Part shown: one piece after another, positions 1 through 64,000 of the stretch
How the letters are laid out: each line of letters starts with the position of its first letter
Numbering within the stretch: the stretch's first letter is position 1
Origin: a virus
Taxonomy: Duplodnaviria > Caudoviricetes
Virus record (IMG/VR): IMGVR_UViG_3300029305_003084
DNA: 64,000 nucleotides
Strand: one strand, 5' to 3'
The notes under the pieces: generated by a model
Told to the model about the DNA's origin: nothing
Seen by the model: only the letters and a program-made list of their open reading frames with translations
Database searches by the model: none
Made by a program: the position numbers and the translations under genes

Positions 1-40
1 AAATAAAAAAAGTATTTAAAAAAATAGTAGGATGATAATA

Positions 41-334
41 TCATCCTACTATTTTTATTCCAATTTCATTCTTAAGACTGCAAGCAAAATTAATTGCTTC
101 AGTCTCATCATTAAATCCCCAAACAAATGTAGGAGAATCTTCATCACATGGAGGGACGACCCAATTCCGACTACCATCAGGACGAATCCAACCAAGGTCA
201 ACTGCGTCTTCAAACGTATATATAGCTACATAATCATAGTAATAACCATTTCGGAGATTGTGTTCTTTCTCGACTTCCGTTAATGCAAGAGAGGAAATTA
301 CTCTTCGCATCATTACATAAAACTTATAAATCAT
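41..334 (-). CDS. hypothetical early protein
   Basis: 97-aa ORF with AAGGAG SD, early-type promoter upstream and a hairpin at 20-56 downstream. Confidence 0.7.
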   Translation of the reverse strand: MIYKFYVMMRRVISSLALTEVEKEHNLRNGYYYDYVAIYTFEDAVDLGWIRPDGSRNWVVPPCDEDSPTFVWGFNDETEAINFACSLKNEIGIKIVG

Positions 335-360
335 AATAATACTCCTTTTATTTTATTATA

Positions 361-396
361 ATTATAATATATAATTATAATCATTGGTTTTACGAT
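361..396 (-). promoter_or_regulatory. early-type phage promoter (TATATTAT with upstream AATCGT)
   Basis: Same motif recurs at 44731-44775, 46521-46562 and 49218-49262 before minus-strand non-structural genes. Confidence 0.6.
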
Positions 397-448
397 TTTA
401 TTTTACATTCAACAATATTTAAATTTATAGAACTGGAGGAATTATACT

Positions 449-745
449 ATGAATGTTACTCATATTGGTGATTTTGGTGAAGCTTTAAAGGCTGTTAAAT
501 CTGGTAAGAGAATTTCTCGTGAAGGCTGGAATGGCAAAGGTATGTTTGTTGTATATCAAAAGGCTTATCCTGATGGTATTCCCTGTAACAAACAAACTGC
601 TGAAGCATGGGGATTAAATGAAGGTGATCTGTTTAAATGTGAACCTTATTTACAGATTAGTACTACTGATGGTTCTCATGCTATGTGGGTACCTTCCATT
701 CGTGATATCCTTGCAGATGATTGGTATGTTGTTGAAATTGTATAA
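449..745 (+). CDS. DUF2829 / Tad2-like protein (putative nucleotide-signal sponge)
   Basis: FGEALKAVKSGKRISREGWNGKGMF...WVPSIRDILADDW family signature. Confidence 0.8.
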   Translation: MNVTHIGDFGEALKAVKSGKRISREGWNGKGMFVVYQKAYPDGIPCNKQTAEAWGLNEGDLFKCEPYLQISTTDGSHAMWVPSIRDILADDWYVVEIV

Positions 746-752
746 AAAATAT

Positions 753-782
753 ATCCCATATACTCAAATGAGTATATGGGAT
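753..782. terminator. bidirectional intrinsic terminator
   Basis: ATCCCATATACTCA-AA-TGAGTATATGGGAT between convergent genes. Confidence 0.7.
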
Positions 783-793
783 TATAATTATTT

Positions 794-2041
794 TTATTGA
801 CCAGCAATTTCCTCATTAGTACGAGGTAGGATAACGTGTTCGGTTTGAACAACACCATCAACAACAACTGTGGGTAACTTATCTTCAGTGAGCTCGATAA
901 TGCCTTCACCATGAGCATACATGAAGTATAACTGACCATCAGGATTGGACATAGTTGTCTTATCAATATTAACTGTACAGTTAGAGAAGCTAGTGGTCTT
1001 CTTACTAGGCTGGAAGAACATTAGACCAGCATATTCAGGATCAGGCCAATTATCCTGACCATTAGTAGATTCATAACTATTACCAATTAGGTTAACAGTA
1101 AATGTGGGATTACCTGCAGTTGTAATACGTGCCATATTTTTAGAAACTGCAGAATGATTGTTCTTAATATTAATAACTGCACCTTCATCTGCATTATAAA
1201 TATTAATAATGTTATTTGTGCAACATTCAGCAGAGAATGTATTGTTGGAGAATTCAGAGCCGCTCTTTAGAGCACCATAGATGTTAAGTAAGTTGTAAGA
1301 CTTTTCATCAGAATCGCCGAAAGTACAATCAGTAACCTTAACAACCATGGGGTTTTCACTTAGAACATTTAGAGGCTGATATGCTGCATCATCGCTTGCA
1401 GTTAAACCTTCAACGACACAGTTGGTCATAGTTAAAGAACCTACATTACGTACAGTCATTGCAGCATTACCACTTAATTTAACATTTTCTAGTTCTAGAG
1501 ACATAGGTTCTGCATTTTCATCAGAAGAACCAACGACACTAATAGGACCAGTTAGAACAGTATTAGCGGAACCAACAATTTTTACACTCTTATTGAAAGA
1601 TAGTGCTTCAGTGAATTCGCCATCCTGTAGCTTAATAGTAGCACCAGGTTCTGCAGTAGATAGAACTTCAGATAGTGCTTTATACTGACCACCGATACCG
1701 ACAGTAATGGCACCAGCATTTTCAGTGACACTACCAATAGATAGAATAGATGCAATTGAAACACGATTTAGTTCAGCATCATATTCACTAGAACTATCGA
1801 TTACAAGAGAAGGAACCTGAATGAATCGATGAGCATAAGGCTCAGGAGGACAATCATCAGGAATAGTGCTGTTGGAACGAGTATTTGCATCAATGACTCG
1901 TACAGAACCACTGAGAGTAGTTTCAACACCATTGTTTCTATAAACAAGGTCGTTAACAATGTCGCCTTCACGTAGTTCAACAACATTGCCATTATCAAGC
2001 TTTAGGCTTACGCCTAGCTTTGCAATTGCAGTAGTAGACAT
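794..2041 (-). CDS. pectin-lyase-like beta-helix protein, probably virion-associated
   Basis: YKALSEVLSTAEPGATIKLQDGEF start followed by Asn/Ile-rich beta-helix repeats; late motif at 2095-2106. Confidence 0.6.
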   Translation of the reverse strand: MSTTAIAKLGVSLKLDNGNVVELREGDIVNDLVYRNNGVETTLSGSVRVIDANTRSNSTIPDDCPPEPYAHRFIQVPSLVIDSSSEYDAELNRVSIASILSIGSVTENAGAITVGIGGQYKALSEVLSTAEPGATIKLQDGEFTEALSFNKSVKIVGSANTVLTGPISVVGSSDENAEPMSLELENVKLSGNAAMTVRNVGSLTMTNCVVEGLTASDDAAYQPLNVLSENPMVVKVTDCTFGDSDEKSYNLLNIYGALKSGSEFSNNTFSAECCTNNIINIYNADEGAVINIKNNHSAVSKNMARITTAGNPTFTVNLIGNSYESTNGQDNWPDPEYAGLMFFQPSKKTTSFSNCTVNIDKTTMSNPDGQLYFMYAHGEGIIELTEDKLPTVVVDGVVQTEHVILPRTNEEIAGQ

Positions 2042-2179
2042 AGATAATACCGCCTTTCTATATTTTATATGATATAATAAAATGTCATATTATTTATATA
2101 TATGTTACAAAACGAAAAATGCTCGTAGTTTTAGTCTATAAACAATAAAGTAAATATATTATGTTAGGAGGTCGATTTT

Positions 2180-2557
2180 ATGGAACTCAATATTGTTGAT
2201 ATGATTAAACCTGAACTATTGGTACTAATTCCTGTTTGTTGGGGTATTGGCATTCTGATTAGAGCTACAAAATGTCCTAATAAATTCATTCCTTTTATTA
2301 ATGCACTTATTTCTGTTATTTTAGCATTCCTATACGTATTCTCTAGTAGTTCTATTAATAGTATCGGTTTAGATTGTTTCATTTCCATCACTCAAGGTAT
2401 TGTTTGTTGGGCCATTTCTTGGGTAACTTATGATAAGTTTATCAAGAGTGGTGTAGAGAATGATTATAAAGTAAAATTAACATCAACTAATGGTGACGGT
2501 GTAACTCAGAATTATACATGTAAATTAGATGATGACTCTAGTGATGCACTAGGTTAA
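2180..2557 (+). CDS. phage holin
   Basis: IKPELLVLIPVCWGIG...NKFIP...ITQGI motifs, three hydrophobic segments, late motif at 2141-2152. Confidence 0.75.
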   Translation: MELNIVDMIKPELLVLIPVCWGIGILIRATKCPNKFIPFINALISVILAFLYVFSSSSINSIGLDCFISITQGIVCWAISWVTYDKFIKSGVENDYKVKLTSTNGDGVTQNYTCKLDDDSSDALG

Positions 2558-2566
2558 AAAATAAAA

Positions 2567-2600
2567 CTCCCTATACTGGATATTTCACCAGTATAGGGAG
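2567..2600 (+). terminator. intrinsic terminator
   Basis: CTCCCTATACTGG...CCAGTATAGGGAG hairpin after the holin. Confidence 0.65.
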
Positions 2601-2765
2601 AGTAATTTAACACAATTTATATAACATTATTTTAAGGGACCGGATAATATCATATAAATTATGATTGATATAATATCAATAATAATACAAGAATACTTAT
2701 ATTACCTTAAATTAAAATAATGTTTATGCTTTTATTTTTTATTATAAATTAAAGGATGTGAATTT

Positions 2766-4886
2766 ATGAAAAAGGATAAAAATATTATAAAATTTAGAGC
2801 TAAAAATAAAGTATTTGATGAATCGGAACTAAATGATATATTCATTGAACATAATTTTGCTATTATGGCAGAGAATTATATTGATAACTTTAATAATATT
2901 AATCCTGAATATTTGGACGAAAATAGATTAGAAAAGATTTTAAATTCAGATAATATTTTAAAAAATCTTAAAAATTATATTATTGAAATAACAAACCAAT
3001 ACAACAGCGATCCAAATGCACATAATGCTTCTATGGCAATTCTATATGATGTTATTATTGGTGGTGAATTACAATTAACTGATAATGAAAATATTTTTGA
3101 TAAATTACTTCCAACTAATTTATCAGATGATGAGTTATATGTAGAATTAGAAACTCATATAAATAATGTTAAAAAAGTTAAAGCAATATTAAATTCATTA
3201 ATGATTGCAAATTTTGAAAGATTTATTGCATATTTAAGTTTATGTAAAATAGAATTTAATAATCTATCTGATAATGAAAAGATTAAATTCTTTAAAAAAT
3301 CTATAGATAACAGGTCTAGTGATTTTATAAAAAAGAACTCAGTATCTACTGAAATGGATTTTAAAGAATTTAATGGTGGTAAGGTTTATATAAATAATGA
3401 CGTATATAATGAAAATAAAATATACATGAAACCATCAAGATTTTTATTACGAGCATTAAAGTATGATATGGTTATAGTGACTCATGGTAAAGCTGTATCA
3501 AAATCTGTCGGAAATACTTGGTGGATACAAGGTGTAAATATTGGAGGTAATATATATACTAATGTCAATAAATTACTAAATAATTCTGAATTAACACATG
3601 GGAAGAAAATATTACTTATGATATGCAATCCTGATGATATTTATATTAATACAAATAATATACCAAAACTTAAAAATGTTGATATTACATATGTTAATGG
3701 ATTTAATAAAGATTCTGGTTATGATTTAATCTTTGAAAATGTTGCTATTAATTATGATTATAATTTATACGATATTAGTAAATATTGGAAATCATATATC
3801 AATGATATTAAAAATAATATTACTCCAATAATCAATATTATTGATAATATTTTATCCGATAATGATCCAATATATTACTCATCTAATATTGAATGCATTG
3901 GTGTTGGTAATGGGATATATTTGGATAATCATAAATGTAAAAATCAACGTGACTTTTTACGTATTTGGTATAACTCATTTTTATCAATTATTAATCGTTA
4001 TAAATATATGGTGTATTTTGAAACACAATTAATGCGACATTATAATGATAGAGGTATTATTAAAGAATTATATTATACATGGAACAGTACAAGATCAAGA
4101 ATTTTAAGATTGGAACCATCAAAAAGTAAGTTATCATATAAATATAGATCAGTATCCGAATGTTTTGAAGATGTATTATTACATACTGAATTATTTGGTG
4201 CAACTGGTCGTGCTATCGGAATATTTGAAAATAATTGTACATCAGGAAGTATTACATTTGAATTAGGATCATTATATGACACAGTCATTGGAAATGGTGA
4301 TGAGTGTGTAGACAGTAGATTATTCTTTTATATGACATTAGAAAAATGTAAAAGTATAATGGAAAAATATAACATACACACCCAACCATATCGAAAAATT
4401 TCCGAATATAGACATAATGGTGATGTGGAATATATCTGTGAAGAATCGGTAAATATTATTGATAGTTCATATAAACTATATGAGGGTCAAATTAAATTAT
4501 TACCATTTAAGAATGATACAATGTCTATTGAAATAAGTCCAAATAAATCATTTATGGATCAGTATGATGAGATTCATAAAGTATTACAAGAAAATAAGAA
4601 GAATAATAATATTGAAGGTATGAAACATAGTCTTGGACTAATGTTTTCTTTAATTACAATGATTGAACGTAATAAAAAATATAAAAATCGTGATAAAGAA
4701 GCCGTAAAAGCTCGAGCGTTTGCCATTAATGACTTTAAATCATATTTAAAAATTATTCAAAAAGAAGATAAAAATTTTGATTTTATGAGATTTTATGAGG
4801 AAAATCATTACGGCAAGACGATTATTAATATTGATATTGAAACTATAAAAGGTATAAAACAAATATTTAAATCAATATTATTGTAA
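2766..4886 (+). CDS. large hypothetical protein, probable internal head protein
   Basis: 706 aa, late motif at 2623-2634, several hydrophobic-X-E-[NS] motifs like other head proteins here. Confidence 0.5.
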   Translation: MKKDKNIIKFRAKNKVFDESELNDIFIEHNFAIMAENYIDNFNNINPEYLDENRLEKILNSDNILKNLKNYIIEITNQYNSDPNAHNASMAILYDVIIGGELQLTDNENIFDKLLPTNLSDDELYVELETHINNVKKVKAILNSLMIANFERFIAYLSLCKIEFNNLSDNEKIKFFKKSIDNRSSDFIKKNSVSTEMDFKEFNGGKVYINNDVYNENKIYMKPSRFLLRALKYDMVIVTHGKAVSKSVGNTWWIQGVNIGGNIYTNVNKLLNNSELTHGKKILLMICNPDDIYINTNNIPKLKNVDITYVNGFNKDSGYDLIFENVAINYDYNLYDISKYWKSYINDIKNNITPIINIIDNILSDNDPIYYSSNIECIGVGNGIYLDNHKCKNQRDFLRIWYNSFLSIINRYKYMVYFETQLMRHYNDRGIIKELYYTWNSTRSRILRLEPSKSKLSYKYRSVSECFEDVLLHTELFGATGRAIGIFENNCTSGSITFELGSLYDTVIGNGDECVDSRLFFYMTLEKCKSIMEKYNIHTQPYRKISEYRHNGDVEYICEESVNIIDSSYKLYEGQIKLLPFKNDTMSIEISPNKSFMDQYDEIHKVLQENKKNNNIEGMKHSLGLMFSLITMIERNKKYKNRDKEAVKARAFAINDFKSYLKIIQKEDKNFDFMRFYEENHYGKTIINIDIETIKGIKQIFKSILL

Positions 4887-4973
4887 TATTTGATTACGTT
4901 ATCCCACAGATTTCTCGTCTGTGGGATAAATTTAATCATTTTTATATCTTTTATAGAAAGAAGGGATATCACT

Positions 4974-7900
4974 ATGCGATATATTATTAAGAGAAACGGT
5001 GATAAAAACCTTTTCGAGCCTATTAAAATTGAATTAGCAATTAAAAAGGCGTTTATGGGATTAGGTTATGACGAAAGTTATATTAACCCAATTTGTAAAG
5101 AATTATCATTAAATGTGTCAAATAATCTTTCATTTGATCAGAATACAAATACTGTAGATATTGAGCAAGTTCAGGATGAAGTAGAAAAGGCTCTAATGGT
5201 TTACTTCCCTGATGTTGCAAAGGCATATATTTTATATAGAGAAAATAGACGAAAGACTCGAGATATGATGGGTCGATTAATGAATACATATGAAGGTATT
5301 ACATCATTAGATAGTGCAAATATTGATATGATTCGTGAAAATGCCAATATTAATGGTGTTACTCCTATGGGTAGTATGTTAAAATTCGGTTCAGAATCTG
5401 CTAAAGAATATTATCAATTGCGCATGTTAAATCCTGATCATGCAAAGGCACATAATGAGGGTGATATTCATATTCATGATCTTGATTTCTATAGTTTTAC
5501 GACAACTTGTTGTCAGATTAATTTAACAAAATTATTTAAAGATGGATTTACAACAGGTCATGGTCATTTAAGAGAACCCCAATCAATTGCATCATATGCG
5601 GCACTTGCAGCTATTGCAATTCAGAGTAATCAGAATGACCAACATAAACTGAACATTGTGTCGCTATGATGAAAGTCATAGTAGAAACTGCGTTAACTTG
5701 TGTTCCGCAAGGTGTGAGAATAACGTTTAGTAACAGTAGGAAATGACTGCTAATATTCTTGCTAACTGGGGAAATCATATATTCACACCAAATATATGAC
5801 AATCCAGTGCCACGTTTAATCAAATCAAATTAATTATAACACAGAATATAATCTCTATTTAATATTTAACTAGAGGTGATATTATGAGTTTAGTGCAAAT
5901 TAGTGCATTATGGTCATTAGATCATATTAAAGACAATTATTATTTCGATACTGAAACATTCAATATTATTAATATGGATACAAATAGAATTTTAAAACCA
6001 TATATTGATAAACGGGGATATTATGCTGTAGGATTACAACGTAAATATCCCACAAATACTGGAAGAATGACAAATAATGTAAAATATCATAAAATTATTG
6101 CATTATCTATTATTAATAATGGTCCATATGAATTGATTGAGCATATAAATGATAATCCTTTGGATAATAATCCATCAAATTTAAAATTTTCCAATCATAG
6201 AAATAACAGTATAAGTATGTTTAAAAATGGAAAAAACGGTAATATTGATTCTATTTATAAATTAATTATGGCTGATGGTACCGTGTATACTGGAACTATG
6301 AAGGAAATTTCTAAAGCTAGTGGTATTCCAAAAGGTACATTATATGATAGATTTTATATGTTTAATTGTGATGTTGATAAATCAAAAGGAACTCAAAGAA
6401 AACATAAAATCAAAGATTTTCAAGAATTGAGTTCTGGCTCAGGTAGATCTAAAGAGATTGAATATTCAGTAAGTGTTATAATAGGTGGATATGATGATTA
6501 AACAGGTCAACAGACTAGAAAAAGGATAACTGCCGCATAAGGGTTGAGGTTTGGTCACCTCTTAACAGTGAATAACCGAGTATCGTAGCTTTTGGGATGG
6601 AAACAAAAGCGAAAAATGCAGACCCCTAACTAGGTGAAGCTAGAGGGGTAAGATATAGTCGGCTATCTATTTTTTAAATAGATTGTGGGTGGACAAAGCA
6701 TTCCTAGTTTTGATCGTGATATGGCTCCTGGTGTAAAAAAGACTTATATTAAAAATTTTAAAAATCATTTAATTAATACTTATGAAGATATTATGAATAT
6801 TGATAATGCTAAAGAAATTATTAACGAAGCATTAATTAAAGTAACAAATGTTACCAATGAATATCCTATGCTAGAGAATATTGCTGGTTGGGATGCCACA
6901 TTGGCATATAAATTGACTGATAATGAAAATAATCTTGATAATATTTATCGAATTATTGAAATTGCTAGAAAACGAGCATTAAAAGATACTGATAGAGATA
7001 CCTATCAGGCAATGGAAGGATTTATTCATAATCTTAATACCATGCATTCGAGAGCAGGTGGTCAGGTACCATTTAGTTCAATAAACTACGGTACTGATAC
7101 TTCCCCTGAAGGTAGAATGGTTATGAAAAATCTATTACTAACTACTATTAATGGTCTTGGTAATGGAGAAACCCCGATTTTTCCGATTCAGATCTTCAAG
7201 ATGAAGAGAGGAATTAATTGTGAAGAAGGAGAACCTAATTATGATTTATATAGATTAGCACTTCTATGTACTTCGAAAAGAATGTTCCCCAATTTCTCCT
7301 TCATTGACGCACCTTATAATTTACAATACTATGATCCTGAACGTCCTGAAACGGAAATTGCGTATATGGGATGTAGAACCCGAGTTATTGGTAATATAAA
7401 TGATAAGTCTAGAGAACAAGTTGACTCTAGAGGCAACCTAAGTTTCACATCTATTAATCTACCTAGAATCGGTATTGAAGCTAATGGTAATATTAGTGAA
7501 TTCTTTAATATGTTAGATGATAGACTAAACTTAGTATATGATCAATTATTAGAACGCCTTGAAGTACAGTCTAAACGGAAAGTATATAATTTCCCATTTA
7601 TGATGGGAAATGGAGTTTGGCTCGATTCTGAGAAACTTGACTGGAATGATGAAGTTAGAGAAGTATTAAAACATGGTACACTATCTATCGGTTTCATTGG
7701 TTTGGCTGAATGTCTAAAAGCATTAATTGGTAAACATCATGGTGAATCTGAAGAAGCACAAGAATTAGGCTTAACAATTGTTAAACATATGCGAGATTTT
7801 ACAGATAGAAAAACTATTGAGAGTGGTTTAAATATTACATTACTTGCCACCCCTGCAGAAAATTTGTCTGGACGCTTTGTAAATATTGATAAAAAACGAT

Positions 7901-8352
7901 ATGGTATCATTGAAGGTGTTACCGATAAAGATTATTATACTAATTCAACACATATTCCAGTTTATTATGATATTAGTGTGTTTGATAAGATTAAATTAGA
8001 AGCTCCTTATCATCAGTATGAGAATGCTGGTCATATTGCATATGTTGAAATTGATGGTGATCCTAGTACTAATTTAGATGCATTAGATAATATTGTTAAG
8101 TGTATGCAAGAATCCGGTATTGGTTATGGTGCCATTAATCATCCTCTAGATAGAGATCCTGTTTGTGGTTATAATGGCATTATTTATGACTGCTGCCCTA
8201 ACTGTAATCGTACAGAAGAAGATATGCCTTTTGAACGTATCAGAAGAATCACGGGATATCTCGTCGGCACGCTCGATAGATTTAATAATGCTAAGAGAGC
8301 TGAAGAATCTCAGCGAGTAAAACATGCAAGAATTCCATTTAATAATAAGTAA
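4974..8352 (+). CDS. nrdD: anaerobic ribonucleoside-triphosphate reductase, spliced: exons 4974-5645 and 6688-8352 (about 778 aa)
   Basis: ATP-cone N-terminus, IHIHDLD, TTTCCQI, joined NDQH|GGQS, YMGCRT, RRITGYL glycyl-radical loop. Confidence 0.93.
5646..6687 (+). mobile_element. group I intron in nrdD
   Basis: 5' exon ends in U, intron ends in G, CAGACTA and AAGATATAGTC core elements, removal restores the frame and the NDQHGGQS motif. Confidence 0.9.
5884..6501 (+). CDS. intron-encoded HNH homing endonuclease
   Basis: YHKIIA...EHINDNPLDNNPSNL HNH motif and C-terminal HTH-like segment. Confidence 0.85.
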   Translation: MSLVQISALWSLDHIKDNYYFDTETFNIINMDTNRILKPYIDKRGYYAVGLQRKYPTNTGRMTNNVKYHKIIALSIINNGPYELIEHINDNPLDNNPSNLKFSNHRNNSISMFKNGKNGNIDSIYKLIMADGTVYTGTMKEISKASGIPKGTLYDRFYMFNCDVDKSKGTQRKHKIKDFQELSSGSGRSKEIEYSVSVIIGGYDD

Positions 8353-8400
8353 TTTATATTACAACTATTATATTAATAGTAATTGAATAATTCAAAAGAG

Positions 8401-8420
8401 TTTTCAATTATATATTATAT
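8401..8420 (+). promoter_or_regulatory. early-type phage promoter
   Basis: TTTTCAATTATATATTATA; similar at 13329-13347 and 13841-13858. Confidence 0.55.
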
Positions 8421-8480
8421 ACGTATAAACCACATATAATGGTTTATATACTATTCGATTTTATTTGGAGGTAACGTACA

Positions 8481-9077
8481 ATGAATGTAAACGCTAACAA
8501 CAACATGGGTGGTAATAACATCCTCGACAAGACTATCGATATTAATCCCGTCGGCGTAATTTATAATCTCACTAGTGAGATTATTGAAGATTATGTAGAG
8601 CAGTATCTTGCCAGCAAGGGCGTAGATAATATTTCTCGCGTAAAGCTTATGGTAAGAAATGAAGGTAAGACCAGTCCTTATGTGGCACTGTATCTTTTCC
8701 TGAATAAGAATTCTTCCGCAATTGTATCCAATATCAATTCTATTCCTCCTGTGCTGAGAGATAAGATTGATAAGGTTAGTGTAAGTATGTCTGATGAGTT
8801 CAAGAAGGTTGTAACTCCTCTGACTGGTAATGACATTGAGTCTGGTCGTGCAGAAGGTGCAGATTATTATGTTAAGCTGAACATCTTCCGTGCAATTGGT
8901 ATGATGCTATCTGCTGATCCTAGAAAGCATAATCTGGTTATTACTGATGCAAAGAGACTGCCTAGAGGTAACTCTGTAATCTCTGTTCTGAAGGGCACTA
9001 ACTACAATTATGGTGGTTCTAGCGATAATGATAAGTACTCTCGTCAGGTTGACAGTCTGGAAAAGAGACATCGCTAA
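8481..9077 (+). CDS. hypothetical, probably highly expressed early protein
   Basis: GGAGG SD, biased codons (CTG, AAG, AAC), terminator at 9085-9126. Confidence 0.8.
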   Translation: MNVNANNNMGGNNILDKTIDINPVGVIYNLTSEIIEDYVEQYLASKGVDNISRVKLMVRNEGKTSPYVALYLFLNKNSSAIVSNINSIPPVLRDKIDKVSVSMSDEFKKVVTPLTGNDIESGRAEGADYYVKLNIFRAIGMMLSADPRKHNLVITDAKRLPRGNSVISVLKGTNYNYGGSSDNDKYSRQVDSLEKRHR

Positions 9078-9172
9078 TTAAATAAAATAAGACCTGTATA
9101 CATTAAGTTGTATACAGGTCTTATTTAAATTTTTTGTAATAAATATGAATTATAAAAAAGTGAGGTATAGTT

Positions 9173-9667
9173 ATGATTATTACTAATATTGATAATAATA
9201 CTGATTCTTGTAAATTTTATATGTGGTGTCCTAACTGTGGATATCATTATTTAAATCCCTATGAAAAATCATTAGATGACGGATGTTATGAAGAAAAATG
9301 TCCAGAATGTGATGATGGTATTATGTATGATATTGATTATAATATTTTTGATATTATTATTAATTTAAATAAAAAAGGATATAGAACATTTGCTTGTTGT
9401 GAAGGCCATAAAACTGGAAATAATGAAACACTTCCTCGTATTGGTTTTTGTACCGATGACTTATATAATAACGGGTTTTGTGTATTATTTGAAACAATAA
9501 GTACTATACTTATTGATTTATATCATATTGACGTTGATCAAGTATATTTTGATGTATATTTAAGTTTCATGTATGAAACTAAATATACATTTGAAGAAGC
9601 TAAAGAAATCTGGTTAACTAAAATGCGAGAAGTTGTTGATAAATTACCTTGTATTGGAGGAGAATAA
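9173..9667 (+). CDS. Zn-ribbon protein with LNKKGYRTFACCEGH motif
   Basis: CPNC and CPEC pairs plus TxxCCEGH motif. Confidence 0.65.
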   Translation: MIITNIDNNTDSCKFYMWCPNCGYHYLNPYEKSLDDGCYEEKCPECDDGIMYDIDYNIFDIIINLNKKGYRTFACCEGHKTGNNETLPRIGFCTDDLYNNGFCVLFETISTILIDLYHIDVDQVYFDVYLSFMYETKYTFEEAKEIWLTKMREVVDKLPCIGGE

Positions 9668-9668
9668 T

Positions 9669-9911
9669 ATGGTATTTAGTAAAATTTGTACACATTATGA
9701 ACGGGAATGTGAGCATAAAAATTTTGACGCAAGATATTATATTTACACATGTATTGGTCCATCAGCATGTATTTATTATGATCCGACATATGGTATATCT
9801 AATGAGACTGAAATAGATAGAAATACTCAGGATAATAAAAGTACTATGATTGATGATAGTGCATATACAATTTGCCCTCATTGTGGACATAAAATTTATA
9901 AGGAGAAATGA
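9669..9911 (+). CDS. small Cys-rich Zn-binding protein
   Basis: GGAGGAG SD before ATG 9669; CPHCGH. Confidence 0.6.
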   Translation: MVFSKICTHYERECEHKNFDARYYIYTCIGPSACIYYDPTYGISNETEIDRNTQDNKSTMIDDSAYTICPHCGHKIYKEK

Positions 9912-10354
9912 TTATGTTAAATTTATTATTAGATATTTTAATTATTTTCTGTTTTAGTTTGTTATTAATTATCGGATTTATTATGATCCCTCATCATTTT
10001 ATTACTGTAAAAAAAGATATGAATTTTGCATTGACTAAATGGGATAATCATGAACACTATTTAGTACAATTATCGTTCTTTGAATTCTTAAAAATTTATC
10101 ATGCTACACCATGGGTATATCATGACTTTAGAAAATGTATTGTGAAGAGAAATGATTATATTATTCATTTTAACCTTATTGATACAGTATTATATCGATT
10201 TTGGAATAGATATATTCGATACTACGGTGATGCAGATAATGCGTATAAATTAGATTTATTTGATCTAATTCAAGAAGATATTGGATATGAAAATGATAGT
10301 AAATATGTTATGAGAGTTCAAAAAATTATTGATAAAGAATATGGTAGGGTGTAA
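9908..10354 (+). CDS. hypothetical membrane-anchored protein
   Basis: N-terminal hydrophobic helix, overlaps previous stop. Confidence 0.6.
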   Translation: MIMLNLLLDILIIFCFSLLLIIGFIMIPHHFITVKKDMNFALTKWDNHEHYLVQLSFFEFLKIYHATPWVYHDFRKCIVKRNDYIIHFNLIDTVLYRFWNRYIRYYGDADNAYKLDLFDLIQEDIGYENDSKYVMRVQKIIDKEYGRV

Positions 10355-10412
10355 GTAATATTTTAAAATCTAATCCACATAAAAGTAATACAATTCATAT
10401 GGAGGTGGTAAA

Positions 10413-10775
10413 ATGGCAAAGAAATTTAAAGATCCTGAATTTAAATATGAGATTGAAGATATCGTAGGAATTGTGCGTGAAAATGATACACATGATTGGG
10501 TTAAGGCAGTTCTAAGAATTGCATGGGGTGACAACCCTAGTACATTGGATATTAGATCAATTAATCTAAAAAATAAAAGATTAGGTAAAGGAATCTCATT
10601 ATCTAATGAGGATGCTGATCGTTTAGTTAATATCCTATTAGAAAACGATTTTGGCACATTAGAAGATTTAGAGAATGCAATTAGAAGAAAACGTAGTTTC
10701 TTTACAATAGAAGAAAAACCTATTGAACTTGATGAATGTGATGATGATTTAATGTATGTCATCAATATCGATTAA
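10413..10775 (+). CDS. PC4/YdbC-like ssDNA-binding protein
   Basis: IAWGDNPSTLDIRS...LGKGISLS motif, acidic tail. Confidence 0.7.
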   Translation: MAKKFKDPEFKYEIEDIVGIVRENDTHDWVKAVLRIAWGDNPSTLDIRSINLKNKRLGKGISLSNEDADRLVNILLENDFGTLEDLENAIRRKRSFFTIEEKPIELDECDDDLMYVINID

Positions 10776-10787
10776 AGGAATGATATT

Positions 10788-11867
10788 ATGTTAAATCCTT
10801 ATTTTAATTTATTCAAAGTAAAATATGAAATACTCACAAATCTTCTCAGAGAATCAAAAGATATTAAAGTTAGTTTAAAAGACAATATTAATGTATTTAT
10901 TGATCTGGAACCAATTTTAATAAAGTTAGCAAATACATATATCAATGACTATATTAAAAGTGGAGATAAGTCAATTGTATATGAATTTATTTCCAATATA
11001 GTAAATTTAGCTGCTCATTATCGATGGTTTTTTACAAAGCATAAATTAACCTCAAGAATTTATCTTTGTATGCCGTCAATAACTACAAAAGAATTTAAAA
11101 ATACCGCATATCACTCTGATTATAGAAAGTATTTTACTTTTAAATTCTTAAGTGATGTAAATAATGAACCGTTGACAGGATTGATCTGTAATTCAATAGA
11201 TTATATTAAATTAATTGTGGAATATATTCAAGGGGTATACTTTATTGAAAGTGGACCGATTGAAAATTCTGTAATTCCTTATGTCATTAATAAATATAAT
11301 GATGACAATAGTATTAACTTCTTAGTTACAAACTCTTCCTATAATTTCCAATATGTGAATCATAACTGCAATATTATCGTTCCAAGAAAAGATGATTCTG
11401 TTTTATTAACAAAACGGAATATTATTGAATTTATTGCTGATATTCATGATTGTAATGGAAATTATACAATTAATTCTAATATGGTTCCATTTATATTATC
11501 TATTACTGGAAATAAATATAGAAATATTTATAACATAAAACGAATGCAAATGAAATCAACATTTAAGTTGATCCAAAAAGCACTAAATGCTAATTTAATC
11601 AGTAATAATATTACAAATATTTATATGTTATCTCAGACGATGATACCATCAGTAAGAGATCAGTTGATATTAAATTATAATTTAACTGATATTGAAAGTC
11701 AATATAATCGGTTAAATAAGAAAGATTTATTTTCAATTTATGATCAATTGAAGGATAAATTAGATAATGTATCGTTGAAGAAAATAAATGATAAATTATT
11801 TATAAAAGATCCTTTAATGTTAGTTGAAATTACAACGATTCCATATAAAGGAAATGTGAAATTTTAA
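10788..11867 (+). CDS. 5'-3' exonuclease/flap-endonuclease-like protein, possibly degenerate
   Basis: VFIDL start, YHSDYRK, SITGNKYRNIYNIK...KSTFK resembling the H3TH motif. Confidence 0.45.
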   Translation: MLNPYFNLFKVKYEILTNLLRESKDIKVSLKDNINVFIDLEPILIKLANTYINDYIKSGDKSIVYEFISNIVNLAAHYRWFFTKHKLTSRIYLCMPSITTKEFKNTAYHSDYRKYFTFKFLSDVNNEPLTGLICNSIDYIKLIVEYIQGVYFIESGPIENSVIPYVINKYNDDNSINFLVTNSSYNFQYVNHNCNIIVPRKDDSVLLTKRNIIEFIADIHDCNGNYTINSNMVPFILSITGNKYRNIYNIKRMQMKSTFKLIQKALNANLISNNITNIYMLSQTMIPSVRDQLILNYNLTDIESQYNRLNKKDLFSIYDQLKDKLDNVSLKKINDKLFIKDPLMLVEITTIPYKGNVKF

Positions 11868-11941
11868 ATATTTATTATGTATAGACATATAATTTTGTCT
11901 ATACATAATAAATATAATTATTTGAGAGGGGAAATAAAATC

Positions 11942-12361
11942 ATGGAGAATGAAAATAGAGATTATTATGAATATGATGAAAACGGAAATGTTACATATTC
12001 AAAAATACATGAGGTAATAGAATCATGGGGTGAGTATGATAAATTTGGCAATTTAATTCATTATAAAAGTTCTACTGGAACAGAATATTTTATTGATCGA
12101 GATGAAGTTGGTAATATGATCTGCTTTAGATCTATTGATCAAAATTTAGTATTACCTATAACAAATACTGTTCATATTGATCCAGATATTTATACACCTG
12201 ATGATAATCCTGATTCGAAAGAAAAAGAAGCATCATTATTCAAACGTATAAAAGATAAAATTGTTGATACATATGAGGTAGATAAAGTATTCATTTCTAT
12301 ACTATTATCTGTCAGTGGTATTATATTATTTACTGTTACATATTTTTCTATATTAATGTAA
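11942..12361 (+). CDS. short YD-repeat-like protein with C-terminal TM helix
   Basis: YEYDENGNVTY, EYDKFGNLIH; hydrophobic C-terminus. Confidence 0.65.
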   Translation: MENENRDYYEYDENGNVTYSKIHEVIESWGEYDKFGNLIHYKSSTGTEYFIDRDEVGNMICFRSIDQNLVLPITNTVHIDPDIYTPDDNPDSKEKEASLFKRIKDKIVDTYEVDKVFISILLSVSGIILFTVTYFSILM

Positions 12362-12377
12362 TGCGGAGGTATTATAT

Positions 12378-12785
12378 ATGAGTAATTTTAAAGCTTTTGA
12401 AATTCGAATGGAAGATAGTTATGAAGATCGTATATTTCGTCTTATGGCAGATTTTAGAGTATTTGGTGTAGATTTTTCTGATAGTACACAAGAAATGATT
12501 AATGATCGCATATTTTATTATTCTGTACCTGAAAAAACTATGACATCTATATTTAGTATGGATGGTGAAGAATATAAAAAGTTTGTAAAGAATAAATTAA
12601 TTGATTTAATTGTCAGTGGTGTTGATAGTACTGATGAAAAATTTTTAAAAGAATGCAAAGAACATCTTTTGCAAACAGTTAAATGTTTCTCTAAGATTCG
12701 ACATGGTGATTATTGGACTGATAGTAAAGTATTTGCTATGTTGGATGAAATGAAAAATGAAGTATCTGAATATGGAGAGATTTAA
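12378..12785 (+). CDS. hypothetical protein, paralog of 13366
   Basis: Shares GVxF, YYSVP, VKN and K[IV]RHxDxW with 13366. Confidence 0.7.
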   Translation: MSNFKAFEIRMEDSYEDRIFRLMADFRVFGVDFSDSTQEMINDRIFYYSVPEKTMTSIFSMDGEEYKKFVKNKLIDLIVSGVDSTDEKFLKECKEHLLQTVKCFSKIRHGDYWTDSKVFAMLDEMKNEVSEYGEI

Positions 12786-12788
12786 ATT

Positions 12789-13313
12789 ATGAAAAAAGAT
12801 TATAATACAGTAGAATATTTTGTAGAGTATAAATATAAGTTTATTGCACACAATTGTGATAATAATTACCTATATACTATTTATAAAAAACTTCCTACTA
12901 ATTCAGAAGGAAAAATTATATATGAGCATAATAATTTTGATGATGAGAAAAGAGTATTAAGTGCTGAATATGTTGAAGCATTAAGTGCACAAACTACGTC
13001 ATATAGTCCATTATATAAATATGATGATAAAGGACGGGTATGTTATAAAGAAACGAATAATGGTAATTATAAAACATGGATTGAATATGATAACGATAAC
13101 AGAGTTGTCCATGAAAGAATAGATAATGGTTTATTGGGCAATGGTTACAGTTATTATGAATATGATGATTATGGTAATTTAACTCATTATTATAATTCTG
13201 AAACTAAGTGTACTGAATATTGGCAAAAATTTGATAAAGATGGGAATCGAATTTATTTTAGAGATAATAATGGTAACGAGAGAATTGGTCCTGATATTAT
13301 TGGCTATGTATAA
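12789..13313 (+). CDS. short YD-repeat-like protein (MKKDYN family)
   Basis: MKKDYNTVE start; YDDKGRV and YEYDDYGNLTH repeats. Confidence 0.7.
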   Translation: MKKDYNTVEYFVEYKYKFIAHNCDNNYLYTIYKKLPTNSEGKIIYEHNNFDDEKRVLSAEYVEALSAQTTSYSPLYKYDDKGRVCYKETNNGNYKTWIEYDNDNRVVHERIDNGLLGNGYSYYEYDDYGNLTHYYNSETKCTEYWQKFDKDGNRIYFRDNNGNERIGPDIIGYV

Positions 13314-13365
13314 TAGTTTAATTGGAAAATTCAATTATGTATTATAATAATATAAATGGAGGGAT

Positions 13366-13836
13366 ATGCTTATGGAAAAACTTTTAAATTATGAAGAAAC
13401 AAAAAGTTATTTAGACAGAATTGTTAAAATTGATATGAATAAAGAGTTTAACAAGCGATTTAAACATGTAACATATAGTCTTACTATGATTGGTGTAGAA
13501 TTTGATCCTATATTAAATAATGATCATAGTGATGATAAACTATATTATTCTGTCCCAAAAAAACTTATATTTGAAGATAATGATATTACTGCATGTATTG
13601 ATAGTAATGAATTTATTAAATATGTAAAAAATATACTGCTGGATGTATTAGGTACTTCAGCTGATGATCCAATTGATTCTGAAGAGTTTAAAAGTTGTAG
13701 AGAATGGATGTTGGATGAAATCACCTTCTATGCTAAGGTTAGACATGATGATATTTGGGATATCGAAAAAATTATGAATAAATTAGATAATATTCAGAAA
13801 GAAATTGATAAATTGAGTGAATATATTGAAGCATAA
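13366..13836 (+). CDS. hypothetical protein, paralog of 12378
   Basis: GGAGG SD, early motif upstream, shared motifs. Confidence 0.7.
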   Translation: MLMEKLLNYEETKSYLDRIVKIDMNKEFNKRFKHVTYSLTMIGVEFDPILNNDHSDDKLYYSVPKKLIFEDNDITACIDSNEFIKYVKNILLDVLGTSADDPIDSEEFKSCREWMLDEITFYAKVRHDDIWDIEKIMNKLDNIQKEIDKLSEYIEA

Positions 13837-13883
13837 TTATTTTTAATTATATATTATGATAATATAAAGGGGAAGAATATAAT

Positions 13884-14228
13884 ATGGATGAGATTATTAG
13901 TGCTGCAATTAATATGATCAATAGTGAATTAATTAAAGCAAAAAGTTCTAATTATGTTTTCAATAATAATCATTCACGTTTTGTTTTAGATGAAACTGAT
14001 AAATATAAAATACAGGCTGCTAATATTGGGGATATTGTTAAAGTGATAGATAGTGATCGATGGTATTGTCTAATTGATCCAGGTAGTATTGATAATGAAT
14101 CTGGGTGGGTATTGATACGTGATCCTGATATTCCAGAAAATGTTAAAGACTATATCAAATTTTTAGAATATTTAAAAACCAATATTAATCAAATATATCG
14201 ATTATATGAATATACGAAAGGAAAATAA
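13884..14228 (+). CDS. hypothetical protein
   Basis: 114-aa ORF with SD and early motif. Confidence 0.65.
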   Translation: MDEIISAAINMINSELIKAKSSNYVFNNNHSRFVLDETDKYKIQAANIGDIVKVIDSDRWYCLIDPGSIDNESGWVLIRDPDIPENVKDYIKFLEYLKTNINQIYRLYEYTKGK

Positions 14229-14233
14229 TAGTT

Positions 14234-14485
14234 ATGAAAATGGTTATGGATGTAAAAATTATACTTGTTCATGAACAGTGTCCAGAATGTAAAACAGGTA
14301 CTATGATATGTGATTTTAAGGCACCTGTATTACTTAGCAATCCACCACATTATCATCATATTTGTAGTCTCTGTGGACACACTGGCTATTATATGGAAAC
14401 ATTTCCTTGTCAAAGAGTAGTTCCTGTTGGATCTTTAAGAAAAATGACTGAAGCAGAAAGGGATGAATTAGGTTATGAATTATAA
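14234..14485 (+). CDS. small Zn-ribbon protein
   Basis: CPEC...HICSLCGH. Confidence 0.65.
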   Translation: MKMVMDVKIILVHEQCPECKTGTMICDFKAPVLLSNPPHYHHICSLCGHTGYYMETFPCQRVVPVGSLRKMTEAERDELGYEL

Positions 14486-15020
14486 TGCAGTAGTTTGTGT
14501 AGTAAAAATCAGAGATAATCATTGTGGTACGTATTATTCTGAATTAAATTGTAATATGGATATAATTCATGAACAGTATGATGATAATAGTGAAATTTAT
14601 TTTGAATATGATAATAAAGGTCGATTGGTTCATGAACTTGGCATTGTTCCTTATGATTCTGATATGAATCATGAAATATGGTATGAATATGATGAGAATG
14701 GCCATTTGATTTATAAATGTTGGGATGATGAGTATGAAGAGTGGCGTACCTATAATAATGGTAGACTGATATCTACAAAAAGTAAATATAAAGATGATAG
14801 CATTGGGGATGTGGTCATTTATTTTAGTAATGTCAATGGTTATATGATGGTAGATGATAATTTAAATATTACAGTTCGTGAGTATAATGCCAATGGTCGT
14901 ATGACTAGATATAAATTTAACAACTTTGAAGAATTTTATAAATATAATGAATCTGGTGAAAAAATATATTATAAAAGAGTATATAAAGATGGTAAAGTGA
15001 TTGAAAGGGAATATGACTGA
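14475..15020 (+). CDS. short YD-repeat-like protein
   Basis: ELNCNM motif; EYDNKGRLVH, YEYDENGHLIY, EYNANGRMTR. Confidence 0.7.
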   Translation: MNYNAVVCVVKIRDNHCGTYYSELNCNMDIIHEQYDDNSEIYFEYDNKGRLVHELGIVPYDSDMNHEIWYEYDENGHLIYKCWDDEYEEWRTYNNGRLISTKSKYKDDSIGDVVIYFSNVNGYMMVDDNLNITVREYNANGRMTRYKFNNFEEFYKYNESGEKIYYKRVYKDGKVIEREYD

Positions 15021-15029
15021 GGTATTAAA

Positions 15030-15446
15030 ATGAACAATAACGAAATTATTATTAATCGTATTACAGTATATGATGCACATAATAAACTTGTAGATAGTAT
15101 TACTATTTGTCCGAATCAGGATATTCCTAAATTAGTACTATTTAATTTAGGGGTAATTCCAGGTAAGCAGCCTAAGAATGTACTTTCCTATATTATAAGA
15201 CGTATGTATATGAGTTGTTTACGTAATTTAAATGATGGTATATATATTCTTAGATTAGAAACTGCTCATCGGATTGAAGATGAACGTGGCATTAGAACCA
15301 AAATTACTAGAAATTCTATTATCCCATATCGTATAAGAAAAGTAGGATATCGATTCGATTTATTAAATATAATACATAATACTGTTTATCATAGTTATAC
15401 TGTGAAGGAAAATATTAGCTTTGAACTTTCTAATAGTGAGGGGTAA
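15030..15446 (+). CDS. hypothetical basic protein
   Basis: GAGG SD; weak similarity to 15858 (DGIYIL vs DGIFTI). Confidence 0.6.
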   Translation: MNNNEIIINRITVYDAHNKLVDSITICPNQDIPKLVLFNLGVIPGKQPKNVLSYIIRRMYMSCLRNLNDGIYILRLETAHRIEDERGIRTKITRNSIIPYRIRKVGYRFDLLNIIHNTVYHSYTVKENISFELSNSEG

Positions 15447-15452
15447 ATAGTA

Positions 15453-15848
15453 ATGATGGATAAATATGCTGTGACTATACGATGCAATGGTCATCGTATA
15501 TGTGATATAGTTATTGATAATTTAGAAATGTATGATAAGATTTTAGAAATACTTGGATGTACAGAAAACACTACATTGTCACGATATGAAATTTTACATA
15601 ATATTTTATATCATATAAATCCTTATGTGGTTGATTTTATAATTGGTGATTTCGAAATTAGGGTTCAACTTCTTAAATATAATGAAACACGTAGAGTATT
15701 TGAAGTAATAAGAGCAGACCAATCCAAGTATTATGTATACAGAAGACTTGATTATATTAGTATTGGCAAATATACTGATTATCCATCTGGATCTAAAGAT
15801 GAATCTTATAAATTAGAAGAGTTTAATTTTAATAAATTATTTAAATGA
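15453..15848 (+). CDS. hypothetical protein
   Basis: SD; weak similarity to 15858. Confidence 0.6.
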   Translation: MMDKYAVTIRCNGHRICDIVIDNLEMYDKILEILGCTENTTLSRYEILHNILYHINPYVVDFIIGDFEIRVQLLKYNETRRVFEVIRADQSKYYVYRRLDYISIGKYTDYPSGSKDESYKLEEFNFNKLFK

Positions 15849-15857
15849 GGTAATTTT

Positions 15858-16196
15858 ATGAGTAGTAAATATTTAAGAATTTATTGTAATGATGAAAAGA
15901 TTAGAAGTACTGGTGTAAATAAAGATCAGTGTGAAAGAATCATGGATGATTTAATCTTTGGTGGTGACAGATTATATATTAAAGATATTTTAAAAAATGT
16001 AATGCCTCATGTATTTTTCCACATTCGTAATGAGCCTGATGGTATTTTTACCATTAAAGCTCAGTTAGTTAGAAATAGAAAGAATGGTAAAAAAGAATAT
16101 GATACTTTAGAAGCACGATATTATATCATTAAAAAAGGTGTTACGTATGGGATAATGCATAAAGATGCTATGTATTATCCATTTGATATTTTATAA
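15858..16196 (+). CDS. hypothetical protein
   Basis: GAGG SD; in operon. Confidence 0.6.
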   Translation: MSSKYLRIYCNDEKIRSTGVNKDQCERIMDDLIFGGDRLYIKDILKNVMPHVFFHIRNEPDGIFTIKAQLVRNRKNGKKEYDTLEARYYIIKKGVTYGIMHKDAMYYPFDIL

Positions 16197-16212
16197 AAAG
16201 GAAAGATTAATT

Positions 16213-16779
16213 ATGAAAAAAGATTATAATAAGGTAGAAGCTATTCAGGTTTTTAAAGATGATTATAAAGGTCTGTATGATGATCATTATATAACATTGA
16301 ATTGTGATATGAATCCAATTCATATTCATATAGGTAAGACCAATCATTATTATAAATATGATAATAGAGGTAATCCGACATTTGTTAAGTATGGATCAGG
16401 TATAATAGAACTTAGAGCTTTTGATAAATATAACAATATGGTACATAAAATCTCATGTGTAAAAACAACACCTAAATATGTACATTATACCAACACATAT
16501 GATGATTATGGTCGGCTTATTTATCATGGTAGTCCTACATTTGAAGAATGGTATGAGTATAATGATAATGGTGATGTTATTTATTACAAATCAGTAATGT
16601 CTGGTTCAGTATTTGAAAGGTATATGGAATATGATTATGAAAATGATATTTTAACTGAATATTGTTACCGTGGTGAATATACTGGTGATAATAATTTAGT
16701 CGAACATTCAGCAAAAACTAAACCATATAAATATCGATTAACCAAATACCAATATGGTATTTATGAGTATGCTAATTAA
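16213..16779 (+). CDS. short YD-repeat-like protein (MKKDYN family)
   Basis: MKKDYNKVEA start, LNCDM, YDxxG repeats, KYQYGIYE end. Confidence 0.7.
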   Translation: MKKDYNKVEAIQVFKDDYKGLYDDHYITLNCDMNPIHIHIGKTNHYYKYDNRGNPTFVKYGSGIIELRAFDKYNNMVHKISCVKTTPKYVHYTNTYDDYGRLIYHGSPTFEEWYEYNDNGDVIYYKSVMSGSVFERYMEYDYENDILTEYCYRGEYTGDNNLVEHSAKTKPYKYRLTKYQYGIYEYAN

Positions 16780-16792
16780 AGGGAGAATAAAT

Positions 16793-17047
16793 ATGAAACG
16801 AGATTACAATAGAGTGGAAGCTATTGTATTAACTGAACATTATGGTTGGCATGAAGTGAATTGTGAAATGCATCCTATTCGTATTCATTTTGATGATATT
16901 TGTACATATTTTAAGTATGATGATAAAGGTAGAGTCATTTACGAAGAATGTAATGATGTTATAAGAACTTGGAAATATGATGATGAAAATAATAAAGTTC
17001 ATAGTAAAAGTACTGATGATGATTATGAATATTGGGAATTATTATGA
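16793..17047 (+). CDS. truncated YD-repeat-like protein (MKRDYN family)
   Basis: MKRDYNRVEA, EVNCEM; stop overlaps next ATG. Confidence 0.6.
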   Translation: MKRDYNRVEAIVLTEHYGWHEVNCEMHPIRIHFDDICTYFKYDDKGRVIYEECNDVIRTWKYDDENNKVHSKSTDDDYEYWELL

Positions 17048-17586
17048 AAAGAGATTACAATCGAGTAGAAGCAGTTGTCATGTATCATGAATATGATACT
17101 GTTAAATTTAAAGAAGTAAATTGTAATATGGATGATTTACGATATACTCAACTTAATGGTGTCGAAGTACGAATCATTTATGATGAGTTTGGTAATAGAA
17201 TCTCTAGAATTGTAGGCAATGGTATTAGATTTGATATGGAATATGATGATCATAATACTATTACTAAACTTAGTATGTTTGAAGATCATAAATGTACCAC
17301 AACTATTAACTATTTAAATACATATGAAAACGATAACCTTATTGCACAAGTTAGTAGTAACATGGAGAAGGAATATTTCCAATATAATCAATATGGTGAT
17401 TGTGTGTTTTGTATGTTTGCATTCAATGATAATTGTGATATTATCACGTTTTATGAATATGATTATGTGAATAATATTATAGTTGTTAAAAATATATACA
17501 ATGATACAGAAAAAGTTCATACACGAATTAGGTATTTAAATTTGTTTAAATATCGGTATGGTATTTGTGAAGTCATTGAAAACTAA
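17044..17586 (+). CDS. short YD-repeat-like protein (MKRDYN family)
   Basis: MKRDYNRVEA, EVNCNM, KYRYGICE end. Confidence 0.7.
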   Translation: MKRDYNRVEAVVMYHEYDTVKFKEVNCNMDDLRYTQLNGVEVRIIYDEFGNRISRIVGNGIRFDMEYDDHNTITKLSMFEDHKCTTTINYLNTYENDNLIAQVSSNMEKEYFQYNQYGDCVFCMFAFNDNCDIITFYEYDYVNNIIVVKNIYNDTEKVHTRIRYLNLFKYRYGICEVIEN

Positions 17587-17590
17587 ATAT

Positions 17591-17631
17591 AAATAAAAGG
17601 GATATAGATAAATTCTATATCCCTTTTATTT
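17591..17631. terminator. bidirectional terminator at the left border of the fibre array
   Basis: AAATAAAAGGGATATAGA...TCTATATCCCTTTTATTT. Confidence 0.7.
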
Positions 17632-17640
17632 TTTTTGTAT

Positions 17641-18213
17641 TTATGTAGATAGAATTATATAAACAAATTCAAATTCGGAAGATGTTCCCATTCCATCATA
17701 ACTTCCGCTAATTGTTACTGAGTTATTACTCCATGATATGCTAGATCGATCATACCTCCAGGTACCACCTCTTACGCCAACTATAGTATATTGGAATGAG
17801 TCATGATATCCTTCTGGATCTGCACTAACAGTTTCTTGATTCATAGCGTTTCTTTCTGCATTAGAAATAATGATTGCCACTGGATATCCATCACATGATA
17901 ATGTTTTTGATTTACCATTATAATCGTATGTAAAACCACTATATTGACCATATGTAATTTTTAAAGAACTGGAGCTTGATAGTGCTGTAGAAATAGCAGA
18001 ATCGATTCCTAAATTAGTTCTAGCTTGTGTTGCTGTAGTTGCACCAGTACCACCATTTGCAATAGAAATTGGTAATGATGGGATTGAATTTAATTTGGTT
18101 TGTAATTCATTAATATCAGATACATTATGTGTATGTGATTTTACATTAGAGTTTTTAATTTCATCTAGTTTTGTTTCTACGATGCTAGATGAAAAATTAT
18201 CCATAATTCCCAT
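17641..18213 (-). CDS. tail-fibre-like cassette protein
   Basis: MGIMDNFSS start after SD; HTHNVSDINEL repeat; ISIANGGTGATTATQARTNLG fibre motif. Confidence 0.75.
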   Translation of the reverse strand: MGIMDNFSSSIVETKLDEIKNSNVKSHTHNVSDINELQTKLNSIPSLPISIANGGTGATTATQARTNLGIDSAISTALSSSSSLKITYGQYSGFTYDYNGKSKTLSCDGYPVAIIISNAERNAMNQETVSADPEGYHDSFQYTIVGVRGGTWRYDRSSISWSNNSVTISGSYDGMGTSSEFEFVYIILST

Positions 18214-18227
18214 TTTATACACATCCC

Positions 18228-18262
18228 CTTATAAACAAATTTATAATAAATTTGTTTATAAG
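18228..18262. repeat. palindrome A copy 1 (17-bp arms)
   Basis: CTTATAAACAAATTTAT-A-ATAAATTTGTTTATAAG abutting the SD of gene 18213. Confidence 0.95.
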
Positions 18263-18276
18263 CATGAATATAATTT

Positions 18277-18313
18277 AGAGATATATAGATTATTTAATAA
18301 TCTATATATCTCT
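18277..18313. terminator. long hairpin identical to 27810-27846
   Basis: AGAGATATATAGATTATTTAATAATCTATATATCTCT. Confidence 0.75.
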
Positions 18314-18319
18314 AAAAAT

Positions 18320-19021
18320 TTATTTTTTACCATATAAATAATAATTACATCTTACAAAATATGTATATGATGATGTAGATTTTGCACAACTTATCATTAT
18401 AGTATCTTTCCAGTTACATGTACAATTTACTAATTTACTACTTATCTTATAATTATCATTGTCAGTTTTACTCATTATTATACATTCACCGTTGAGTAAA
18501 TTAAAATCTGTATCTTTTTTAAATATAAAATCAATAACATGTGGTGCACTTGATTTAGTTGTTGCAATGAAAAATCCTTTATTATCAGTTTTGGTCGATA
18601 TAGTGGTAGAAACTTCATGATATGAATGATGGCTTAAACTAGCTGGGGTGCTTGTACTTGCATTAACAAATTCTATTACAGTATACTGTATATCACTATT
18701 TGATATAGCCCTAATATCTAATCTAAGTTTATATTCACTATAGTCTGAAGGGATTGTAATTTTAGGATAAGAATAATTATCACCCATACCACTTTTCAAT
18801 AATTCCCAATCATTAGATGGAATGGCTGAAGAGACTACATTAGAAATAGTTGTAGATAAATCTGAAATTTCTGAAGATGTATGACTATGTGTTTTTACAT
18901 CAGCATTTTTAATAGTATTTAATTCATTTTGTAAACCGTTAATATCATCAACATTATGACTATGATTTGTGGGCGGATATTTTAATCCTCCAATAGAAGG
19001 AATATTGTTAGTAATTGGCAT
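18320..19021 (-). CDS. tail-fibre-like cassette protein
   Basis: MPITNNIPS start; HSHNVDDINGL and KNADVKTHSH repeats; ends YLYGKK. Confidence 0.75.
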   Translation of the reverse strand: MPITNNIPSIGGLKYPPTNHSHNVDDINGLQNELNTIKNADVKTHSHTSSEISDLSTTISNVVSSAIPSNDWELLKSGMGDNYSYPKITIPSDYSEYKLRLDIRAISNSDIQYTVIEFVNASTSTPASLSHHSYHEVSTTISTKTDNKGFFIATTKSSAPHVIDFIFKKDTDFNLLNGECIIMSKTDNDNYKISSKLVNCTCNWKDTIMISCAKSTSSYTYFVRCNYYLYGKK

Positions 19022-19036
19022 ATATGTACTATCCTC

Positions 19037-19071
19037 CTTATAAACAAATTTATAATAAATTTGTTTATAAG
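19037..19071. repeat. palindrome A copy 2
   Basis: Identical to copy 1; followed by hairpin 19084-19118. Confidence 0.95.
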
Positions 19072-19127
19072 TATTAAAAAGTATTAGAAGATATAGGCAA
19101 TTTACCTATATCTTCTAAATATATTAA

Positions 19128-19787
19128 TTACTTATAACCATATACAACGGCATGTGTATATTTATTTATTGTATTTCCTCCCGTGGGGTTAATAGTAATC
19201 GTATTGAATTTGGTTGTACTTGTCATATATCCAGTAGAAAAACAGATGCCTACTGAACATTCCATTCTAGACCAATGTTCACAACTTTTATCTGATCCAT
19301 TTTGTCTAGGTACTAATGTTGATTCAATATAACAATCACTAAAGTTTGTTCCGAGATCAAAAGTAGGACCTGATGCATGAACACTATCTGAACTATATGT
19401 CATATTTTTAAATTTTAATTTATATCTATTATGTGTCGGTCCTGTAGAATCACTTTTAACAGTATCAAATCCAATACCTACACCAGTCATAGAACTACTA
19501 GTAGAAATATATGTAAATATTTTTATTTGTTTATAGTCAAATATATTAATAGTGCCTGTATTAATAGTCAACTTAGTTGATGTTGCATTAGTCGCCTGAA
19601 CCTCACCCAACTTTACAATAGGACTACTCATAGTTGATAATGTATCAGATAAACCAGTAATATCTGATGTATTATGTGTATGTGTTTTTACATCTGCATT
19701 TTTAATAGTATTTAATTCATTTTCTAACCCGTTAATATCGTCTATATCATGAATATGACCAGATGGTATATTATTTGTAATTGCCAT
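19128..19787 (-). CDS. tail-fibre-like cassette protein
   Basis: MAITNNIPS start; HIHDIDDINGL and KNADVKTHTH repeats; ends VVYGYK. Confidence 0.75.
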   Translation of the reverse strand: MAITNNIPSGHIHDIDDINGLENELNTIKNADVKTHTHNTSDITGLSDTLSTMSSPIVKLGEVQATNATSTKLTINTGTINIFDYKQIKIFTYISTSSSMTGVGIGFDTVKSDSTGPTHNRYKLKFKNMTYSSDSVHASGPTFDLGTNFSDCYIESTLVPRQNGSDKSCEHWSRMECSVGICFSTGYMTSTTKFNTITINPTGGNTINKYTHAVVYGYK

Positions 19788-19826
19788 ATTATACCTCCTA
19801 TGTATATATTGTTATCGTTATTAATG

Positions 19827-19882
19827 CTAATTATATGAATTATATTAATGAAACATTTCATTAATATAATTCATATAATTAG
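19827..19882. repeat. palindrome B copy 1 (27-bp arms, CA centre)
   Basis: CTAATTATATGAATTATATTAATGAAA-CA-TTTCATTAATATAATTCATATAATTAG between divergent genes. Confidence 0.97.
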
Positions 19883-19942
19883 GTTATAAAAGAAAAACAT
19901 ATATGTTTATAAATATAGATTTATATAGGAGGTTAAAATATC

Positions 19943-21643
19943 ATGGGAGTCATAAATAATCTTCCTAATAAAAATAGTGGTAATAGTAGTTCCGGTGGAG
20001 CTTTAATTAAAAAATATCGAGTTGCTTCAGGATATACAGTAAACGCCGGTGATGTTGTTAATGTAAATGATAATAATGAAATTTATTCTACAAATATAAA
20101 AACTGTAGTATATGATGATATTGTAGTACCAAATAATAATAAAAATGCAGAATTTGTTCAAATTAACGATAATACAATATTTGCAGTATATCGTGATTCT
20201 ACTAATTCGTATACATGTTATTGTATTGTAAAGTATATTGATGGTAATTGGACTGTTACATATACTAATAATTTAATAACATCGGGTACTGGTGAAAATT
20301 ATGAAAAAACTATTGTTAAAATGAATGATTATAGATTTTTTGTTACTGAACATGATACTGATAATGAGCCGACTGGTGATTTATATTTCATTCAATTTAA
20401 TAACGATTACTCATCTTCAACAATTGCAAGTATTGCTAATTCAATGAGCAATGATCGAGTAGTAGAAGTATATGAATCACTAAATGAATCCACATTACTT
20501 CAACTTGGTGGCTATTATAATGGTAACAATGGATATGTTGCAGTATACACTTTCGATGGAACTACAATAACAAAAGCCGTAGCTCCTAAGTCAGTATCTT
20601 CTTTCTCTTGTGGTGATGATCGTACGATAATAAAAACTGCAGAAAATAAAGTTATTGTATTATCTGAAGGCGGTAATAGTAGTGTTTCTTCTATATTTGG
20701 AATGACCTGGGATGGTTCAACTCTAACAACAAATAAGCTATTTTCAAATAGTACAAGTTCTGTACCATATGTAATATATCAAAATGATAATATAATTTTA
20801 GTATGTCATAGTTATGCTGGATCTTCATCAGATGCTATTTATAAAATTAGTAATATTACAGCAGATATCCCTACATTTGAGAAGGTAGTTACCACTAATT
20901 ATGAATCACCACTTAGAAGCAATTCTAGTACTACTATGTATTTAACATCTCAAAATAATACTTCATTATTTATAAAAGATAATAATATTTATGAATATAG
21001 TGTAGATTTAAGTACTTATGCATTCAATCTAGTAAACACATACACATTCACTCACTTTAAATCAACTGAAATTACATCATTGGAAAAAGTGGAATCAGGA
21101 ATTAAAATATTCGTGAATAATAAAAATTTTTATGATTTAAAATACAATTTACCAGTTACTGATAATGTCGTATTGTATAATTTAATTGTTTCTAGTTCAT
21201 CTGAATGTATTGCATTAGAATCAGGAAATGAAAATGCTGAAATTAATTGTATTTATTCTGGTTCTGCAGAATTACCAGTAATGAAAAAAGGTGATAAGAT
21301 TATTAGTTCTGGTATAAGTGCATATTGTCGTATTCCTGGAATTATTGAAATTGGTGCAGAGAATAATGAAAATTTCGTAATTGGCAGTTCCAGTAGTAGA
21401 AATATTGTTTTAGGTTTTATGCCAAAATCTATTGAAATTTTATTTAAAGGAACATCTGGTTCAAATACTGTTGTTACGACCTTTATTTCAAATCGTCAAT
21501 TTTCATCTTACACATGTAAATCATCGGGTGATTCATATCCTACACATAATTCATGTAAAATTACATATAATACTGATGGTGTAAGTGTACCATATGTTAA
21601 AACATCTGAAGTTGGCACTTATCAATATAAAGCATACTTTTAA
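19943..21643 (+). CDS. putative receptor-binding/fibre protein, beta-rich
   Basis: MGVINNLPN start; Ser/Thr/Asn-rich; C-terminal LGFMPKSI domain resembling protein 35693. Confidence 0.65.
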   Translation: MGVINNLPNKNSGNSSSGGALIKKYRVASGYTVNAGDVVNVNDNNEIYSTNIKTVVYDDIVVPNNNKNAEFVQINDNTIFAVYRDSTNSYTCYCIVKYIDGNWTVTYTNNLITSGTGENYEKTIVKMNDYRFFVTEHDTDNEPTGDLYFIQFNNDYSSSTIASIANSMSNDRVVEVYESLNESTLLQLGGYYNGNNGYVAVYTFDGTTITKAVAPKSVSSFSCGDDRTIIKTAENKVIVLSEGGNSSVSSIFGMTWDGSTLTTNKLFSNSTSSVPYVIYQNDNIILVCHSYAGSSSDAIYKISNITADIPTFEKVVTTNYESPLRSNSSTTMYLTSQNNTSLFIKDNNIYEYSVDLSTYAFNLVNTYTFTHFKSTEITSLEKVESGIKIFVNNKNFYDLKYNLPVTDNVVLYNLIVSSSSECIALESGNENAEINCIYSGSAELPVMKKGDKIISSGISAYCRIPGIIEIGAENNENFVIGSSSSRNIVLGFMPKSIEILFKGTSGSNTVVTTFISNRQFSSYTCKSSGDSYPTHNSCKITYNTDGVSVPYVKTSEVGTYQYKAYF

Positions 21644-21752
21644 TTAAATAAATCATATATAGAGATATACGAATAATTCGTATATCTCTATTTTTTATTA
21701 TTTATACTATAAAAAACAATCCAGTAATAAAATCAATTAATGGAGGAATATC

Positions 21753-22154
21753 ATGAAATATATTGCACATAGAAGATTTAAAGGAAGAGCAGCTTGTGGT
21801 GATGTTAATATTCCTGCAATGACAGAATTGTATTTAAAAGATAATGTAATTTATTATGAAGAATATCCTATTTGTTATTTTTCATCTGAGAATGCAAAGC
21901 AATATTTTACTGTAAATGAAGATGGACAGGGTATGCTTCGTGGTAAATTAACACAAGCAATTCAAAAGAAATTAGCAATACGAGATGAAAATTATCAGAA
22001 CCGATGGAATAAAATCTGGGAAGATAATTTATGTGTTAAGAAATATAAGAGAAAAGATAGTGGTGAAAACTATTTCTTATGGGATACTGAGTTCTTTAAT
22101 GCTCCTATTCTAGATCTACAGCATATTGCAAGTTTAATTGATGTAAAAGTATAA
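21753..22154 (+). CDS. conserved clostridial-phage hypothetical protein
   Basis: MKYIAHRRFKGRAACGDVNIPA; late motif at 21715-21726. Confidence 0.7.
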   Translation: MKYIAHRRFKGRAACGDVNIPAMTELYLKDNVIYYEEYPICYFSSENAKQYFTVNEDGQGMLRGKLTQAIQKKLAIRDENYQNRWNKIWEDNLCVKKYKRKDSGENYFLWDTEFFNAPILDLQHIASLIDVKV

Positions 22155-22195
22155 AATATAAGAGAATACTGTAAAAATACAGTATTCTCTTTTTA

Positions 22196-22768
22196 TTAAG
22201 CTTTCATTACATAACAAAGTGCATAGTAAGGTGGTCTGTTCTCATGAGCTTGTCCACCACCAGTTTTTCCAATTGATCCGCTAAGTGATTTGGCGGATAT
22301 ATTATAATCGTTAGCTCTATTTGAATTTTCAAATGTCGTTGTAGCAGTCGATATATTAGTATAAAAATTATAATTACTACTGTTACTAAATGTATGTGTA
22401 TGACTAGGCATTTGATTGGTCGTTAATGTTACAGTATCACTACCACCTGTAGCACCAACAGTATATGTACTACCAGCACCAACAATAAATCTATTTCGTA
22501 AATCAGGAGTACCATTAGTACCATCACACAGTAACCAACCATTAGGAATTGCATTAGATGCACCTGACCATAACACAATCATACCAGAAGGAATTCCTGA
22601 ATTGTTTTTTAACGAATCTAGTTCTGTAGATAGTCCAGTAATATCTGATGTACTATGAGAATGTGTTTTTACATCAGCATTTTTCATATTAGATACATCA
22701 GTTTTTAAATTTTTAATATCTTCAATAGTATCTGGATTGTCAGATAATATATTATTTAAAATTGACAT
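22196..22768 (-). CDS. short tail fibre with tail-collar domain
   Basis: IPSGMIVLWSG...GWLLCDGTNGTPDLRNRFIVGAG, HTHT, HENRPPYYAL; MSILNNILS start. Confidence 0.85.
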   Translation of the reverse strand: MSILNNILSDNPDTIEDIKNLKTDVSNMKNADVKTHSHSTSDITGLSTELDSLKNNSGIPSGMIVLWSGASNAIPNGWLLCDGTNGTPDLRNRFIVGAGSTYTVGATGGSDTVTLTTNQMPSHTHTFSNSSNYNFYTNISTATTTFENSNRANDYNISAKSLSGSIGKTGGGQAHENRPPYYALCYVMKA

Positions 22769-22810
22769 ATATATTACCTCCTATGTTAATGAATTAATCG
22801 TGTTAGTATG

Positions 22811-22866
22811 CTAATTATATGAATTATATTAATGAAACATTTCATTAATATAATTCATATAATTAG
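22811..22866. repeat. palindrome B copy 2, followed by a second 34-bp palindrome at 22869-22902
   Basis: Identical to copy 1; TATAAAAGAGAAACATATATGTTTCTCTTTTATA follows. Confidence 0.97.
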
Positions 22867-22922
22867 GTTATAAAAGAGAAACATATATGTTTCTCTTTTA
22901 TATTTTTAAGGAGGGAAATAGA

Positions 22923-24773
22923 ATGGCTATTGAATCAATTTTTCCTGACAAAGCTAGTGATACATCTTCTTCATATGAAGTAGGTGATATGAGAAATAGT
23001 ATAAAGAGTTATTTAGGTGAAGAGTGGGTATTATGTGATGGTCGTAAGGTTGATGAATCATTATATCCTGAAATATCTCAATATTTAGAAAAAGGTAATG
23101 CATTAGAAGAAAGTTATTCTAGTAAATATTTAAGTGATTCAAATACGGTAACTCCAGGTGGTATATATTATCACAATGGTGTTTGGTGTATGGTCGGATA
23201 TGTATACCATACAACTGCTTCAAAAGCCACATATTATCCATATTCATACCATACTACCGATCCATCTGGTGAATGGAAAGAGACTAAAATGGGTAATAGT
23301 ACCAGTTATATAACTGATGTATGTTATCATGATGGATTATGGGTTGCTTGTGGTTACGACAAAAGCAGTCATTATGGTCGAATTTGGTATTCTGATAATT
23401 TAGATAATGGATGGACTGAATATACTGCTACATCTAAAATGGATCGATTTTCATGCATTCATTATCATGATGGAATGTGGGTAATTGGCGGCACATATGT
23501 TAGTTATGAATCGGCAATATATTATACTACTGATATAAAATCAAAATCTTGGACTAGAGTAAGTTTATCATCATATGAAGATTACAATGGAATAATTTCT
23601 ATTAATTACGTCAATGGTTATTGGGTTGCTGGATGTAAAGGTGCTGGTGGTATTTTCTATACTACTGATCCATCTGGTACGTGGAGTCAAATGCCTATTG
23701 GTAGTAATATTAGTACACTTTCAGGAATGAACCATATATCGTATTATGACAATAAATATGTTGTTATTTCGGGACGTGGTGGAAGTGGTGGTTCTCCACT
23801 TCACTTACATGTATATTATACACCATCATTAAATACTCAATTAACAGGACGTACTACAATACTTACAAATAGTAGTGCATATCGCAGTCCTAATGTATCA
23901 TACAATAATGGGTTATATACAATTTTATCAATATATGATGGATATAATACATTATCGTATACTAGAAATCCATTAGATGCCTGGACAATTAAACAAATAT
24001 CACAATATACAACTACAAATGAAATTTTATCAGAAATATATACAACTGGTGATCAAACAGTTATGGTTGGATATAATGGTAGTACATTTTATCCATATAT
24101 TACATATACTGGGAAATCAGAATATATTATTCCTACAATAAATAATATTTCAGATATTAATACTTTTATTAAAGTGAAATCATCTAATAGTGGTTATAAT
24201 TTACCTAGTGGGTATATGTTATTAGATTATATTGAGTCATCTGGTACTCAGTATATTGATACTGGATTTACACCTAATCAAGATACAAGAGCAGTATTAG
24301 ATTTATGGGTAACAAATAATGCGAGTGGAAATGTAGCATTATTCGGTGCAAGACAAGGTACAAAAGTTACTACATTTGCAGTATGGCTTGGAGATGGTGT
24401 TGTTAATCCTCAGTATGGTTCTATTGCATATAACACCAAAACCTTAACTCTAGATTATGCAACACGATTAACTTACGATATGAATAAAACTGCATTTTCT
24501 GTAAATGGGCAGACTGTTACATTTGCAAGTGAAACTTTCTCTGCTGGATGTAACTTAACTTTATTATCTGTAAATACTGCAGGTGCTGTTGATACTCGTA
24601 TAAGTGTAGGTAAATTATATTCTTGTAAATTATATGATAATGGTACATTAATTAGAGACTATATTCCTGTAATGAATGAATTTGGTGTAGCAGGTCTTTG
24701 GGATTTAGTAGAAAAGAAATTCTATGGTAGTGCTACATCTACAGCATTTATTGCTGGTAATATTTTAGCATAA
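22923..24773 (+). CDS. fibre protein: collar-like N-terminus, propeller-like repeats, C-terminal LPSGY domain
   Basis: WVLCDG...YPEI, YTTDPSGTW repeats, LPSGYMLLDYIESSGTQYIDTG. Confidence 0.75.
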   Translation: MAIESIFPDKASDTSSSYEVGDMRNSIKSYLGEEWVLCDGRKVDESLYPEISQYLEKGNALEESYSSKYLSDSNTVTPGGIYYHNGVWCMVGYVYHTTASKATYYPYSYHTTDPSGEWKETKMGNSTSYITDVCYHDGLWVACGYDKSSHYGRIWYSDNLDNGWTEYTATSKMDRFSCIHYHDGMWVIGGTYVSYESAIYYTTDIKSKSWTRVSLSSYEDYNGIISINYVNGYWVAGCKGAGGIFYTTDPSGTWSQMPIGSNISTLSGMNHISYYDNKYVVISGRGGSGGSPLHLHVYYTPSLNTQLTGRTTILTNSSAYRSPNVSYNNGLYTILSIYDGYNTLSYTRNPLDAWTIKQISQYTTTNEILSEIYTTGDQTVMVGYNGSTFYPYITYTGKSEYIIPTINNISDINTFIKVKSSNSGYNLPSGYMLLDYIESSGTQYIDTGFTPNQDTRAVLDLWVTNNASGNVALFGARQGTKVTTFAVWLGDGVVNPQYGSIAYNTKTLTLDYATRLTYDMNKTAFSVNGQTVTFASETFSAGCNLTLLSVNTAGAVDTRISVGKLYSCKLYDNGTLIRDYIPVMNEFGVAGLWDLVEKKFYGSATSTAFIAGNILA

Positions 24774-24786
24774 GGAGGAAAATAAT

Positions 24787-26517
24787 ATGCCTCTAGTTTC
24801 TTCATTTTCCTCTGGTAGTTCAGGGGATAAATATCAAGTTGGTCAATTAAGACAGAGTTTAAGAAAATATTTAGGTGAAAATTGGGTAAAGTGTGATGGT
24901 AGTATTATTGATGAAACTGACTATCCTGAGTTATGTAAAAAAATGTACATAACATCAGATTTGGAAAATAATTGGGTTGCAAAAAAAGTATATAATTCTG
25001 CATCTGATATACCAAATATACAAAGTATATATTGTTATAACGGTACTTGGGCTATGATTGGACATCCCACTTCTGAAGCAACTAGTAAATATCCATATGT
25101 TTATTATACTAATGATATTACTGGCACTTGGAATGAAGTTAAATTTAATTTTGGTGGTGCACGTTTATATAATATTCGGTGTTATAATGGTCTATGGTTA
25201 ATTACCGGAAATTCTACAATATATTATACAACAGATTTATCTAGTTCATGGAATAAAATATCTTTAAATGGATATTTATGTAATATAGAATATGGTGATG
25301 GGTTATATGTGACTGCGTATTCTGATACTACTAATCTCACAAATCATGTTTACTATACCAATGATCCTACTGGGACTTGGACACTGATAACATTACCTAA
25401 TGTTAATTACTCCATATCTAAAATACAAAAGGTTATGTATGTCAATGACATATGGTATATATTTGCTATCAGTAGTAATAGGAATATAGTTTTGTGGTAT
25501 ACAGATGATCCTACTGGGACTTGGACTGGAAAATTAGTTACTACAGATAATGCATCATATTTATATGATATATGCTATCATAATAATATGTGGGTTGCAT
25601 GTGGTGATACTACCAATAGTATAGACGGATATTCAGTTATTTGGTATACAAATGATCCTACTAGAACTTGGAATAAAATTCAATCAAATAACACAGATGA
25701 TCCAGCTATAAAGTCAATAATGTATCATGGTGGTAGATGGATAGGTCTCACAGGTAAAGATTATTATCCATATATTTATTATACTAATCATCCTGCTGAA
25801 ACATGGACACTAACTCAAATTGCTAAAGATGTTACCCAGTCCGGAACATGCATGTATATATACAATAACGATATTGTAATCGGATCTAATAGTACATCAT
25901 ACGGACCTTATGTAATTTATCATAATAGTTCATATTATCAACTACCTGAAGCAAATAATACTTTTATTAAAGTAATGGAAAATGAATATACATTGCCTAC
26001 TGGTTATACCAGATTAGAGTATATTGAAAACAATTCTGATGCGTATATTGACTCTGGACTTGTTGTAAATAAAACTGATACATATGAATATATGATAGAT
26101 GCATTGTTCACAAATGATACATTTGCTGGTGCAAATGGTTATATGCAATTTAAGAGTGGAATAGCATCTAATACACGATCTAAGATTAGAGTAACTTATG
26201 ACGGTTCATCTAATGTAGAAAATATTTATGTTAATAATACATTAAATTCATCTACTGATTGGACCGATTCATATAATGGTACAAATGTAAAAATTGGTAT
26301 TTTAAAAATGGGTAATGCTGATAATACATGGTACGATAATAATGCTCAGACTGGTAAAGTATATGCACAAAGTATTAAAAAAGATGGAAAATTAGTTAGA
26401 AATTATATTCCTGTAATGAATGATTCCGGTGTAGTTGGTCTTTGGGATCTAGTAGAAAAGAGATTCTACGGTAGTGCTACATCTACAGCATTTATTGCTG
26501 GAACTAAACTATCATAA
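24787..26517 (+). CDS. fibre protein, paralog of 22923
   Basis: WVKCDG...YPEL, YTNDPTGTW repeats, LPTGYTRLEYIE domain. Confidence 0.75.
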   Translation: MPLVSSFSSGSSGDKYQVGQLRQSLRKYLGENWVKCDGSIIDETDYPELCKKMYITSDLENNWVAKKVYNSASDIPNIQSIYCYNGTWAMIGHPTSEATSKYPYVYYTNDITGTWNEVKFNFGGARLYNIRCYNGLWLITGNSTIYYTTDLSSSWNKISLNGYLCNIEYGDGLYVTAYSDTTNLTNHVYYTNDPTGTWTLITLPNVNYSISKIQKVMYVNDIWYIFAISSNRNIVLWYTDDPTGTWTGKLVTTDNASYLYDICYHNNMWVACGDTTNSIDGYSVIWYTNDPTRTWNKIQSNNTDDPAIKSIMYHGGRWIGLTGKDYYPYIYYTNHPAETWTLTQIAKDVTQSGTCMYIYNNDIVIGSNSTSYGPYVIYHNSSYYQLPEANNTFIKVMENEYTLPTGYTRLEYIENNSDAYIDSGLVVNKTDTYEYMIDALFTNDTFAGANGYMQFKSGIASNTRSKIRVTYDGSSNVENIYVNNTLNSSTDWTDSYNGTNVKIGILKMGNADNTWYDNNAQTGKVYAQSIKKDGKLVRNYIPVMNDSGVVGLWDLVEKRFYGSATSTAFIAGTKLS

Positions 26518-26534
26518 GTAAGGAGGGATAATAC

Positions 26535-27803
26535 ATGGCTATTTTATCAAATTTTGATAGTTCTTCTAATATCGTTTCATTAGAAGGTTATGAACTAGGC
26601 GATGTTGAATCCTTCGCTAGTTCAGATATAGAGTTAGATGAAACTTGGTTAAAATGTGATGGTAGTAATGTTGATGAGTCAAAATATCCTGAATTATCTC
26701 AGTATTTAACCAATAAAATTGACCCATCTTCAAGTGGATGGACTGTGAAAAAAATAAACAATAATACCAAAATAAAATTAATGAGTATTTATTACTATGA
26801 CGGATTGTGGGTAGGATGTGGATACACTCAAGCTAATAATTATCCGTGTATATTATATACGACTGACCCATCATCCACATGGACAACAAAAACACTCCAA
26901 TCATCAATAATATATACTAATTCAATTTATTGCTATAATGGTACATGGGTAATATGTGGTGCTACGGGTACAGGTCTTCCAATAATATATTATACCAATG
27001 ACCCTACTGGAACATGGACATATAAACAAATATCAACTTCTGGTGGTAATACTAATAGTTGTGATTCTATATATTGTTATAATGGTATGTGGGTAATTAC
27101 ACATTCAAAAACTAATGGGTATCCAGTAATTTATTATACAACTGATCCTACTGGAACATGGACGAGAACAGAAGTACAGACAGGATATTATGCTGGAATT
27201 CATAAAGTATATTGCTATAATGGTATATGGGTTCTATGTTTATGTTCTAATGTAAATAGTTATCCTGCACGTATTTGGTATACAACTGACCCTAGTGGAA
27301 CATGGACACAACAAAATATAGACACTTCAGTGACTGTACAAATAACTGATATATATCATCATAATGGATTATGGGTTGCATCAGGAAAGCATTATTCTTC
27401 AAATTTTCAATACTTTTTCTATTCAAAAGATCTCACTGGAACATGGTCGTCATTTATGAGTGATTTCTCTACAACAAATTTTAATGGTGCTTACACTTAT
27501 CCATTATACTGTCATAACGGTACATGGTTAATGGGTTCTACATCATATAGTACAAATGGTACATCAACTATATATTTAACATATAGTAATGATTTATCAA
27601 AAGGATATCAGGTTGTAGCATTACATAATAAAGTTGGTACATATGCTGTATTAACAGATATTTATGGTAATGAAGATACTGTATGTATAGCTGCATATGG
27701 TGATAATAGTAGTGAATATCCTTATATTTTATATAATAAGGGAAAATTAGTATTACCTAACACATCTTCTACCAATCCAAATACATACGTTAAAGCAAAA
27801 TAA
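26535..27803 (+). CDS. fibre protein, paralog lacking the C-terminal LPSGY domain
   Basis: WLKCDG...YPEL, regular YCYNGxW/YTTDPTGTW repeats. Confidence 0.75.
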   Translation: MAILSNFDSSSNIVSLEGYELGDVESFASSDIELDETWLKCDGSNVDESKYPELSQYLTNKIDPSSSGWTVKKINNNTKIKLMSIYYYDGLWVGCGYTQANNYPCILYTTDPSSTWTTKTLQSSIIYTNSIYCYNGTWVICGATGTGLPIIYYTNDPTGTWTYKQISTSGGNTNSCDSIYCYNGMWVITHSKTNGYPVIYYTTDPTGTWTRTEVQTGYYAGIHKVYCYNGIWVLCLCSNVNSYPARIWYTTDPSGTWTQQNIDTSVTVQITDIYHHNGLWVASGKHYSSNFQYFFYSKDLTGTWSSFMSDFSTTNFNGAYTYPLYCHNGTWLMGSTSYSTNGTSTIYLTYSNDLSKGYQVVALHNKVGTYAVLTDIYGNEDTVCIAAYGDNSSEYPYILYNKGKLVLPNTSSTNPNTYVKAK

Positions 27804-27862
27804 ATTATTAGAGATATATAGATTATTTAATAATCTATATATCTCTTTTTATAATGAATATA

Positions 27863-28213
27863 TTATGAATTATATTGGATATAATAAAATTCAAATACAG
27901 AAGTAAGTGTTCCTTGTTTAATATAAATGAATGGATAATCATGATATGTCATGCTATCTTTATATGGTGCAGAGTACCAATAAGTTCCAGTATATATTGA
28001 CCCCGGTAAATGTTTATATGACATTTCACCATCTACCCAAATTGCAATAATGCAATCATTTTTATTTGGTGTTATTCCTGCCGCAGTAACATAGCTTGTT
28101 AAATTCAATTCCCCTTGATAATATTGTGCTGAGTGAATTTTAGTTATTTTCAACCCTTTTGTTGATTGTGTATTATAACCAAGAAAAGGTGCGAAGTTAT
28201 CTATAATAGACAT
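27863..28213 (-). CDS. small cassette protein
   Basis: MSIIDNFAPFLG start; paralog of 28323 (SYVTAxGIxP, DYP). Confidence 0.7.
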   Translation of the reverse strand: MSIIDNFAPFLGYNTQSTKGLKITKIHSAQYYQGELNLTSYVTAAGITPNKNDCIIAIWVDGEMSYKHLPGSIYTGTYWYSAPYKDSMTYHDYPFIYIKQGTLTSVFEFYYIQYNS

Positions 28214-28227
28214 TTCTCATACATCCC

Positions 28228-28264
28228 CCTTATAAACAAATTTATAATAAATTTGTTTATAAGG
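28228..28264. repeat. palindrome A copy 3
   Basis: Same core; followed by hairpin 28272-28314 nearly identical to 19084-19118. Confidence 0.95.
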
Positions 28265-28322
28265 ATAAAAAATATTTAGAAGATATAGGCACTTTACCTA
28301 TATCTTCTAAATATATTATAAT

Positions 28323-28703
28323 TTAATATCGTACATAATACACATCAATATTATTAAAATGAGAATTATAATTCAATACAACACATGGATAATCATATTC
28401 TTCCTGATTATAATTCCAGTTTAATTTTTGGGTATTTCCATTATAAGTACATGTACTCATTCTTAAATCCATACGTCTAATAACCGATGAACTATCACTT
28501 GGAATGGTTAGTATTAGATCACCTTTTTGTGGTACGATACCTAATGCAGTTACATATGAACTCATATCAAATCTTTGATTATCACCAGTAACACTTTCAC
28601 CAATAATTGTCGTTAATTTTACAATTGTACATTTCCAATCAGATTTATTGGATGAACCTCCACCTGCTCCAAGAAAAGGAGAAAAGCTATTTACTATAGA
28701 CAT
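28323..28703 (-). CDS. small cassette protein
   Basis: MSIVNSFSPFLG start; paralog of 27863. Confidence 0.7.
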   Translation of the reverse strand: MSIVNSFSPFLGAGGGSSNKSDWKCTIVKLTTIIGESVTGDNQRFDMSSYVTALGIVPQKGDLILTIPSDSSSVIRRMDLRMSTCTYNGNTQKLNWNYNQEEYDYPCVVLNYNSHFNNIDVYYVRY

Positions 28704-28751
28704 ATTTATTACCTCCTATAATAAATACTATATATTGTTTATGTTAGTATG

Positions 28752-28807
28752 CTAATTATATGAATTATATTAATGAAACATTTCATTAATATAATTCATA
28801 TAATTAG
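28752..28807. repeat. palindrome B copy 3
   Basis: Identical to copies 1 and 2. Confidence 0.97.
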
Positions 28808-28862
28808 GTTATAAAAGAGAAACAATGTGTTCATTAATATAGATTTAGATAGGAGGTAATTT

Positions 28863-29365
28863 ATGTCTATTATTGAAAATTTCTCATTCGCTTCCAATAT
28901 TGGGGTAATAGTTCTCTCGAATTATTAAAAACCACCACAATTTTATTTACTGGTGAAGCACCAGCTTCACCATATGATACAATTGGTATTGTACCAGAGT
29001 TTAATAATATTGATTTAAGTGAATATGAATATATTGAATATGAATTTTAGTGGAGTGATGACAGGTTATGGTACATCACTTACTTGTCAAATAGCATGTA
29101 CGACTAATTTTGAATTTTTTAGTTTAAAATTAGATTCAAGTTCAGATACTTTAACTCTAAATGACTATAAATTGGTTTATACAAAAGACGTTATGAAAGT
29201 GGATCATGGAAATATACCACAGATTCTAATACAGCAACTGTTGATAAATCATTTGATAATATATTGGAATGGAATAATAGTACTTATGTAATATATGATC
29301 CACGTATATTATTTGTTAGAGGTTCTTCAACAACTTTAACAATTTTATTATACGGAAAGAAATGA
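28863..29365 (+). pseudogene. frameshifted cassette gene (three 1-nt indels in homopolymer runs)
   Basis: AGGAGG SD, MSIIENFSF start, stop at 28926; later frames give SLELLKT, IDLSEYEYI and LLYGKK-stop like gene 18320. Confidence 0.7.
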
Positions 29366-29448
29366 TATAAGACAGATATACATATATACATATATATATA
29401 TATTCATTTTATATCATAAATTTTTGATAACAGAAAGGAGATATATGT

Positions 29449-29790
29449 ATGCCGATTTTAAATAATATGTCACCTTTTATTGGAATAAGTGGTTCCAATG
29501 AAAGTTTATTCACAATAATTAAAGAAGAGACACCTTCTTCTGATTATAGTCAAGTCATTACATTTGAAAATGGTGCAAATGGTTTATATATAAAATTAGT
29601 AAATGGTTCTAGACATATATTTGATGCAAGTGCAGATTATTCTCTCATTAATGGATATATCGGTTCTTTAAGATATGGAAATAATTCAGAAATTCAACTA
29701 TATTATGAAAATAATGGGGTTTATTTAAAAGATGATTACGAGTATAATATAAATCGATATGTATTAGAAATTAAGCAAATTAAATTTTAA
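29449..29790 (+). CDS. small cassette protein
   Basis: MPILNNMSPFIG start, AAGGAG SD. Confidence 0.7.
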   Translation: MPILNNMSPFIGISGSNESLFTIIKEETPSSDYSQVITFENGANGLYIKLVNGSRHIFDASADYSLINGYIGSLRYGNNSEIQLYYENNGVYLKDDYEYNINRYVLEIKQIKF

Positions 29791-29809
29791 TATTCAATTA
29801 ATATTTTAT

Positions 29810-29847
29810 CCTATTAAACAAATTTATTTATAAATTTGTTTAATAGG
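29810..29847. repeat. palindrome A copy 4 (variant with compensatory changes)
   Basis: CCTATTAAACAAATTTAT-TT-ATAAATTTGTTTAATAGG overlapping the AGGAGG SD. Confidence 0.9.
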
Positions 29848-29858
29848 AGGATAGAACT

Positions 29859-30512
29859 ATGTCTATCGTCGATAATTTTTCTCCATATCTTGGTGGTACT
29901 TCCCTAAAATCCCAAACAAAAGGTACGGCAACTCCTGATAAATTATTAGATGGAGAAACTTCTTGGGTAAATGGTGAAGAAATTACAGGTACTATGCCAA
30001 ATCAAGGAGCAGTATCATCTTCTTTAAATTGTGGTGGGAGTTATACAATTCCTGAAGGATATCATGATGGTAATGGTAAAGTTACTGCAAATAGTCTAGC
30101 TAGTCAGACAAGTGCTACTGCAACTTCTGATAAAATTATTAGTCCTTATACTGCATGGGTTAATGGTGTTAAATTAACTGGTACTGGAAGTTCTGGTTAT
30201 AAAATTGAAACTGGAACTAGAACTATGGGAGGTTCATCAGTATATATTCCATTATCAACAATAACTAATGTTGAAGGATTTATGGCTATATGCGTTGATA
30301 GTGGTTCATCAAGTGATAATCCCGTTTATGGTGTAACATCATTATCAAATTATATTACATACACAGTTGCGGGTTCATCAACAACATTTAATAAAGCTAA
30401 TAATTTTAGTATAACGTATGGAAATAAATATATTCAAGTGGATGGTATAACACAATCATCTAATTCATATTTTGTTGATGGTGATTATGCATATGTAGTT
30501 TGGGGTAATTAA
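29859..30512 (+). CDS. tail-fibre-like cassette protein
   Basis: MSIVDNFSPYLG start; WVNGxxxTGT repeats and YTIPEGYHDGNGKV motif. Confidence 0.75.
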   Translation: MSIVDNFSPYLGGTSLKSQTKGTATPDKLLDGETSWVNGEEITGTMPNQGAVSSSLNCGGSYTIPEGYHDGNGKVTANSLASQTSATATSDKIISPYTAWVNGVKLTGTGSSGYKIETGTRTMGGSSVYIPLSTITNVEGFMAICVDSGSSSDNPVYGVTSLSNYITYTVAGSSTTFNKANNFSITYGNKYIQVDGITQSSNSYFVDGDYAYVVWGN

Positions 30513-30608
30513 ATTTATTAGAGATATAGGATTTTATTATCCTATATCTCTAATTTTTCCTATATATAAAACATTACTTTAAATAAAGAAAATAAGAATA
30601 AAAGGTCG

Positions 30609-31445
30609 GTGAATACTATGAAAGAGCAACTTGCGGCATATCTTGTCATGGAATCAATGACTGATCCCATGCCTGTCAAGAATGTCCAGTTCCATAATAA
30701 AAATGATCTTTTTTATGTAAGATTTGATACTACATTACAGGATTTCAATGTCCGCAATCGTAATAACCGTATTTATATGGGTAATGCAATGATTCCTTCA
30801 CTTATGGCTGAACATATCATGGAACTACAATCAAAGGGTTCTTGGGTAGGTGAAGCAGGTCATCCTATGTCTGATGATATTAAGAGAATCTTAACTATTG
30901 ATCCTAAATTAGTTTCTCATAGAATCGTAAAGCATGAAGCAAATATGTCTAGATGTACTGGTACAGTTGAGACTTTAGATAATGATTTGGGTAGACAGAT
31001 GACAAAATTAATTCTTCAGGGAATTGAGCCTGCTTTTAGTTTAAGAGCACTAGCTCCTCTAGTTAAGAGACCTGATGGTGTTAGTATTGTAAAAACTAAG
31101 GCACATGTAGTTACATATGACTGGGTTTTCCTTCCTTCTCATAAAGTAGCATATAGAGATACCTCTAAGCCTATTGAAAAGATTTGTAAGAATGTAATGG
31201 AATCTGGTAACGGTATGGATCATCACTCTTTACTACCTGTACAAGAAGCTATGATTACTGATTTCATCGCTATGGAATCTGCTAATGTAAAGCTAATTTC
31301 TAATGTATGTGAAGTTGCATTAGAATCTATGCAGTTAAGTAAAGATACCAGACATGTTATTTTAAAGGAAGCTGGTAATACATATATAGTTCCTTTAGAA
31401 GAAAAGATTAGAACTGATATTTCTCAGTATATGAGAAATATTTAA
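30609..31445 (+). CDS. prohead maturation protease
   Basis: RNRNNRIY, GEAGHP, FSLRA, TYDWVFLPSH motifs; late motif at 30570-30581. Confidence 0.85.
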   Translation: MNTMKEQLAAYLVMESMTDPMPVKNVQFHNKNDLFYVRFDTTLQDFNVRNRNNRIYMGNAMIPSLMAEHIMELQSKGSWVGEAGHPMSDDIKRILTIDPKLVSHRIVKHEANMSRCTGTVETLDNDLGRQMTKLILQGIEPAFSLRALAPLVKRPDGVSIVKTKAHVVTYDWVFLPSHKVAYRDTSKPIEKICKNVMESGNGMDHHSLLPVQEAMITDFIAMESANVKLISNVCEVALESMQLSKDTRHVILKEAGNTYIVPLEEKIRTDISQYMRNI

Positions 31446-31466
31446 AATAAAAGGGGATGGAATAAA

Positions 31467-31811
31467 ATGGATAAGAAAGTAATTAAAGTTTTTATTTCTC
31501 AGCCTATGGGAAATAGAACAGAAGAAGAAATTTTAAAAGAAAGAAAAGATATTGAAAATCGATTAAAAGAATTTTATGAAAATATTGAGATTATTGATAC
31601 ATACTTTACTGATAATGCTGGTCCTATCGAATGTCTCGGTAAGAGTATTGGTATGTTAAAGGATGCTGACCTTGTTGTATTTGCTGATGAGTATAGATTA
31701 GCAAGAGGTTGTCGTATTGAAAATATGGTATGTCTTGAGTACGGTATTAGATGCATTAGTAATCTATACAACGATTACTACTTAGAAAGTGTATTTAAAT
31801 CATTCAAATAA
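31467..31811 (+). CDS. DUF4406 / nucleoside-deoxyribosyltransferase-like protein
   Basis: VFISQPM...DADLVVF...ARGCRIE. Confidence 0.65.
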   Translation: MDKKVIKVFISQPMGNRTEEEILKERKDIENRLKEFYENIEIIDTYFTDNAGPIECLGKSIGMLKDADLVVFADEYRLARGCRIENMVCLEYGIRCISNLYNDYYLESVFKSFK

Positions 31812-31857
31812 TATAAATTAGAGAATATAGGAAAATATCCTATATTCTCTAATATTT

Positions 31858-32151
31858 TTATACTAAACCTTGAAGTAGTAAAGCACCATTAATTTCTTCT
31901 AAAGATACAACTTCTTCAGTACCATGAAGTGCATTTTCTTTTAATGCAAATACAGTATCTTTAACAGTATTAACAGTAACTTCTTCTTTAGTTTCTTCAT
32001 CAATATGAGTGTAGGTGAAAGGTAATTTTACACATACACCTTCAGCTTCATTCATGTTACAAGGTACATAAGACCCGTTTTGATGAAGCTTAATATATAC
32101 AGCGGTTTCTGAATAACCGATTAATGAATTGTCTTTAGTAATTTTATACAT
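31858..32151 (-). CDS. small tail-associated hypothetical protein
   Basis: MYKITKD...YIKLHQNGSYVPC...AEG; downstream of DUF6273-like genes. Confidence 0.6.
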   Translation of the reverse strand: MYKITKDNSLIGYSETAVYIKLHQNGSYVPCNMNEAEGVCVKLPFTYTHIDEETKEEVTVNTVKDTVFALKENALHGTEEVVSLEEINGALLLQGLV

Positions 32152-32172
32152 AATATATTACCTCCATTTATG

Positions 32173-33015
32173 TTAAATGGTAATTAATGGAACGAAACCA
32201 TAAGAATATGAACCTTCCATAGCACCAGCATATGAACTACCCATCTCATATAATATTGCACAATATTTACCAGCTTTTTTATATGAAGGAGATCTAGTCC
32301 ACCATGAACATGGTGTAGTTGGATTATCATGTCTATATCTATCTTTAGAATTTCCAGCAGCATAATATGCTAATTGTTTTTGATAATTTTGCTCATAATT
32401 ATTAGCTATACTTCTAGTACCCATTACTTCAAATTCAGCAGGAACATATACTGTTTCTGTTGTTGTTGTGACATATTGAGACATACTTAAACCACTACCA
32501 GTATTACATGTATAGACAGTTCTAGATCTTAATATTGATTGTAGCTCTGATGGTAATGTATTCTTAAACTCGGCACAAATTAATGTTCTTAGATTAGAAT
32601 CTTGCCATCCTTCACTAATACCATCAGAATCATGGTCATGGTTAAAATAATCATTCATAATTGTACTGTTATATCCACTATCAACAAAAGCTATATCAAT
32701 GCCATTAGTTAATGTAGATTTACCAAATCCGCAAAGTATATGAGATTCACCATTTGTTTCAACATCTTTATTATGATCAAATGCCAATATTTGCATACAT
32801 ACTTTTGTATTGTTAAAAGTTAATCCAATACCAATAGAGCCATTTAATGTTACTTCTTTTACATCACCAACTGAAAAATAATTAGCTGCAACTCCAGTAT
32901 CGATTATGGTTTTAATATCTTCCCAAGATATATCATTAAATGGGGTGCCAATAGTAGGGAAGTTTGACGGTGCTACTAGAGGATTAACAATACCACTCAT
33001 AATAATTTTTCCCAT
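32173..33015 (-). CDS. DUF6273-like receptor-binding protein
   Basis: SWEDI, FSVGDVK, GWQDSNLR, AEFEVMG, WWTRSP...YGFVP. Confidence 0.75.
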   Translation of the reverse strand: MGKIIMSGIVNPLVAPSNFPTIGTPFNDISWEDIKTIIDTGVAANYFSVGDVKEVTLNGSIGIGLTFNNTKVCMQILAFDHNKDVETNGESHILCGFGKSTLTNGIDIAFVDSGYNSTIMNDYFNHDHDSDGISEGWQDSNLRTLICAEFKNTLPSELQSILRSRTVYTCNTGSGLSMSQYVTTTTETVYVPAEFEVMGTRSIANNYEQNYQKQLAYYAAGNSKDRYRHDNPTTPCSWWTRSPSYKKAGKYCAILYEMGSSYAGAMEGSYSYGFVPLITI

Positions 33016-33035
33016 AATATATTACCTCCCCATTA

Positions 33036-33980
33036 TTAAACTGCAAATATAGGACCGACGATATAGAAATATTTACAATCAATACTACTAATCGTTCCTG
33101 AATCACTAATAATTAAAAATTTATTTAATGAATCTGTTGGAACAGAACGTAAAAAACATCTTCCCCCAGATATACTTTCAACACTTGTCCCCTCATCAAA
33201 AATAAAATTTTTTAATTTACTATTTCCAGCAGCATAATATGCGTACTGTTTTTGATAATTTTGTTCATATTGATTTGCATATTTTCGAGTTCCAAATACT
33301 TCAAATTCTGATAATATTGGCAAATAATCTATAGTTGAAGTAACATTACTGGATACGTTACTATTTCCAGCTACATTATTTGAATATTTTATGATGGATT
33401 TCATAACAGATCGAAGATCTTCAGGTAATGTTGACATGAGTGTATTATTTACAGGATTTGTTGTGCATGTATCAGTTGGATTATTACCAGTACGCCCAGA
33501 AGAAGGAGAACTACCATAATTAGAAGGAGGTTGATTGGTACTTCCAAGAAAATCGTATCGTAAATCACATCCAGCCCATCCACCATAATTATAATTACCC
33601 CAATGATTCATATTAGAACCAATACCACCATTAGTTGCACTAGCCCAATAGTTTGTTCCAATACCTATATCATATCCTTTAACTTTACCAATACTAAAAT
33701 GAATGTGGTTTTCGCCTTCTATTTCAGAATTATGATTTATGCCTAAAATATATACATCAATAGCATAATTCGAAAATGTTCTACCATATGAAGAATTACC
33801 CAATTGACCATTTAAAATGATAGTTTTTGTATCACCAACTGAAAAATAATCAGCAGCAATACCAGCATTGGAAATTTTACGAATATCTTTCCAACTCATA
33901 TCATTTAAGTTAGTTCCGATTGGAGGTAATGCTATAGGCATAGTGGATTTTGACGCACCAGAGATAATAATTTTTCCCAT
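33036..33980 (-). CDS. DUF6273-like receptor-binding protein
   Basis: SWKDI, FSVGDTK, NYGGWAGCDLR, LSEFEVFG, QYAYYAAGNSK. Confidence 0.75.
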   Translation of the reverse strand: MGKIIISGASKSTMPIALPPIGTNLNDMSWKDIRKISNAGIAADYFSVGDTKTIILNGQLGNSSYGRTFSNYAIDVYILGINHNSEIEGENHIHFSIGKVKGYDIGIGTNYWASATNGGIGSNMNHWGNYNYGGWAGCDLRYDFLGSTNQPPSNYGSSPSSGRTGNNPTDTCTTNPVNNTLMSTLPEDLRSVMKSIIKYSNNVAGNSNVSSNVTSTIDYLPILSEFEVFGTRKYANQYEQNYQKQYAYYAAGNSKLKNFIFDEGTSVESISGGRCFLRSVPTDSLNKFLIISDSGTISSIDCKYFYIVGPIFAV

Positions 33981-33992
33981 AATAATACCCCC

Positions 33993-35177
33993 TTAAGCAG
34001 CAGAACCTGCAACAAATGCAGTAGAACTTGTACTTGCACAGAACTCTTTATTTACTAAATCCCAAAAACCAGCAACATTAGAAGAATTTTTGCAAGGAAC
34101 ATAATGTCGTATTAATGTACCATTATCATAGATTTGACAAGAATACATTTTAGCCGAAACATATCCAGAAATAGTTCCAGCAGTATTACATGCAAATAAA
34201 GCCAGATTAGTATTACTTTGGAATGTAGTAGCTGTCCATGTTTTATTATAACCATTAATTGTTAACGAATTCTTATTATAATCAATACTTAGTCTTTCAG
34301 TTATTGTAATACTTGAAAAAGCATATCTGTTATTACTACTACTATAGTCAGAATTCCAAGTACTACCACTTAATAAAAATACACTTTTTGAACCAGACGC
34401 TGTAGAATCACGACCTTCGAACAGCCATGCATGAGAAGAAGGTTGTGATGTAACCTGAGCATCAACAACAACTCGTGTATTCTGATTATGTTTAAAACCA
34501 GTGTCTAAATACTGGCTACCAGTAGATTCAATATATGATAATCTAGTATATCCGCTAGGTAGTGATATAATATAACCTGCATTAAATGCAGTTGAACTTG
34601 CACTACTATAGAATGTTTTACCAACAGTATCATACATACCAACAGTACCAGAAGAATTAACACATGGTACAAAGTTTCGAACTAATGTACCATTATCATA
34701 AATTTTACAATTTTTAATTTTACCACTGGAGCAGGTTTTTGCTGTACCAGCATCATTTGTACTAAATAAATATATAGAATAAGGGGATGAGAATGTATTT
34801 GCTGATGTGTATGTACCATCAGTAACAGTATCAGTTTTATTTACTGTAGTTACATCCTTATTTTTATCAATATGAGTAGCAGATGTTGATGTAACATATA
34901 TTTCATGTGCAACGTTATAGTCAGTTCTGATTTTACTATTTACAAATAGCATACTGAAGTTAACATTGGTACTAGTTCGTGCACCAAAAATCCAACAAGT
35001 TGTACTTGTATTGGGAAAATCACAATCCATTACAACACGAGTATCTTGATTTGGATTAAACCCAGTATCTAAATATTGTGTACCGGTAGACTCAATATAT
35101 GATAATCGAGTATATCCACTGGGCAATCCATTAAAACTATGATTACTACCTTTTCTTAAATATAGAATGTGGCCCAT
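33993..35177 (-). CDS. fibre protein with two tandem LPSGYTRLSYIESTG domains
   Basis: Internal duplication; domain shared with 22923 and 24787. Confidence 0.75.
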   Translation of the reverse strand: MGHILYLRKGSNHSFNGLPSGYTRLSYIESTGTQYLDTGFNPNQDTRVVMDCDFPNTSTTCWIFGARTSTNVNFSMLFVNSKIRTDYNVAHEIYVTSTSATHIDKNKDVTTVNKTDTVTDGTYTSANTFSSPYSIYLFSTNDAGTAKTCSSGKIKNCKIYDNGTLVRNFVPCVNSSGTVGMYDTVGKTFYSSASSTAFNAGYIISLPSGYTRLSYIESTGSQYLDTGFKHNQNTRVVVDAQVTSQPSSHAWLFEGRDSTASGSKSVFLLSGSTWNSDYSSSNNRYAFSSITITERLSIDYNKNSLTINGYNKTWTATTFQSNTNLALFACNTAGTISGYVSAKMYSCQIYDNGTLIRHYVPCKNSSNVAGFWDLVNKEFCASTSSTAFVAGSAA

Positions 35178-35515
35178 TAGACCACCTCCAGAATAAAGGG
35201 AATTTCTACAGTATTTGCATCACCATAGATATAAAACATAGCACCACCATCCACAGTTTCAGCATCACCATTGGTGATAAACTCTAAAAACTGATTGGTT
35301 TCTTCAACATAAGCAGCATAACCATCAGTAGTTCTTTCATGAGTATTAATGTTATCTGCCTTACCAGTATGCTTTGCAGTAACACCTTCAATAGCAACAA
35401 ACTGAGTTTTAACACCAGTGTTTTCATCCTCAGTCCAAGTAGTACTGATTACACCAGTAAATACTTTTGCACCAGATCCACCACTGTTGTTATTTAACAT
35501 AGGAATAAAAGCCAT
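35177..35515 (-). CDS. small tail-associated protein
   Basis: AGGAGG SD before ATG 35515; MAFIPMLNNNSG start. Confidence 0.7.
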   Translation of the reverse strand: MAFIPMLNNNSGGSGAKVFTGVISTTWTEDENTGVKTQFVAIEGVTAKHTGKADNINTHERTTDGYAAYVEETNQFLEFITNGDAETVDGGAMFYIYGDANTVEIPFILEVV

Positions 35516-35582
35516 AATATACTTACCTCCTAAATTTATTTTTAGTCTATTATAATAGACATATATGTTTTTCTTATAGATT

Positions 35583-35638
35583 CTTATTATATGTATTTCA
35601 TTAATGAAACATTTCATTAATGAAATACATATAATAAG
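35583..35638. repeat. palindrome B copy 4 (4 compensated substitutions per arm)
   Basis: CTTATTATATGTATTTCATTAATGAAA-CA-TTTCATTAATGAAATACATATAATAAG. Confidence 0.95.
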
Positions 35639-35692
35639 CTTCAATTTAAATAACAATAAATACATATATTCATACAGAAGGGATGATTGAAT

Positions 35693-36025
35693 ATGAGTTT
35701 TATTCCTATGCTAATCAATAATTCGGGGAGTAGTAATTCGGAAATTAAAATTGGTGCATATATTGGAGATAGTAATGAATCTCAAATAATAAATTTAGGA
35801 TTTACACCTTCAATTGTTTTCGTTGTGTGTAAGGAAGTTATTCATGATGATACAGGGGAATATAAAGCTATTGCATTGACTAATAATCCTGCAAAGGCTA
35901 CTGTCACGCGTCTTGAAATTGTTGAAAATGGATTTAAGTCATATTATTATAGCAGTACAACAGTTGCAAAATGTTCCATGCTAAATTACGCTAGTTACAA
36001 TTATTTATATATTGCAGTAAAATAA
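35693..36025 (+). CDS. small tail-associated protein
   Basis: MSFIPMLINNSG start; GAYIGD...INLGFTPS...YLYIAVK. Confidence 0.7.
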   Translation: MSFIPMLINNSGSSNSEIKIGAYIGDSNESQIINLGFTPSIVFVVCKEVIHDDTGEYKAIALTNNPAKATVTRLEIVENGFKSYYYSSTTVAKCSMLNYASYNYLYIAVK

Positions 36026-36177
36026 CTTGTTATATTTCAATTAATATGAGATATTCATATACTAAATAACTAATATGGTTTTAGAGATATAGGTAAAATT
36101 ACCTATATCTCTAATTGTTTTTAACCCTTGAAAACAATACTGTAATATTAATATATACAAGAAATGGGGTGACTAAC

Positions 36178-37785
36178 ATGCAGATTAATATTAATAAAAA
36201 TAGAATTTTACAAGCAAAAATTACACCTAACATGATTATTCAGGAACATTGTAATCGGGTATGTAATAACCCCACACCTGTTAACATTTCTGAATTCATG
36301 TTAAATTTTAAATCACTCCCTAGACAGACTATTTTAGAAAATCTGTCATGTTTATATAAAATCAATACAAAGCAATCTATTAGTTTTCTAAATCATATTT
36401 TAGAAAATTCTAATCTTTCTGAAGAACAGTTACAAGAATATTCTTATCATATAAAAGAATATATTCTTGAAAATGATATGGATGAATCATCTTATGAAGA
36501 TACTTTTAAATTAATTGAAAATTTAATTCAGGATACAGATAATATTGAAAAGATCAAAGAGTCAATTAAGTATTCTCTTGCATCTGATAGATTTACAAAG
36601 CATTATGCTTGTGAATCTTATTATCTAGATACTGAATTAGATATTATTGCTTATAATATTAATTACAATCCTGAGACAATTACACAGTTAGAATTATTAT
36701 TAAGAAAGATTAAGATGTCAAAAGGTGCTGAATATTTTAATGAATTCCCTGGTCTATTAGACAAATCAACAAAAATGATTTGTAATATTGAAATGAATAT
36801 GACTGGTGATGTATTAGAATTGGTTACATCAGTACCTATTGTAATTGCTGAAAAATTATCAGAATGTAAAGTTCCTCCTACTCAGGCAAAGAATTTTATC
36901 CGATTAATTGATAAGCAAATTATTACAATGACTAAGACATTAAAAAATAATGCAGGAACTCAATATAATTTATATTATTCCTATTTACAGTCTTTGCAGA
37001 AAGCAAAAGAAATTCTTACTAATAGAACTACTACCAAGGTATTAGAACACATTGCTGAAATGCAACCCGATGTTATTTATTCTGATGGTGTATTAGAAGA
37101 TATTGCTGCTGAAATTGAAGATTCTTTAGTCGATATTTTCTATGATCCGGAATCAGAAAATGATATGAAAGTAATGGAAAATTTCTATAAACTTTCTATG
37201 AAATATACTAATTTATTAGAAGCTAAAAATACCGGTGTAAGTAAAGGTGTTCGAAATGCTGCTAATAAAGTAGGTAATGCAAATAGAAAAGTTGCTAATA
37301 AAGTAGTTGCTAAAGCACATGATAGTGCTAGGGTAAAAACTACAATATCAAAATCTTTTGATCCTCTTGTTAATCTTATTAATAACACAGTGAATAAGAT
37401 TAAAGAACAAGACAAAAAAGAAAGAACTGACCGTATAGTTACTGGACAGTTTAGTTTTAAATTAAAGAATGTTATCAAAAAGGGTATTGGTGCAATTGCT
37501 TTATTTACTGTAACAAAAGGTGTTGTTGCTTCAGCAGTTAATCCTCTTGTTGGTGCAGTAATTGGTGCAATTACATTATATGCTGCATTTGGTAGAGATA
37601 GAAAATTAGATAGAAAAACAAGACAAAAAGTCATAAAAGACTTAGAAGAAGAATTAGTTATTGTCAATGAAAAAATTGATGATGCTAAGGGTGATGGTGA
37701 TAAGCAGGCAAAATACCAGCTTATGAGAGTTCGTTCTCAACTAGAACGTGATATTGAACGAATTAAATTCCATCTTGATGAGTAA
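36178..37785 (+). CDS. probable virion head structural protein
   Basis: Late motif at 36133-36144, X-E cleavage-like motifs, basic/coiled C-terminus, next to capsid gene. Confidence 0.55.
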   Translation: MQININKNRILQAKITPNMIIQEHCNRVCNNPTPVNISEFMLNFKSLPRQTILENLSCLYKINTKQSISFLNHILENSNLSEEQLQEYSYHIKEYILENDMDESSYEDTFKLIENLIQDTDNIEKIKESIKYSLASDRFTKHYACESYYLDTELDIIAYNINYNPETITQLELLLRKIKMSKGAEYFNEFPGLLDKSTKMICNIEMNMTGDVLELVTSVPIVIAEKLSECKVPPTQAKNFIRLIDKQIITMTKTLKNNAGTQYNLYYSYLQSLQKAKEILTNRTTTKVLEHIAEMQPDVIYSDGVLEDIAAEIEDSLVDIFYDPESENDMKVMENFYKLSMKYTNLLEAKNTGVSKGVRNAANKVGNANRKVANKVVAKAHDSARVKTTISKSFDPLVNLINNTVNKIKEQDKKERTDRIVTGQFSFKLKNVIKKGIGAIALFTVTKGVVASAVNPLVGAVIGAITLYAAFGRDRKLDRKTRQKVIKDLEEELVIVNEKIDDAKGDGDKQAKYQLMRVRSQLERDIERIKFHLDE

Positions 37786-37798
37786 GGGGTGAAAATTC

Positions 37799-38422
37799 GT
37801 GGCAATATTTAATTTTAGGAAAAACATATTATTAGAAGCTGAAAAAGAAACTATTGAAGTGGAAGAAAATGACAATGTCGATTATACCGAAGATGTAGAA
37901 ACTCCTGAAGATACTGAAACCACAGACGATGAAACTCAAACTGAAGAAGAACCAACTGATGATACAGAAACAGATGAACCTGTAGAAGATGAAGGTACTG
38001 ATGAAGGTGATGATACAACAGATTATACTGAGGATATCACAGATGATACTGCTGGTACTGATGATATGACTGGTGAAGAATCTCCTGAAGAAACATCAGA
38101 AGAACCTACTACTGAAGAACCATCTGAAGATGATATCAAAAATGCAAATTTATTAAAAGATATTATTACATTATATTATGAAGTTATTAACATAACTAAT
38201 AAGATTGATAATATTATTGATATTAATTTTGATGTCAACCAAGTCTGTGTTAAAGTAAAAAATAATTTAACTACTTTAAATGAGTACCTTTATGATTTAG
38301 TAACAGGACCATTTAAAACAAATACATATGTTAAAAATTTATATATCTATCAATATGCTCTTGAAATTGTTAAAATAAACATAGAAATGTTTAGAAATAT
38401 CAAAGATTTCAATTCTATGTAA
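37799..38422 (+). CDS. acidic scaffold-like head protein
   Basis: Glu/Asp/Thr-rich tract after LLEA; immediately upstream of capsid gene. Confidence 0.5.
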   Translation: MAIFNFRKNILLEAEKETIEVEENDNVDYTEDVETPEDTETTDDETQTEEEPTDDTETDEPVEDEGTDEGDDTTDYTEDITDDTAGTDDMTGEESPEETSEEPTTEEPSEDDIKNANLLKDIITLYYEVINITNKIDNIIDINFDVNQVCVKVKNNLTTLNEYLYDLVTGPFKTNTYVKNLYIYQYALEIVKINIEMFRNIKDFNSM

Positions 38423-38564
38423 TATAACATTTATATAAAATAATATATTGTTTATTCCACAGAAAATAGTGAATTAGCTATATTTATTTTTATTTTACGA
38501 TAATTCACGATATATTTGTTTTAACAAACAAATATATAAAAATTAGAAAGGATGTGTATCTTAT

Positions 38565-40556
38565 ATGTATGAATATCTGGATCATTCCGATAGCGTAAAA
38601 GTTATCGGTTCTTTTTCACTAGATAAGAATGCAGATTTTAAAAACTCCGTAAAGCATCTATTTGAGTCTTTCCAGAGCAGTTATCAGGTAGATGCAATTT
38701 CTGATATTACTAAGATTCTAAGAGTTGATGCTCTAAAGGAAGCTTATAAGGAAGAGCTACTACATGACGTTATGGAAAGTAACGTTGATGATGATTACTA
38801 TGCAACTATGCCCGAGAAGCTAGATCAGCTATTTGAGAACTCTTCTCTAGAGCTACTACGCGAGTCTGGTGTTGCTGCACTAGCACCTATCGTTGGTATT
38901 ACTCTACCCATCCTAAAGAAGTCCTACATTGAGGGTCATTCTAAGGATATCGTCATGACTGAGGTTCCTACCAAGCCCATTATTAAGGCTGCTTATGAGC
39001 GTAGATTCCTAAAGGATAGAGATGGTAAGAAGTATTATATCCCTGACGTTTTCTACAATGATTCTTATAAGGCTGTTATGTCCCAGGGTAGAGGTAAGCC
39101 TATCTCTAACAAGTGGTATCCTGATGGTACTGCAGTTACTGCTTTCCCCTTCATGGACCTAAACATCCTAAATGAGTCTGGTGGTACTATTCAGACCAGA
39201 GACACTCTAGCTATGGACTTCTGTGTTCAGGCTGTTAAGATGACTGTTGATGGTGCTGAGCAGACTATCAATGTCAATGTATCTCCCAACATGGCAGCTA
39301 ATAGTTCCTTTACTGCTGAGATCAAGGCTACCAATGCTGCTGGTCAGGAAGTTAAGGATATCCTAACTGGTCAGGTTGACTTCTATCATGGTACTGTTTC
39401 TTGCGGTTCTATGGCTGGTCTAATTACTGCTGTTCAGTTCGGTGGCCATATGTCCAACGAAAATAACAACGAGACTATTGAGCTAGATCGCGAGAGAGAA
39501 CTACTCGAGTGGAAGATTCCTGATGGTGTCCGCATCAATACAGGTCTAACCCTCGAGAAGATTAAGGATTACAAGGCTCTATTTGATTTCGATATTACTA
39601 CTGAGATCATTGCTGATATGTCTACTGTTCTATCTCAGTATGAAGATAGTGAGATCCTAGGCTATCTAAATGATCGTTATGATTACTGGAAGAACCGTAG
39701 TAATGATCTACTACCTTTCGGTTACACTGATGGCTTCACTGAGGAAGCATACTTCTCTTGTGAGCCTCCTGCAAACAAGTATGTCACTCGTTCTATGTAC
39801 ATTGAGACCGAGCTCAAATATGACCTAAACCGTTTCATCGATGAGCTAAAGGTTAAGCTACGTGAACAGGACCTAATGTTTGTTGTTTATGGTCATCCCA
39901 ACAACATCACTTTAATCCAGGATAATGTCCGTTGGATTATTGATGAAGATACTAAGATTGGTGGCATTCAGCTAGACTATCGCTTTGGTGTCATGACTGC
40001 TAACAAGAACCGTATCCACGTTATCTCCACTATGAAGTGTCCTAGAGGCCGTGGTCTACGTGTTGTTGCATATCCTCTAACCAAGGAAATCATCACCTTC
40101 AAGCACTATAAGTACAGTCTAAACATTGAGAATGCATATCGCAATCCTATGACTCCTCTGATTCCCAACGTCATGGGTACTTCTCGTTTCATTACCACTG
40201 ACGTTCTACCTGTTCAGGGTGAGTTCCATATTCTTGACAATAAGTTTGCACTAAATCCTCCTATTGTCCAGAATCCTGAGACTGCAACCCAGGCAGCAAC
40301 TCCTGTTGTCAGCTTAGCTGCAGGTACTTATGAGGGTATGAGAACTGTTACTGTAAGTTCTCCCACTCCCGGTTGCACCTTCTTCTACACTGTAGACGGT
40401 AACGATCCTGCTGTTGGTGCAGGCACTAACGCAGGTACCGGTGTTGTCTACAATGGTGCTATTACTATTTCTAGCTCCTGCACACTTAAGGTTATCGCTG
40501 TCCGTGACGGTTATCTACCCTCTGCAGTTGCATCTGTTGAATATACTATCGAATAA
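38565..40556 (+). CDS. probable major capsid protein with C-terminal Ig-like (FN3-associated/CHB_HEX_C-type) domain
   Basis: Strongest codon bias in window, two late motifs (38426, 38527), head-gene context, TPVVS...YTVDGNDP...TLKVIAVRDG tail. Confidence 0.7.
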   Translation: MYEYLDHSDSVKVIGSFSLDKNADFKNSVKHLFESFQSSYQVDAISDITKILRVDALKEAYKEELLHDVMESNVDDDYYATMPEKLDQLFENSSLELLRESGVAALAPIVGITLPILKKSYIEGHSKDIVMTEVPTKPIIKAAYERRFLKDRDGKKYYIPDVFYNDSYKAVMSQGRGKPISNKWYPDGTAVTAFPFMDLNILNESGGTIQTRDTLAMDFCVQAVKMTVDGAEQTINVNVSPNMAANSSFTAEIKATNAAGQEVKDILTGQVDFYHGTVSCGSMAGLITAVQFGGHMSNENNNETIELDRERELLEWKIPDGVRINTGLTLEKIKDYKALFDFDITTEIIADMSTVLSQYEDSEILGYLNDRYDYWKNRSNDLLPFGYTDGFTEEAYFSCEPPANKYVTRSMYIETELKYDLNRFIDELKVKLREQDLMFVVYGHPNNITLIQDNVRWIIDEDTKIGGIQLDYRFGVMTANKNRIHVISTMKCPRGRGLRVVAYPLTKEIITFKHYKYSLNIENAYRNPMTPLIPNVMGTSRFITTDVLPVQGEFHILDNKFALNPPIVQNPETATQAATPVVSLAAGTYEGMRTVTVSSPTPGCTFFYTVDGNDPAVGAGTNAGTGVVYNGAITISSSCTLKVIAVRDGYLPSAVASVEYTIE

Positions 40557-40621
40557 TATAAACAATATTATAGGTAATGTATCTCACATTAAGATAAGGA
40601 ATCATATTCCGAAACCTCCAT

Positions 40622-40657
40622 TAAAGTGGAAGTACCTTCATAGGTACTTCCACTTTA
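40622..40657 (+). terminator. intrinsic terminator after capsid gene
   Basis: TAAAGTGGAAGTACCT-TCAT-AGGTACTTCCACTTTA then T-run. Confidence 0.8.
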
Positions 40658-40712
40658 TTTTTATGCAATTTAACATTACTGTAATAGTTAATGATGAAAG
40701 GCGTGAAAATAT

Positions 40713-42005
40713 ATGCATGTAAAATCTGAAGATTTTTTATATATTGAAAAATGTATTGCTACTGTAAAATCTGGTATTGATGTAAAATTAAATCTAGATA
40801 AAGTTGCAAATACATTGAATCGTTTATTTGAACTAGAACTAGAGATTGATCTTGTTGAGAATGATATTGGTAGCTTCTTTGGTGTTAATGTGTATCCTGG
40901 TGAAAAGTTACTTAGACATGTTACTGCTAATGTTGTCGGTAATCACTGTAAGACTGAAGAAGTTGTTGCAAAGTGGTATGAAAATAAGCATTGGTACATT
41001 GAGATTGATAGTATTCTATTATCTGAATTTGGACTAAATGCAAGTCCTGCTGAAGTTACTGCATTAATTCTACATGAATTAGCCAATGTCATTTATTTTG
41101 ATAGAATTCCTATCAAATTTGCAAACATTGTTCGTTATAACGTAATTGGTTTGAACTACACACTAAAGACATTAGCAAGAGATGATAAGATTAGAACACT
41201 ATTCTATTTTGCTTTAATTGAAGCATGTACTGCTAAGAACTATAAGCTTGAAACTACATATGGTGACAATGATCCTAATGAGTTTATTTATAAGCATGGT
41301 TATAGACAGAACTATGAAGATTTTGTACATAAGCTGATTAATACATTTGGTAATAGTCTAGTTGATAGATCTGATAAGGAAGTCGATAAGGATATTCGGT
41401 CTATCGTTAACTGGTGTATTACTAATATTAAACAGTTGGAACTAAGAAAGCAGTCTTTACGTTTAGCATTAAAGACTGAAATGCTAAAAACTCCTAGTTA
41501 TTATATTAAAAAAATGACTCAGGATATCTATAGAGGCTTCTTTGGTTCTGCTTTAGATGAATATAGAGTATTACTATCTGAATCTTATCGTGAAGATCCT
41601 AAGGATGTTTATGGTGAGCTAGTTGCTGAGCAGTATTTATCTAATCATGTAAAGAGAATTGTTACTGAATCTGCTAAAAATATCTGGGATAAACGTGGTA
41701 ATTTAAAAAAGATTACCCAGGCAGATATTGATATTTTGTTTGTGGAAGCACAAAAAATTGAATCGGTTGATGATAAAATTTATTTACTCGATAAATTATA
41801 CAGTCAACTAGATATTGTCGAGATTGCACTCGATTATTTAAATAGTGCTGATAGAGAACTATCTTCTAAAGTAACTCAATCTAAAACAACTTTAGAAAGT
41901 TTTAAAAAGCAATTAAATGAAATCAGAAGTACTATTCTAGCTACTAAGATTATTGAAAAGAATTATGGAATTTTTTATCGGACACCTGTAAATTACCAGG
42001 GCTAA
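40713..42005 (+). CDS. probable virion structural protein
   Basis: Late motif at 40672-40683; LSES and VTES motifs. Confidence 0.55.
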   Translation: MHVKSEDFLYIEKCIATVKSGIDVKLNLDKVANTLNRLFELELEIDLVENDIGSFFGVNVYPGEKLLRHVTANVVGNHCKTEEVVAKWYENKHWYIEIDSILLSEFGLNASPAEVTALILHELANVIYFDRIPIKFANIVRYNVIGLNYTLKTLARDDKIRTLFYFALIEACTAKNYKLETTYGDNDPNEFIYKHGYRQNYEDFVHKLINTFGNSLVDRSDKEVDKDIRSIVNWCITNIKQLELRKQSLRLALKTEMLKTPSYYIKKMTQDIYRGFFGSALDEYRVLLSESYREDPKDVYGELVAEQYLSNHVKRIVTESAKNIWDKRGNLKKITQADIDILFVEAQKIESVDDKIYLLDKLYSQLDIVEIALDYLNSADRELSSKVTQSKTTLESFKKQLNEIRSTILATKIIEKNYGIFYRTPVNYQG

Positions 42006-42070
42006 GGGAATCTCGAATATAAACAAAAAAGAAATGGGTAGAAATTATCTACCCATTTCTTTATATATTT

Positions 42071-42472
42071 TTATCTACGTTCACTGTTTAGAAGCAAATT
42101 ATTGATATATTTTACAACCTGAGTATATCCTATTCTAATAATAGGAGGCTTGTTTCTATATCGATGAACGAAGACACAATTATACTCTGTTGTATCAAGT
42201 TTCGCTTCAGACTGAAATCTTCTAAAATTCATTTCTAGCCAACATCCCATATAATTTATTTCTAGTCTATTATATTTATCATAATAAACTAATGCATTAC
42301 CAGTTGAAGATATACGTGATTCACTTAATGCAATATTGATTAATAAATGTACCGTTGGGTCATTTAATACATCATCTTCAATACATTTTAGGTTCATTCT
42401 TAAAGTCCTCAGGATCATATTGGATATGAGTTTTGATAGTCTCCTGTGTGTAACGAATATATTCATCACCAT
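42071..42472 (-). CDS. hypothetical early protein (start uncertain)
   Basis: LVY motif shared with 42378, 42718 and 42978. Confidence 0.5.
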   Translation of the reverse strand: MVMNIFVTHRRLSKLISNMILRTLRMNLKCIEDDVLNDPTVHLLINIALSESRISSTGNALVYYDKYNRLEINYMGCWLEMNFRRFQSEAKLDTTEYNCVFVHRYRNKPPIIRIGYTQVVKYINNLLLNSERR

Positions 42473-42659
42473 TTAAAAATTCAATGAACACTACTTTTGT
42501 ACTAGGCATAATTTCACAATGCATAATTCTACATACATCTTCATAATCATTGACATAATTTACTTTAATTAGATTGAGCTGATCATATACTAAAACCATA
42601 TTATGGTTATTAGTGCGGGCGGAATCTAAGCCAATTCTAATTAACTCGTTGTACTTCAT
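42378..42659 (-). CDS. hypothetical early protein, paralog of 42718
   Basis: VLVYDQ, SxKVV, DGE/NGD...IR motifs. Confidence 0.65.
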   Translation of the reverse strand: MKYNELIRIGLDSARTNNHNMVLVYDQLNLIKVNYVNDYEDVCRIMHCEIMPSTKVVFIEFLNGDEYIRYTQETIKTHIQYDPEDFKNEPKMY

Positions 42660-42717
42660 AATAAAATCCTTTCTTTTAATAAATCATTTACATGATTTCA
42701 ATGTGTATCTTCATATA

Positions 42718-42960
42718 TTAATGAGCATACGATAAGATACTAGAATAACCACGTATGAGCATTACTTCACCATCTTCTTTACATACACCGAGAACTACTT
42801 TTGAATCAAAATCAACCCGTTGTAACATTTGTCTAGCTTCATATGTACTGTCTGGATATTTCACAAATGTGTAATTGCCCTGGTCATATACAAGTACAAG
42901 CTTACATTTCTGATCATAAATTTCTTTTATTACAATATTAATTAACTGACCGTAATCCAT
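42718..42960 (-). CDS. hypothetical early protein
   Basis: AAGGA SD before ATG 42960; LVLVYDQ. Confidence 0.6.
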   Translation of the reverse strand: MDYGQLINIVIKEIYDQKCKLVLVYDQGNYTFVKYPDSTYEARQMLQRVDFDSKVVLGVCKEDGEVMLIRGYSSILSYAH

Positions 42961-42977
42961 AAATAAATCCTTTCTTT

Positions 42978-43253
42978 TTAATGAATCATACAATCGCTTT
43001 CGATATATGCAATGATATCACCAATACCACTGATAATAGTAACATCACCATCTTCTGTATCTAAGGATACAAAAATAGCATGTTTGATGTTAGTATAATA
43101 TGTGATAAAGAAGTATAATTCCATAATATCATCAAATGTTTTTATACCAAGTTCAATATCATTGCTATATACAAAAGCCATTTTGTTTTCAAACTCAAAT
43201 ATTTGAGTTAGTGCATTGGCTAATAGCGGTAGTTCTTCTTTAGAAATTTTCAT
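42978..43253 (-). CDS. hypothetical early protein
   Basis: EDGDVTIISG resembles 42718 EDGEVMLIRG. Confidence 0.6.
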   Translation of the reverse strand: MKISKEELPLLANALTQIFEFENKMAFVYSNDIELGIKTFDDIMELYFFITYYTNIKHAIFVSLDTEDGDVTIISGIGDIIAYIESDCMIH

Positions 43254-44065
43254 TGGTTTACATACTCCTTATTATTTATTAAATACTCACGAATAACATC
43301 TTTATCAGTGAGCATTCTAGTGCCATTAATTAGCAATACGAAATTATAATTATGCTCATCATCTAAGATTTGAAGCATCTCATCAATGGGTCCAGTACAT
43401 TTACAAGTATTGCCTAACCACATATATCCGAGTACATATTCAGGAACACAATCAAGTTCATTTAAGAAACGTACTAATTCAGTTACAACTTCTAAATCAA
43501 AATCAGTAATAGTTTCTTCTTTTTGTTTAGATTTAATAACCGACATATTATATTCATGAATAGCATCTTCAACATTGTAATTGATATCGAGATCTCTTGC
43601 AATGAAGATGTGATACGTTCTATCAGTTGCTATATTTTCATAGTCAAATTCTTCACCATACTTGACATAAGTATAATGACGCATATCATACTTATCAACA
43701 TAGCAATATAATGCAGAAATATTATCATTGATACTATCTCCAAATATAGCATCTGCATTACAGATAAAATTTTCACGACACATAGTAGCAGATTGACTAT
43801 TAAAGATCATAGCATCAATCTTAGTCATCATTTTTTCTTTATTCTCATAGAAAAGTTCGATGAGGTCTAACGCATAATCACCATCAATAGAAATGGAATA
43901 TCCATTTCCAATTGCAGTTATCTGCACTTGATCCGGAGAACTATTGGTAAGATTAATTGCAGATTTAATGGAACCTAGATAATTATCAGGATATCCTCTT
44001 TCACATAAACGATTTTCGATGAAACTGATTTCATCTGCACTAGTAAATTCAATAGTAAACTTCAT
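43250..44065 (-). CDS. hypothetical early protein, paralog of 45558
   Basis: MKFTIEFTS vs MKINFTFTS; IHEYN...KEET vs IDEHN...KEET. Confidence 0.7.
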   Translation of the reverse strand: MKFTIEFTSADEISFIENRLCERGYPDNYLGSIKSAINLTNSSPDQVQITAIGNGYSISIDGDYALDLIELFYENKEKMMTKIDAMIFNSQSATMCRENFICNADAIFGDSINDNISALYCYVDKYDMRHYTYVKYGEEFDYENIATDRTYHIFIARDLDINYNVEDAIHEYNMSVIKSKQKEETITDFDLEVVTELVRFLNELDCVPEYVLGYMWLGNTCKCTGPIDEMLQILDDEHNYNFVLLINGTRMLTDKDVIREYLINNKEYVNQ

Positions 44066-44078
44066 GATAATATCCTCC

Positions 44079-44423
44079 TCAATATTTGAACTTATAGTTC
44101 TTTAAAAATTTAACGGCTTCTCCTCGAGTATAAATGACTCTCAAAGTATCAGTATCTTCATCAGATACAACGAGAATACTTTTTTCGTGTTTGATTGATT
44201 TAAACTTCTCAATAGCCTCATTGACATTATTACTGTTGATTACTACAGGATTTGAATATCCGTCATTATTTTCAACCATAATGACATTGTCGGAAAAACA
44301 ATAGTTATTCCACATCATCATAGCATCAGATACTTGAGTTGCACGTTTGATGACAATTGTGCTTGGTTCTGTTTTTATGTTATAAACGTTTTCGTTTTTT
44401 CTAAAGATGTCCCAAATGTTCAT
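44079..44423 (-). CDS. hypothetical early protein
   Basis: AAGGAG SD. Confidence 0.65.
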   Translation of the reverse strand: MNIWDIFRKNENVYNIKTEPSTIVIKRATQVSDAMMMWNNYCFSDNVIMVENNDGYSNPVVINSNNVNEAIEKFKSIKHEKSILVVSDEDTDTLRVIYTRGEAVKFLKNYKFKY

Positions 44424-44434
44424 GATGTTTCTCC

Positions 44435-44701
44435 TTATGATGGTAATTTAATGTGGTTTATAATACTGGTCCATTTTAATGGGTCAGTATTTACATATAA
44501 ATCAAAAATTGATAAAGATGATATACTATCATCTTTATCAATATCGATTATAAAATTATTTCGTACTCTATGTATAGAAATACCATTAAGTACAAAATCT
44601 TCTGTTTCTGTGAGTTTATATAACTCATTGAATAGTTTTTTCGATGGTCGAAAAACTAATTTATAATTTTTTATATCTGTACTGAAAGTTAAATGTACCA
44701 T
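44435..44701 (-). CDS. hypothetical early protein, paralog of 46564
   Basis: FRPSKKLFNEL...PLKWTSII vs FSPTKELVNEL...PTEWKSIL. Confidence 0.65.
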   Translation of the reverse strand: MVHLTFSTDIKNYKLVFRPSKKLFNELYKLTETEDFVLNGISIHRVRNNFIIDIDKDDSISSLSIFDLYVNTDPLKWTSIINHIKLPS

Positions 44702-44789
44702 ATAAATCCCCCTAATTAAATCATTTATTCTTACTACTATTATAATATATATTTATAATATTAGAATAAACGATTATTGAAGAATCATA

Positions 44790-45458
44790 TTAATATAGTT
44801 CAGTATCAATAATTTCAATAGATATTAATAAATTGTCAGTAATATGAATTCCCCAAATTTGAGAATATTGAGTATCTTCATATTGTAATGTGTAAAATGT
44901 ATCATCAACTTTTAATATACTGGATTTTACATCTTCTGGAGTTTCCCATACATGAGGATGGTATTTTGACATATATTGGTAAAATTCACTAATAGGCATA
45001 TCTGAATAAATACCAGGACGATCATCATCACTATATGTTAAACGATATGGTTGTTCATTTGTCATAATCACACCATATACTTTATCATTATCGGTATACT
45101 CAGAGTTACCAATAACCCAATATATATTTTGACAGTACATTGTATTGTGAATTACAGTAAATCCTGTATTATTAAAGTTTTCAATAATTTCAAAATTATC
45201 ATCTATTTTAAGAAACATATCAACTGTAAACTCATTATAATAATGAGCAGATCTTGTTATTTGATAATAATGATCAAATACATCATTATCCCATCCTTCT
45301 GGTGGTGTAGTACCTTCAAGATATTCAGATGCTTCAATAGTAGGTTCTTCATCTTCTTTTGTTGGAATTTCTCTTTCAATAATAACAATTATTGATACTA
45401 CTAATATTGTAAATCCTATGAGAACTGCAATTCCTATATTTTTTAAATTTTCTTTCAT
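44790..45458 (-). CDS. membrane-anchored early protein
   Basis: N-terminal TM helix; early motif at 45490-45508. Confidence 0.65.
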   Translation of the reverse strand: MKENLKNIGIAVLIGFTILVVSIIVIIEREIPTKEDEEPTIEASEYLEGTTPPEGWDNDVFDHYYQITRSAHYYNEFTVDMFLKIDDNFEIIENFNNTGFTVIHNTMYCQNIYWVIGNSEYTDNDKVYGVIMTNEQPYRLTYSDDDRPGIYSDMPISEFYQYMSKYHPHVWETPEDVKSSILKVDDTFYTLQYEDTQYSQIWGIHITDNLLISIEIIDTELY

Positions 45459-45557
45459 TTGTTAACACTCCATTTCTATTTTGATATAGTTATAATATAT
45501 AATTGAAAATTAAGTTAAAAAAAGAAAGTGGAAAACCACTTTCTTTTTTTGTTTGGA

Positions 45558-46442
45558 TTACTCCTTATTAGCTTCCTTGACGGACTTGTTGTGAATGGAC
45601 ATCCATCGAATGATGTTGTCTACATACCGCATATCATACTTATGGACAAGATCAATCAGCATGATATGATCATGATTGGTAATCTCATTGTACACATCAT
45701 AATTGATCTCATTATCGATGATGGGAATAATAGTGATGTGTTCGGTCTTAATGACCTGATCGTCCTCATTGTCATAATAGCAGAAAGCGGCAATCATATT
45801 CTTGCCACCATTGTATCTCATCTCATCATTACGACGGAATTCAGCTTCCTTGTGCATCCGATGCTCGAGCATTTCGATATCGGTTTCTTCTTTGATCTCA
45901 ACTTTATTGATGGTCTTGTTGTGCTCATCGATAAGGGCTCTGATCTCATCGATATCATCAGAGATCATACCAGCTCGATCACACAGGACAGCTTCCAGGA
46001 TCTCATCGTCGTAGATGATGAACTCATAACCAGTATGGACGTATCTGGTTTCCATACCACTAGTATAGGTACAGAAAATATATTCCACACCATCAAGTTC
46101 ATTTTCTGCAAACTGCTTCTTGCAGTTGTTGATCATCATGGTTCTGTGAGTGATATTCTTTTTCATCAGCTCAACATAACCTTCAATAGTGTCCTTGAAC
46201 ATGTGATAGATCATCTTAGCGGTACCGATCTTACTTTCACAGAATCGGATAAGCTTAGTGATGATAGTATCATCAATGGTGACGATGCCACCATTAGGTA
46301 AGTCAACAATAGATACCTGGTCACAGATATCGTTGATCTCAGTCTTGGACTTAGCGAACACGTCGCCTTCAAAACCACAAGCTTCAGCAAAGCTGTTGAT
46401 TGCGTTCTTCTCCTTAGAGGTAAAGGTAAAGTTGATCTTCAT
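45558..46442 (-). CDS. hypothetical early protein with GC-richer codon usage
   Basis: AAGGAG SD, early promoter 46521-46562, many ATC/AAC/GAG/CTG codons. Confidence 0.75.
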   Translation of the reverse strand: MKINFTFTSKEKNAINSFAEACGFEGDVFAKSKTEINDICDQVSIVDLPNGGIVTIDDTIITKLIRFCESKIGTAKMIYHMFKDTIEGYVELMKKNITHRTMMINNCKKQFAENELDGVEYIFCTYTSGMETRYVHTGYEFIIYDDEILEAVLCDRAGMISDDIDEIRALIDEHNKTINKVEIKEETDIEMLEHRMHKEAEFRRNDEMRYNGGKNMIAAFCYYDNEDDQVIKTEHITIIPIIDNEINYDVYNEITNHDHIMLIDLVHKYDMRYVDNIIRWMSIHNKSVKEANKE

Positions 46443-46563
46443 GATGTTTTCTCCTTTTGATACTTTTTTGAAATTTGATTGAGAAGGATCATAGAAAAAT
46501 ATTCTAATATTTCCTTCTTATTACTATTATAATATATATTTGAAAGTGTTGACTTTACGATTT

Positions 46564-46812
46564 TTATACCATGACATATAAATATCGTAAAATACTTTTC
46601 CATTCAGTTGGATTTAATTCTGAATATAGCTTCATGAGCATATCCGTAGCTAAATCATCATTGATTATTACAGTATACTCTTTTCCTTTCTTTTTAACCA
46701 TGATTGGACCGTTATCCCAATCTCCTATTTCTAAAGCTTCTTCTAGTTCATTTACCAACTCTTTTGTTGGTGAAAATAAATATGTGAATTCATTTGTTAT
46801 TAGGTTTATCAT
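46564..46812 (-). CDS. hypothetical early protein
   Basis: GGAG SD; paralog of 44435. Confidence 0.6.
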   Translation of the reverse strand: MINLITNEFTYLFSPTKELVNELEEALEIGDWDNGPIMVKKKGKEYTVIINDDLATDMLMKLYSELNPTEWKSILRYLYVMV

Positions 46813-46837
46813 TTTATATCATCTCCAATTTATGTTG

Positions 46838-47083
46838 TTAATCGTTGTCTGTTACAAAAGCACCATTTACAATTGCTTTAAACAAAGCTGCGGTATGTTT
46901 ATTTGCATTATCCACACTTTGATTCAATAGATTGTGATACTTCTTTTCAAATTCTTTTGCTTCTTCTAGTTCATGACGAAGTCTTCTGTTTTCATATACG
47001 ATGTCTGCCATGCCGAGAATCATTTCTTCGACTCTAAATCGTCGTTCCTCAGCAGCAATTTGTCTAAGTTCAGATATATCCAT
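46838..47083 (-). CDS. hypothetical coiled-coil protein
   Basis: AAGGAG SD; heptad-like pattern. Confidence 0.6.
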   Translation of the reverse strand: MDISELRQIAAEERRFRVEEMILGMADIVYENRRLRHELEEAKEFEKKYHNLLNQSVDNANKHTAALFKAIVNGAFVTDND

Positions 47084-47486
47084 ATTATTGCTCCTTAAGT
47101 TATAATAATAATAATGTTATCAATGATTTGATAAAGTCTTTTCAAATTCTGACTCAGTATTATCGATAAAGAAACATATACACTTATTGCAACAGAATCT
47201 TTCATTTATATCTTGTATTGTAGGATCATCAAAAAGATTTACTTTATATTTCACGCTTTTGTCTGTCCCACAAAAATAACATAGAACTTCCTTCCTTCCT
47301 TTTCTCTCTATCAATTAATTCAAATCTCATATAATATACCTCTATTTTTATTTATATACATATAAGCGTATAAGTTTTGTATATACTTTCTTTCCAAAGA
47401 AATAATATTGATGCCAACATCCAACGAAATTATCTTCAATTCTTTTTTCAAAAATTTTCATATTTATTACCTCATAAAATATGTAC

Positions 47487-48077
47487 TTATGGTTCAATGG
47501 GATGAGAATTATATTCAGTTTCCCATTTAGTTCCATAGAAATTCAATCCTTCAATCATAAATCGAGAAATTTCATCTAGGATCTCATCAGGAGTTTCGCG
47601 AATAAATCTATCCATATTTACAGTGGTTCTGTCATGATTATATTCATCAATAAACTCCATAATTTCCTTAACAGTGATATCACTTCTTTGAATTTTATAA
47701 AAATCAGGATACCATCTATCAGAAAACATTCCAAAAGAATAGTCTGTGGCATACATGCCACTCATCATGGGAACACGATAGCCGTGACTATAGACAATTT
47801 CTTCAATACCTTTATGTTTTTCAGTTGGTGCAAAATCAGATACAGTAATGCTCGCATTTTCATACTCCGAAAAGTCACAAGCGTACATCATATAAGAAGT
47901 TTTATTTTTATCAAATAAATTCTTCTCGATATCTGCACCAATTAAGGTTGCATTTCCACAACCTGCACAGATTAAGAGTAAGTTTTTATTATTATCTAAA
48001 GCTTTCATTAATACGGTATTATCTACCATATGGATTCTTCCACACTTGCAAATTCTCATATCATACTTAGTTTTCAT
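47487..48077 (-). CDS. Zn-binding hypothetical protein
   Basis: CKCGRIH...CAGCG. Confidence 0.65.
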   Translation of the reverse strand: MKTKYDMRICKCGRIHMVDNTVLMKALDNNKNLLLICAGCGNATLIGADIEKNLFDKNKTSYMMYACDFSEYENASITVSDFAPTEKHKGIEEIVYSHGYRVPMMSGMYATDYSFGMFSDRWYPDFYKIQRSDITVKEIMEFIDEYNHDRTTVNMDRFIRETPDEILDEISRFMIEGLNFYGTKWETEYNSHPIEP

Positions 48078-48083
48078 ATTAAA

Positions 48084-48404
48084 TTACTCCTTATTACTAT
48101 TATCATTTTTATGTTTTTCGAGCATATCAAACACCTTACAGTCTAAGTTATTGTAAAGAGTTAATAGTATTCTTGCATCACTTAAATTCATGTCAACAAG
48201 AGATTTTAACGCATCAGAGTGATAACTATCGCGAGAAACTTTCTTCACATGATCTATACAAGTACTATAATACTCACCAATGATGTTTGCAGCAAAACAC
48301 ATAGCTTTATATCCTTCATGTGTTGTATAATTATAATGCTTACAGCATGTTGCAAACTGCTCATATGTAATGTGATTCATTACTATACCCCCAAATAAGA
48401 TCAT
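48084..48404 (-). CDS. hypothetical protein
   Basis: In minus-strand early operon. Confidence 0.5.
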   Translation of the reverse strand: MILFGGIVMNHITYEQFATCCKHYNYTTHEGYKAMCFAANIIGEYYSTCIDHVKKVSRDSYHSDALKSLVDMNLSDARILLTLYNNLDCKVFDMLEKHKNDNSNKE

Positions 48405-48586
48405 CTTTTTAATTTTTTAACAACTTCAATTGAGTCATGTTTATAATTTCCACCATGACCATATTCAAAATGATTTTGACAATACTCTTGGCCTTTTATG
48501 ATAGCATCATGTTTATTTTCTGCCTCAATTTCAAATTCCTTCCATCCAGAAAAATATCCTTCGATTCTCATAAGATATTTATTCAT
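48401..48586 (-). CDS. hypothetical protein
   Basis: GAGG SD; EIEAENKHDAI motif. Confidence 0.55.
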   Translation of the reverse strand: MNKYLMRIEGYFSGWKEFEIEAENKHDAIIKGQEYCQNHFEYGHGGNYKHDSIEVVKKLKR

Positions 48587-48597
48587 AATATTACCTC

Positions 48598-48810
48598 TTA
48601 AGTTACAAAAATAATTTTACGTTTATTGTAATCTGCTATTTCACTAGTATCGCTATGATCGACTAAAATTTCAACAACGAACCATCCTCTATTAATATCT
48701 GACCAATTTTTTAAATCTTTAGCCTTACCTTGCCAAAGAATACGATTATCGAGATAAGTCTTCACGATAATATTTTCATAAATAATATTTGCAACATTTT
48801 TGAGATACAT
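48598..48810 (-). CDS. hypothetical protein
   Basis: GAGGAGG SD. Confidence 0.55.
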   Translation of the reverse strand: MYLKNVANIIYENIIVKTYLDNRILWQGKAKDLKNWSDINRGWFVVEILVDHSDTSEIADYNKRKIIFVT

Positions 48811-48834
48811 GATATATTCCTCCTCTTTATAACC

Positions 48835-49191
48835 TCATACGAATATTGTTAACTCGTCATCAAATTCTTCCTGAATATATTCATATTTTCTAGAAAGATA
48901 TTCGAATAATTTCTTATAAATTTCTAACTTATTTTCTTTAAGATATTGAACAATTTCCATTACTGTATCAAATTCTTTTTCAATAGCTCTGGAATTTGCC
49001 CATCTGTCAAATCCTGCCACTGTAGAAAATCTGATAAGATAATGATAATTATTACCCTCATGAGGGAGCAAAACTGCTAAAGCAATAATATGCTCATTTT
49101 GTGCATATACTGATCCATCAGTGACAGCTATCTTGTCGCATCCAAATTCCTTTTGTAAACACTTTTTGATTATAGTAATATTAATATTCAT
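48835..49191 (-). CDS. hypothetical early protein
   Basis: First gene after early promoter 49218-49262. Confidence 0.6.
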   Translation of the reverse strand: MNINITIIKKCLQKEFGCDKIAVTDGSVYAQNEHIIALAVLLPHEGNNYHYLIRFSTVAGFDRWANSRAIEKEFDTVMEIVQYLKENKLEIYKKLFEYLSRKYEYIQEEFDDELTIFV

Positions 49192-49311
49192 AATGACATT
49201 TCCTTTCTTATTTATATTACTACTATTATAATATATATTTGAAATAGTCGGTTATACGATTTAATTAAAATCACATTTATATAATGAATCCTTAAAGAAA
49301 GGAGAATTATA

Positions 49312-52300
49312 TTGAAGAAAAAGTTTATATATGATTTAGATACTACAAATATATCCTTTATACAAACTGCAGTTGATTTAAAGAAATTAGGTATTAAAAA
49401 TAATATGTTTTTTCTTAAATTATTTGATCCTTCATTAAAAGGAGTTGATCCATTCTCTCCATTTTTAACAAACGATCAAATATTTAGAATCATTAATGAA
49501 TGTATTATTAATCCTTGGTATTTTTTAAGAGAATGTGTTAGAATTCCAGACCAAGGTAATCCTGCTGGTATTTCATATCTATTAAATCGTGCTAATTTAG
49601 CAGAAGCATGGTGTTTCTTACATAATATTGATCATTATCTAGTTATTCCTCGTCAGATTGGTAAAACTCAATCAGTAGTTGCAATTATAAATTGGACTTT
49701 TTTATTTGGTACAACAGACTCCGAATTTATGTTCTTGAACCTATCACAAGAAAGAGCTCAAGAAAACTTAGGTAGATTAAAAGATCAAAGAGATTTATTG
49801 CCGCCTTATTTACAATTTAAAATTGCATATGATGAAGAAGGTAACGAGATTAAAAAGATTGATAACGTAAAATCTCTTAAAAATATTAATAACAACAATA
49901 AGATCATTACAAAGCCCTCTGCTAGAAGTAAAGAGGCTGCAGAACGTATTGGTCGTGGTAACACTCAAACTATTCAGTTCTATGATGAGTTTGAATTTAT
50001 TTCTTATATTAAAACTATTCTTGAGGCAGCGGGTTAATTTGGCCCCTATATACAGTGATGTATATAGCAAACTCCTTTAATTGCTGGGAACTCCTTAATG
50101 GACAATCAGCAGCCAATATTTAAAAAATATTTTGAAGAAAACATCTCTTAAAGAGGTGATTGAATTTATGTATATTACAATTAATGATGAACCTGAAGTT
50201 TTTGTTGATTTAAACCATCCGGATATTCCAAAAGGATTATATAAAATAAGTAATTATGGTAATATCTATAATAATATAACAAAAAAATATCGAAATATTA
50301 CTGGTAGAGACAAAGATGGTTATGTACGTGCACCATTTAAATCAATTAGTAAAAAAGCAATATATTTATATATACATAGATTGGTGGCGTTCCATTTTTG
50401 TGAAGGTTATGATGAAAAAACTGGAAGAGTTTATGTAAATCATAATGATTGTATTAGAGACCATAATTATTATAAAAATTTAACATGGGTTACAGTTCAA
50501 GAAAATAATAAACACTCTTATGAACATGGATCGGCGAAACCAAATATAACGCATTTACATGGTGAATTAAATGGTTTTTGTAAATATCCAGATAGTACCA
50601 TTCATTTAATATGTAAATTATTACAGGATGGCTTAACACCAATGGAAATTATGAATAATTTCGGGTATCCTAAATATTCTAGTAATATTCTATTTTATGA
50701 TTTAATTATACGAGTAAAGAATAGACGAGCTAGAACTTTTATTTCTTCAAAATATATTTTTTAAATAAGGTTCAACGACTATTCCGAAAGGAAGTACACT
50801 CAAGTGAGTGGAAACAGGGAGCATCTCATTAGAGATGAAGATATAGTCTCATCTATATGGTGACATATAGCAGTTCATAAGAGAACGGCATAGAATTAAC
50901 GACTCTATGTGAAGATAAATGCCTGCCTTTGTTACTGCATCTGAAAATGCAAAACGAAATGGAGCTCCGACGGCTCGTGTGTTCACGAGTACTCCTGGTG
51001 ATCTAGATACTCAATCAGGTCAAGATGCATTAGAAATAGTTGAGCAGACATGTAAGTGGACTGAAAAATTTTATGATATGGAAATTGAAGATGTCCAAGA
51101 ATACATTGCTACAAACTCTGGCAATAACATTGTTTATATTGAATATTCATATAAACAACTTGGTAGAGATGAAAACTGGTTTAATAAAATCTGTTCAGTC
51201 CTAAATAATGATAAGATGAAAATTAAGCGAGAAGTATTTCTACAGCGTTAACCTGATAGCGCCGTATCATAGTAATATGATATTAAACACTTTTCTAATT
51301 GCTGGAAACTCCTTAGAGCCTAAAGTACCAAAGTGTAATAATCTTTAGGATTGGACAATCAGCAGCCAAGCCTTATATAAATATATAAGGAAGGTTCAAC
51401 GACTATCGAAAATAATGATGATATGTATGTAATAAATATCATATTATGAGTAGAGTACACTCAAGTGAGTGGAAACGGAAAGCTCCTAAATTATTTTAGG
51501 ATGATGATATAGTCTGATCTCTATAGAAATATAGAGCAGTTCTTAAATGAACGGCATAAGAGTAACGACCTTATGTGAACATAAATGTTGCATGGTAGTA
51601 GTGATTCTCCTTATGAACCTGAAGATTTAGATGCTATTCAAGAGCTTAAAGGTAAGATTCTTGAAGAAATTTTCATTAATCGATTATTTAAGCTTGATGT
51701 GTATGAGAAACTTGATAAAAATAGAATTTATTTTGTTGGTGTTGACGTTGCTGGTGGTTATGGTGCGGATAACTCAGCAATCACTGTTTGGGATCCATAT
51801 GTAAGAAAAACAGTTGCTGAATTTAGATCATCTAATATTGGTGTTAAAGATTTAATTAAGTTCATATATGTGTTAGTGAAGAAGCATATTCCTAGAAGTA
51901 TTTTATTTATAGAAAGAAACTATAATGGTGAAGCAGTTCTTGATCATTTACGAGATACTGATATACGTGGAAATTTATACTTTGATAATTCTAAAGATCC
52001 TATGGCTGATTTAGATGAAAAAGTTGATAAGAATGGTTTCTTAAGTGTAGAAGCTGCTAGACGAAGACTATATGGTGTATATACACACGGTAAGTCTAGA
52101 GAATTGATGTTTGAAATTTTAGCACTATATGTACGAGAACATAAGGAATCTTTTGTTGGTGCATATGTTATTGATGATTTAATGAAATTAGTTCGTACAA
52201 AAACAGGTAAGATTGAAGCAGGACCTGGTATGCATGATGACAGTATTATGTCATTCAATATGTGTCTATATGGATACTATTATGCAAATAATTTATCTAG

Positions 52301-52727
52301 ATATGGATTTGTAAAAGGTAGTATTCCTGATGAAGAAAAACAAAATAAAGGTATGGATTATGGTGAAATTTATAGTGTATTGTCCGATTCTGAAAGAAGT
52401 GCATTAGGTTTAGAGGAAAATTCATATATTTCTTATCAGGATTTAGATATGGGAAAAATGATTTCTGAAAAACATGGATTAGTTTCTGAACATGAACTAA
52501 AAAAGAGTTTACATTCTGATAATGTTAGAGAAATCAAATCACCTAATATAAATAAAGCATTAGATCCTTATCAATTAAAACTATATAAAGAAATGGAACA
52601 GGCTCAGAGAGAATCTGAAGCATATAATAATAGAATTGGATTTAATACAAATTATAGAAGTATGTCTGAAGAATATGAAAATAATATTGACTTTGATGCC
52701 GATCTCTTTACCGAATTAAATAATTAA
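49312..52727 (+). CDS. terL: terminase large subunit, spliced: exons 49312-50034, 50922-51248, 51588-52727 (about 729 aa)
   Basis: phiKZ-type NPWYFLRE, PRQIGKT Walker A, YDEFEF Walker B, TSTPG, GVDVAGG nuclease, HDDSIMS. Confidence 0.9.
50035..50921 (+). mobile_element. group I intron 1 in terL
   Basis: P1 GGGU/GCCC, TTGCTGGGAA, AATCAGCAG, GTTCAACGACTA, GATATAGTC, terminal G; splicing gives EAAG|PAF. Confidence 0.92.
50168..50764 (+). CDS. intron-encoded NUMOD4-HNH homing endonuclease
   Basis: YKISNYGNI, IHRLVAFHF, VNHNDCIRDHNYYKNLTWVT. Confidence 0.88.
   Translation: MYITINDEPEVFVDLNHPDIPKGLYKISNYGNIYNNITKKYRNITGRDKDGYVRAPFKSISKKAIYLYIHRLVAFHFCEGYDEKTGRVYVNHNDCIRDHNYYKNLTWVTVQENNKHSYEHGSAKPNITHLHGELNGFCKYPDSTIHLICKLLQDGLTPMEIMNNFGYPKYSSNILFYDLIIRVKNRRARTFISSKYIF
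51249..51587 (+). mobile_element. group I intron 2 in terL (no ORF)
   Basis: P1 GCGU/GCGC, same core elements, terminal G; splicing gives FLQR|LHGSS. Confidence 0.92.
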
Positions 52728-52792
52728 ATAAAATATAATTAGTGTATTAACAAATTTTTAATATAAATAACATAAAGGGATGGTGTTGTGTT

Positions 52793-53551
52793 GTGTCAAT
52801 GTTTTATGATAGAGATGAATTTGAACTTTCATCAAATGTGGAATTTAATGACTTATTAGTCGAATTACCATTTGATTTAATTAAAGAAAGTATCATAGAA
52901 CAAATTAATGACCCTGTAAGTAGTAGAACTAACTATATTGATGTCATTTTAGATAAATATGAGGTTTTTAAACTCCAATATAGTGAAGATGAAGATATTA
53001 TTAATGAATTAGAAGAACATGTGCGTTCATTCTTTATTTTTATTATGGAAGCAATGGATAATAAATTTAATTTAGGATTAGATTTAAATGAAATTGCAGG
53101 ACGTAAAGATATCGTAAATATTGGTGAATGTCTATATAAATATTTCGTAATTCGATATGTAAAAAATATTACTCGATTTATTACAAAATTTATTTTTAAA
53201 AATAAGAAAACTTTTGTGAATTATTATAATGATAAAAATAAAAAAGATGTTTCTACATTAGCATTTAGAAAACAGATTAAAAATAATGATGATTTAATTA
53301 TTATTACATGTCTTCCTTCTATTATTAAAGATATTATTGGGATGGAAGTTGAATCGGAAGATTTTGTTATTCTAAGTGCTGGTAATGGTAATTATGAAGC
53401 ATCTGTTGTAAAAGAATTAATTTATTCTAGTAGATTAATTGGCGATTTTTATAAACCATATATTTCTATGTGTGTAGATTCTTATGATTATATTATCGAT
53501 GAACTACAGACAGAAATTCGTATTAAAATTCTTAGTAAAATTTCAGAATAA
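52793..53551 (+). CDS. hypothetical late protein
   Basis: Late motif at 52749-52760. Confidence 0.7.
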   Translation: MSMFYDRDEFELSSNVEFNDLLVELPFDLIKESIIEQINDPVSSRTNYIDVILDKYEVFKLQYSEDEDIINELEEHVRSFFIFIMEAMDNKFNLGLDLNEIAGRKDIVNIGECLYKYFVIRYVKNITRFITKFIFKNKKTFVNYYNDKNKKDVSTLAFRKQIKNNDDLIIITCLPSIIKDIIGMEVESEDFVILSAGNGNYEASVVKELIYSSRLIGDFYKPYISMCVDSYDYIIDELQTEIRIKILSKISE

Positions 53552-53627
53552 ATATTCAGATATACCTGTATAATAATATAGGTATATCTGTAAAATAATT
53601 TTAGAGAAGGGGAGAGAATATTATTAT

Positions 53628-54074
53628 ATGTTTAAATGGCTAAATAGGTTCCGAAGACCTGAAAAACGATACGATAGTAATGGTCATCTTATATATTATG
53701 ATGATAGACGTGGTCATGTGACTCACTATTATTATAATGGCAATGATCAATTAATTGAAAGAGTTTATAATGGATATTGTGAATTATATAACGAGTATGA
53801 TGATAATGGTAATTTGACATATAGATCACTTTATGGTGAAAAAGAATGGTGGACTTATAATGAGTCTGGTTATTTAATCAGGTATGTGTCATCAAAAGGA
53901 ATTGAAAGAAACATTTTTTATTATAAAAATGGTGAATTAATACAATATATTGAAAATGGAGCAATCGCATGGAATTATATTGGTGATAATGAAATTGAAA
54001 TTAATCAAATCATCAATAAATATATGAATGATATACCTAATGCATTTTCTGACATTTTAGGTGAATCAATTTAA
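53628..54074 (+). CDS. short YD-repeat-like protein
   Basis: RYDSNGHLIY, EYDDNGNLTY, TYNESGYLIR. Confidence 0.7.
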   Translation: MFKWLNRFRRPEKRYDSNGHLIYYDDRRGHVTHYYYNGNDQLIERVYNGYCELYNEYDDNGNLTYRSLYGEKEWWTYNESGYLIRYVSSKGIERNIFYYKNGELIQYIENGAIAWNYIGDNEIEINQIINKYMNDIPNAFSDILGESI

Positions 54075-54118
54075 ATACATAATACATTTTATTAATACTT
54101 TTATTGGAGGAATTTATA

Positions 54119-55165
54119 ATGAGTGAAGAAACTAAAACCACAAATAATGATATGATTGTATTAGCTGATGAAATTGAAACGCTACCTACTAACACATCCA
54201 TTGATTTAAATGATGTAGAACCTGCAGTAGATGATGAAAATGAAGACTATGGTGATTTAGTAGATTCTAATAATAAAAGAGCATTCGAATTATTCAATAT
54301 GAAGTCTAAAATGAATGATATTAAGCGTATTGCTGATGATATTCAAGAAAAGACTAAGACTGTTATTGAGAATGAGGATGAATTATCTGTTTTTGATGAA
54401 ATTGCACTTAAATTTGATGATGATGAAATTGAAAAATTAACGGATGAAGCAATTGAAGAGATTTATAATAACAATGGTAATCCTATTGAATTAAATTTTG
54501 AATTCGAGAATCCTGAAGATACAAAAGCATTCAAAAGAGATTTCCTTGAGTTTAGAAGACAGTCTATTTTAACAACAAGAACTCTAAATGAGGAAATGGA
54601 GAAGATGAATAAAATCTTCGAAGAGAGTCAAGCAGAGTTAGACGAAATTGTTGAAAGATATGGTAATATGGATAATCTTATCCGTACCACCCTTGAAGAT
54701 AGACTAGAAGAAGCTGATACTGAAGAGAAAAAGAACTTAATTAAGAAATTAATCAATAATTTTGACTATGCATTATCTTTAGATAATATTAAGGACTTTG
54801 TAAATAGCTACAAGGGTCGTAGTATTATTGGTTATTATAGAGATGATAAGAAATCACAGTACATCTATAAAGGATATCGTAAGATGTGTGATGTATATAA
54901 AATTAAGACTGATCTTGCAAAGTTTGGTGGTCTTGAAGAACAGGTTATTGGTGAAGAATATAATAAGAGACCTAATATTTTCTTATTTACAATCATGTAT
55001 TACATTTCTACATTTGCAAATAAGGAAGTTGATAGAACAATTGGTTTATTCTTAACTCAGTTAACCATTAATCTAAAGAATCTTATTTATAATAAGTTTG
55101 AAGATGAGACTACGAAGGAAACTTTTAGTAATAACATCAAATCAGTTATTGAAATGATTGGTTAA
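54119..55165 (+). CDS. acidic coiled-coil hypothetical protein
   Basis: GGAGG SD before ATG 54119. Confidence 0.7.
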   Translation: MSEETKTTNNDMIVLADEIETLPTNTSIDLNDVEPAVDDENEDYGDLVDSNNKRAFELFNMKSKMNDIKRIADDIQEKTKTVIENEDELSVFDEIALKFDDDEIEKLTDEAIEEIYNNNGNPIELNFEFENPEDTKAFKRDFLEFRRQSILTTRTLNEEMEKMNKIFEESQAELDEIVERYGNMDNLIRTTLEDRLEEADTEEKKNLIKKLINNFDYALSLDNIKDFVNSYKGRSIIGYYRDDKKSQYIYKGYRKMCDVYKIKTDLAKFGGLEEQVIGEEYNKRPNIFLFTIMYYISTFANKEVDRTIGLFLTQLTINLKNLIYNKFEDETTKETFSNNIKSVIEMIG

Positions 55166-55252
55166 ATAAAAAACATTAGGGTAATAAGAGACATAGTTGC
55201 TCTTATTACCCTATTTGTATTTAATTTCCATATAATTAAGAGGTGATATTAT

Positions 55253-55987
55253 ATGTTACAAAATTATGTAAAAAATGACGGTACTAATTTAATTTTTACT
55301 GGACATTATATGGAGTTTTATATACCAGAATATTATTTTGAAAATTCATATGCTGTAATTTCTGGTTCATCTATCAATGTACTTGGTTTATTACACTATA
55401 GTATTTTTGATAGTAAAGATAAAGAATTAGAGCATAATATTATGAATTTACCTACATTTATTACTATGTATTTTAAAGATATTAAAAAGAAAGATGTAAC
55501 ATTATCAAAAAGTCCGAATGCTAAACCCGAATCTTGTAGAGTCATTCCATTTTATAAGAATGATCTAATTATGGAAAGTAATTTGCAGAAAGATTCTTCT
55601 AATGCTGAAAAATTTCTTAAAATGTTATGTGCTGGTAAGATTCGAAATATTCCATATGATAAATTATTTGATGTATGGGAAAAGAATCTTCAATTAAATA
55701 ATGTTAAGTTTGGTGCTCCTGCAACAATTCTTGAAGTTATTATTGCACAATTATGTCGTAATGGTAATAATATTGATGAAAAGTTTTCGGTACAATTAAC
55801 TCGTGATCCAAAAACGTCAATGTATGCTTATAAACCGGCATCAATTAAAGAACTATGCTCTAAAAGTTCTACGTTTGCGGCAATATCATTCCAAGATATG
55901 GACTTTATGTTAACATCTTCACTAAATATGAATAAATATAATAAAGATCAATCTGAAAGTCCATTAGAAAAAATTATGAAATACTAA
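55253..55987 (+). CDS. probable stand-alone RNA polymerase beta-prime C-terminal subunit (virion RNAP type)
   Basis: ILEVIIAQLCR...STFAAISFQD...SPLEKIM parallels the end of RpoC; late motif at 55172-55183. Confidence 0.55.
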   Translation: MLQNYVKNDGTNLIFTGHYMEFYIPEYYFENSYAVISGSSINVLGLLHYSIFDSKDKELEHNIMNLPTFITMYFKDIKKKDVTLSKSPNAKPESCRVIPFYKNDLIMESNLQKDSSNAEKFLKMLCAGKIRNIPYDKLFDVWEKNLQLNNVKFGAPATILEVIIAQLCRNGNNIDEKFSVQLTRDPKTSMYAYKPASIKELCSKSSTFAAISFQDMDFMLTSSLNMNKYNKDQSESPLEKIMKY

Positions 55988-56099
55988 TTTTATCTCATTT
56001 AATTGCTATCACGTAATTAAAACAATAAAGTAAATAATAATATGCATTTCTTTTTATATACTAGCATAATATTAAATATGTGTAAAGGAGGATGTAATC

Positions 56100-57965
56100 A
56101 TGCCTAGAGTTGGACAGATTATTCCGTCTTATCTGGTTCCTCACGTTCAGACTTATATTAATGATAACTCTTTAATTTCTGAAACTCCTGTTGAGGCATC
56201 CGATCCTGCTGTAAGACTACTTTGTGTATTCACTTCAGCAAAGGGTGAGGACGGTGTTATTAAAACAATTGATAATGTAGCTGACTATATTGAAGAATAT
56301 GGTACTCCCAATTTTGCATTATATGGTCAGCCTTGCTATATGCCTTATGCTGCTTTAAGTAGTGGTCGTGCTAAGGTCCATTGTATGCGTGTTATGCCTG
56401 AAGATGCAGCTTATGCTAATGTGGCTATTTGTGCATATACAAAAACTGTAACTGATAGTGAAGGTAATACTAACTTTGTTGTTAAGTTTGAAGCTGTATC
56501 CGTTGAGAATTTAACTGATAAAGATTCTTTACAGGTACAGTTAGATGAAATGGCTGTATTACCCCCTGAAGTAAATGATGATGGCTATAATGTATATCCT
56601 TTATTCATTGCTTCTGCTAAGGGTAGAGGTCAGTATGGTAACTCTTTCCGTATTCGTGTTGTTGGTGACAATATTAAGAATACTGAGAATGAGCACCAGA
56701 ACTATATCTTTGAGATCCTAGATGTTTCTTCTGGTAGTTTAACCATGAAGGAACAGCATCGTGGCTCTTTCGACTATAGTGCTATCGTTAATAACTCTTC
56801 ACTATTATTCGACGATATCATTGATGACCCTGAACTAGGTAGTGACTATATTACAATCATTACTGAATCCAATAACTTTATCCGTATTTATGATGAATAT
56901 AATAAGGTTATTGGTATTAGCGATGAAATTAACATTCCTAGCTTTAATGATTGTAATTTATTTAACGGCTTAACTAAGAATGGTTCTGCTATGCCTGGTT
57001 TTATGGTTGATCCTGATTCACCTGTAACTTTAGATACTACTATTGGTATTTCCCTAGTTGGTGGTACTGAAGGTTCTATTGGTGTTGAATCTGAAGATCG
57101 TCTAGCCACTATTGACAGTCTATATCTGGCTGCATTCAATAGAGAAATCAATCCCTTTGTTAGCAGCAAGAGAGCAATTCCTTGTGAATTAATTCTAGAC
57201 GCTAACTATTCTGAAGAAGTAAAGCTAAAGTTAGCTGAACTTGCACTAAGACGTTATGATGCTCGTTGCGTTATTGACGCAGGTATCGTAACTACTGTTG
57301 CACAGGCAGAACGTTGGCTCAATAGACCCACTATCAAAGCATTAGATGATTTTATCATTTCTAAGGAAATTACTCATAAGAAGATGCGTGATCCTTTCAC
57401 CAATAAGATTATTACTGTTACTTATACATATGATCTAGCTGAACAGCTACCTGCTCATTATATCAATGTCGGTAATCAAGTTCCCTTTGTTGGTGAGGCA
57501 TATTCTAGAGTAACTAATTATATCCCTCATTCAATTAAGCCTGCAATTGATGCAGACGACCTAGAACTAAAGGAAACTTTATATCTAGCTCGTTGTAACT
57601 TCATTGAATGCGTTGCAGAGAATACTTATGTACGTAATGTTCAGGGTACATCTCAGACAGCATGGACTGATCTATCTGAAGAAAATAATGTTGCGGTTCT
57701 ACTTGAAATGAAGCGTATGCTTGAAGAGTTTGTTTCTACTCGTCTATATAACTTTGCTGAAGCTGAAGATCGTGTCAAGTTCACTGAAGCTGCCGATCGT
57801 ATGTTCACTGATTTTAGACAGAGTAAGGTTCGTTCCTATCAGGTATACTTTGATATGAATGCATTTGAAGAAGAACGCAATATTCTACATTGCTATCTAT
57901 CTGTAGTCTTTAAGACTATGGCTAAACGCGGTATTATTGAAATTGATATCAATAAGCGTGTCTAA
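56100..57965 (+). CDS. tail sheath protein
   Basis: YIEEYGTP, AKGRGQYGN, LVGGTEGS, ILDANY, IIEIDIN end; late motif at 56021-56032. Confidence 0.85.
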   Translation: MPRVGQIIPSYLVPHVQTYINDNSLISETPVEASDPAVRLLCVFTSAKGEDGVIKTIDNVADYIEEYGTPNFALYGQPCYMPYAALSSGRAKVHCMRVMPEDAAYANVAICAYTKTVTDSEGNTNFVVKFEAVSVENLTDKDSLQVQLDEMAVLPPEVNDDGYNVYPLFIASAKGRGQYGNSFRIRVVGDNIKNTENEHQNYIFEILDVSSGSLTMKEQHRGSFDYSAIVNNSSLLFDDIIDDPELGSDYITIITESNNFIRIYDEYNKVIGISDEINIPSFNDCNLFNGLTKNGSAMPGFMVDPDSPVTLDTTIGISLVGGTEGSIGVESEDRLATIDSLYLAAFNREINPFVSSKRAIPCELILDANYSEEVKLKLAELALRRYDARCVIDAGIVTTVAQAERWLNRPTIKALDDFIISKEITHKKMRDPFTNKIITVTYTYDLAEQLPAHYINVGNQVPFVGEAYSRVTNYIPHSIKPAIDADDLELKETLYLARCNFIECVAENTYVRNVQGTSQTAWTDLSEENNVAVLLEMKRMLEEFVSTRLYNFAEAEDRVKFTEAADRMFTDFRQSKVRSYQVYFDMNAFEEERNILHCYLSVVFKTMAKRGIIEIDINKRV

Positions 57966-57988
57966 TCTAGAGAAAGGAGTGAAACAAT

Positions 57989-58822
57989 ATGGCAAGAGTA
58001 AATACACTTCAGTCTAATATTAAGAAGTATGATTCTGATTTTATTAAAAACTATTCCATCTTCCTAGGTGGTCTAAATGCTACTCATCAGTCTTTACAAC
58101 AGTATGATCCTCTAAAGACTGGCTATTCAAGAATCTTTTTCCTGAAGATGCCTACTTTTATGGAAACTATTATGCCTGATGAGACTAAGCGAATTCGTCA
58201 TCTAATGGAATATGGTTTTACTCGTATTGACGGTCTAGGTAATACCACTCTAGACACTGAACAGATTACTGGTGGTTACACTGGTCGTTCTTTTGAAGTT
58301 GGTACTGTTGCACGAGACGAGACTGCCAATATCACTATTTCTCTATATGAGTTCTCTGGTTCTCCTGTTCGTGAGTATCTAGATATGTGGATTTCTGGTA
58401 TCTCTGACCCCTATACTGGCTTAGGTCACTATCATGGTGCTATGGAACTAGATAGTACTATTAAATATAGCCAGCATAACCATGTTGCAGAAGCAATTTA
58501 TGTCACTACCGATCCTACTGGTAAGGAAGTTGAATATTGCTGCTTACTAACCAACATGTTCCCCAAGTCTTCTAAGGCAGACCAATTTAACTATGAATCC
58601 GGTCAGCACGCTATTGTTCAGACTGATATCGAATTTAGTGTTGTTAAGTATCAATCTCCTCAGATTAATACTATTGGTAAAGCACTAATTGATAAGTTCC
58701 AGGTAATGACTGACTACCTAGACTTTGAATCTGAATACAGCAAAGCTGATGTTACTGATAAGCCTAAGTATAGAATGCTTAACTGGGCTGATAAGTATAA
58801 CAAGAATCTCACTGAAGATTAA
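57989..58822 (+). CDS. tail tube protein
   Basis: Follows sheath; YEFSGSP...W...DPYTG motif. Confidence 0.7.
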   Translation: MARVNTLQSNIKKYDSDFIKNYSIFLGGLNATHQSLQQYDPLKTGYSRIFFLKMPTFMETIMPDETKRIRHLMEYGFTRIDGLGNTTLDTEQITGGYTGRSFEVGTVARDETANITISLYEFSGSPVREYLDMWISGISDPYTGLGHYHGAMELDSTIKYSQHNHVAEAIYVTTDPTGKEVEYCCLLTNMFPKSSKADQFNYESGQHAIVQTDIEFSVVKYQSPQINTIGKALIDKFQVMTDYLDFESEYSKADVTDKPKYRMLNWADKYNKNLTED

Positions 58823-58909
58823 TTATAATCTCATATCCAGAGTTTTATCTGGATATGAGAATTTATTTTCCCATATATGAATATAAAATATTCATATATG
58901 GGATATTAT

Positions 58910-61153
58910 TTAATAACCTTCGTTTGAATTATTACCGGATTTATTTATTTTTGACTCAGCATCTTCTTTTGCAAGTTCTAATTTGGCATTTCTATATTCT
59001 TCATCTACCATAGTCCAATCAATCATAGGTAACATTTTACGGAATAGTCTATTGTATAGTCTATCCTTTAATCTATTATCATCATTAGATTGATCAGCAG
59101 ATTCACCAGTAGATGCTTTAATTGCAGCATTAACAACAACATCTGTATTATTAATTAAGTCACCTAAGTTGTTAGTATTGAGTGTCTTAGGAGTATTGAA
59201 TTTAAATTCAAAAGAATCGATAGCTTCCTCAGAAATACTAATATTAGAATGCTTAATTAATAATTTATATAATTGAGTAGTGGGTTCATTTAAGTCAATC
59301 TGAAGACTAATGACACGAGCTAAGAATTTTGAGTTTGCCATAACAAGGGTTTTTGCGTAATCTGCCTCATTAATGAAATTCATAATGACTGAAGGACAAC
59401 CAGTACCATTTACCATGTTCTGATGTAACATTTCCATTAAATCAGTATTTAAAGGAATATCTTGACCAGATAAAATGTCAAATTCAATACCTCGTTCACC
59501 ACTACGACCAGTAGGAATAAACAATTCTTTATTAGCACCAATTTTTGAAATAATTGAATTATAATTCAATAAGTCCATAAAATTAATTTGTCTACCCTTA
59601 ATAGATCTTGCAACTTCCTGAACTTTATTCGTGATATTTTGATCAATGCCACTATTTTTAATATAATATACACGAGTATCATTACTCTTAGTAATAATAC
59701 TAATCATTTTAAATACTAATAATGCTAGATATAACTTAGCGTAAAATAATGAATCCTTTAAAATAGATTGACCTTCACCGTTTTCATCCTCATTAATATT
59801 GTATTCTACAACATATTCTGCAGGAATGAATTGGAATCGTAATTCTCTTTTATATAGATCATTATACATTAGAGCATTTAAAATGAGTTCTTTAAACTTA
59901 GCATTAGTTTCTAAGAATTTTTTATCAAAAGATTTTACAATTTTATCTGTAATTTTAGATAAGAATACGGTTTCAATATCCTCTGTATTCTGATATGTAC
60001 CACTACCACCTCTTATATTAGTTACAGTAATTGTAGTAGAAAAAGGTGATTTGTTAATCTGGAAATCAGTACCATGTACGTAATAATAACCAATAGTAGT
60101 ATCTAAAATTTTAACAGGAATCATTTGTCTTGGATCAATATATTTAATATAACATCCAGAATATTCATCGAACTTATCAGATTTAGTCTTTTTTGTGTTA
60201 TTTAAATCAACTGTACCGTCTGATGTTGTTGGTTCAAGATTTTCAGTATATTCTGATGTTTTCTTTTTAAATTGTCTATGATCCATTAATTCAGCTAAAT
60301 CGACACCTTCAATTAAAGGAATTGATACACAATCATTAATGACATTAATATCTTTTGTAATATCATTAACAGTTTCTGTTAATGATTTTTCATTAATATT
60401 TGTTTTACTAATAACATCATCAGATCTCAATGACTTAATGAAATCGTCATCAATAGACTCTTTTACATTAAACATGTAGTGTGGATCTTTATTTTTTTTA
60501 TCATATTGCTCTTGGAAAAGTTTAGAATATGGACATACATATACATAGTATTTACCATATGTCAAAACATTAGGAACAATTTGATTTTTTATCTTAGTCA
60601 ATAATTTAAGCTTCTTTTCTAAAGTTTCAATTGTATTGACATATGATGCTTGTTGCTCTGCATTATCAATTAAATTAGAGAATGATAAAGTTCGTGAAAC
60701 ATCATTTGATATATCATCAGCAGTAACAATAGCATCTCGGAATGATAATACTGCTTCTTTCAATTCAAACAACTGAGTTTTAATCATATTTAAATCTTCA
60801 TATAAAAGATTCTGATTCTGATATCGTTGTTGGAAGAATTGGAATAACCCTGCTTCATCATTTTCAAAAATATCGTTGATTGTTTTTACATTCGACTTCT
60901 CTTTATTATCAAAATCATTAAATAATTTAACAATAAATGTACTCATCTCATCCGAGGTAATACTCTTAGTATTGTTAATCTCATTTTTAATGATTTCATC
61001 AAAATCTCGTGAAATTTGATTTATTTGACGCTGGTTTCTATTATCTGTTCCATAGATATTAGAAGATAATGTATCGATAGATTGATTGAATAGATTATTC
61101 AATCCAATTATTTTCTTTTTTGACTTCTGTTCGTCTTTATTTTCTTTAGCCAA
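58910..61153 (-). CDS. portal protein
   Basis: TTG start after AGGAGG; YIDPRQMIPV, RVYYI, FIPTG, GTGCPS...SKF; late motif at 61196-61207. Confidence 0.7.
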   Translation of the reverse strand: MAKENKDEQKSKKKIIGLNNLFNQSIDTLSSNIYGTDNRNQRQINQISRDFDEIIKNEINNTKSITSDEMSTFIVKLFNDFDNKEKSNVKTINDIFENDEAGLFQFFQQRYQNQNLLYEDLNMIKTQLFELKEAVLSFRDAIVTADDISNDVSRTLSFSNLIDNAEQQASYVNTIETLEKKLKLLTKIKNQIVPNVLTYGKYYVYVCPYSKLFQEQYDKKNKDPHYMFNVKESIDDDFIKSLRSDDVISKTNINEKSLTETVNDITKDINVINDCVSIPLIEGVDLAELMDHRQFKKKTSEYTENLEPTTSDGTVDLNNTKKTKSDKFDEYSGCYIKYIDPRQMIPVKILDTTIGYYYVHGTDFQINKSPFSTTITVTNIRGGSGTYQNTEDIETVFLSKITDKIVKSFDKKFLETNAKFKELILNALMYNDLYKRELRFQFIPAEYVVEYNINEDENGEGQSILKDSLFYAKLYLALLVFKMISIITKSNDTRVYYIKNSGIDQNITNKVQEVARSIKGRQINFMDLLNYNSIISKIGANKELFIPTGRSGERGIEFDILSGQDIPLNTDLMEMLHQNMVNGTGCPSVIMNFINEADYAKTLVMANSKFLARVISLQIDLNEPTTQLYKLLIKHSNISISEEAIDSFEFKFNTPKTLNTNNLGDLINNTDVVVNAAIKASTGESADQSNDDNRLKDRLYNRLFRKMLPMIDWTMVDEEYRNAKLELAKEDAESKINKSGNNSNEGY

Positions 61154-61262
61154 AACTAGTACCCTCCTTTTCAACCATCTATCTGCATATTAATTTATAT
61201 AGATGTTTAAATGATGCATAAATACTAAAAAAATAAAAGCGGGAAATAAATCCCGCTTTTAT

Positions 61263-61871
61263 TTAAAATTTAATACACTGATAGATATGGTTAGATACTA
61301 ATACTTTTCTATCAACTTTAATATGCATACGGAATACATTAGAAAGTGAATCGTCATAAAAGCGAATTTGTACTTTATGAGATTTCTTTAATCCTGGAAT
61401 TATTTTTCTAGAAATTCTAGACATATATTGGTCACATTTAAGATCAAGAATCTTATTTTTTGTTAAATCATAAATGTCGTCTTCACTTAAATTGATAATA
61501 TAGTGAGATTCATTGAATTGTTGTACAAATGTAAGCATTCTTATACATGACCAATCATATTTATTTAATTCAGCAAATGTATATCCAAATGGTTTATTAT
61601 TAATATAGAACATTTCGTTCTTATATTCATATTCACTGATATCTTTTCGTCCAGTTTTTAATAATTCATATAAATCTCTAGAGTCAAAGCCTTGAATTAC
61701 AGGTTCATTATATAAATTAAATCCACAATCAATATAATGCTTACCAATAAGATTATTATCACCAATGACAAGATTATTATTCATAAACATGTAGTTATCA
61801 AATATATTCTTTGCCTCTTGATTAAAGTCATAGATTTGTTTAACTTGTCCTTTTACGAAATTAATTTTCAT
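61263..61871 (-). CDS. hypothetical protein downstream of DNA polymerase
   Basis: GAGGG SD; terminator 61231-61264. Confidence 0.65.
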   Translation of the reverse strand: MKINFVKGQVKQIYDFNQEAKNIFDNYMFMNNNLVIGDNNLIGKHYIDCGFNLYNEPVIQGFDSRDLYELLKTGRKDISEYEYKNEMFYINNKPFGYTFAELNKYDWSCIRMLTFVQQFNESHYIINLSEDDIYDLTKNKILDLKCDQYMSRISRKIIPGLKKSHKVQIRFYDDSLSNVFRMHIKVDRKVLVSNHIYQCIKF

Positions 61872-61883
61872 ATAATTGCCCTC

Positions 61884-64000
61884 TTATTCAATATCAATTT
61901 CAATTGGATCACCAATAAATAACTTCTTTACATAATCAATAATGAATCTCTTTCTAGGTTTGATTTTAAATTCTTTACGGAAATCTTCTTGTACGGTATT
62001 AACATCAGGAAGATTAAACCATTTATGAGCAACAGAAAGTACATCTCCCGTTAAATAGTTATCCATAAAGTCTTTACCACTATCATAACCCATATTTAAA
62101 GTATTAACTTCATCTTCATCATCTTCGTCATCATCATTATCTACTCGATCAACAATCTTATCATCAACAAACATATGACCATAAGTGTCTTCAGTTATAC
62201 TAGGAATAATTAATTTACCTATCATACTACAACGTTCAATATTATGTGCAATGATAATATGCGGATACATCGAGCTGAAATCCATATCGATAACATTATC
62301 GAATACATACATTGAAGGCATACCGAATAATTTATATCCAGTATGTGAATTTAGTAAGGGATTACCAACCACCGCACCAGTGAAGCCACTTTCTGCATCA
62401 GGAGTAAAAATATTGACATTATTACCTAGTATATATCCTTGCAAAATATATTCATAATAAGCCCTTGACTTGAGCATCGTTTATGTTCACATAAGGTCGT
62501 TAATCTTATGCCGTTCTCTTATGAACTGCTATATGTTACCATATAGACCAGACTATATCATCATCTCAATATTGAGATGTCTCCCATTTCCACTCACTTG
62601 AGTGTACGTCTTTCGACTAGTCGTTGAACCTTCTCTTATGATTAAGAGCTTGGCTGCTGATTGTCTCAATTGAGAGTTTCCAGCAATTAAAGAGATTTGC
62701 AATATATGTCACCATATAATGGGTCTATACATTAAACCGTTTCTTTGAATATATTATCAGGACTTGTACAGTTTGCACTAAAACGAATATATAAATTTTC
62801 TATATCATTTACCTTTCGCTCAATGCCCATCTGTAATAAGGTATCCTTAATGTTATAAGCAACAAACTTGCGATAATTAATATAAGGAAGTGTTTTAATA
62901 TTTGCTTCATCGGTATAGTCAAGCTTTGTATCTTTTAATTCTTTTTCTGCTATATAATTAAGAGCATTAGAACGAAGTTCCATTTGTCCTTTTCTTGTAG
63001 CAGCATAAAGAATCATTTGATCAATAAATTTTGTATATCCAGATATTTTAAAACTGGAAGATTTATTTTTAACTGCATAGTTTTTTGTATCAATATGCAT
63101 GTTATATTCTTTATATCTGAAATCTGGATGACACATTACACTAGTTGGATCAAGATTTAATACCTTTAATCTTTCAATAATATATGGAAGGTCAAACCCA
63201 AATCCGTTATACACTAGACAATAATCACGTTTAAGAGTATTAATCAATCGAAACACATTTATGATAAGATCTCTCTCATCATTATACATATATATCTTAT
63301 AATCTAAATAACCATAAGACTCATCAAACATATCATGTAACTCAACTACAAAATTATCAATATCAGCAACAAATTCTTTAATTAATGGATTATTTTCATT
63401 ATTTAAAAGGAATGTATAAACTGTTTTTCCTTCATCATCAACAACTGATACTGCATTGATTGGACATTCACCTTTTGTCGGAACACCAATATGATCAATG
63501 ATATCAACCTCGATATCTAGATATGTCTTTGTAATTGGTTTATTTAAATCATTTTCATAATTCAAATGCCACATGATTCGATACCATGTATCAATTGGTA
63601 TATCTGAACCAAATACATAAGGATATGATTGAATTCTAGATAATTCCCGATACTGTTTTGTATCAATCAATCTTTTTAGTTCATTTACATACTCTTCACC
63701 TGCTTGTTTTGCAATATACCAGGGAAGACCTTTAAATTGACAAGTGTGTTTTTCACATTTCGAAATTTCCATATGTGTCTTATTATATGTATAATTTCGA
63801 TATTCATTTTTTAAGAAATATATTTCTATTTCAGGATTCAAAATACTTTTTAAGTGTTTTTCTCCTGTTTTTAAATCTTTATATATAATATCAATACAGT
63901 CTACTCTATCATTATCTTTATTTGGTCTATGATAAATTACATCTAGTAACATAAGAGAATCTTTATTTGGTATGTTTCCTAGAAAATCCATACAATACAC
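61884..64000 (-). CDS. family B DNA polymerase N-terminal subunit (exonuclease plus motif A), spliced: exons 64000-62735 and 62477-61884; start may lie beyond the window edge
   Basis: YLDIEVD, YNGFGFDLPYI, YNIKD exonuclease motifs; FTGAVV and DFSSMYP. Confidence 0.85.
62478..62734 (-). mobile_element. group I intron in DNA polymerase (no ORF)
   Basis: P1 GGUU/GACC, core and 3' end nearly identical to terL introns; splicing gives KETV|MLKS. Confidence 0.9.

Follow-up and report, generated by a model that had tools for sequence, protein, structure and literature searches.

Introduction

The closest published concept for the locus analysed here is the promoter-early stem-loop (PeSL) cassette of T4-type phages, which mediates modular shuffling and mini-circles (PMC2839356, PMC4122927). 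There as here, near-identical composites of promoter and terminator separate ORFs that are unrelated to each other, conserved core genes border the hyperplastic region that contains these composites, and ORF content varies among close strains. PeSLs carry sigma70-type early promoters for the host polymerase, whereas the joints described below appear to carry late promoters for a phage polymerase. Unlike PeSLs, these joints are palindromic, include a Shine-Dalgarno (SD) sequence and conserved first codons, and have virion and fibre genes around them. A constant N-terminus followed by alternative receptor-binding modules, with variation concentrated in distal parts, is likewise a feature of invertase-driven fibre switching (Mu Gin/G segment, P1 Cin, shufflons) and of T-even fibre mosaicism, where gp38 is modular (PMC3157838). 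Unlike the Mu, P1 and shufflon systems, the present locus has no invertase and no large invertible segment, and its genes are separate and complete instead of being alternative C-terminal exons; any switching would be at the level of promoters.

The late promoter of phage AR9 has been published as AACA-N6-T[A/G], transcription starting at the last base (PMC5312081). The promoter-specificity subunit of the non-virion RNA polymerase, gp226 (PMC9209446), recognises the template strand of late promoters (PMC5312081, PMC5449584, PMC9209446). Promoters embedded in palindromes are not described in these three papers. Template switching at inverted repeats has been published as a cause of arm homogenisation and spacer inversion, and spacer inversion is a known type of mutation that requires no function (PMC8604942).

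Results

The window, a stretch of 64,000 nucleotides, belongs to the 247,146-bp genome of an uncultured AR9/PBS1-like jumbo phage from the gut. Its prohead protease showed ~29% identity to the counterparts of AR9, PBS1, Staphylococcus jumbo phages, LPJP1 and phiR1-37. Two beta-like RNA polymerase genes (Rpb2_6 matches), a weak Rpb1_2 match for beta' and a homologue of AR9 gp226 (E = 9e-12, residues 9-246) were found in the genome, which suggested a multisubunit polymerase with a gp226-like specificity subunit, as in AR9. The stretch from 11.9 to 36.1 kb was missing entirely from two relatives of 210-227 kb that still had 130 of 261 genes in common with this phage. The locus is probably a late-transcribed, strain-specific island of receptor-binding and fibre genes, in a phage of the AR9/PBS1 kind with two phage-encoded multisubunit RNA polymerases.

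An earlier note on the window had counted about 18 fibre-like genes in the locus (Table 1). We found one N-terminal peptide common to ~14 genes and a 21-codon remnant ORF, and four further genes were linked to these as paralogues, but the locus also holds non-fibre genes, namely the prohead protease (30618-31445) and a deoxyribosyltransferase-like gene (31467-31811). The peptide was present in the 566-aa beta-propeller-like protein and in the 112-aa protein left of B4. The C-terminal domain of the first two BNR proteins was found twice more in the 394-aa protein (33993-35177), and the 314- and 280-aa proteins matched DUF6273/phrog_37900. Strains of the X7/X8 type had a 210-aa fibre-like gene in place of the 110-aa gene right of B4, with the first ~10 codons kept.

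Table 1. Coordinates of palindromes, hairpins and genes of the island in the window
Feature	Coordinates	Strand	Description
Three paralogous fibre genes	17641..19787	-	190, 233, 219 aa; common N-terminal region of ~60 aa (Pfam PTR)
Palindrome A1	18228..18262		17-nt arms, 1-nt centre; adjoins SD of gene 17641-18213 (-)
hp2 copy 1	18274..18316		terminator-like on both strands; follows gene 18320-19021 (-)
Palindrome A2	19037..19071		identical to A1; adjoins SD of gene 18320-19021 (-)
hp1 copy 1	19084..19118	-	T-run on minus strand; follows gene 19128-19787 (-)
Palindrome B1	19827..19882		27-nt arms, centre CA at 19854-19855
566-aa beta-propeller-like protein, then 133-aa phrog_29409 protein	19943..22154	+	
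Fourth fibre paralogue	22196-22768	-	tail-collar fibre, phrog_1800 match 6e-32
Palindrome B2	22811..22866		identical to B1
34-nt palindrome around AAACATATATGTTT	22869..22902		in flank common to right side of B1-B3
Three paralogous Asp-box/BNR-repeat propeller proteins	22923..27803	+	616, 576, 422 aa
hp2 copy 2	27810..27846		between convergent genes 26535-27803 (+) and 27863-28213 (-)
Small cassette genes	27863-28213 (-), 28323-28703 (-), 29449-29790 (+), 29859-30512 (+)		N-terminal peptide MSI[IV][DN][NS]FSPFLG
Palindrome A3	28228..28264		18-nt arms; adjoins SD of gene 27863-28213 (-)
hp1 copy 2	28272..28314		terminator-like; follows gene 28323-28703 (-)
Palindrome B3	28752..28807		identical to B1 and B2
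Palindrome A'	29809..29848		19-nt arms, 2-nt centre; adjoins SD of gene 29859-30512 (+)
Five-gene unit left of B4	31858..35515	-	112, 394, 314, 280, 97 aa
Palindrome B4	35583..35638		27-nt perfect arms; centre 35610-35611 is CA in the window
110-aa gene right of B4	35693..36025	+	N-terminus mirrors that of 35177-35515

Two families of palindromes punctuate the island. By fuzzy search of the whole genome, A (35 nt) had three copies identical at 35/35 positions (18228, 19037 and 28229) and B (56 nt) three copies identical at 56/56 (19827, 22811 and 28752). A' was a fourth member of the A family, its arm changes relative to A being compensated, and B4 a diverged copy of B with 8 differences that form 4 compensated pairs. 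This repetition was far beyond chance, and the search of all 247,146 bp, which the earlier note had called for, found no copy of A or B outside this locus. Every B sat between divergent genes. A start at 35665 for the gene left of B4 was rejected in favour of 35515, so that B4 too is intergenic. The flank order of B4 was reversed relative to B1-B3, and the flank with the 34-nt palindrome lay to its left, reverse-complemented. To the right of B3 only the remnant ORF (28863-28925) was found. On the minus strand the A joints ran from stop codon through a hairpin with T-run to A, GGAGG and ATG. Leftward from B1 came gene 19128, hp1 with A2, gene 18320, hp2 with A1 and gene 17641, and this arrangement was repeated from B3 as gene 28323, hp1 with A3, gene 27863 and hp2. 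The joints at 19012-19126 and 28204-28318 were 86% identical, and the adjoining genes were unrelated past their first codons. The earlier description of near-identical palindromic joints in a stereotyped order, better conserved than the genes beside them, was therefore accurate.

The motif AACA-N6-TA was enriched in this genome, occurring in 44 of 138 upstream regions against ~12 expected (45 counts upstream in sense, 7 antisense, 0 intragenic), and sigma70-like sites showed no enrichment (149 against 159). An AR9-like early consensus was present ~45 times in the genome, with no full-consensus copy at 14-44 kb of the window. The core motif was found on one strand of each palindrome, B centres reading AAACATTTCATTAAT and A reading AAACAAATTTATAAT, and against a PWM training median of 14.2 the B centres scored 11.3-12.5, A and A' 14.7-15.6. 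The perfect 56-bp palindrome of B has the CA of the AACA box as its two central nucleotides; in A, AACA-N6-T is present on both strands of the 35-bp palindrome and the single central base is +1, giving AACA-N6-TA on the plus strand of A1. The palindrome centre set the strand at only 8 of 220 such sites, these being A1-A3, A' and B1-B4, and relatives G1 and G2 had no promoter sites in palindromes of this sort. As in AR9/PBS1, upstream regions are enriched in the core motif, with a gp226 homologue, split beta/beta'-like genes and an AR9-like early consensus in the same genome. Unlike in AR9/PBS1, eight candidate promoters here lie inside perfect 35-56-bp palindromes, and their strand is set by just the 1-2 bases at the centre.

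The motif lay upstream in sense of the plus-strand genes at B and not of the genes adjoining A1-A3 and A'. The predicted starts (+) were 19863 for B1, 80 nt 5' of the ATG of 19943-21643; 22847 for B2, directed at the three-gene BNR-propeller operon; 28788 for B3; and 35619 for B4. Leaders from B were 74-80 nt, unlike the 22-45 nt of most late promoters of this genome, and the 133-aa phrog_29409 gene had a consensus late promoter of its own (start 21726). The consensus strand pointed away from the adjoining gene in 12 of 12 A1-A3 copies, the window's included, and in A' (minus strand, gene 29859-30512 on plus), in every assembly. Consensus promoters were likewise missing for the minus-strand genes left of B1-B3, which brought the minus-strand genes without one to eleven, and motif variants in gene sense were not enriched (N6-TT 5/4/2, N7-TA 7/5/4, N5-TA 18/4/8). 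In two tested genes of this set dN/dS was 0.03-0.13, a value of purifying selection that indicates functional genes. Since such genes are functional yet have no consensus promoter, a purely conventional promoter reading leaves the expression of the A-abutting and minus-strand genes unexplained.

Terminator-like hairpins were enriched in the genome (27 found, 4.2 expected), and those accompanying the palindromes look like intrinsic terminators; the loop base of hp2 copy 2 was T, A or C depending on the strain. The A joint thus combines a terminator-like hairpin with a promoter-type palindrome fused to the SD. Together with the late-promoter consensus in A and at the centre of B, these sequence features supported the proposal that the joints carry expression signals. 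No RNA run among those listed contained this DNA. As RNA, A formed a hairpin of 16-18 bp whose end lay at or within the SD (z-scores -7.5 to -10).

Comparison of strains separated the joints from the gene bodies. Diverged strains from other gut samples kept B2, B4 and A3, along with hp1-type terminators and 9-44 codons at the start of the genes, and differed in gene bodies. A3 with its ribosome-binding site and first codons had 0 mismatches over 68 nt against 5.5% divergence alongside, and B4 had 0 mismatches over ~95 nt against 4.6%. Among near-identical strains gene order was fixed, more than 20 contigs from ~12 samples showing the reference order. The three BNR genes, with amino-acid identities of 99/64/41% and 40%, were exchanged between strains although only plain spacers of 13-17 nt separate them, and further mosaic breakpoints lay inside genes and between genes without A or B. 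In one contig (L058) B3-left was joined to B2-right, each side matching at 100% identity, but this contig could be a chimera of low coverage, formed at an exact repeat of 82 nt. The idea of interchangeable cassettes was borne out in part, in that bodies are swapped behind kept joints and two relatives have no island, but A and B cannot be singled out as the points of exchange, given the plain-spacer and intragenic breakpoints, the fixed order and the missing recombinase.

At the centre of B4, three of eight other assemblies had TG instead of CA. This was the sole difference in 9,784 nt of contig L049 and 2,091 nt of L054, contigs L045 and L046 differed from each other by the same flip, and both states occurred in two strain lineages. 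The change was an exact reverse complement of the spacer, local in extent, with flanks unchanged and both arms still of B4 type, as template-switch spacer inversion would leave it. It would reverse the predicted direction of the promoter. No centre was flipped among 15 B1-B3 copies or 11 A1-A3 copies of other assemblies, nor at 13 other palindromes covered by the variant contigs, barring one ambiguous 1-nt loop. The difference between B4 (3/8) and B1-B3 (0/15) gave p ~0.03 (Fisher, one-sided), with the reservation that the JGI samples may share one study and the counts are not fully independent. Arm length was the same in B4 and B1-B3 and ssDNA hairpin stability similar (-21.4 against -22.5 kcal/mol). 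Inversion, which the earlier note had also proposed, was thus limited to this 2-nt centre, a form that had not been expected, besides the reversed flank order of B4; no large segment was inverted.

The absence of an invertase, integrase or reverse transcriptase, noted before for the window, extended to the whole 247-kb genome, where Y1 transposase and endonuclease VII were absent as well; searches with PF00239, PF00589 and PF01797, which included positive controls, and with PF00078 (reverse transcriptase) found nothing. A diversity-generating retroelement was rejected on the latter result. Fibre switching of the invertase or shufflon type was disfavoured by the missing recombinase gene, the reference order in more than 20 contigs and an inverted segment confined to the B4 centre.

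Discussion

An AR9-type motif at the palindrome centres, together with terminator-like hairpins, leads us to read the joints as cassettes of late promoter, terminator and ribosome site. Most likely the phage's own RNA polymerase reads them as promoters and terminators, the promoter assignment resting on motif statistics and polymerase-subunit homology. As transcription and translation punctuation, they would serve the non-virion polymerase: B as a consensus late promoter centred in a palindrome between divergent genes, A as a palindromic promoter preceded by an intrinsic terminator and fused downstream to GGAGG-ATG. The cassettes would have multiplied within the island along with the short N-terminal peptide, perhaps used for virion docking, and ordinary homologous recombination would exchange gene bodies among strains wherever a stretch is conserved, be it a joint, a terminator or the N- or C-terminal codons. 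Perfect arms, compensated changes and the B4 inversion may all stem from DNA-polymerase template switching at inverted repeats. Quasipalindrome correction is a related template-switch process. Measured against PeSLs, the joints share the composite of promoter and stem-loop terminator and the near-identical copies between unrelated ORFs; for recombination between cassettes there is the L058 junction, which is that of a cassette-to-cassette circle though possibly a chimera, the other breakpoints lying inside genes or in plain spacers.

Serine-recombinase sites have symmetric half-sites around an asymmetric 2-bp core, and B has this layout. Were A and B site-specific crossover sites, shufflon- or invertase-like or excisive, at which cassettes are inverted, deleted or exchanged, then the inverted B4 flanks would follow, and a circle or tandem duplication of 5.9 kb would leave the L058 junction. 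Such sites are very improbable in a genome without serine or tyrosine recombinase or the other enzymes sought, with more than 20 contigs in reference order, no hybrid B arms, a B4 flip confined to its own arms and the doubt over L058. The palindromes could instead mainly serve a dimeric late regulator as its operators, or form hairpins in the RNA of read-through transcripts and act via RNase III processing or SD masking, with the AACA motif secondary; in T4, some late genes have promoters inside a translation-blocking hairpin. The compensated changes in B4 and A' preserve perfect symmetry, the A hairpin reaches the SD, and confinement of the copies to one locus suits a dedicated regulator. We consider this very unlikely, as no candidate regulator was identified, RNA from the predicted central start of B would contain only one arm, and centres that coincide with the strand-determining bases in two geometries would go unexplained; template-switch arm homogenisation also accounts for symmetry without selection (PMC8604942).

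The late-promoter reading, with template switching behind the symmetry, agrees with this published mutation type (PMC8604942) in the exact reverse-complement spacer, the unchanged perfect arms and the compensated arm differences within families. It departs from the generic type in that the spacer falls within a promoter box, which gives the mutation a predicted regulatory effect, and in that the flip recurred at B4 and at none of three sister sites of equal arm length, a distribution not easily accounted for by neutral template switching. A recombinase-free switch would go further, making the 1-2-nt centres heritable, reversible toggles that turn the late promoter to the other side. Flips would arise from template switching or cruciform processing, a clonal population would vary in the receptor-binding proteins made, and genome copies or virions would express different fibre members as host-range bet-hedging; A in its off state would fire into the adjoining bidirectional terminator, which would absorb the transcription. 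The presence of both B4 states in two lineages, as the sole difference over 2-10 kb in two samples, is consistent with this, as are centres made of exactly the strand-determining base or bases, the eleven minus-strand genes that, as assembled, lack a consensus promoter, and a hairpin within ~30 nt of each A on its consensus-facing side, which at A1 and A3 was called a terminator on that strand. The excess of flips at B4 would be expected if orientation affects fitness. However, most of these switches were never seen switched, since no assembly had a flip at A1-A3 or B1-B3, and spacer inversion can occur without function (PMC8604942). We therefore regard the switch as possible but rather unlikely. 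If it does operate, an inversion of 1 or 2 bp would redirect the late polymerase of a jumbo phage between neighbouring genes or gene sets.

The fibre island and its genome setting

The IMG/VR virus record that holds the window was 247,146 bp long with 28-29% GC, and metagenomes from animal faeces and bovine gut contained DNA of this phage; the samples listed with this DNA included no RNA run. The phage's prohead protease (Peptidase S80) shared about 29% identity with the counterparts in AR9, PBS1, Staphylococcus jumbo phages, Listeria LPJP1, and Yersinia phiR1-37. The genome encoded two separate RNA-polymerase beta-like genes, a weak beta' match, and a homologue of gp226, the subunit with which AR9 recognises its late promoter on the template strand (PMC9209446). 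The gp226 match spanned residues 9-246 only and contained one in-frame TAA, and in this phage the specificity subunit may be split or shorter, or its boundaries may be wrongly placed. The phage had 130 of the 261 genes in common with two relatives, 210 and 227 kb in length. Since 11.9-36.1 kb of the window lacked a counterpart in both relatives, the protease apart, this stretch was a genome-specific island between conserved blocks. The major head protein lay directly downstream. No match was found for the locus among annotated phages by megablast, for the BNR protein in the same collection by tblastn, or for the fibre and BNR proteins in the relatives G001 and G002 (also G1 and G2), and searching for relatives by means of the 566-aa protein returned none. 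Four neighbouring small proteins directly upstream of the fibre island were paralogues at 26-40% identity, and this group was absent from G1 and G2 as well.

The locus held about 18 fibre or adhesin-like genes. Four PTR/tail-collar fibres with a common N-terminus, three Asp-box propeller proteins, and two DUF6273 proteins each formed a paralogue family. There were also a protein in which a C-terminal domain of the first two Asp-box propeller proteins occurs twice, a 566-aa propeller-like protein, and several proteins of 110-217 aa, and a protein-atlas look-up gave no assignable family for a small cassette protein of 126 aa. The N-terminal peptide M-x-I-x-[N/D]-N-[F/I]-[S/P] was common to 14 genes and a 21-codon remnant, and was present in both partners at each palindrome B. 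In the remnant, right of B3, an intact Shine-Dalgarno (SD) sequence preceded the peptide MSIIENFS..., which was followed by a stop; a cassette gene seems to have decayed here, leaving this remnant behind its promoter module.

Probable late promoter and terminator signals at the joints

A whole-genome fuzzy search found exactly three copies of the 35-nt palindrome A, all identical, and three identical copies of the 56-nt palindrome B plus the diverged copy B4, all confined to 18-36 kb of the window; A' was a further variant of A. On the minus strand the A joints ran from stop codon through a hairpin with a T-run, A, and GGAGG to ATG, and every B copy lay between divergent genes. Two A joints were 86% identical while the genes adjoining them were unrelated past the first codons. 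Despite eight differences from B, the arms of B4 were perfect, as were those of A', and in the window the B4 flanks, not its centre, were inverted relative to B1-B3. Exact searches of IMG/VR, where near-identical records are possibly not covered, returned no copy of the A core, the B core, or B4 with its flanks beyond this genome. Ten matches to a B 20-mer in metagenome contigs were dismissed as chance, their flanks being dissimilar and no proteins being in common. The SD-to-ATG spacer between A2 and gene 18320-19021 was recurrently polymorphic in contigs from other samples.

The phage's own promoter motifs were worked out from its genome. The early consensus TTTCAAWTATATATTATAW occurred about 45 times, with no full-consensus copy at 14-44 kb of the window. 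AACA-N6-TA, the published AR9 late consensus (PMC5312081), was found in 44 of 138 non-early upstream regions against about 12 expected, and fixed upstream windows held 45 sense and 7 antisense copies compared with 0 in intragenic controls. The B centre reads AAA-CA-TTTCATTAAT, the last two bases of the AACA box (CA) forming the 2-nt palindrome centre, and this late consensus lay on the plus strand only, 74-80 nt ahead of the right-hand genes. Palindrome A carried AACA-N6-T on both strands, its single central base (A on the plus strand, T on the gene strand) being the +1 position. The palindrome centre thus set the strand, and it did so at only 8 of 220 genomic AACA-N6-TA sites, namely A1-A3, A', and B1-B4; no such strand-deciding site was found in G1 or G2. 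Terminator-like hairpins numbered 27 in the locus versus 4.2 expected, and included hp1 and hp2 at the A joints.

Because of these motif statistics and the polymerase homology, the joints are probably cassettes of late promoter, terminator and ribosome site, and the locus is best read as a hypervariable fibre island that contains a set of late regulatory cassettes. Among published concepts, the nearest is the PeSL of T4-type phages, promoter-terminator cassettes between which recombination shuffles ORFs and yields mini-circles (PMC2839356). The earlier note had described near-identical joints amid unrelated genes, a description that held when the search for copies was widened to the whole genome, and its reading of them as expression signals gained sequence support from AACA-N6-TA at A and B and from the enriched hairpins.

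Two other repeated elements were observed. Most other long palindromes, here and genome-wide, had stems of TAGAGATATAGG-like words and, at gene ends, behave as predicted terminators in both directions, apparently one terminator family spread across the genome. Outside the window, an early promoter with its leader occurred in eight near-identical copies (0-3 mismatches over 39 nt), with conservation reaching about 90 nt and short or no ORFs behind.

Coordinates of features (window-relative unless marked), predicted late starts, and centre flips as flipped/other assemblies
Feature	Position	Predicted late start (strand)	Flipped	Remark
A1	18228-18262	18245 (+)	0/11 (A1-A3)	
A2	19037-19071	19054 (+)		
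A3	28228-28264	28246 (+)		
A'	29809-29848	29829 (-)		
B1	19827-19882	19863 (+)	0/6	
B2	22811-22866	22847 (+)	0/5	
B3	28752-28807	28788 (+)	0/4	
B4	35583-35638	35619 (+)	3/8	centre 35610-35611
B4 repeat units	35596-35625			
Compared A joints	19012-19126; 28204-28318			
A2 spacer variants	19030; 19035			T>A in L050, L063, L064; T>C in L050, giving an SD like that of A1 and A3
Remnant ORF	28863-28925			
Small paralogues	14475, 16165, 16754, 17032			within 14475-17586
Prohead protease	30618-31445			
Major head protein	38565-40556			
Tract identical in L048	26654-27773			
Other long palindromes	17591, 21659, 30517, 31817, 36081			
gp226 match (L072)	G000:C1:77653-78372			minus strand, genome record
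Early promoter and leader	-87733, -87055, -86297, -81743, -81154, -80435, 93888, 118019			

Inversion of the B4 centre

A contig from another JGI sample (L049) differed from the window at 2 of 9,784 positions, both in the B4 centre, which read TG instead of CA, and in a contig from a third sample (L054) the same flip made up the sole two mismatches in 2,091 nt. Two contigs of a diverged lineage (L045 and L046) held opposite B4 states in otherwise nearly identical sequence. B1-B3 were unflipped in the very samples with flipped B4, and comparing B4 with B1-B3 gave a one-sided Fisher value of 56/1771 (about 0.03), from samples possibly not fully independent. The other palindromes covered by these contigs showed no flip, one 1-nt loop being merely variable, and B1 and B4 had similar single-strand hairpin stability. 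Since k-mers linking flank, 27-nt arm, and centre must exist in the reads, an assembly graph at k=31 or larger should not be able to invent the flipped path.

As described in PMC8604942, polymerase template switching at inverted repeats leaves an exact spacer inversion with homogenisation of the arms, and the B4 flip together with the perfect arms of B4 and A' would match this signature. Each B4 arm also contained a 14-nt unit, TTTCATTAATGAAA, itself a perfect palindrome and absent from B1-B3. The B4 centre is therefore unit-CA-unit, a direct and an inverted repeat at once, and this structure might bear on B4 alone flipping. Because the centre belongs to the promoter box, a flip should redirect the predicted promoter from the right-hand 110-aa gene to the left-hand five-gene unit; in the TG state the start is predicted on the minus strand, towards 35515. 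We found no publications describing centre-flipping palindromic late promoters.

Strain mosaics and the question of exchange

Diverged strains of the phage were found in contigs from other gut samples. Placing the contigs of four runs at 80% likeness produced many short spurious joins, and only those present in both diverged strain types, X7 and X8, were traced further in the actual contigs. Beside B2, a diverged strain kept the first 44 codons of the fibre gene at 94% identity, with the body replaced and an hp1-type terminator at its end. Other fibre-like genes took the place of the 566-aa gene. At B4 the 110-aa partner gave way to a 210-aa fibre-like gene that opens with the same 10 or so codons and whose last codons and hp1 hairpin were those of gene 19128-19787. 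Mismatches numbered 0 over 68 nt of A3, ribosome-binding site, and first codons, and 0 over about 95 nt around B4, in adjoining sequence 4.6-5.5% diverged; the joints are conserved islands in a diverged background.

The three propeller genes, separated only by plain 13-17-nt spacers, were swapped too (99, 64, and 41% identity in one strain, 40% in another). A 1,119-nt tract was identical in contig L048, with flanks 3% and 5.5% diverged and both ends inside genes, and dS differed tenfold between neighbouring genes nearby (0.023 versus 0.21), which together indicated recent recombination with intragenic breakpoints. Near-identical strains kept gene order throughout, and no serine or tyrosine recombinase, Y1 transposase, reverse transcriptase, or endonuclease VII was encoded in the genome. 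One contig, L058 (JGI 3300023371, 3,440 nt), joined the left of B3 to the right of B2, as expected at the junction of a 5.9-kb circle or tandem duplication carrying the propeller operon and two small genes. Its halves matched 26787-28831 and 22897-24285 at 100% and met at an 82-nt exact repeat, so it may be a low-coverage chimera, and it was rejected as proof of recombination between B2 and B3. The propeller swaps, intragenic breakpoints, fixed gene order, lack of a recombinase, and ambiguity of L058 argue against A and B as dedicated exchange sites. The structure is real and confined to this locus, and is very probably no dedicated recombination system.

The earlier note had proposed interchangeable cassettes with A and B as points of exchange or inversion. 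Interchangeability stood insofar as joints were kept while bodies were replaced, but propeller genes were swapped across plain spacers as well, and neither exchange at A and B nor a change of order among related strains was borne out. Inversion was confined to the exact 2 nt of the B4 centre, and the absence of invertase, integrase, and reverse transcriptase, noted for the window, extended to the genome.

Genes without a consensus late promoter in gene sense

Eleven minus-strand genes in all, those left of B1-B3 among them, were without a consensus late promoter, and at A-type elements the consensus was directed away from the adjoining gene in every assembly. Both such genes tested were under purifying selection (dN/dS 0.03-0.13). 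In gene sense, AACA-N6-TT, N7-TA, N5-TA, and AATG-N6-TA were not above controls, and variant late promoters were rejected for this reason; sigma70-type promoters were likewise rejected, with 149 sites in the locus versus 159 expected. These genes could be transcribed by read-through, and in such a transcript A is predicted to form a 16-18-bp RNA hairpin at the SD. They could also be expressed via weak non-consensus starts. Expression from flipped genome copies, which would make the palindromes switches, we regard as rather unlikely.

Meaning of the locus

Read in this way, the structure combines AR9-type promoters, PeSL-like cassettes, and template-switch inversion, all of known kinds. The roughly 18 fibre or adhesin-like genes of this uncultured gut jumbo phage stand behind reusable cassettes of late promoter, terminator and ribosome site. 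The PeSL idea is thereby carried over from early genes of T4-type phages to late genes that the phage's own polymerase transcribes, and a practical rule results for spotting transcription units in metagenomic phages that resemble AR9. The B4 flip is a natural polymorphism predicted to reverse a promoter without any recombinase, and this polymorphic 2-bp promoter centre is the feature most deserving of experiment. If neutral, it would be a clean case, found in nature, of spacer inversion by template switching, and a warning for anyone calling variants at palindromes; if regulatory, no smaller invertible genetic switch would be known, and lytic phages would have a new route to host-range heterogeneity.

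Follow-up and report, generated by a model that had tools for sequence, protein, structure and literature searches.

A predicted AR9-type late promoter on the dyad of a repeated 56-bp palindrome in a jumbo phage fibre cluster, and a possible two-base-pair switch of its direction

Introduction

A 56-bp palindrome, referred to here as palindrome B, occurs four times between divergent fibre-type genes of a giant gut phage, an uncultured 247-kb AR9-like jumbo phage. Why would a phage place such a sequence between its fibre genes, and what do the two central base pairs do? We addressed these questions in a stretch of 64,000 nucleotides (the window), in the complete genome and in public sequence collections.

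Results

Four copies of palindrome B between divergent genes

The initial annotation had described 27-bp arms around CA in three identical copies and a compensated fourth, and this was borne out by the coordinates and the comparison of the arms. The copies B1, B2 and B3 are identical in sequence, each with perfect 27-nt arms flanking CA. The fourth copy, B4, has the same length and centre. In each of its arms, four bases are substituted (positions 3, 12, 16 and 17, counted from the outer end), and the opposite arm mirrors every change exactly. The centre reads CA on the plus strand in all four copies.

Palindrome B1: 19827..19882, no strand; 27-nt arms, CA at 19854-19855
Palindrome B2: 22811..22866, no strand; identical to B1
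Palindrome B3: 28752..28807, no strand; identical to B1
Palindrome B4: 35583..35638, no strand; four mirrored substitutions per arm, flanks swapped relative to B1-B3

The 22-nt core gave eight strand-matches in the window, compared with 0.04 expected from shuffles. In the complete 247-kb genome, palindrome B is present in these four copies only, which are the longest perfect palindromes of the genome, and no lone half-site was found there with up to six mismatches allowed. Perfect palindromes are also kept as terminators in this genome, which means that palindrome B is not distinguished by its perfect symmetry alone; the terminator-like palindromes look unlike it. An intrinsic bidirectional terminator was defined by a GC-containing stem, flanking T/A runs and a position between convergent genes. 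The copies of palindrome B have no T run and lie between divergent gene starts.

Indeed, a minus-strand gene stands to the left and a plus-strand gene to the right of every copy, and these genes have strong AGGAGG ribosome sites. The placement between divergent genes and the N-termini quoted in the initial annotation held for all four copies. One quoted pair, MSIVNSFS and MSIIENFS, stood as N-termini only, since the MSIIENFS partner at 28863 is not an intact gene: it meets a stop after 21 codons, past which coding goes on in other frames to about 29365.

B1-left operon: 17641..19787, minus strand; three genes of fibre type, the first with a PTR phage tail repeat; lacks a sense-oriented consensus late promoter
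B1-right gene: 19943..21643, plus strand; 566 aa, begins MGVINNLPNK; now on the promoter side
B2-left gene: 22196..22768, minus strand; 190-aa tail-collar fibre protein; no consensus late promoter
B2-right operon: 22923..27803, plus strand; three paralogous propeller-like fibre proteins of 616, 576 and 422 aa
B3-left genes: 27863..28703, minus strand; 126 aa and 116 aa, N-termini MSIVNSFSPFLG and MSIIDNFAPFLG
B3-right gene: 28863..29365, plus strand; broken, 21 codons followed by stops and frame changes
B4-left operon: 31858..35515, minus strand; five genes, the first of 112 aa with N-terminus MAFIPMLNNNSG
B4-right gene: 35693..36025, plus strand; 110 aa, N-terminus MSFIPMLINNSG

The likeness between the B4-right and B4-left proteins is confined to the first 21 residues. 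The C-terminal domain of the first B4-left protein is of a widespread fibre-tip type, and its homologues have only this tip domain in common with it and are thus uninformative on the palindrome.

A late-promoter motif on the dyad

The initial annotation had mentioned an exact AACA-TTTCAT-TA in passing. This string is present in all four copies, where it extends to AACA-TTTCAT-TAA, and it turned out to be the key element, since it matches the late-promoter code (AACA-N6-TAA) and lies on the dyad.

Late-promoter motif at B1: 19852..19864, plus strand; AACA-N6-TAA on the dyad, predicted start A at 19863
Late-promoter motif at B2: 22836-22848, plus strand; AACA-N6-TAA on the dyad, predicted start at 22847
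Late-promoter motif at B3: 28777-28789, plus strand; AACA-N6-TAA on the dyad, predicted start at 28788
Late-promoter motif at B4: 35608-35620, plus strand; AACA-N6-TAA on the dyad, predicted start at 35619

The late-promoter consensus of phage AR9 is AACA-N6-TA/G (PMC5312081). In the genome studied here, AACA-N6-TAA was counted at 49 sense positions upstream of genes and at 17 positions within genes; the other spacings (N4, N5, N7 and N8) gave 1-8 and 72-107, respectively. It is found upstream of the capsid, protease and sheath genes, and the motif marks late and structural genes in sense genome-wide, as expected of an AR9-type late promoter. The four centres also carry the AR9-type arrangement, with AACA at -11 to -8 and, after six nucleotides of spacer, T(-1)A(+1). 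Deoxyuridine at template positions -11 and -10 and a late transcript start at the A belong to the definition of this promoter type as well. Read leftward, the centre gives AATG-N6-TA, which stays at background level in the genome. A position weight matrix of the late motif, trained with the palindrome centres left out (training median, 13.6 bits), scored these centres at 14.9-15.2 bits rightward and 2.0-2.3 bits leftward; only 45 of 494,188 positions reached at least 14 bits. A random palindrome of equal composition would hold the motif by chance in 1.7% of cases. Furthermore, palindrome B extends from -36 to +20 relative to the predicted start, and the AR9 non-virion RNA polymerase protects -35 to +20 (PMC9209446).

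The genome has 90 late-motif sites. Eight are inside perfect palindromes whose arms measure 17-27 nt; every one of these belongs to the fibre cluster, where a second palindrome family carries AACA in the stem rather than the loop. The rightward 5' leaders from palindrome B measure 74-80 nt, compared with a usual AACA-to-ATG distance of 33-55 nt in this genome, and no common fold was found among them. A consensus late motif in sense is missing from all four left-hand genes or operons; AACA-N5-TA to the left of B1 and B3 is an example of a possible weak non-consensus promoter for them.

Other types of promoter and a terminator were considered and rejected. The early (virion RNA polymerase) promoter of the phage, with the consensus TTTCAAnTATATATTATA, occurs in 52 intergenic copies, all of them outside the fibre cluster, and its TATATATTAT core leaves three mismatches to the palindrome arm in our own alignment. 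TATAAT strings in the arms recall a host sigma-70-type promoter, yet the best -35 candidate, GAAACA, is poor by our reading. An RNA hairpin or terminator was set aside because the predicted start lies within the right arm, so that the full hairpin would never be transcribed. The 64 units of the phage's TIGR guide arrays, compared with all eight palindromes by crude 8-mer seeds, gave only low-complexity AT matches.

An AR9-type transcription system in the phage

The major capsid protein has 25% identity to that of AR9, which makes the phage a distant relative of AR9 and PBS1. A homologue of gp226, the promoter-specificity subunit of AR9, was found (E 9e-12, residues 9-246, with one in-frame stop within the match), together with two Rpb2_6 hits as matches to RNA polymerase beta-like proteins. 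The phage thus encodes both the specificity subunit and the multisubunit polymerases of an AR9-type system.

Possible inversion of the centre and turnover of the palindromes

A chance reading frame crosses B4, and we used it as a reporter of the orientation of the B4 centre in other public contigs.

Chance reading frame over B4: 35177..35665, minus strand; 162 codons, codon 19 (TGT) holds the 2-bp centre

Each full-length flanking protein is encoded exactly on 7-10 public contigs in JGI/IMG, ENA and Logan, among them a 5,804-bp and a 247,184-bp contig. A protein with Cys19 (P0008; codon TGT, in which TG is the centre) was found on six public contigs. One other contig, of 9,784 bp, has an otherwise identical protein with His19 (P0007). 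Since histidine is encoded by CAT or CAC, His19 requires CA, the exact inverse of the B4 centre, as read from the protein record. This suggests that the His19 contig is a natural variant with an inverted B4 centre, although an assembly artefact at a perfect palindrome is a possible source of the same change. Chance reading frames across the A1, A3 and B1 palindromes, the other candidate reporters, were absent from the protein collection.

The flanks of B4 match those of B1 in swapped order, with local scores of 41 and 29 compared with nulls of about 15-17 (a score of 41 was reached in 0 of 2,000 shuffles; p=0.001 for 29). The centre is unchanged, so relative to its flanks it is flipped between B1-B3 and B4. 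The suggestion that palindrome B seeds inverted duplications does not fit B4, as the flanks of B4 match the two flank types of B1 and not each other. Turnover of another kind is visible in the right flank of B2, where a second perfect palindrome begins 3 bp beyond the arm.

Secondary palindrome beside B2: 22869..22902, no strand; perfect, 34 bp, in the right flank of B2

The B1 and B3 flanks share its left half. The right half has been replaced by the complement of the left, the trace of a templated, palindrome-making conversion.

A short spacer, perfect abutting repeats, unchanged flanks and both orientations, the marks of a minute inversion, are all found here. Of the marks of an inverton, both orientations in natural populations are present for B4 only, as read from the protein, and a recombinase accompanying the element was not found. 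No Resolvase (PF00239) or Phage_integrase (PF00589) domain was detected in the 247-kb genome by a search that did find them in control genomes. The paired cores of opposite polarity that mark hix, gix and cix sites were not seen either, all four cores being CA on the plus strand. The initial annotation had offered four roles for palindrome B, namely operator of a dimeric protein, cruciform, recombination site with a 2-bp core and seed of inverted duplications. It is upheld in part: the inverted B4 variant supports its ideas that the 2-bp asymmetric centre matters and that orientation switching is worth looking for, and the lack of a serine or tyrosine recombinase and the common direction of the four cores speak against a classical recombination site. 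The operator and cruciform roles are weighed as rivals below.

Relatives of the phage and of the locus

The exact core and degenerate palindrome patterns had no match in viral and metagenome contig collections. A single genome-contig match, in a Mycoplasma MAG, proved to be a terminator-like hairpin unrelated to palindrome B and was regarded as a chance hit. Locus searches at the protein level, with B1-right, B4-left and an alignment of four paralogues as queries, found no relatives, and megablast against GenBank phages gave no match. The capsid protein search detected one sister phage (62% identity). Its late-promoter code and the genome-wide pattern of this code are alike, its protease gene is in the opposite orientation, and it has neither the fibre cluster nor any palindromic promoter.

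Discussion

We consider it probable that palindrome B is an AR9-type late promoter placed on a dyad, that its two central base pairs set the direction of transcription, and that the centre flips without a dedicated recombinase. Promoter activity and direction are predictions transferred from AR9. The phage's own non-virion RNA polymerase would read palindrome B as a late promoter, and the 56 bp would cover the entire expected contact zone of this enzyme. Since all but the central CA is mirror-symmetric, these 2 bp (promoter positions -9 and -8) alone would decide the direction. With CA on the plus strand, the right-hand fibre genes would be transcribed; with TG, the left-hand operon, which otherwise has no consensus late promoter, would be transcribed instead. 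The centre would flip recurrently by one of two routes, exchange between the abutting arms or a hairpin-templated strand switch as the DNA is replicated. The population would then carry both states and express alternative fibre proteins with a common N-terminal docking peptide. As counterpoints, the four copies in this genome have the same polarity, B3 faces a broken gene, and the rightward leaders exceed the usual length. A wider version of this reading, which we put forward tentatively and at somewhat less than even chance, is that of a recombinase-free 2-bp switch driven by self-templated strand exchange, in which eight palindromic late promoters would yield many combinations of receptor-binding proteins per stock. 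This would amount to host-range bet-hedging without a diversity-generating retroelement or an invertase.

Other explanations were weighed against the same observations. Palindrome B may be a late promoter that is static and one-way, with symmetric arms that serve a dimeric phage regulator as its operator. Such a regulator would co-ordinate the fibre operons, and the left genes would depend on weak non-consensus promoters. Symmetry, a position between divergent genes and four copies within one functional cluster are typical of operators, and outward-facing AACA strings stand at conserved offsets beside every copy. These strings lack TA(A), however, and upstream of genes variants of this kind are no commoner than background. 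Fully (100%) symmetric half-sites of 27 bp far exceed what protein operators need, the four exactly mirrored B4 substitutions are unexpected under a single regulator, no regulator candidate was found, and the inverted-centre variant is left unexplained; we regard this account as unlikely. The mirrored substitutions do preserve pairing, as a structure-dependent promoter would demand. Supercoiling or replication would here extrude the AT-rich palindrome as a cruciform or hairpin, whose loop would offer template-strand bases -10 to -8 to a template-reading polymerase, as in the hairpin promoters of phage N4. Single-stranded copies are predicted to fold into 26-bp hairpins (-20.4 and -21.8 kcal/mol; z -10 and -12) with promoter positions -10 to -7 as the 4-nt loop, and the AR9 enzyme recognizes the template strand and can initiate on single-stranded DNA (PMC7598289, PMC9209446). 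But about 80 other late-motif sites and all sister-phage sites do without such a palindrome, and the AACA of the second family is in the stem; this account, too, is unlikely in our view.

The mirrored B4 substitutions could come from a single conversion event if palindrome B is a by-product of palindrome-making replication errors, that is, an inverted duplication of a promoter and gene head whose perfect symmetry is preserved by hairpin-templated repair and whose symmetry and flip have no function. The fresh templated conversion behind the 34-bp palindrome at B2, the similar flanks of B1-B3 as recent duplicates and the broken gene downstream of B3 agree with this. It accounts poorly for two independent palindrome families that each set the asymmetric centre on a critical promoter base, for the confinement of all eight palindromic promoters of the genome to the fibre cluster, for palindrome limits that coincide with the polymerase footprint, and for left operons that are intact and have strong ribosome sites without a consensus promoter of their own. 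We give it a low probability. Finally, symmetric arms around a 2-bp asymmetric core, located within a cluster of fibre genes as they are in Mu and P1, recall the crossover sites of Hin, Gin and Cin, at which an invertase or resolvase would shuffle whole fibre cassettes, and the B4 flanks are inverted relative to B1. Recombination between four cores of equal polarity would give deletion rather than inversion, the sites are in promoters and not within fibre genes, and neither a Resolvase nor a Phage_integrase domain occurs in the 247-kb genome. We hold this to be very unlikely.

The preferred reading, an AR9-type late promoter with a reversible centre, would explain the large fibre-gene sets with one docking peptide in giant gut phages. 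It also carries a warning for annotation, as many fibre genes in such phages may be silent in any single assembly. The idea is testable with existing metagenome reads and the purified AR9-type polymerase system.

Palindrome B resembles the AR9/PBS1 late promoters in motif, spacing and start base (PMC5312081, PMC5449584, PMC9209446), and the phages are alike in gp226, as a homologue here, and in split polymerase genes. It differs in the consensus, which is extended from TA/G to TAA. Moreover, no AR9 promoter has been described on the dyad of a long perfect palindrome or, as predicted here, with its direction set by two central bases. Invertible promoters include fimS of E. coli, the Bacteroides capsule invertons and the C. 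difficile flagellar switch (PMC10403206, PMC11868660). Like palindrome B, they place a promoter between two outputs, vary in orientation within a population and need inverted repeats. Their inverted segments measure 150-300 bp, are bounded by short repeats and depend on a tyrosine or serine recombinase, whereas palindrome B would invert 2 bp between abutting 27-bp repeats, with no recombinase found encoded. The hairpin-associated minute inversions of plastids (Kelchner and Wendel 1996, as cited in PMC12371153) resemble the proposed mechanism in that, as presented there, a short spacer enclosed by perfect inverted repeats flips recurrently with no dedicated enzyme and unchanged flanks. In that account they are neutral non-coding markers, whereas the spacer of palindrome B is part of the key element of a predicted promoter.

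To our knowledge, phase-variable promoters need dedicated recombinases. Phages switch host range by means of invertases (Mu, P1) or diversity-generating retroelements. Gin, Cin and Hin invert tail-fibre or flagellin segments at sites with 2-bp cores; the inverted kilobases hold alternative C-terminal gene parts, and an invertase and an enhancer are needed. The proposed switch is like Gin and Cin in that alternative phage fibre proteins would be chosen by a DNA flip, but this phage has neither invertase nor enhancer. If the proposal is correct, palindrome B would represent a much smaller type of switch, with its direction stored in 2 bp and flipped by ordinary replication or recombination.

Copies of palindrome B and their gene setting

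The window was drawn from a 247,146-bp IMG/VR virus record with a G+C content of about 29%. The phage is distantly related to Bacillus phage AR9/PBS1 and to the staphylococcal jumbo phages, with 25% identity between its capsid protein and that of AR9. It encodes two polymerase beta-like segments and a homologue (E 9e-12) of gp226, the subunit that gives the AR9 non-virion RNA polymerase its promoter specificity. The initial annotation had described palindrome B as three identical copies and a fourth with mirrored arm changes, and this was confirmed.

Copies of palindrome B
B1, 19827-19882: perfect 27-nt arms around CA; sequence identical to B2 and B3
B2, 22811-22866: perfect 27-nt arms around CA; sequence identical to B1 and B3
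B3, 28752-28807: perfect 27-nt arms around CA; sequence identical to B1 and B2
B4, 35583-35638: four substitutions per arm, each exactly mirrored in the opposite arm

These four copies are the only ones in the whole genome and its longest perfect palindromes, and the + strand centre is CA in all four. The 22-nt core gives 8 strand-matches against 0.04 expected, and no isolated half-site of palindrome B was found in the whole genome. The hairpins formed by the copies as single-stranded DNA have 26 bp and folding energies of -20.4 and -21.8 kcal/mol (z -10 and -12). An unrelated hairpin with GATGCG...CGCATC arms has an identical 22-nt core at its tip; it lies in a Mycoplasma MAG (CAMNSE010000003.1, 1.1-Mb genome; L025 2810-2870), and the match is probably due to chance in AT-rich DNA.

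All four copies lie inside an 18-kb cluster of tail-fibre-type genes (17.6-36 kb), with matches to phage tail repeat, collar, Gp10_C, propeller-like and DUF6273. The proposed divergent-gene setting held: each copy is flanked by two genes that point away from it, one to each side, with related N-terminal peptides and strong ribosome sites. At B4, the resemblance is confined to the first 21 residues. Each left-hand gene is the first of an operon of one to five genes, and all four lack a consensus late motif in sense orientation. The right-hand gene at B3 (28863-29365; starts MSIIENFS) is broken; after 21 codons it runs into in-frame stops and shifts frame at least once, and its end is like that of its paralogues (...LLYGKK). 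About 13 fibre-type genes (17641-36025) have the start peptide M-x-I-x-[ND]-N-[FIL]-[SP]... in common, with finer variants common to the partners at one palindrome, e.g. FIPML at B4. At least 43 further phage proteins have the C-terminal 90-aa domain of the B4-left protein, joined to different fibre repeats.

The palindrome centre as a probable one-way late promoter

Two motifs dominate the upstream regions, TTTCAAnTATATATTATA and AACA-N6-TAA. The former, a putative early promoter similar to the early consensus of AR9 (PMC5312081), has 52 intergenic copies in the whole genome (e.g. window 8409, 13848, 44751, 45501, 46538 and 49237) and none within the fibre cluster. A conserved ...ATCGTAAA... 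stretch often lies about 20 nt upstream of it, and some early leaders open with perfect hairpins (e.g. 82697-82739 and 86556-86603). To the left of the window in the genome, a divergent intergenic region (window -54376 to -54325) holds a perfect palindrome with 24-nt arms, made of two variants of the early motif (TAGATATTAT) back to back.

AACA-N6-TAA is the AR9 late consensus with one further conserved A. It occurs in sense at 49 sites in the 100 nt preceding a gene, vs. 17 inside genes; with a spacer of 4, 5, 7 or 8, the same string gives 1-8 upstream vs. 72-107 inside genes. The capsid, protease and sheath genes have it upstream, and the usual distance to the ATG is 33-55 nt. The same pattern was obtained in the sister phage, a relative found by its capsid protein (62% identity), with 39 upstream and 29 genic sites for N6 and 0-3 and 76-109 for other spacings. 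The capsid promoter region (38512-38539) is a palindrome with 12-nt arms around TAAC; its + strand carries two AACA-N6-TA motifs that overlap, and the mirror arm contains an AACA.

The AACA-TTTCAT-TA string reported initially is indeed present at the B centre, where it reads AACA-TTTCAT-TAA on the + strand. Scored with a training set of 43 promoters that left out the B centres (median 13.6 bits), these centres reached 14.9-15.2 bits, and 45 of 494,188 positions in the genome reach 14 bits. The mirror reading (AATG...) scored 2.0-2.3 bits, and AATG-N6-TA upstream of genes is at background level. A random palindrome of equal composition holds the motif on either strand in 1.7% of cases. The asymmetric bases of the centre correspond to -9 and -8 of the promoter. 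Counted from the predicted start at 19863, the palindrome covers -36 to +20, close to the template-strand footprint of the AR9 holoenzyme, -35 to +20 (PMC9209446); thus, the symmetric part is what the polymerase would touch. A flipped centre would give the polymerase unchanged surroundings and the opposite direction. The late-promoter reading of palindrome B is well supported and, in our judgement, probable; if B is a late promoter, its direction is set by the 2-bp centre. At B3, the consensus direction is currently toward the broken gene.

Maintained symmetry and inversion of the centre

The B4 flanks are homologous to those of B1 in swapped order, with the register kept. B4-left vs. B1-right gave a local score of 41 (null 16.7 +/- 3.2; reached in 0 of 2,000 shuffles) and B4-right vs. 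B1-left a score of 29 (p=0.001), whereas unswapped pairs were at chance level. This indicates that B4 derived from the ancestral unit of B1 in inverted orientation. The B4 centre is still CA despite the inversion, and has therefore flipped relative to its flanks. Since the split, the flanks have diverged by about 35-40%, and the arms have altered at four positions, always in both arms. Hence information passes between the arms, or selection keeps them able to pair. The B2-right leader contains a perfect 34-bp palindrome (22869-22902), whose left half is common to B1 and B3 and whose right half was rewritten as the complement of the left; B1 and B3 retain the earlier form, which is not palindromic. 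A templated (quasi-palindrome) conversion is clearly seen here.

A chance 162-codon frame crosses B4 (35177-35665, - strand), and the TG of its codon 19, TGT, is the B4 centre. Its exact protein (P0008) is on six public contigs. The cluster mate P0007, on a separate 9,784-bp JGI/IMG contig, differs solely by His at residue 19. The arm fixes the third base, so His19 requires CA. Among the 15 changes possible, this one exactly inverts TG. The orientation switching raised initially thus gains a candidate case, a flip inferred from protein; the promoter on that contig would point left, to the five-gene B4-left operon (31858..35515, -). His19 may instead be an assembly artefact at a perfect palindrome, although k-mers of at least 30 or any read spanning the 56 bp would resolve the orientation. 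At least two flips appear documented, one evolutionary (B4 vs. B1) and one in the wild variant.

A second palindrome family and the sister phage

The genome has 90 AACA-N6-TAA sites. Eight of them lie in perfect palindromes (arms 17-27 nt), every one within the fibre cluster.

Palindromes of the second family
18228-18262: 17-19-nt arms, centre A
19037-19071: 17-19-nt arms, centre A
28228-28264: 17-19-nt arms, centre A
29809-29848: 17-19-nt arms, centre TT

Here each arm holds AACA-AATTTA-T, and the start base comes from the asymmetric centre. Each palindrome overlaps the ribosome site of a gene; the consensus direction (13.4-16.0 bits) leads away from that gene, and the gene-sense direction scored 4.7-11.0 bits. 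In a read-through transcript, that ribosome site would pair in the hairpin.

No palindromic late promoter was found in the sister phage, indicating that promoter function does not need palindromy. Homologues of the 17.6-30.5 kb fibre-cluster genes were also not found there. At 155-157 kb of the sister phage (G001), the protease gene adjoins, and is divergent from, the homologue of 36178-37785; in our phage (31467-36025), the protease is reversed and about 4.6 kb with B4 and its operons lie in between. A TIGR-type array is present at 64121-65803 (repeats GATTCATT and GATACTAT), and a crude seed search of its guide pairs against the palindromes gave no match.

Alternative explanations and known systems

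Given the uniform polarity of all cores and the absence of Resolvase and Phage_integrase domains, the recombination-site role in the initial annotation is unlikely. An operator for a dimeric protein does not explain the 27-bp perfect half-sites, the mirrored substitutions or the flipped variant. Presentation of the promoter as a cruciform is possible and could coexist with flipping. Template positions -10 to -7 would sit in the hairpin loop, and in AR9 the polymerase recognises the template strand and can use DNA that is single-stranded. It is also possible that the palindromes are functionless by-products of palindrome-making replication errors, but this leaves unexplained why the only asymmetric bases are critical promoter positions in both families, and why palindrome B and the footprint have matching limits. 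That the 2-bp centre of the late promoter flips often and serves as a switch is a proposal to which we give roughly even weight.

The promoter type is already known in AR9; a literature search found no paper on palindromic AR9-type promoters or a 2-bp promoter flip. Known invertible promoters differ in being recombinase-dependent, with 150-300 bp inverted. In plastid DNA, hairpin spacers invert without a recombinase, as neutral changes (PMC12371153).
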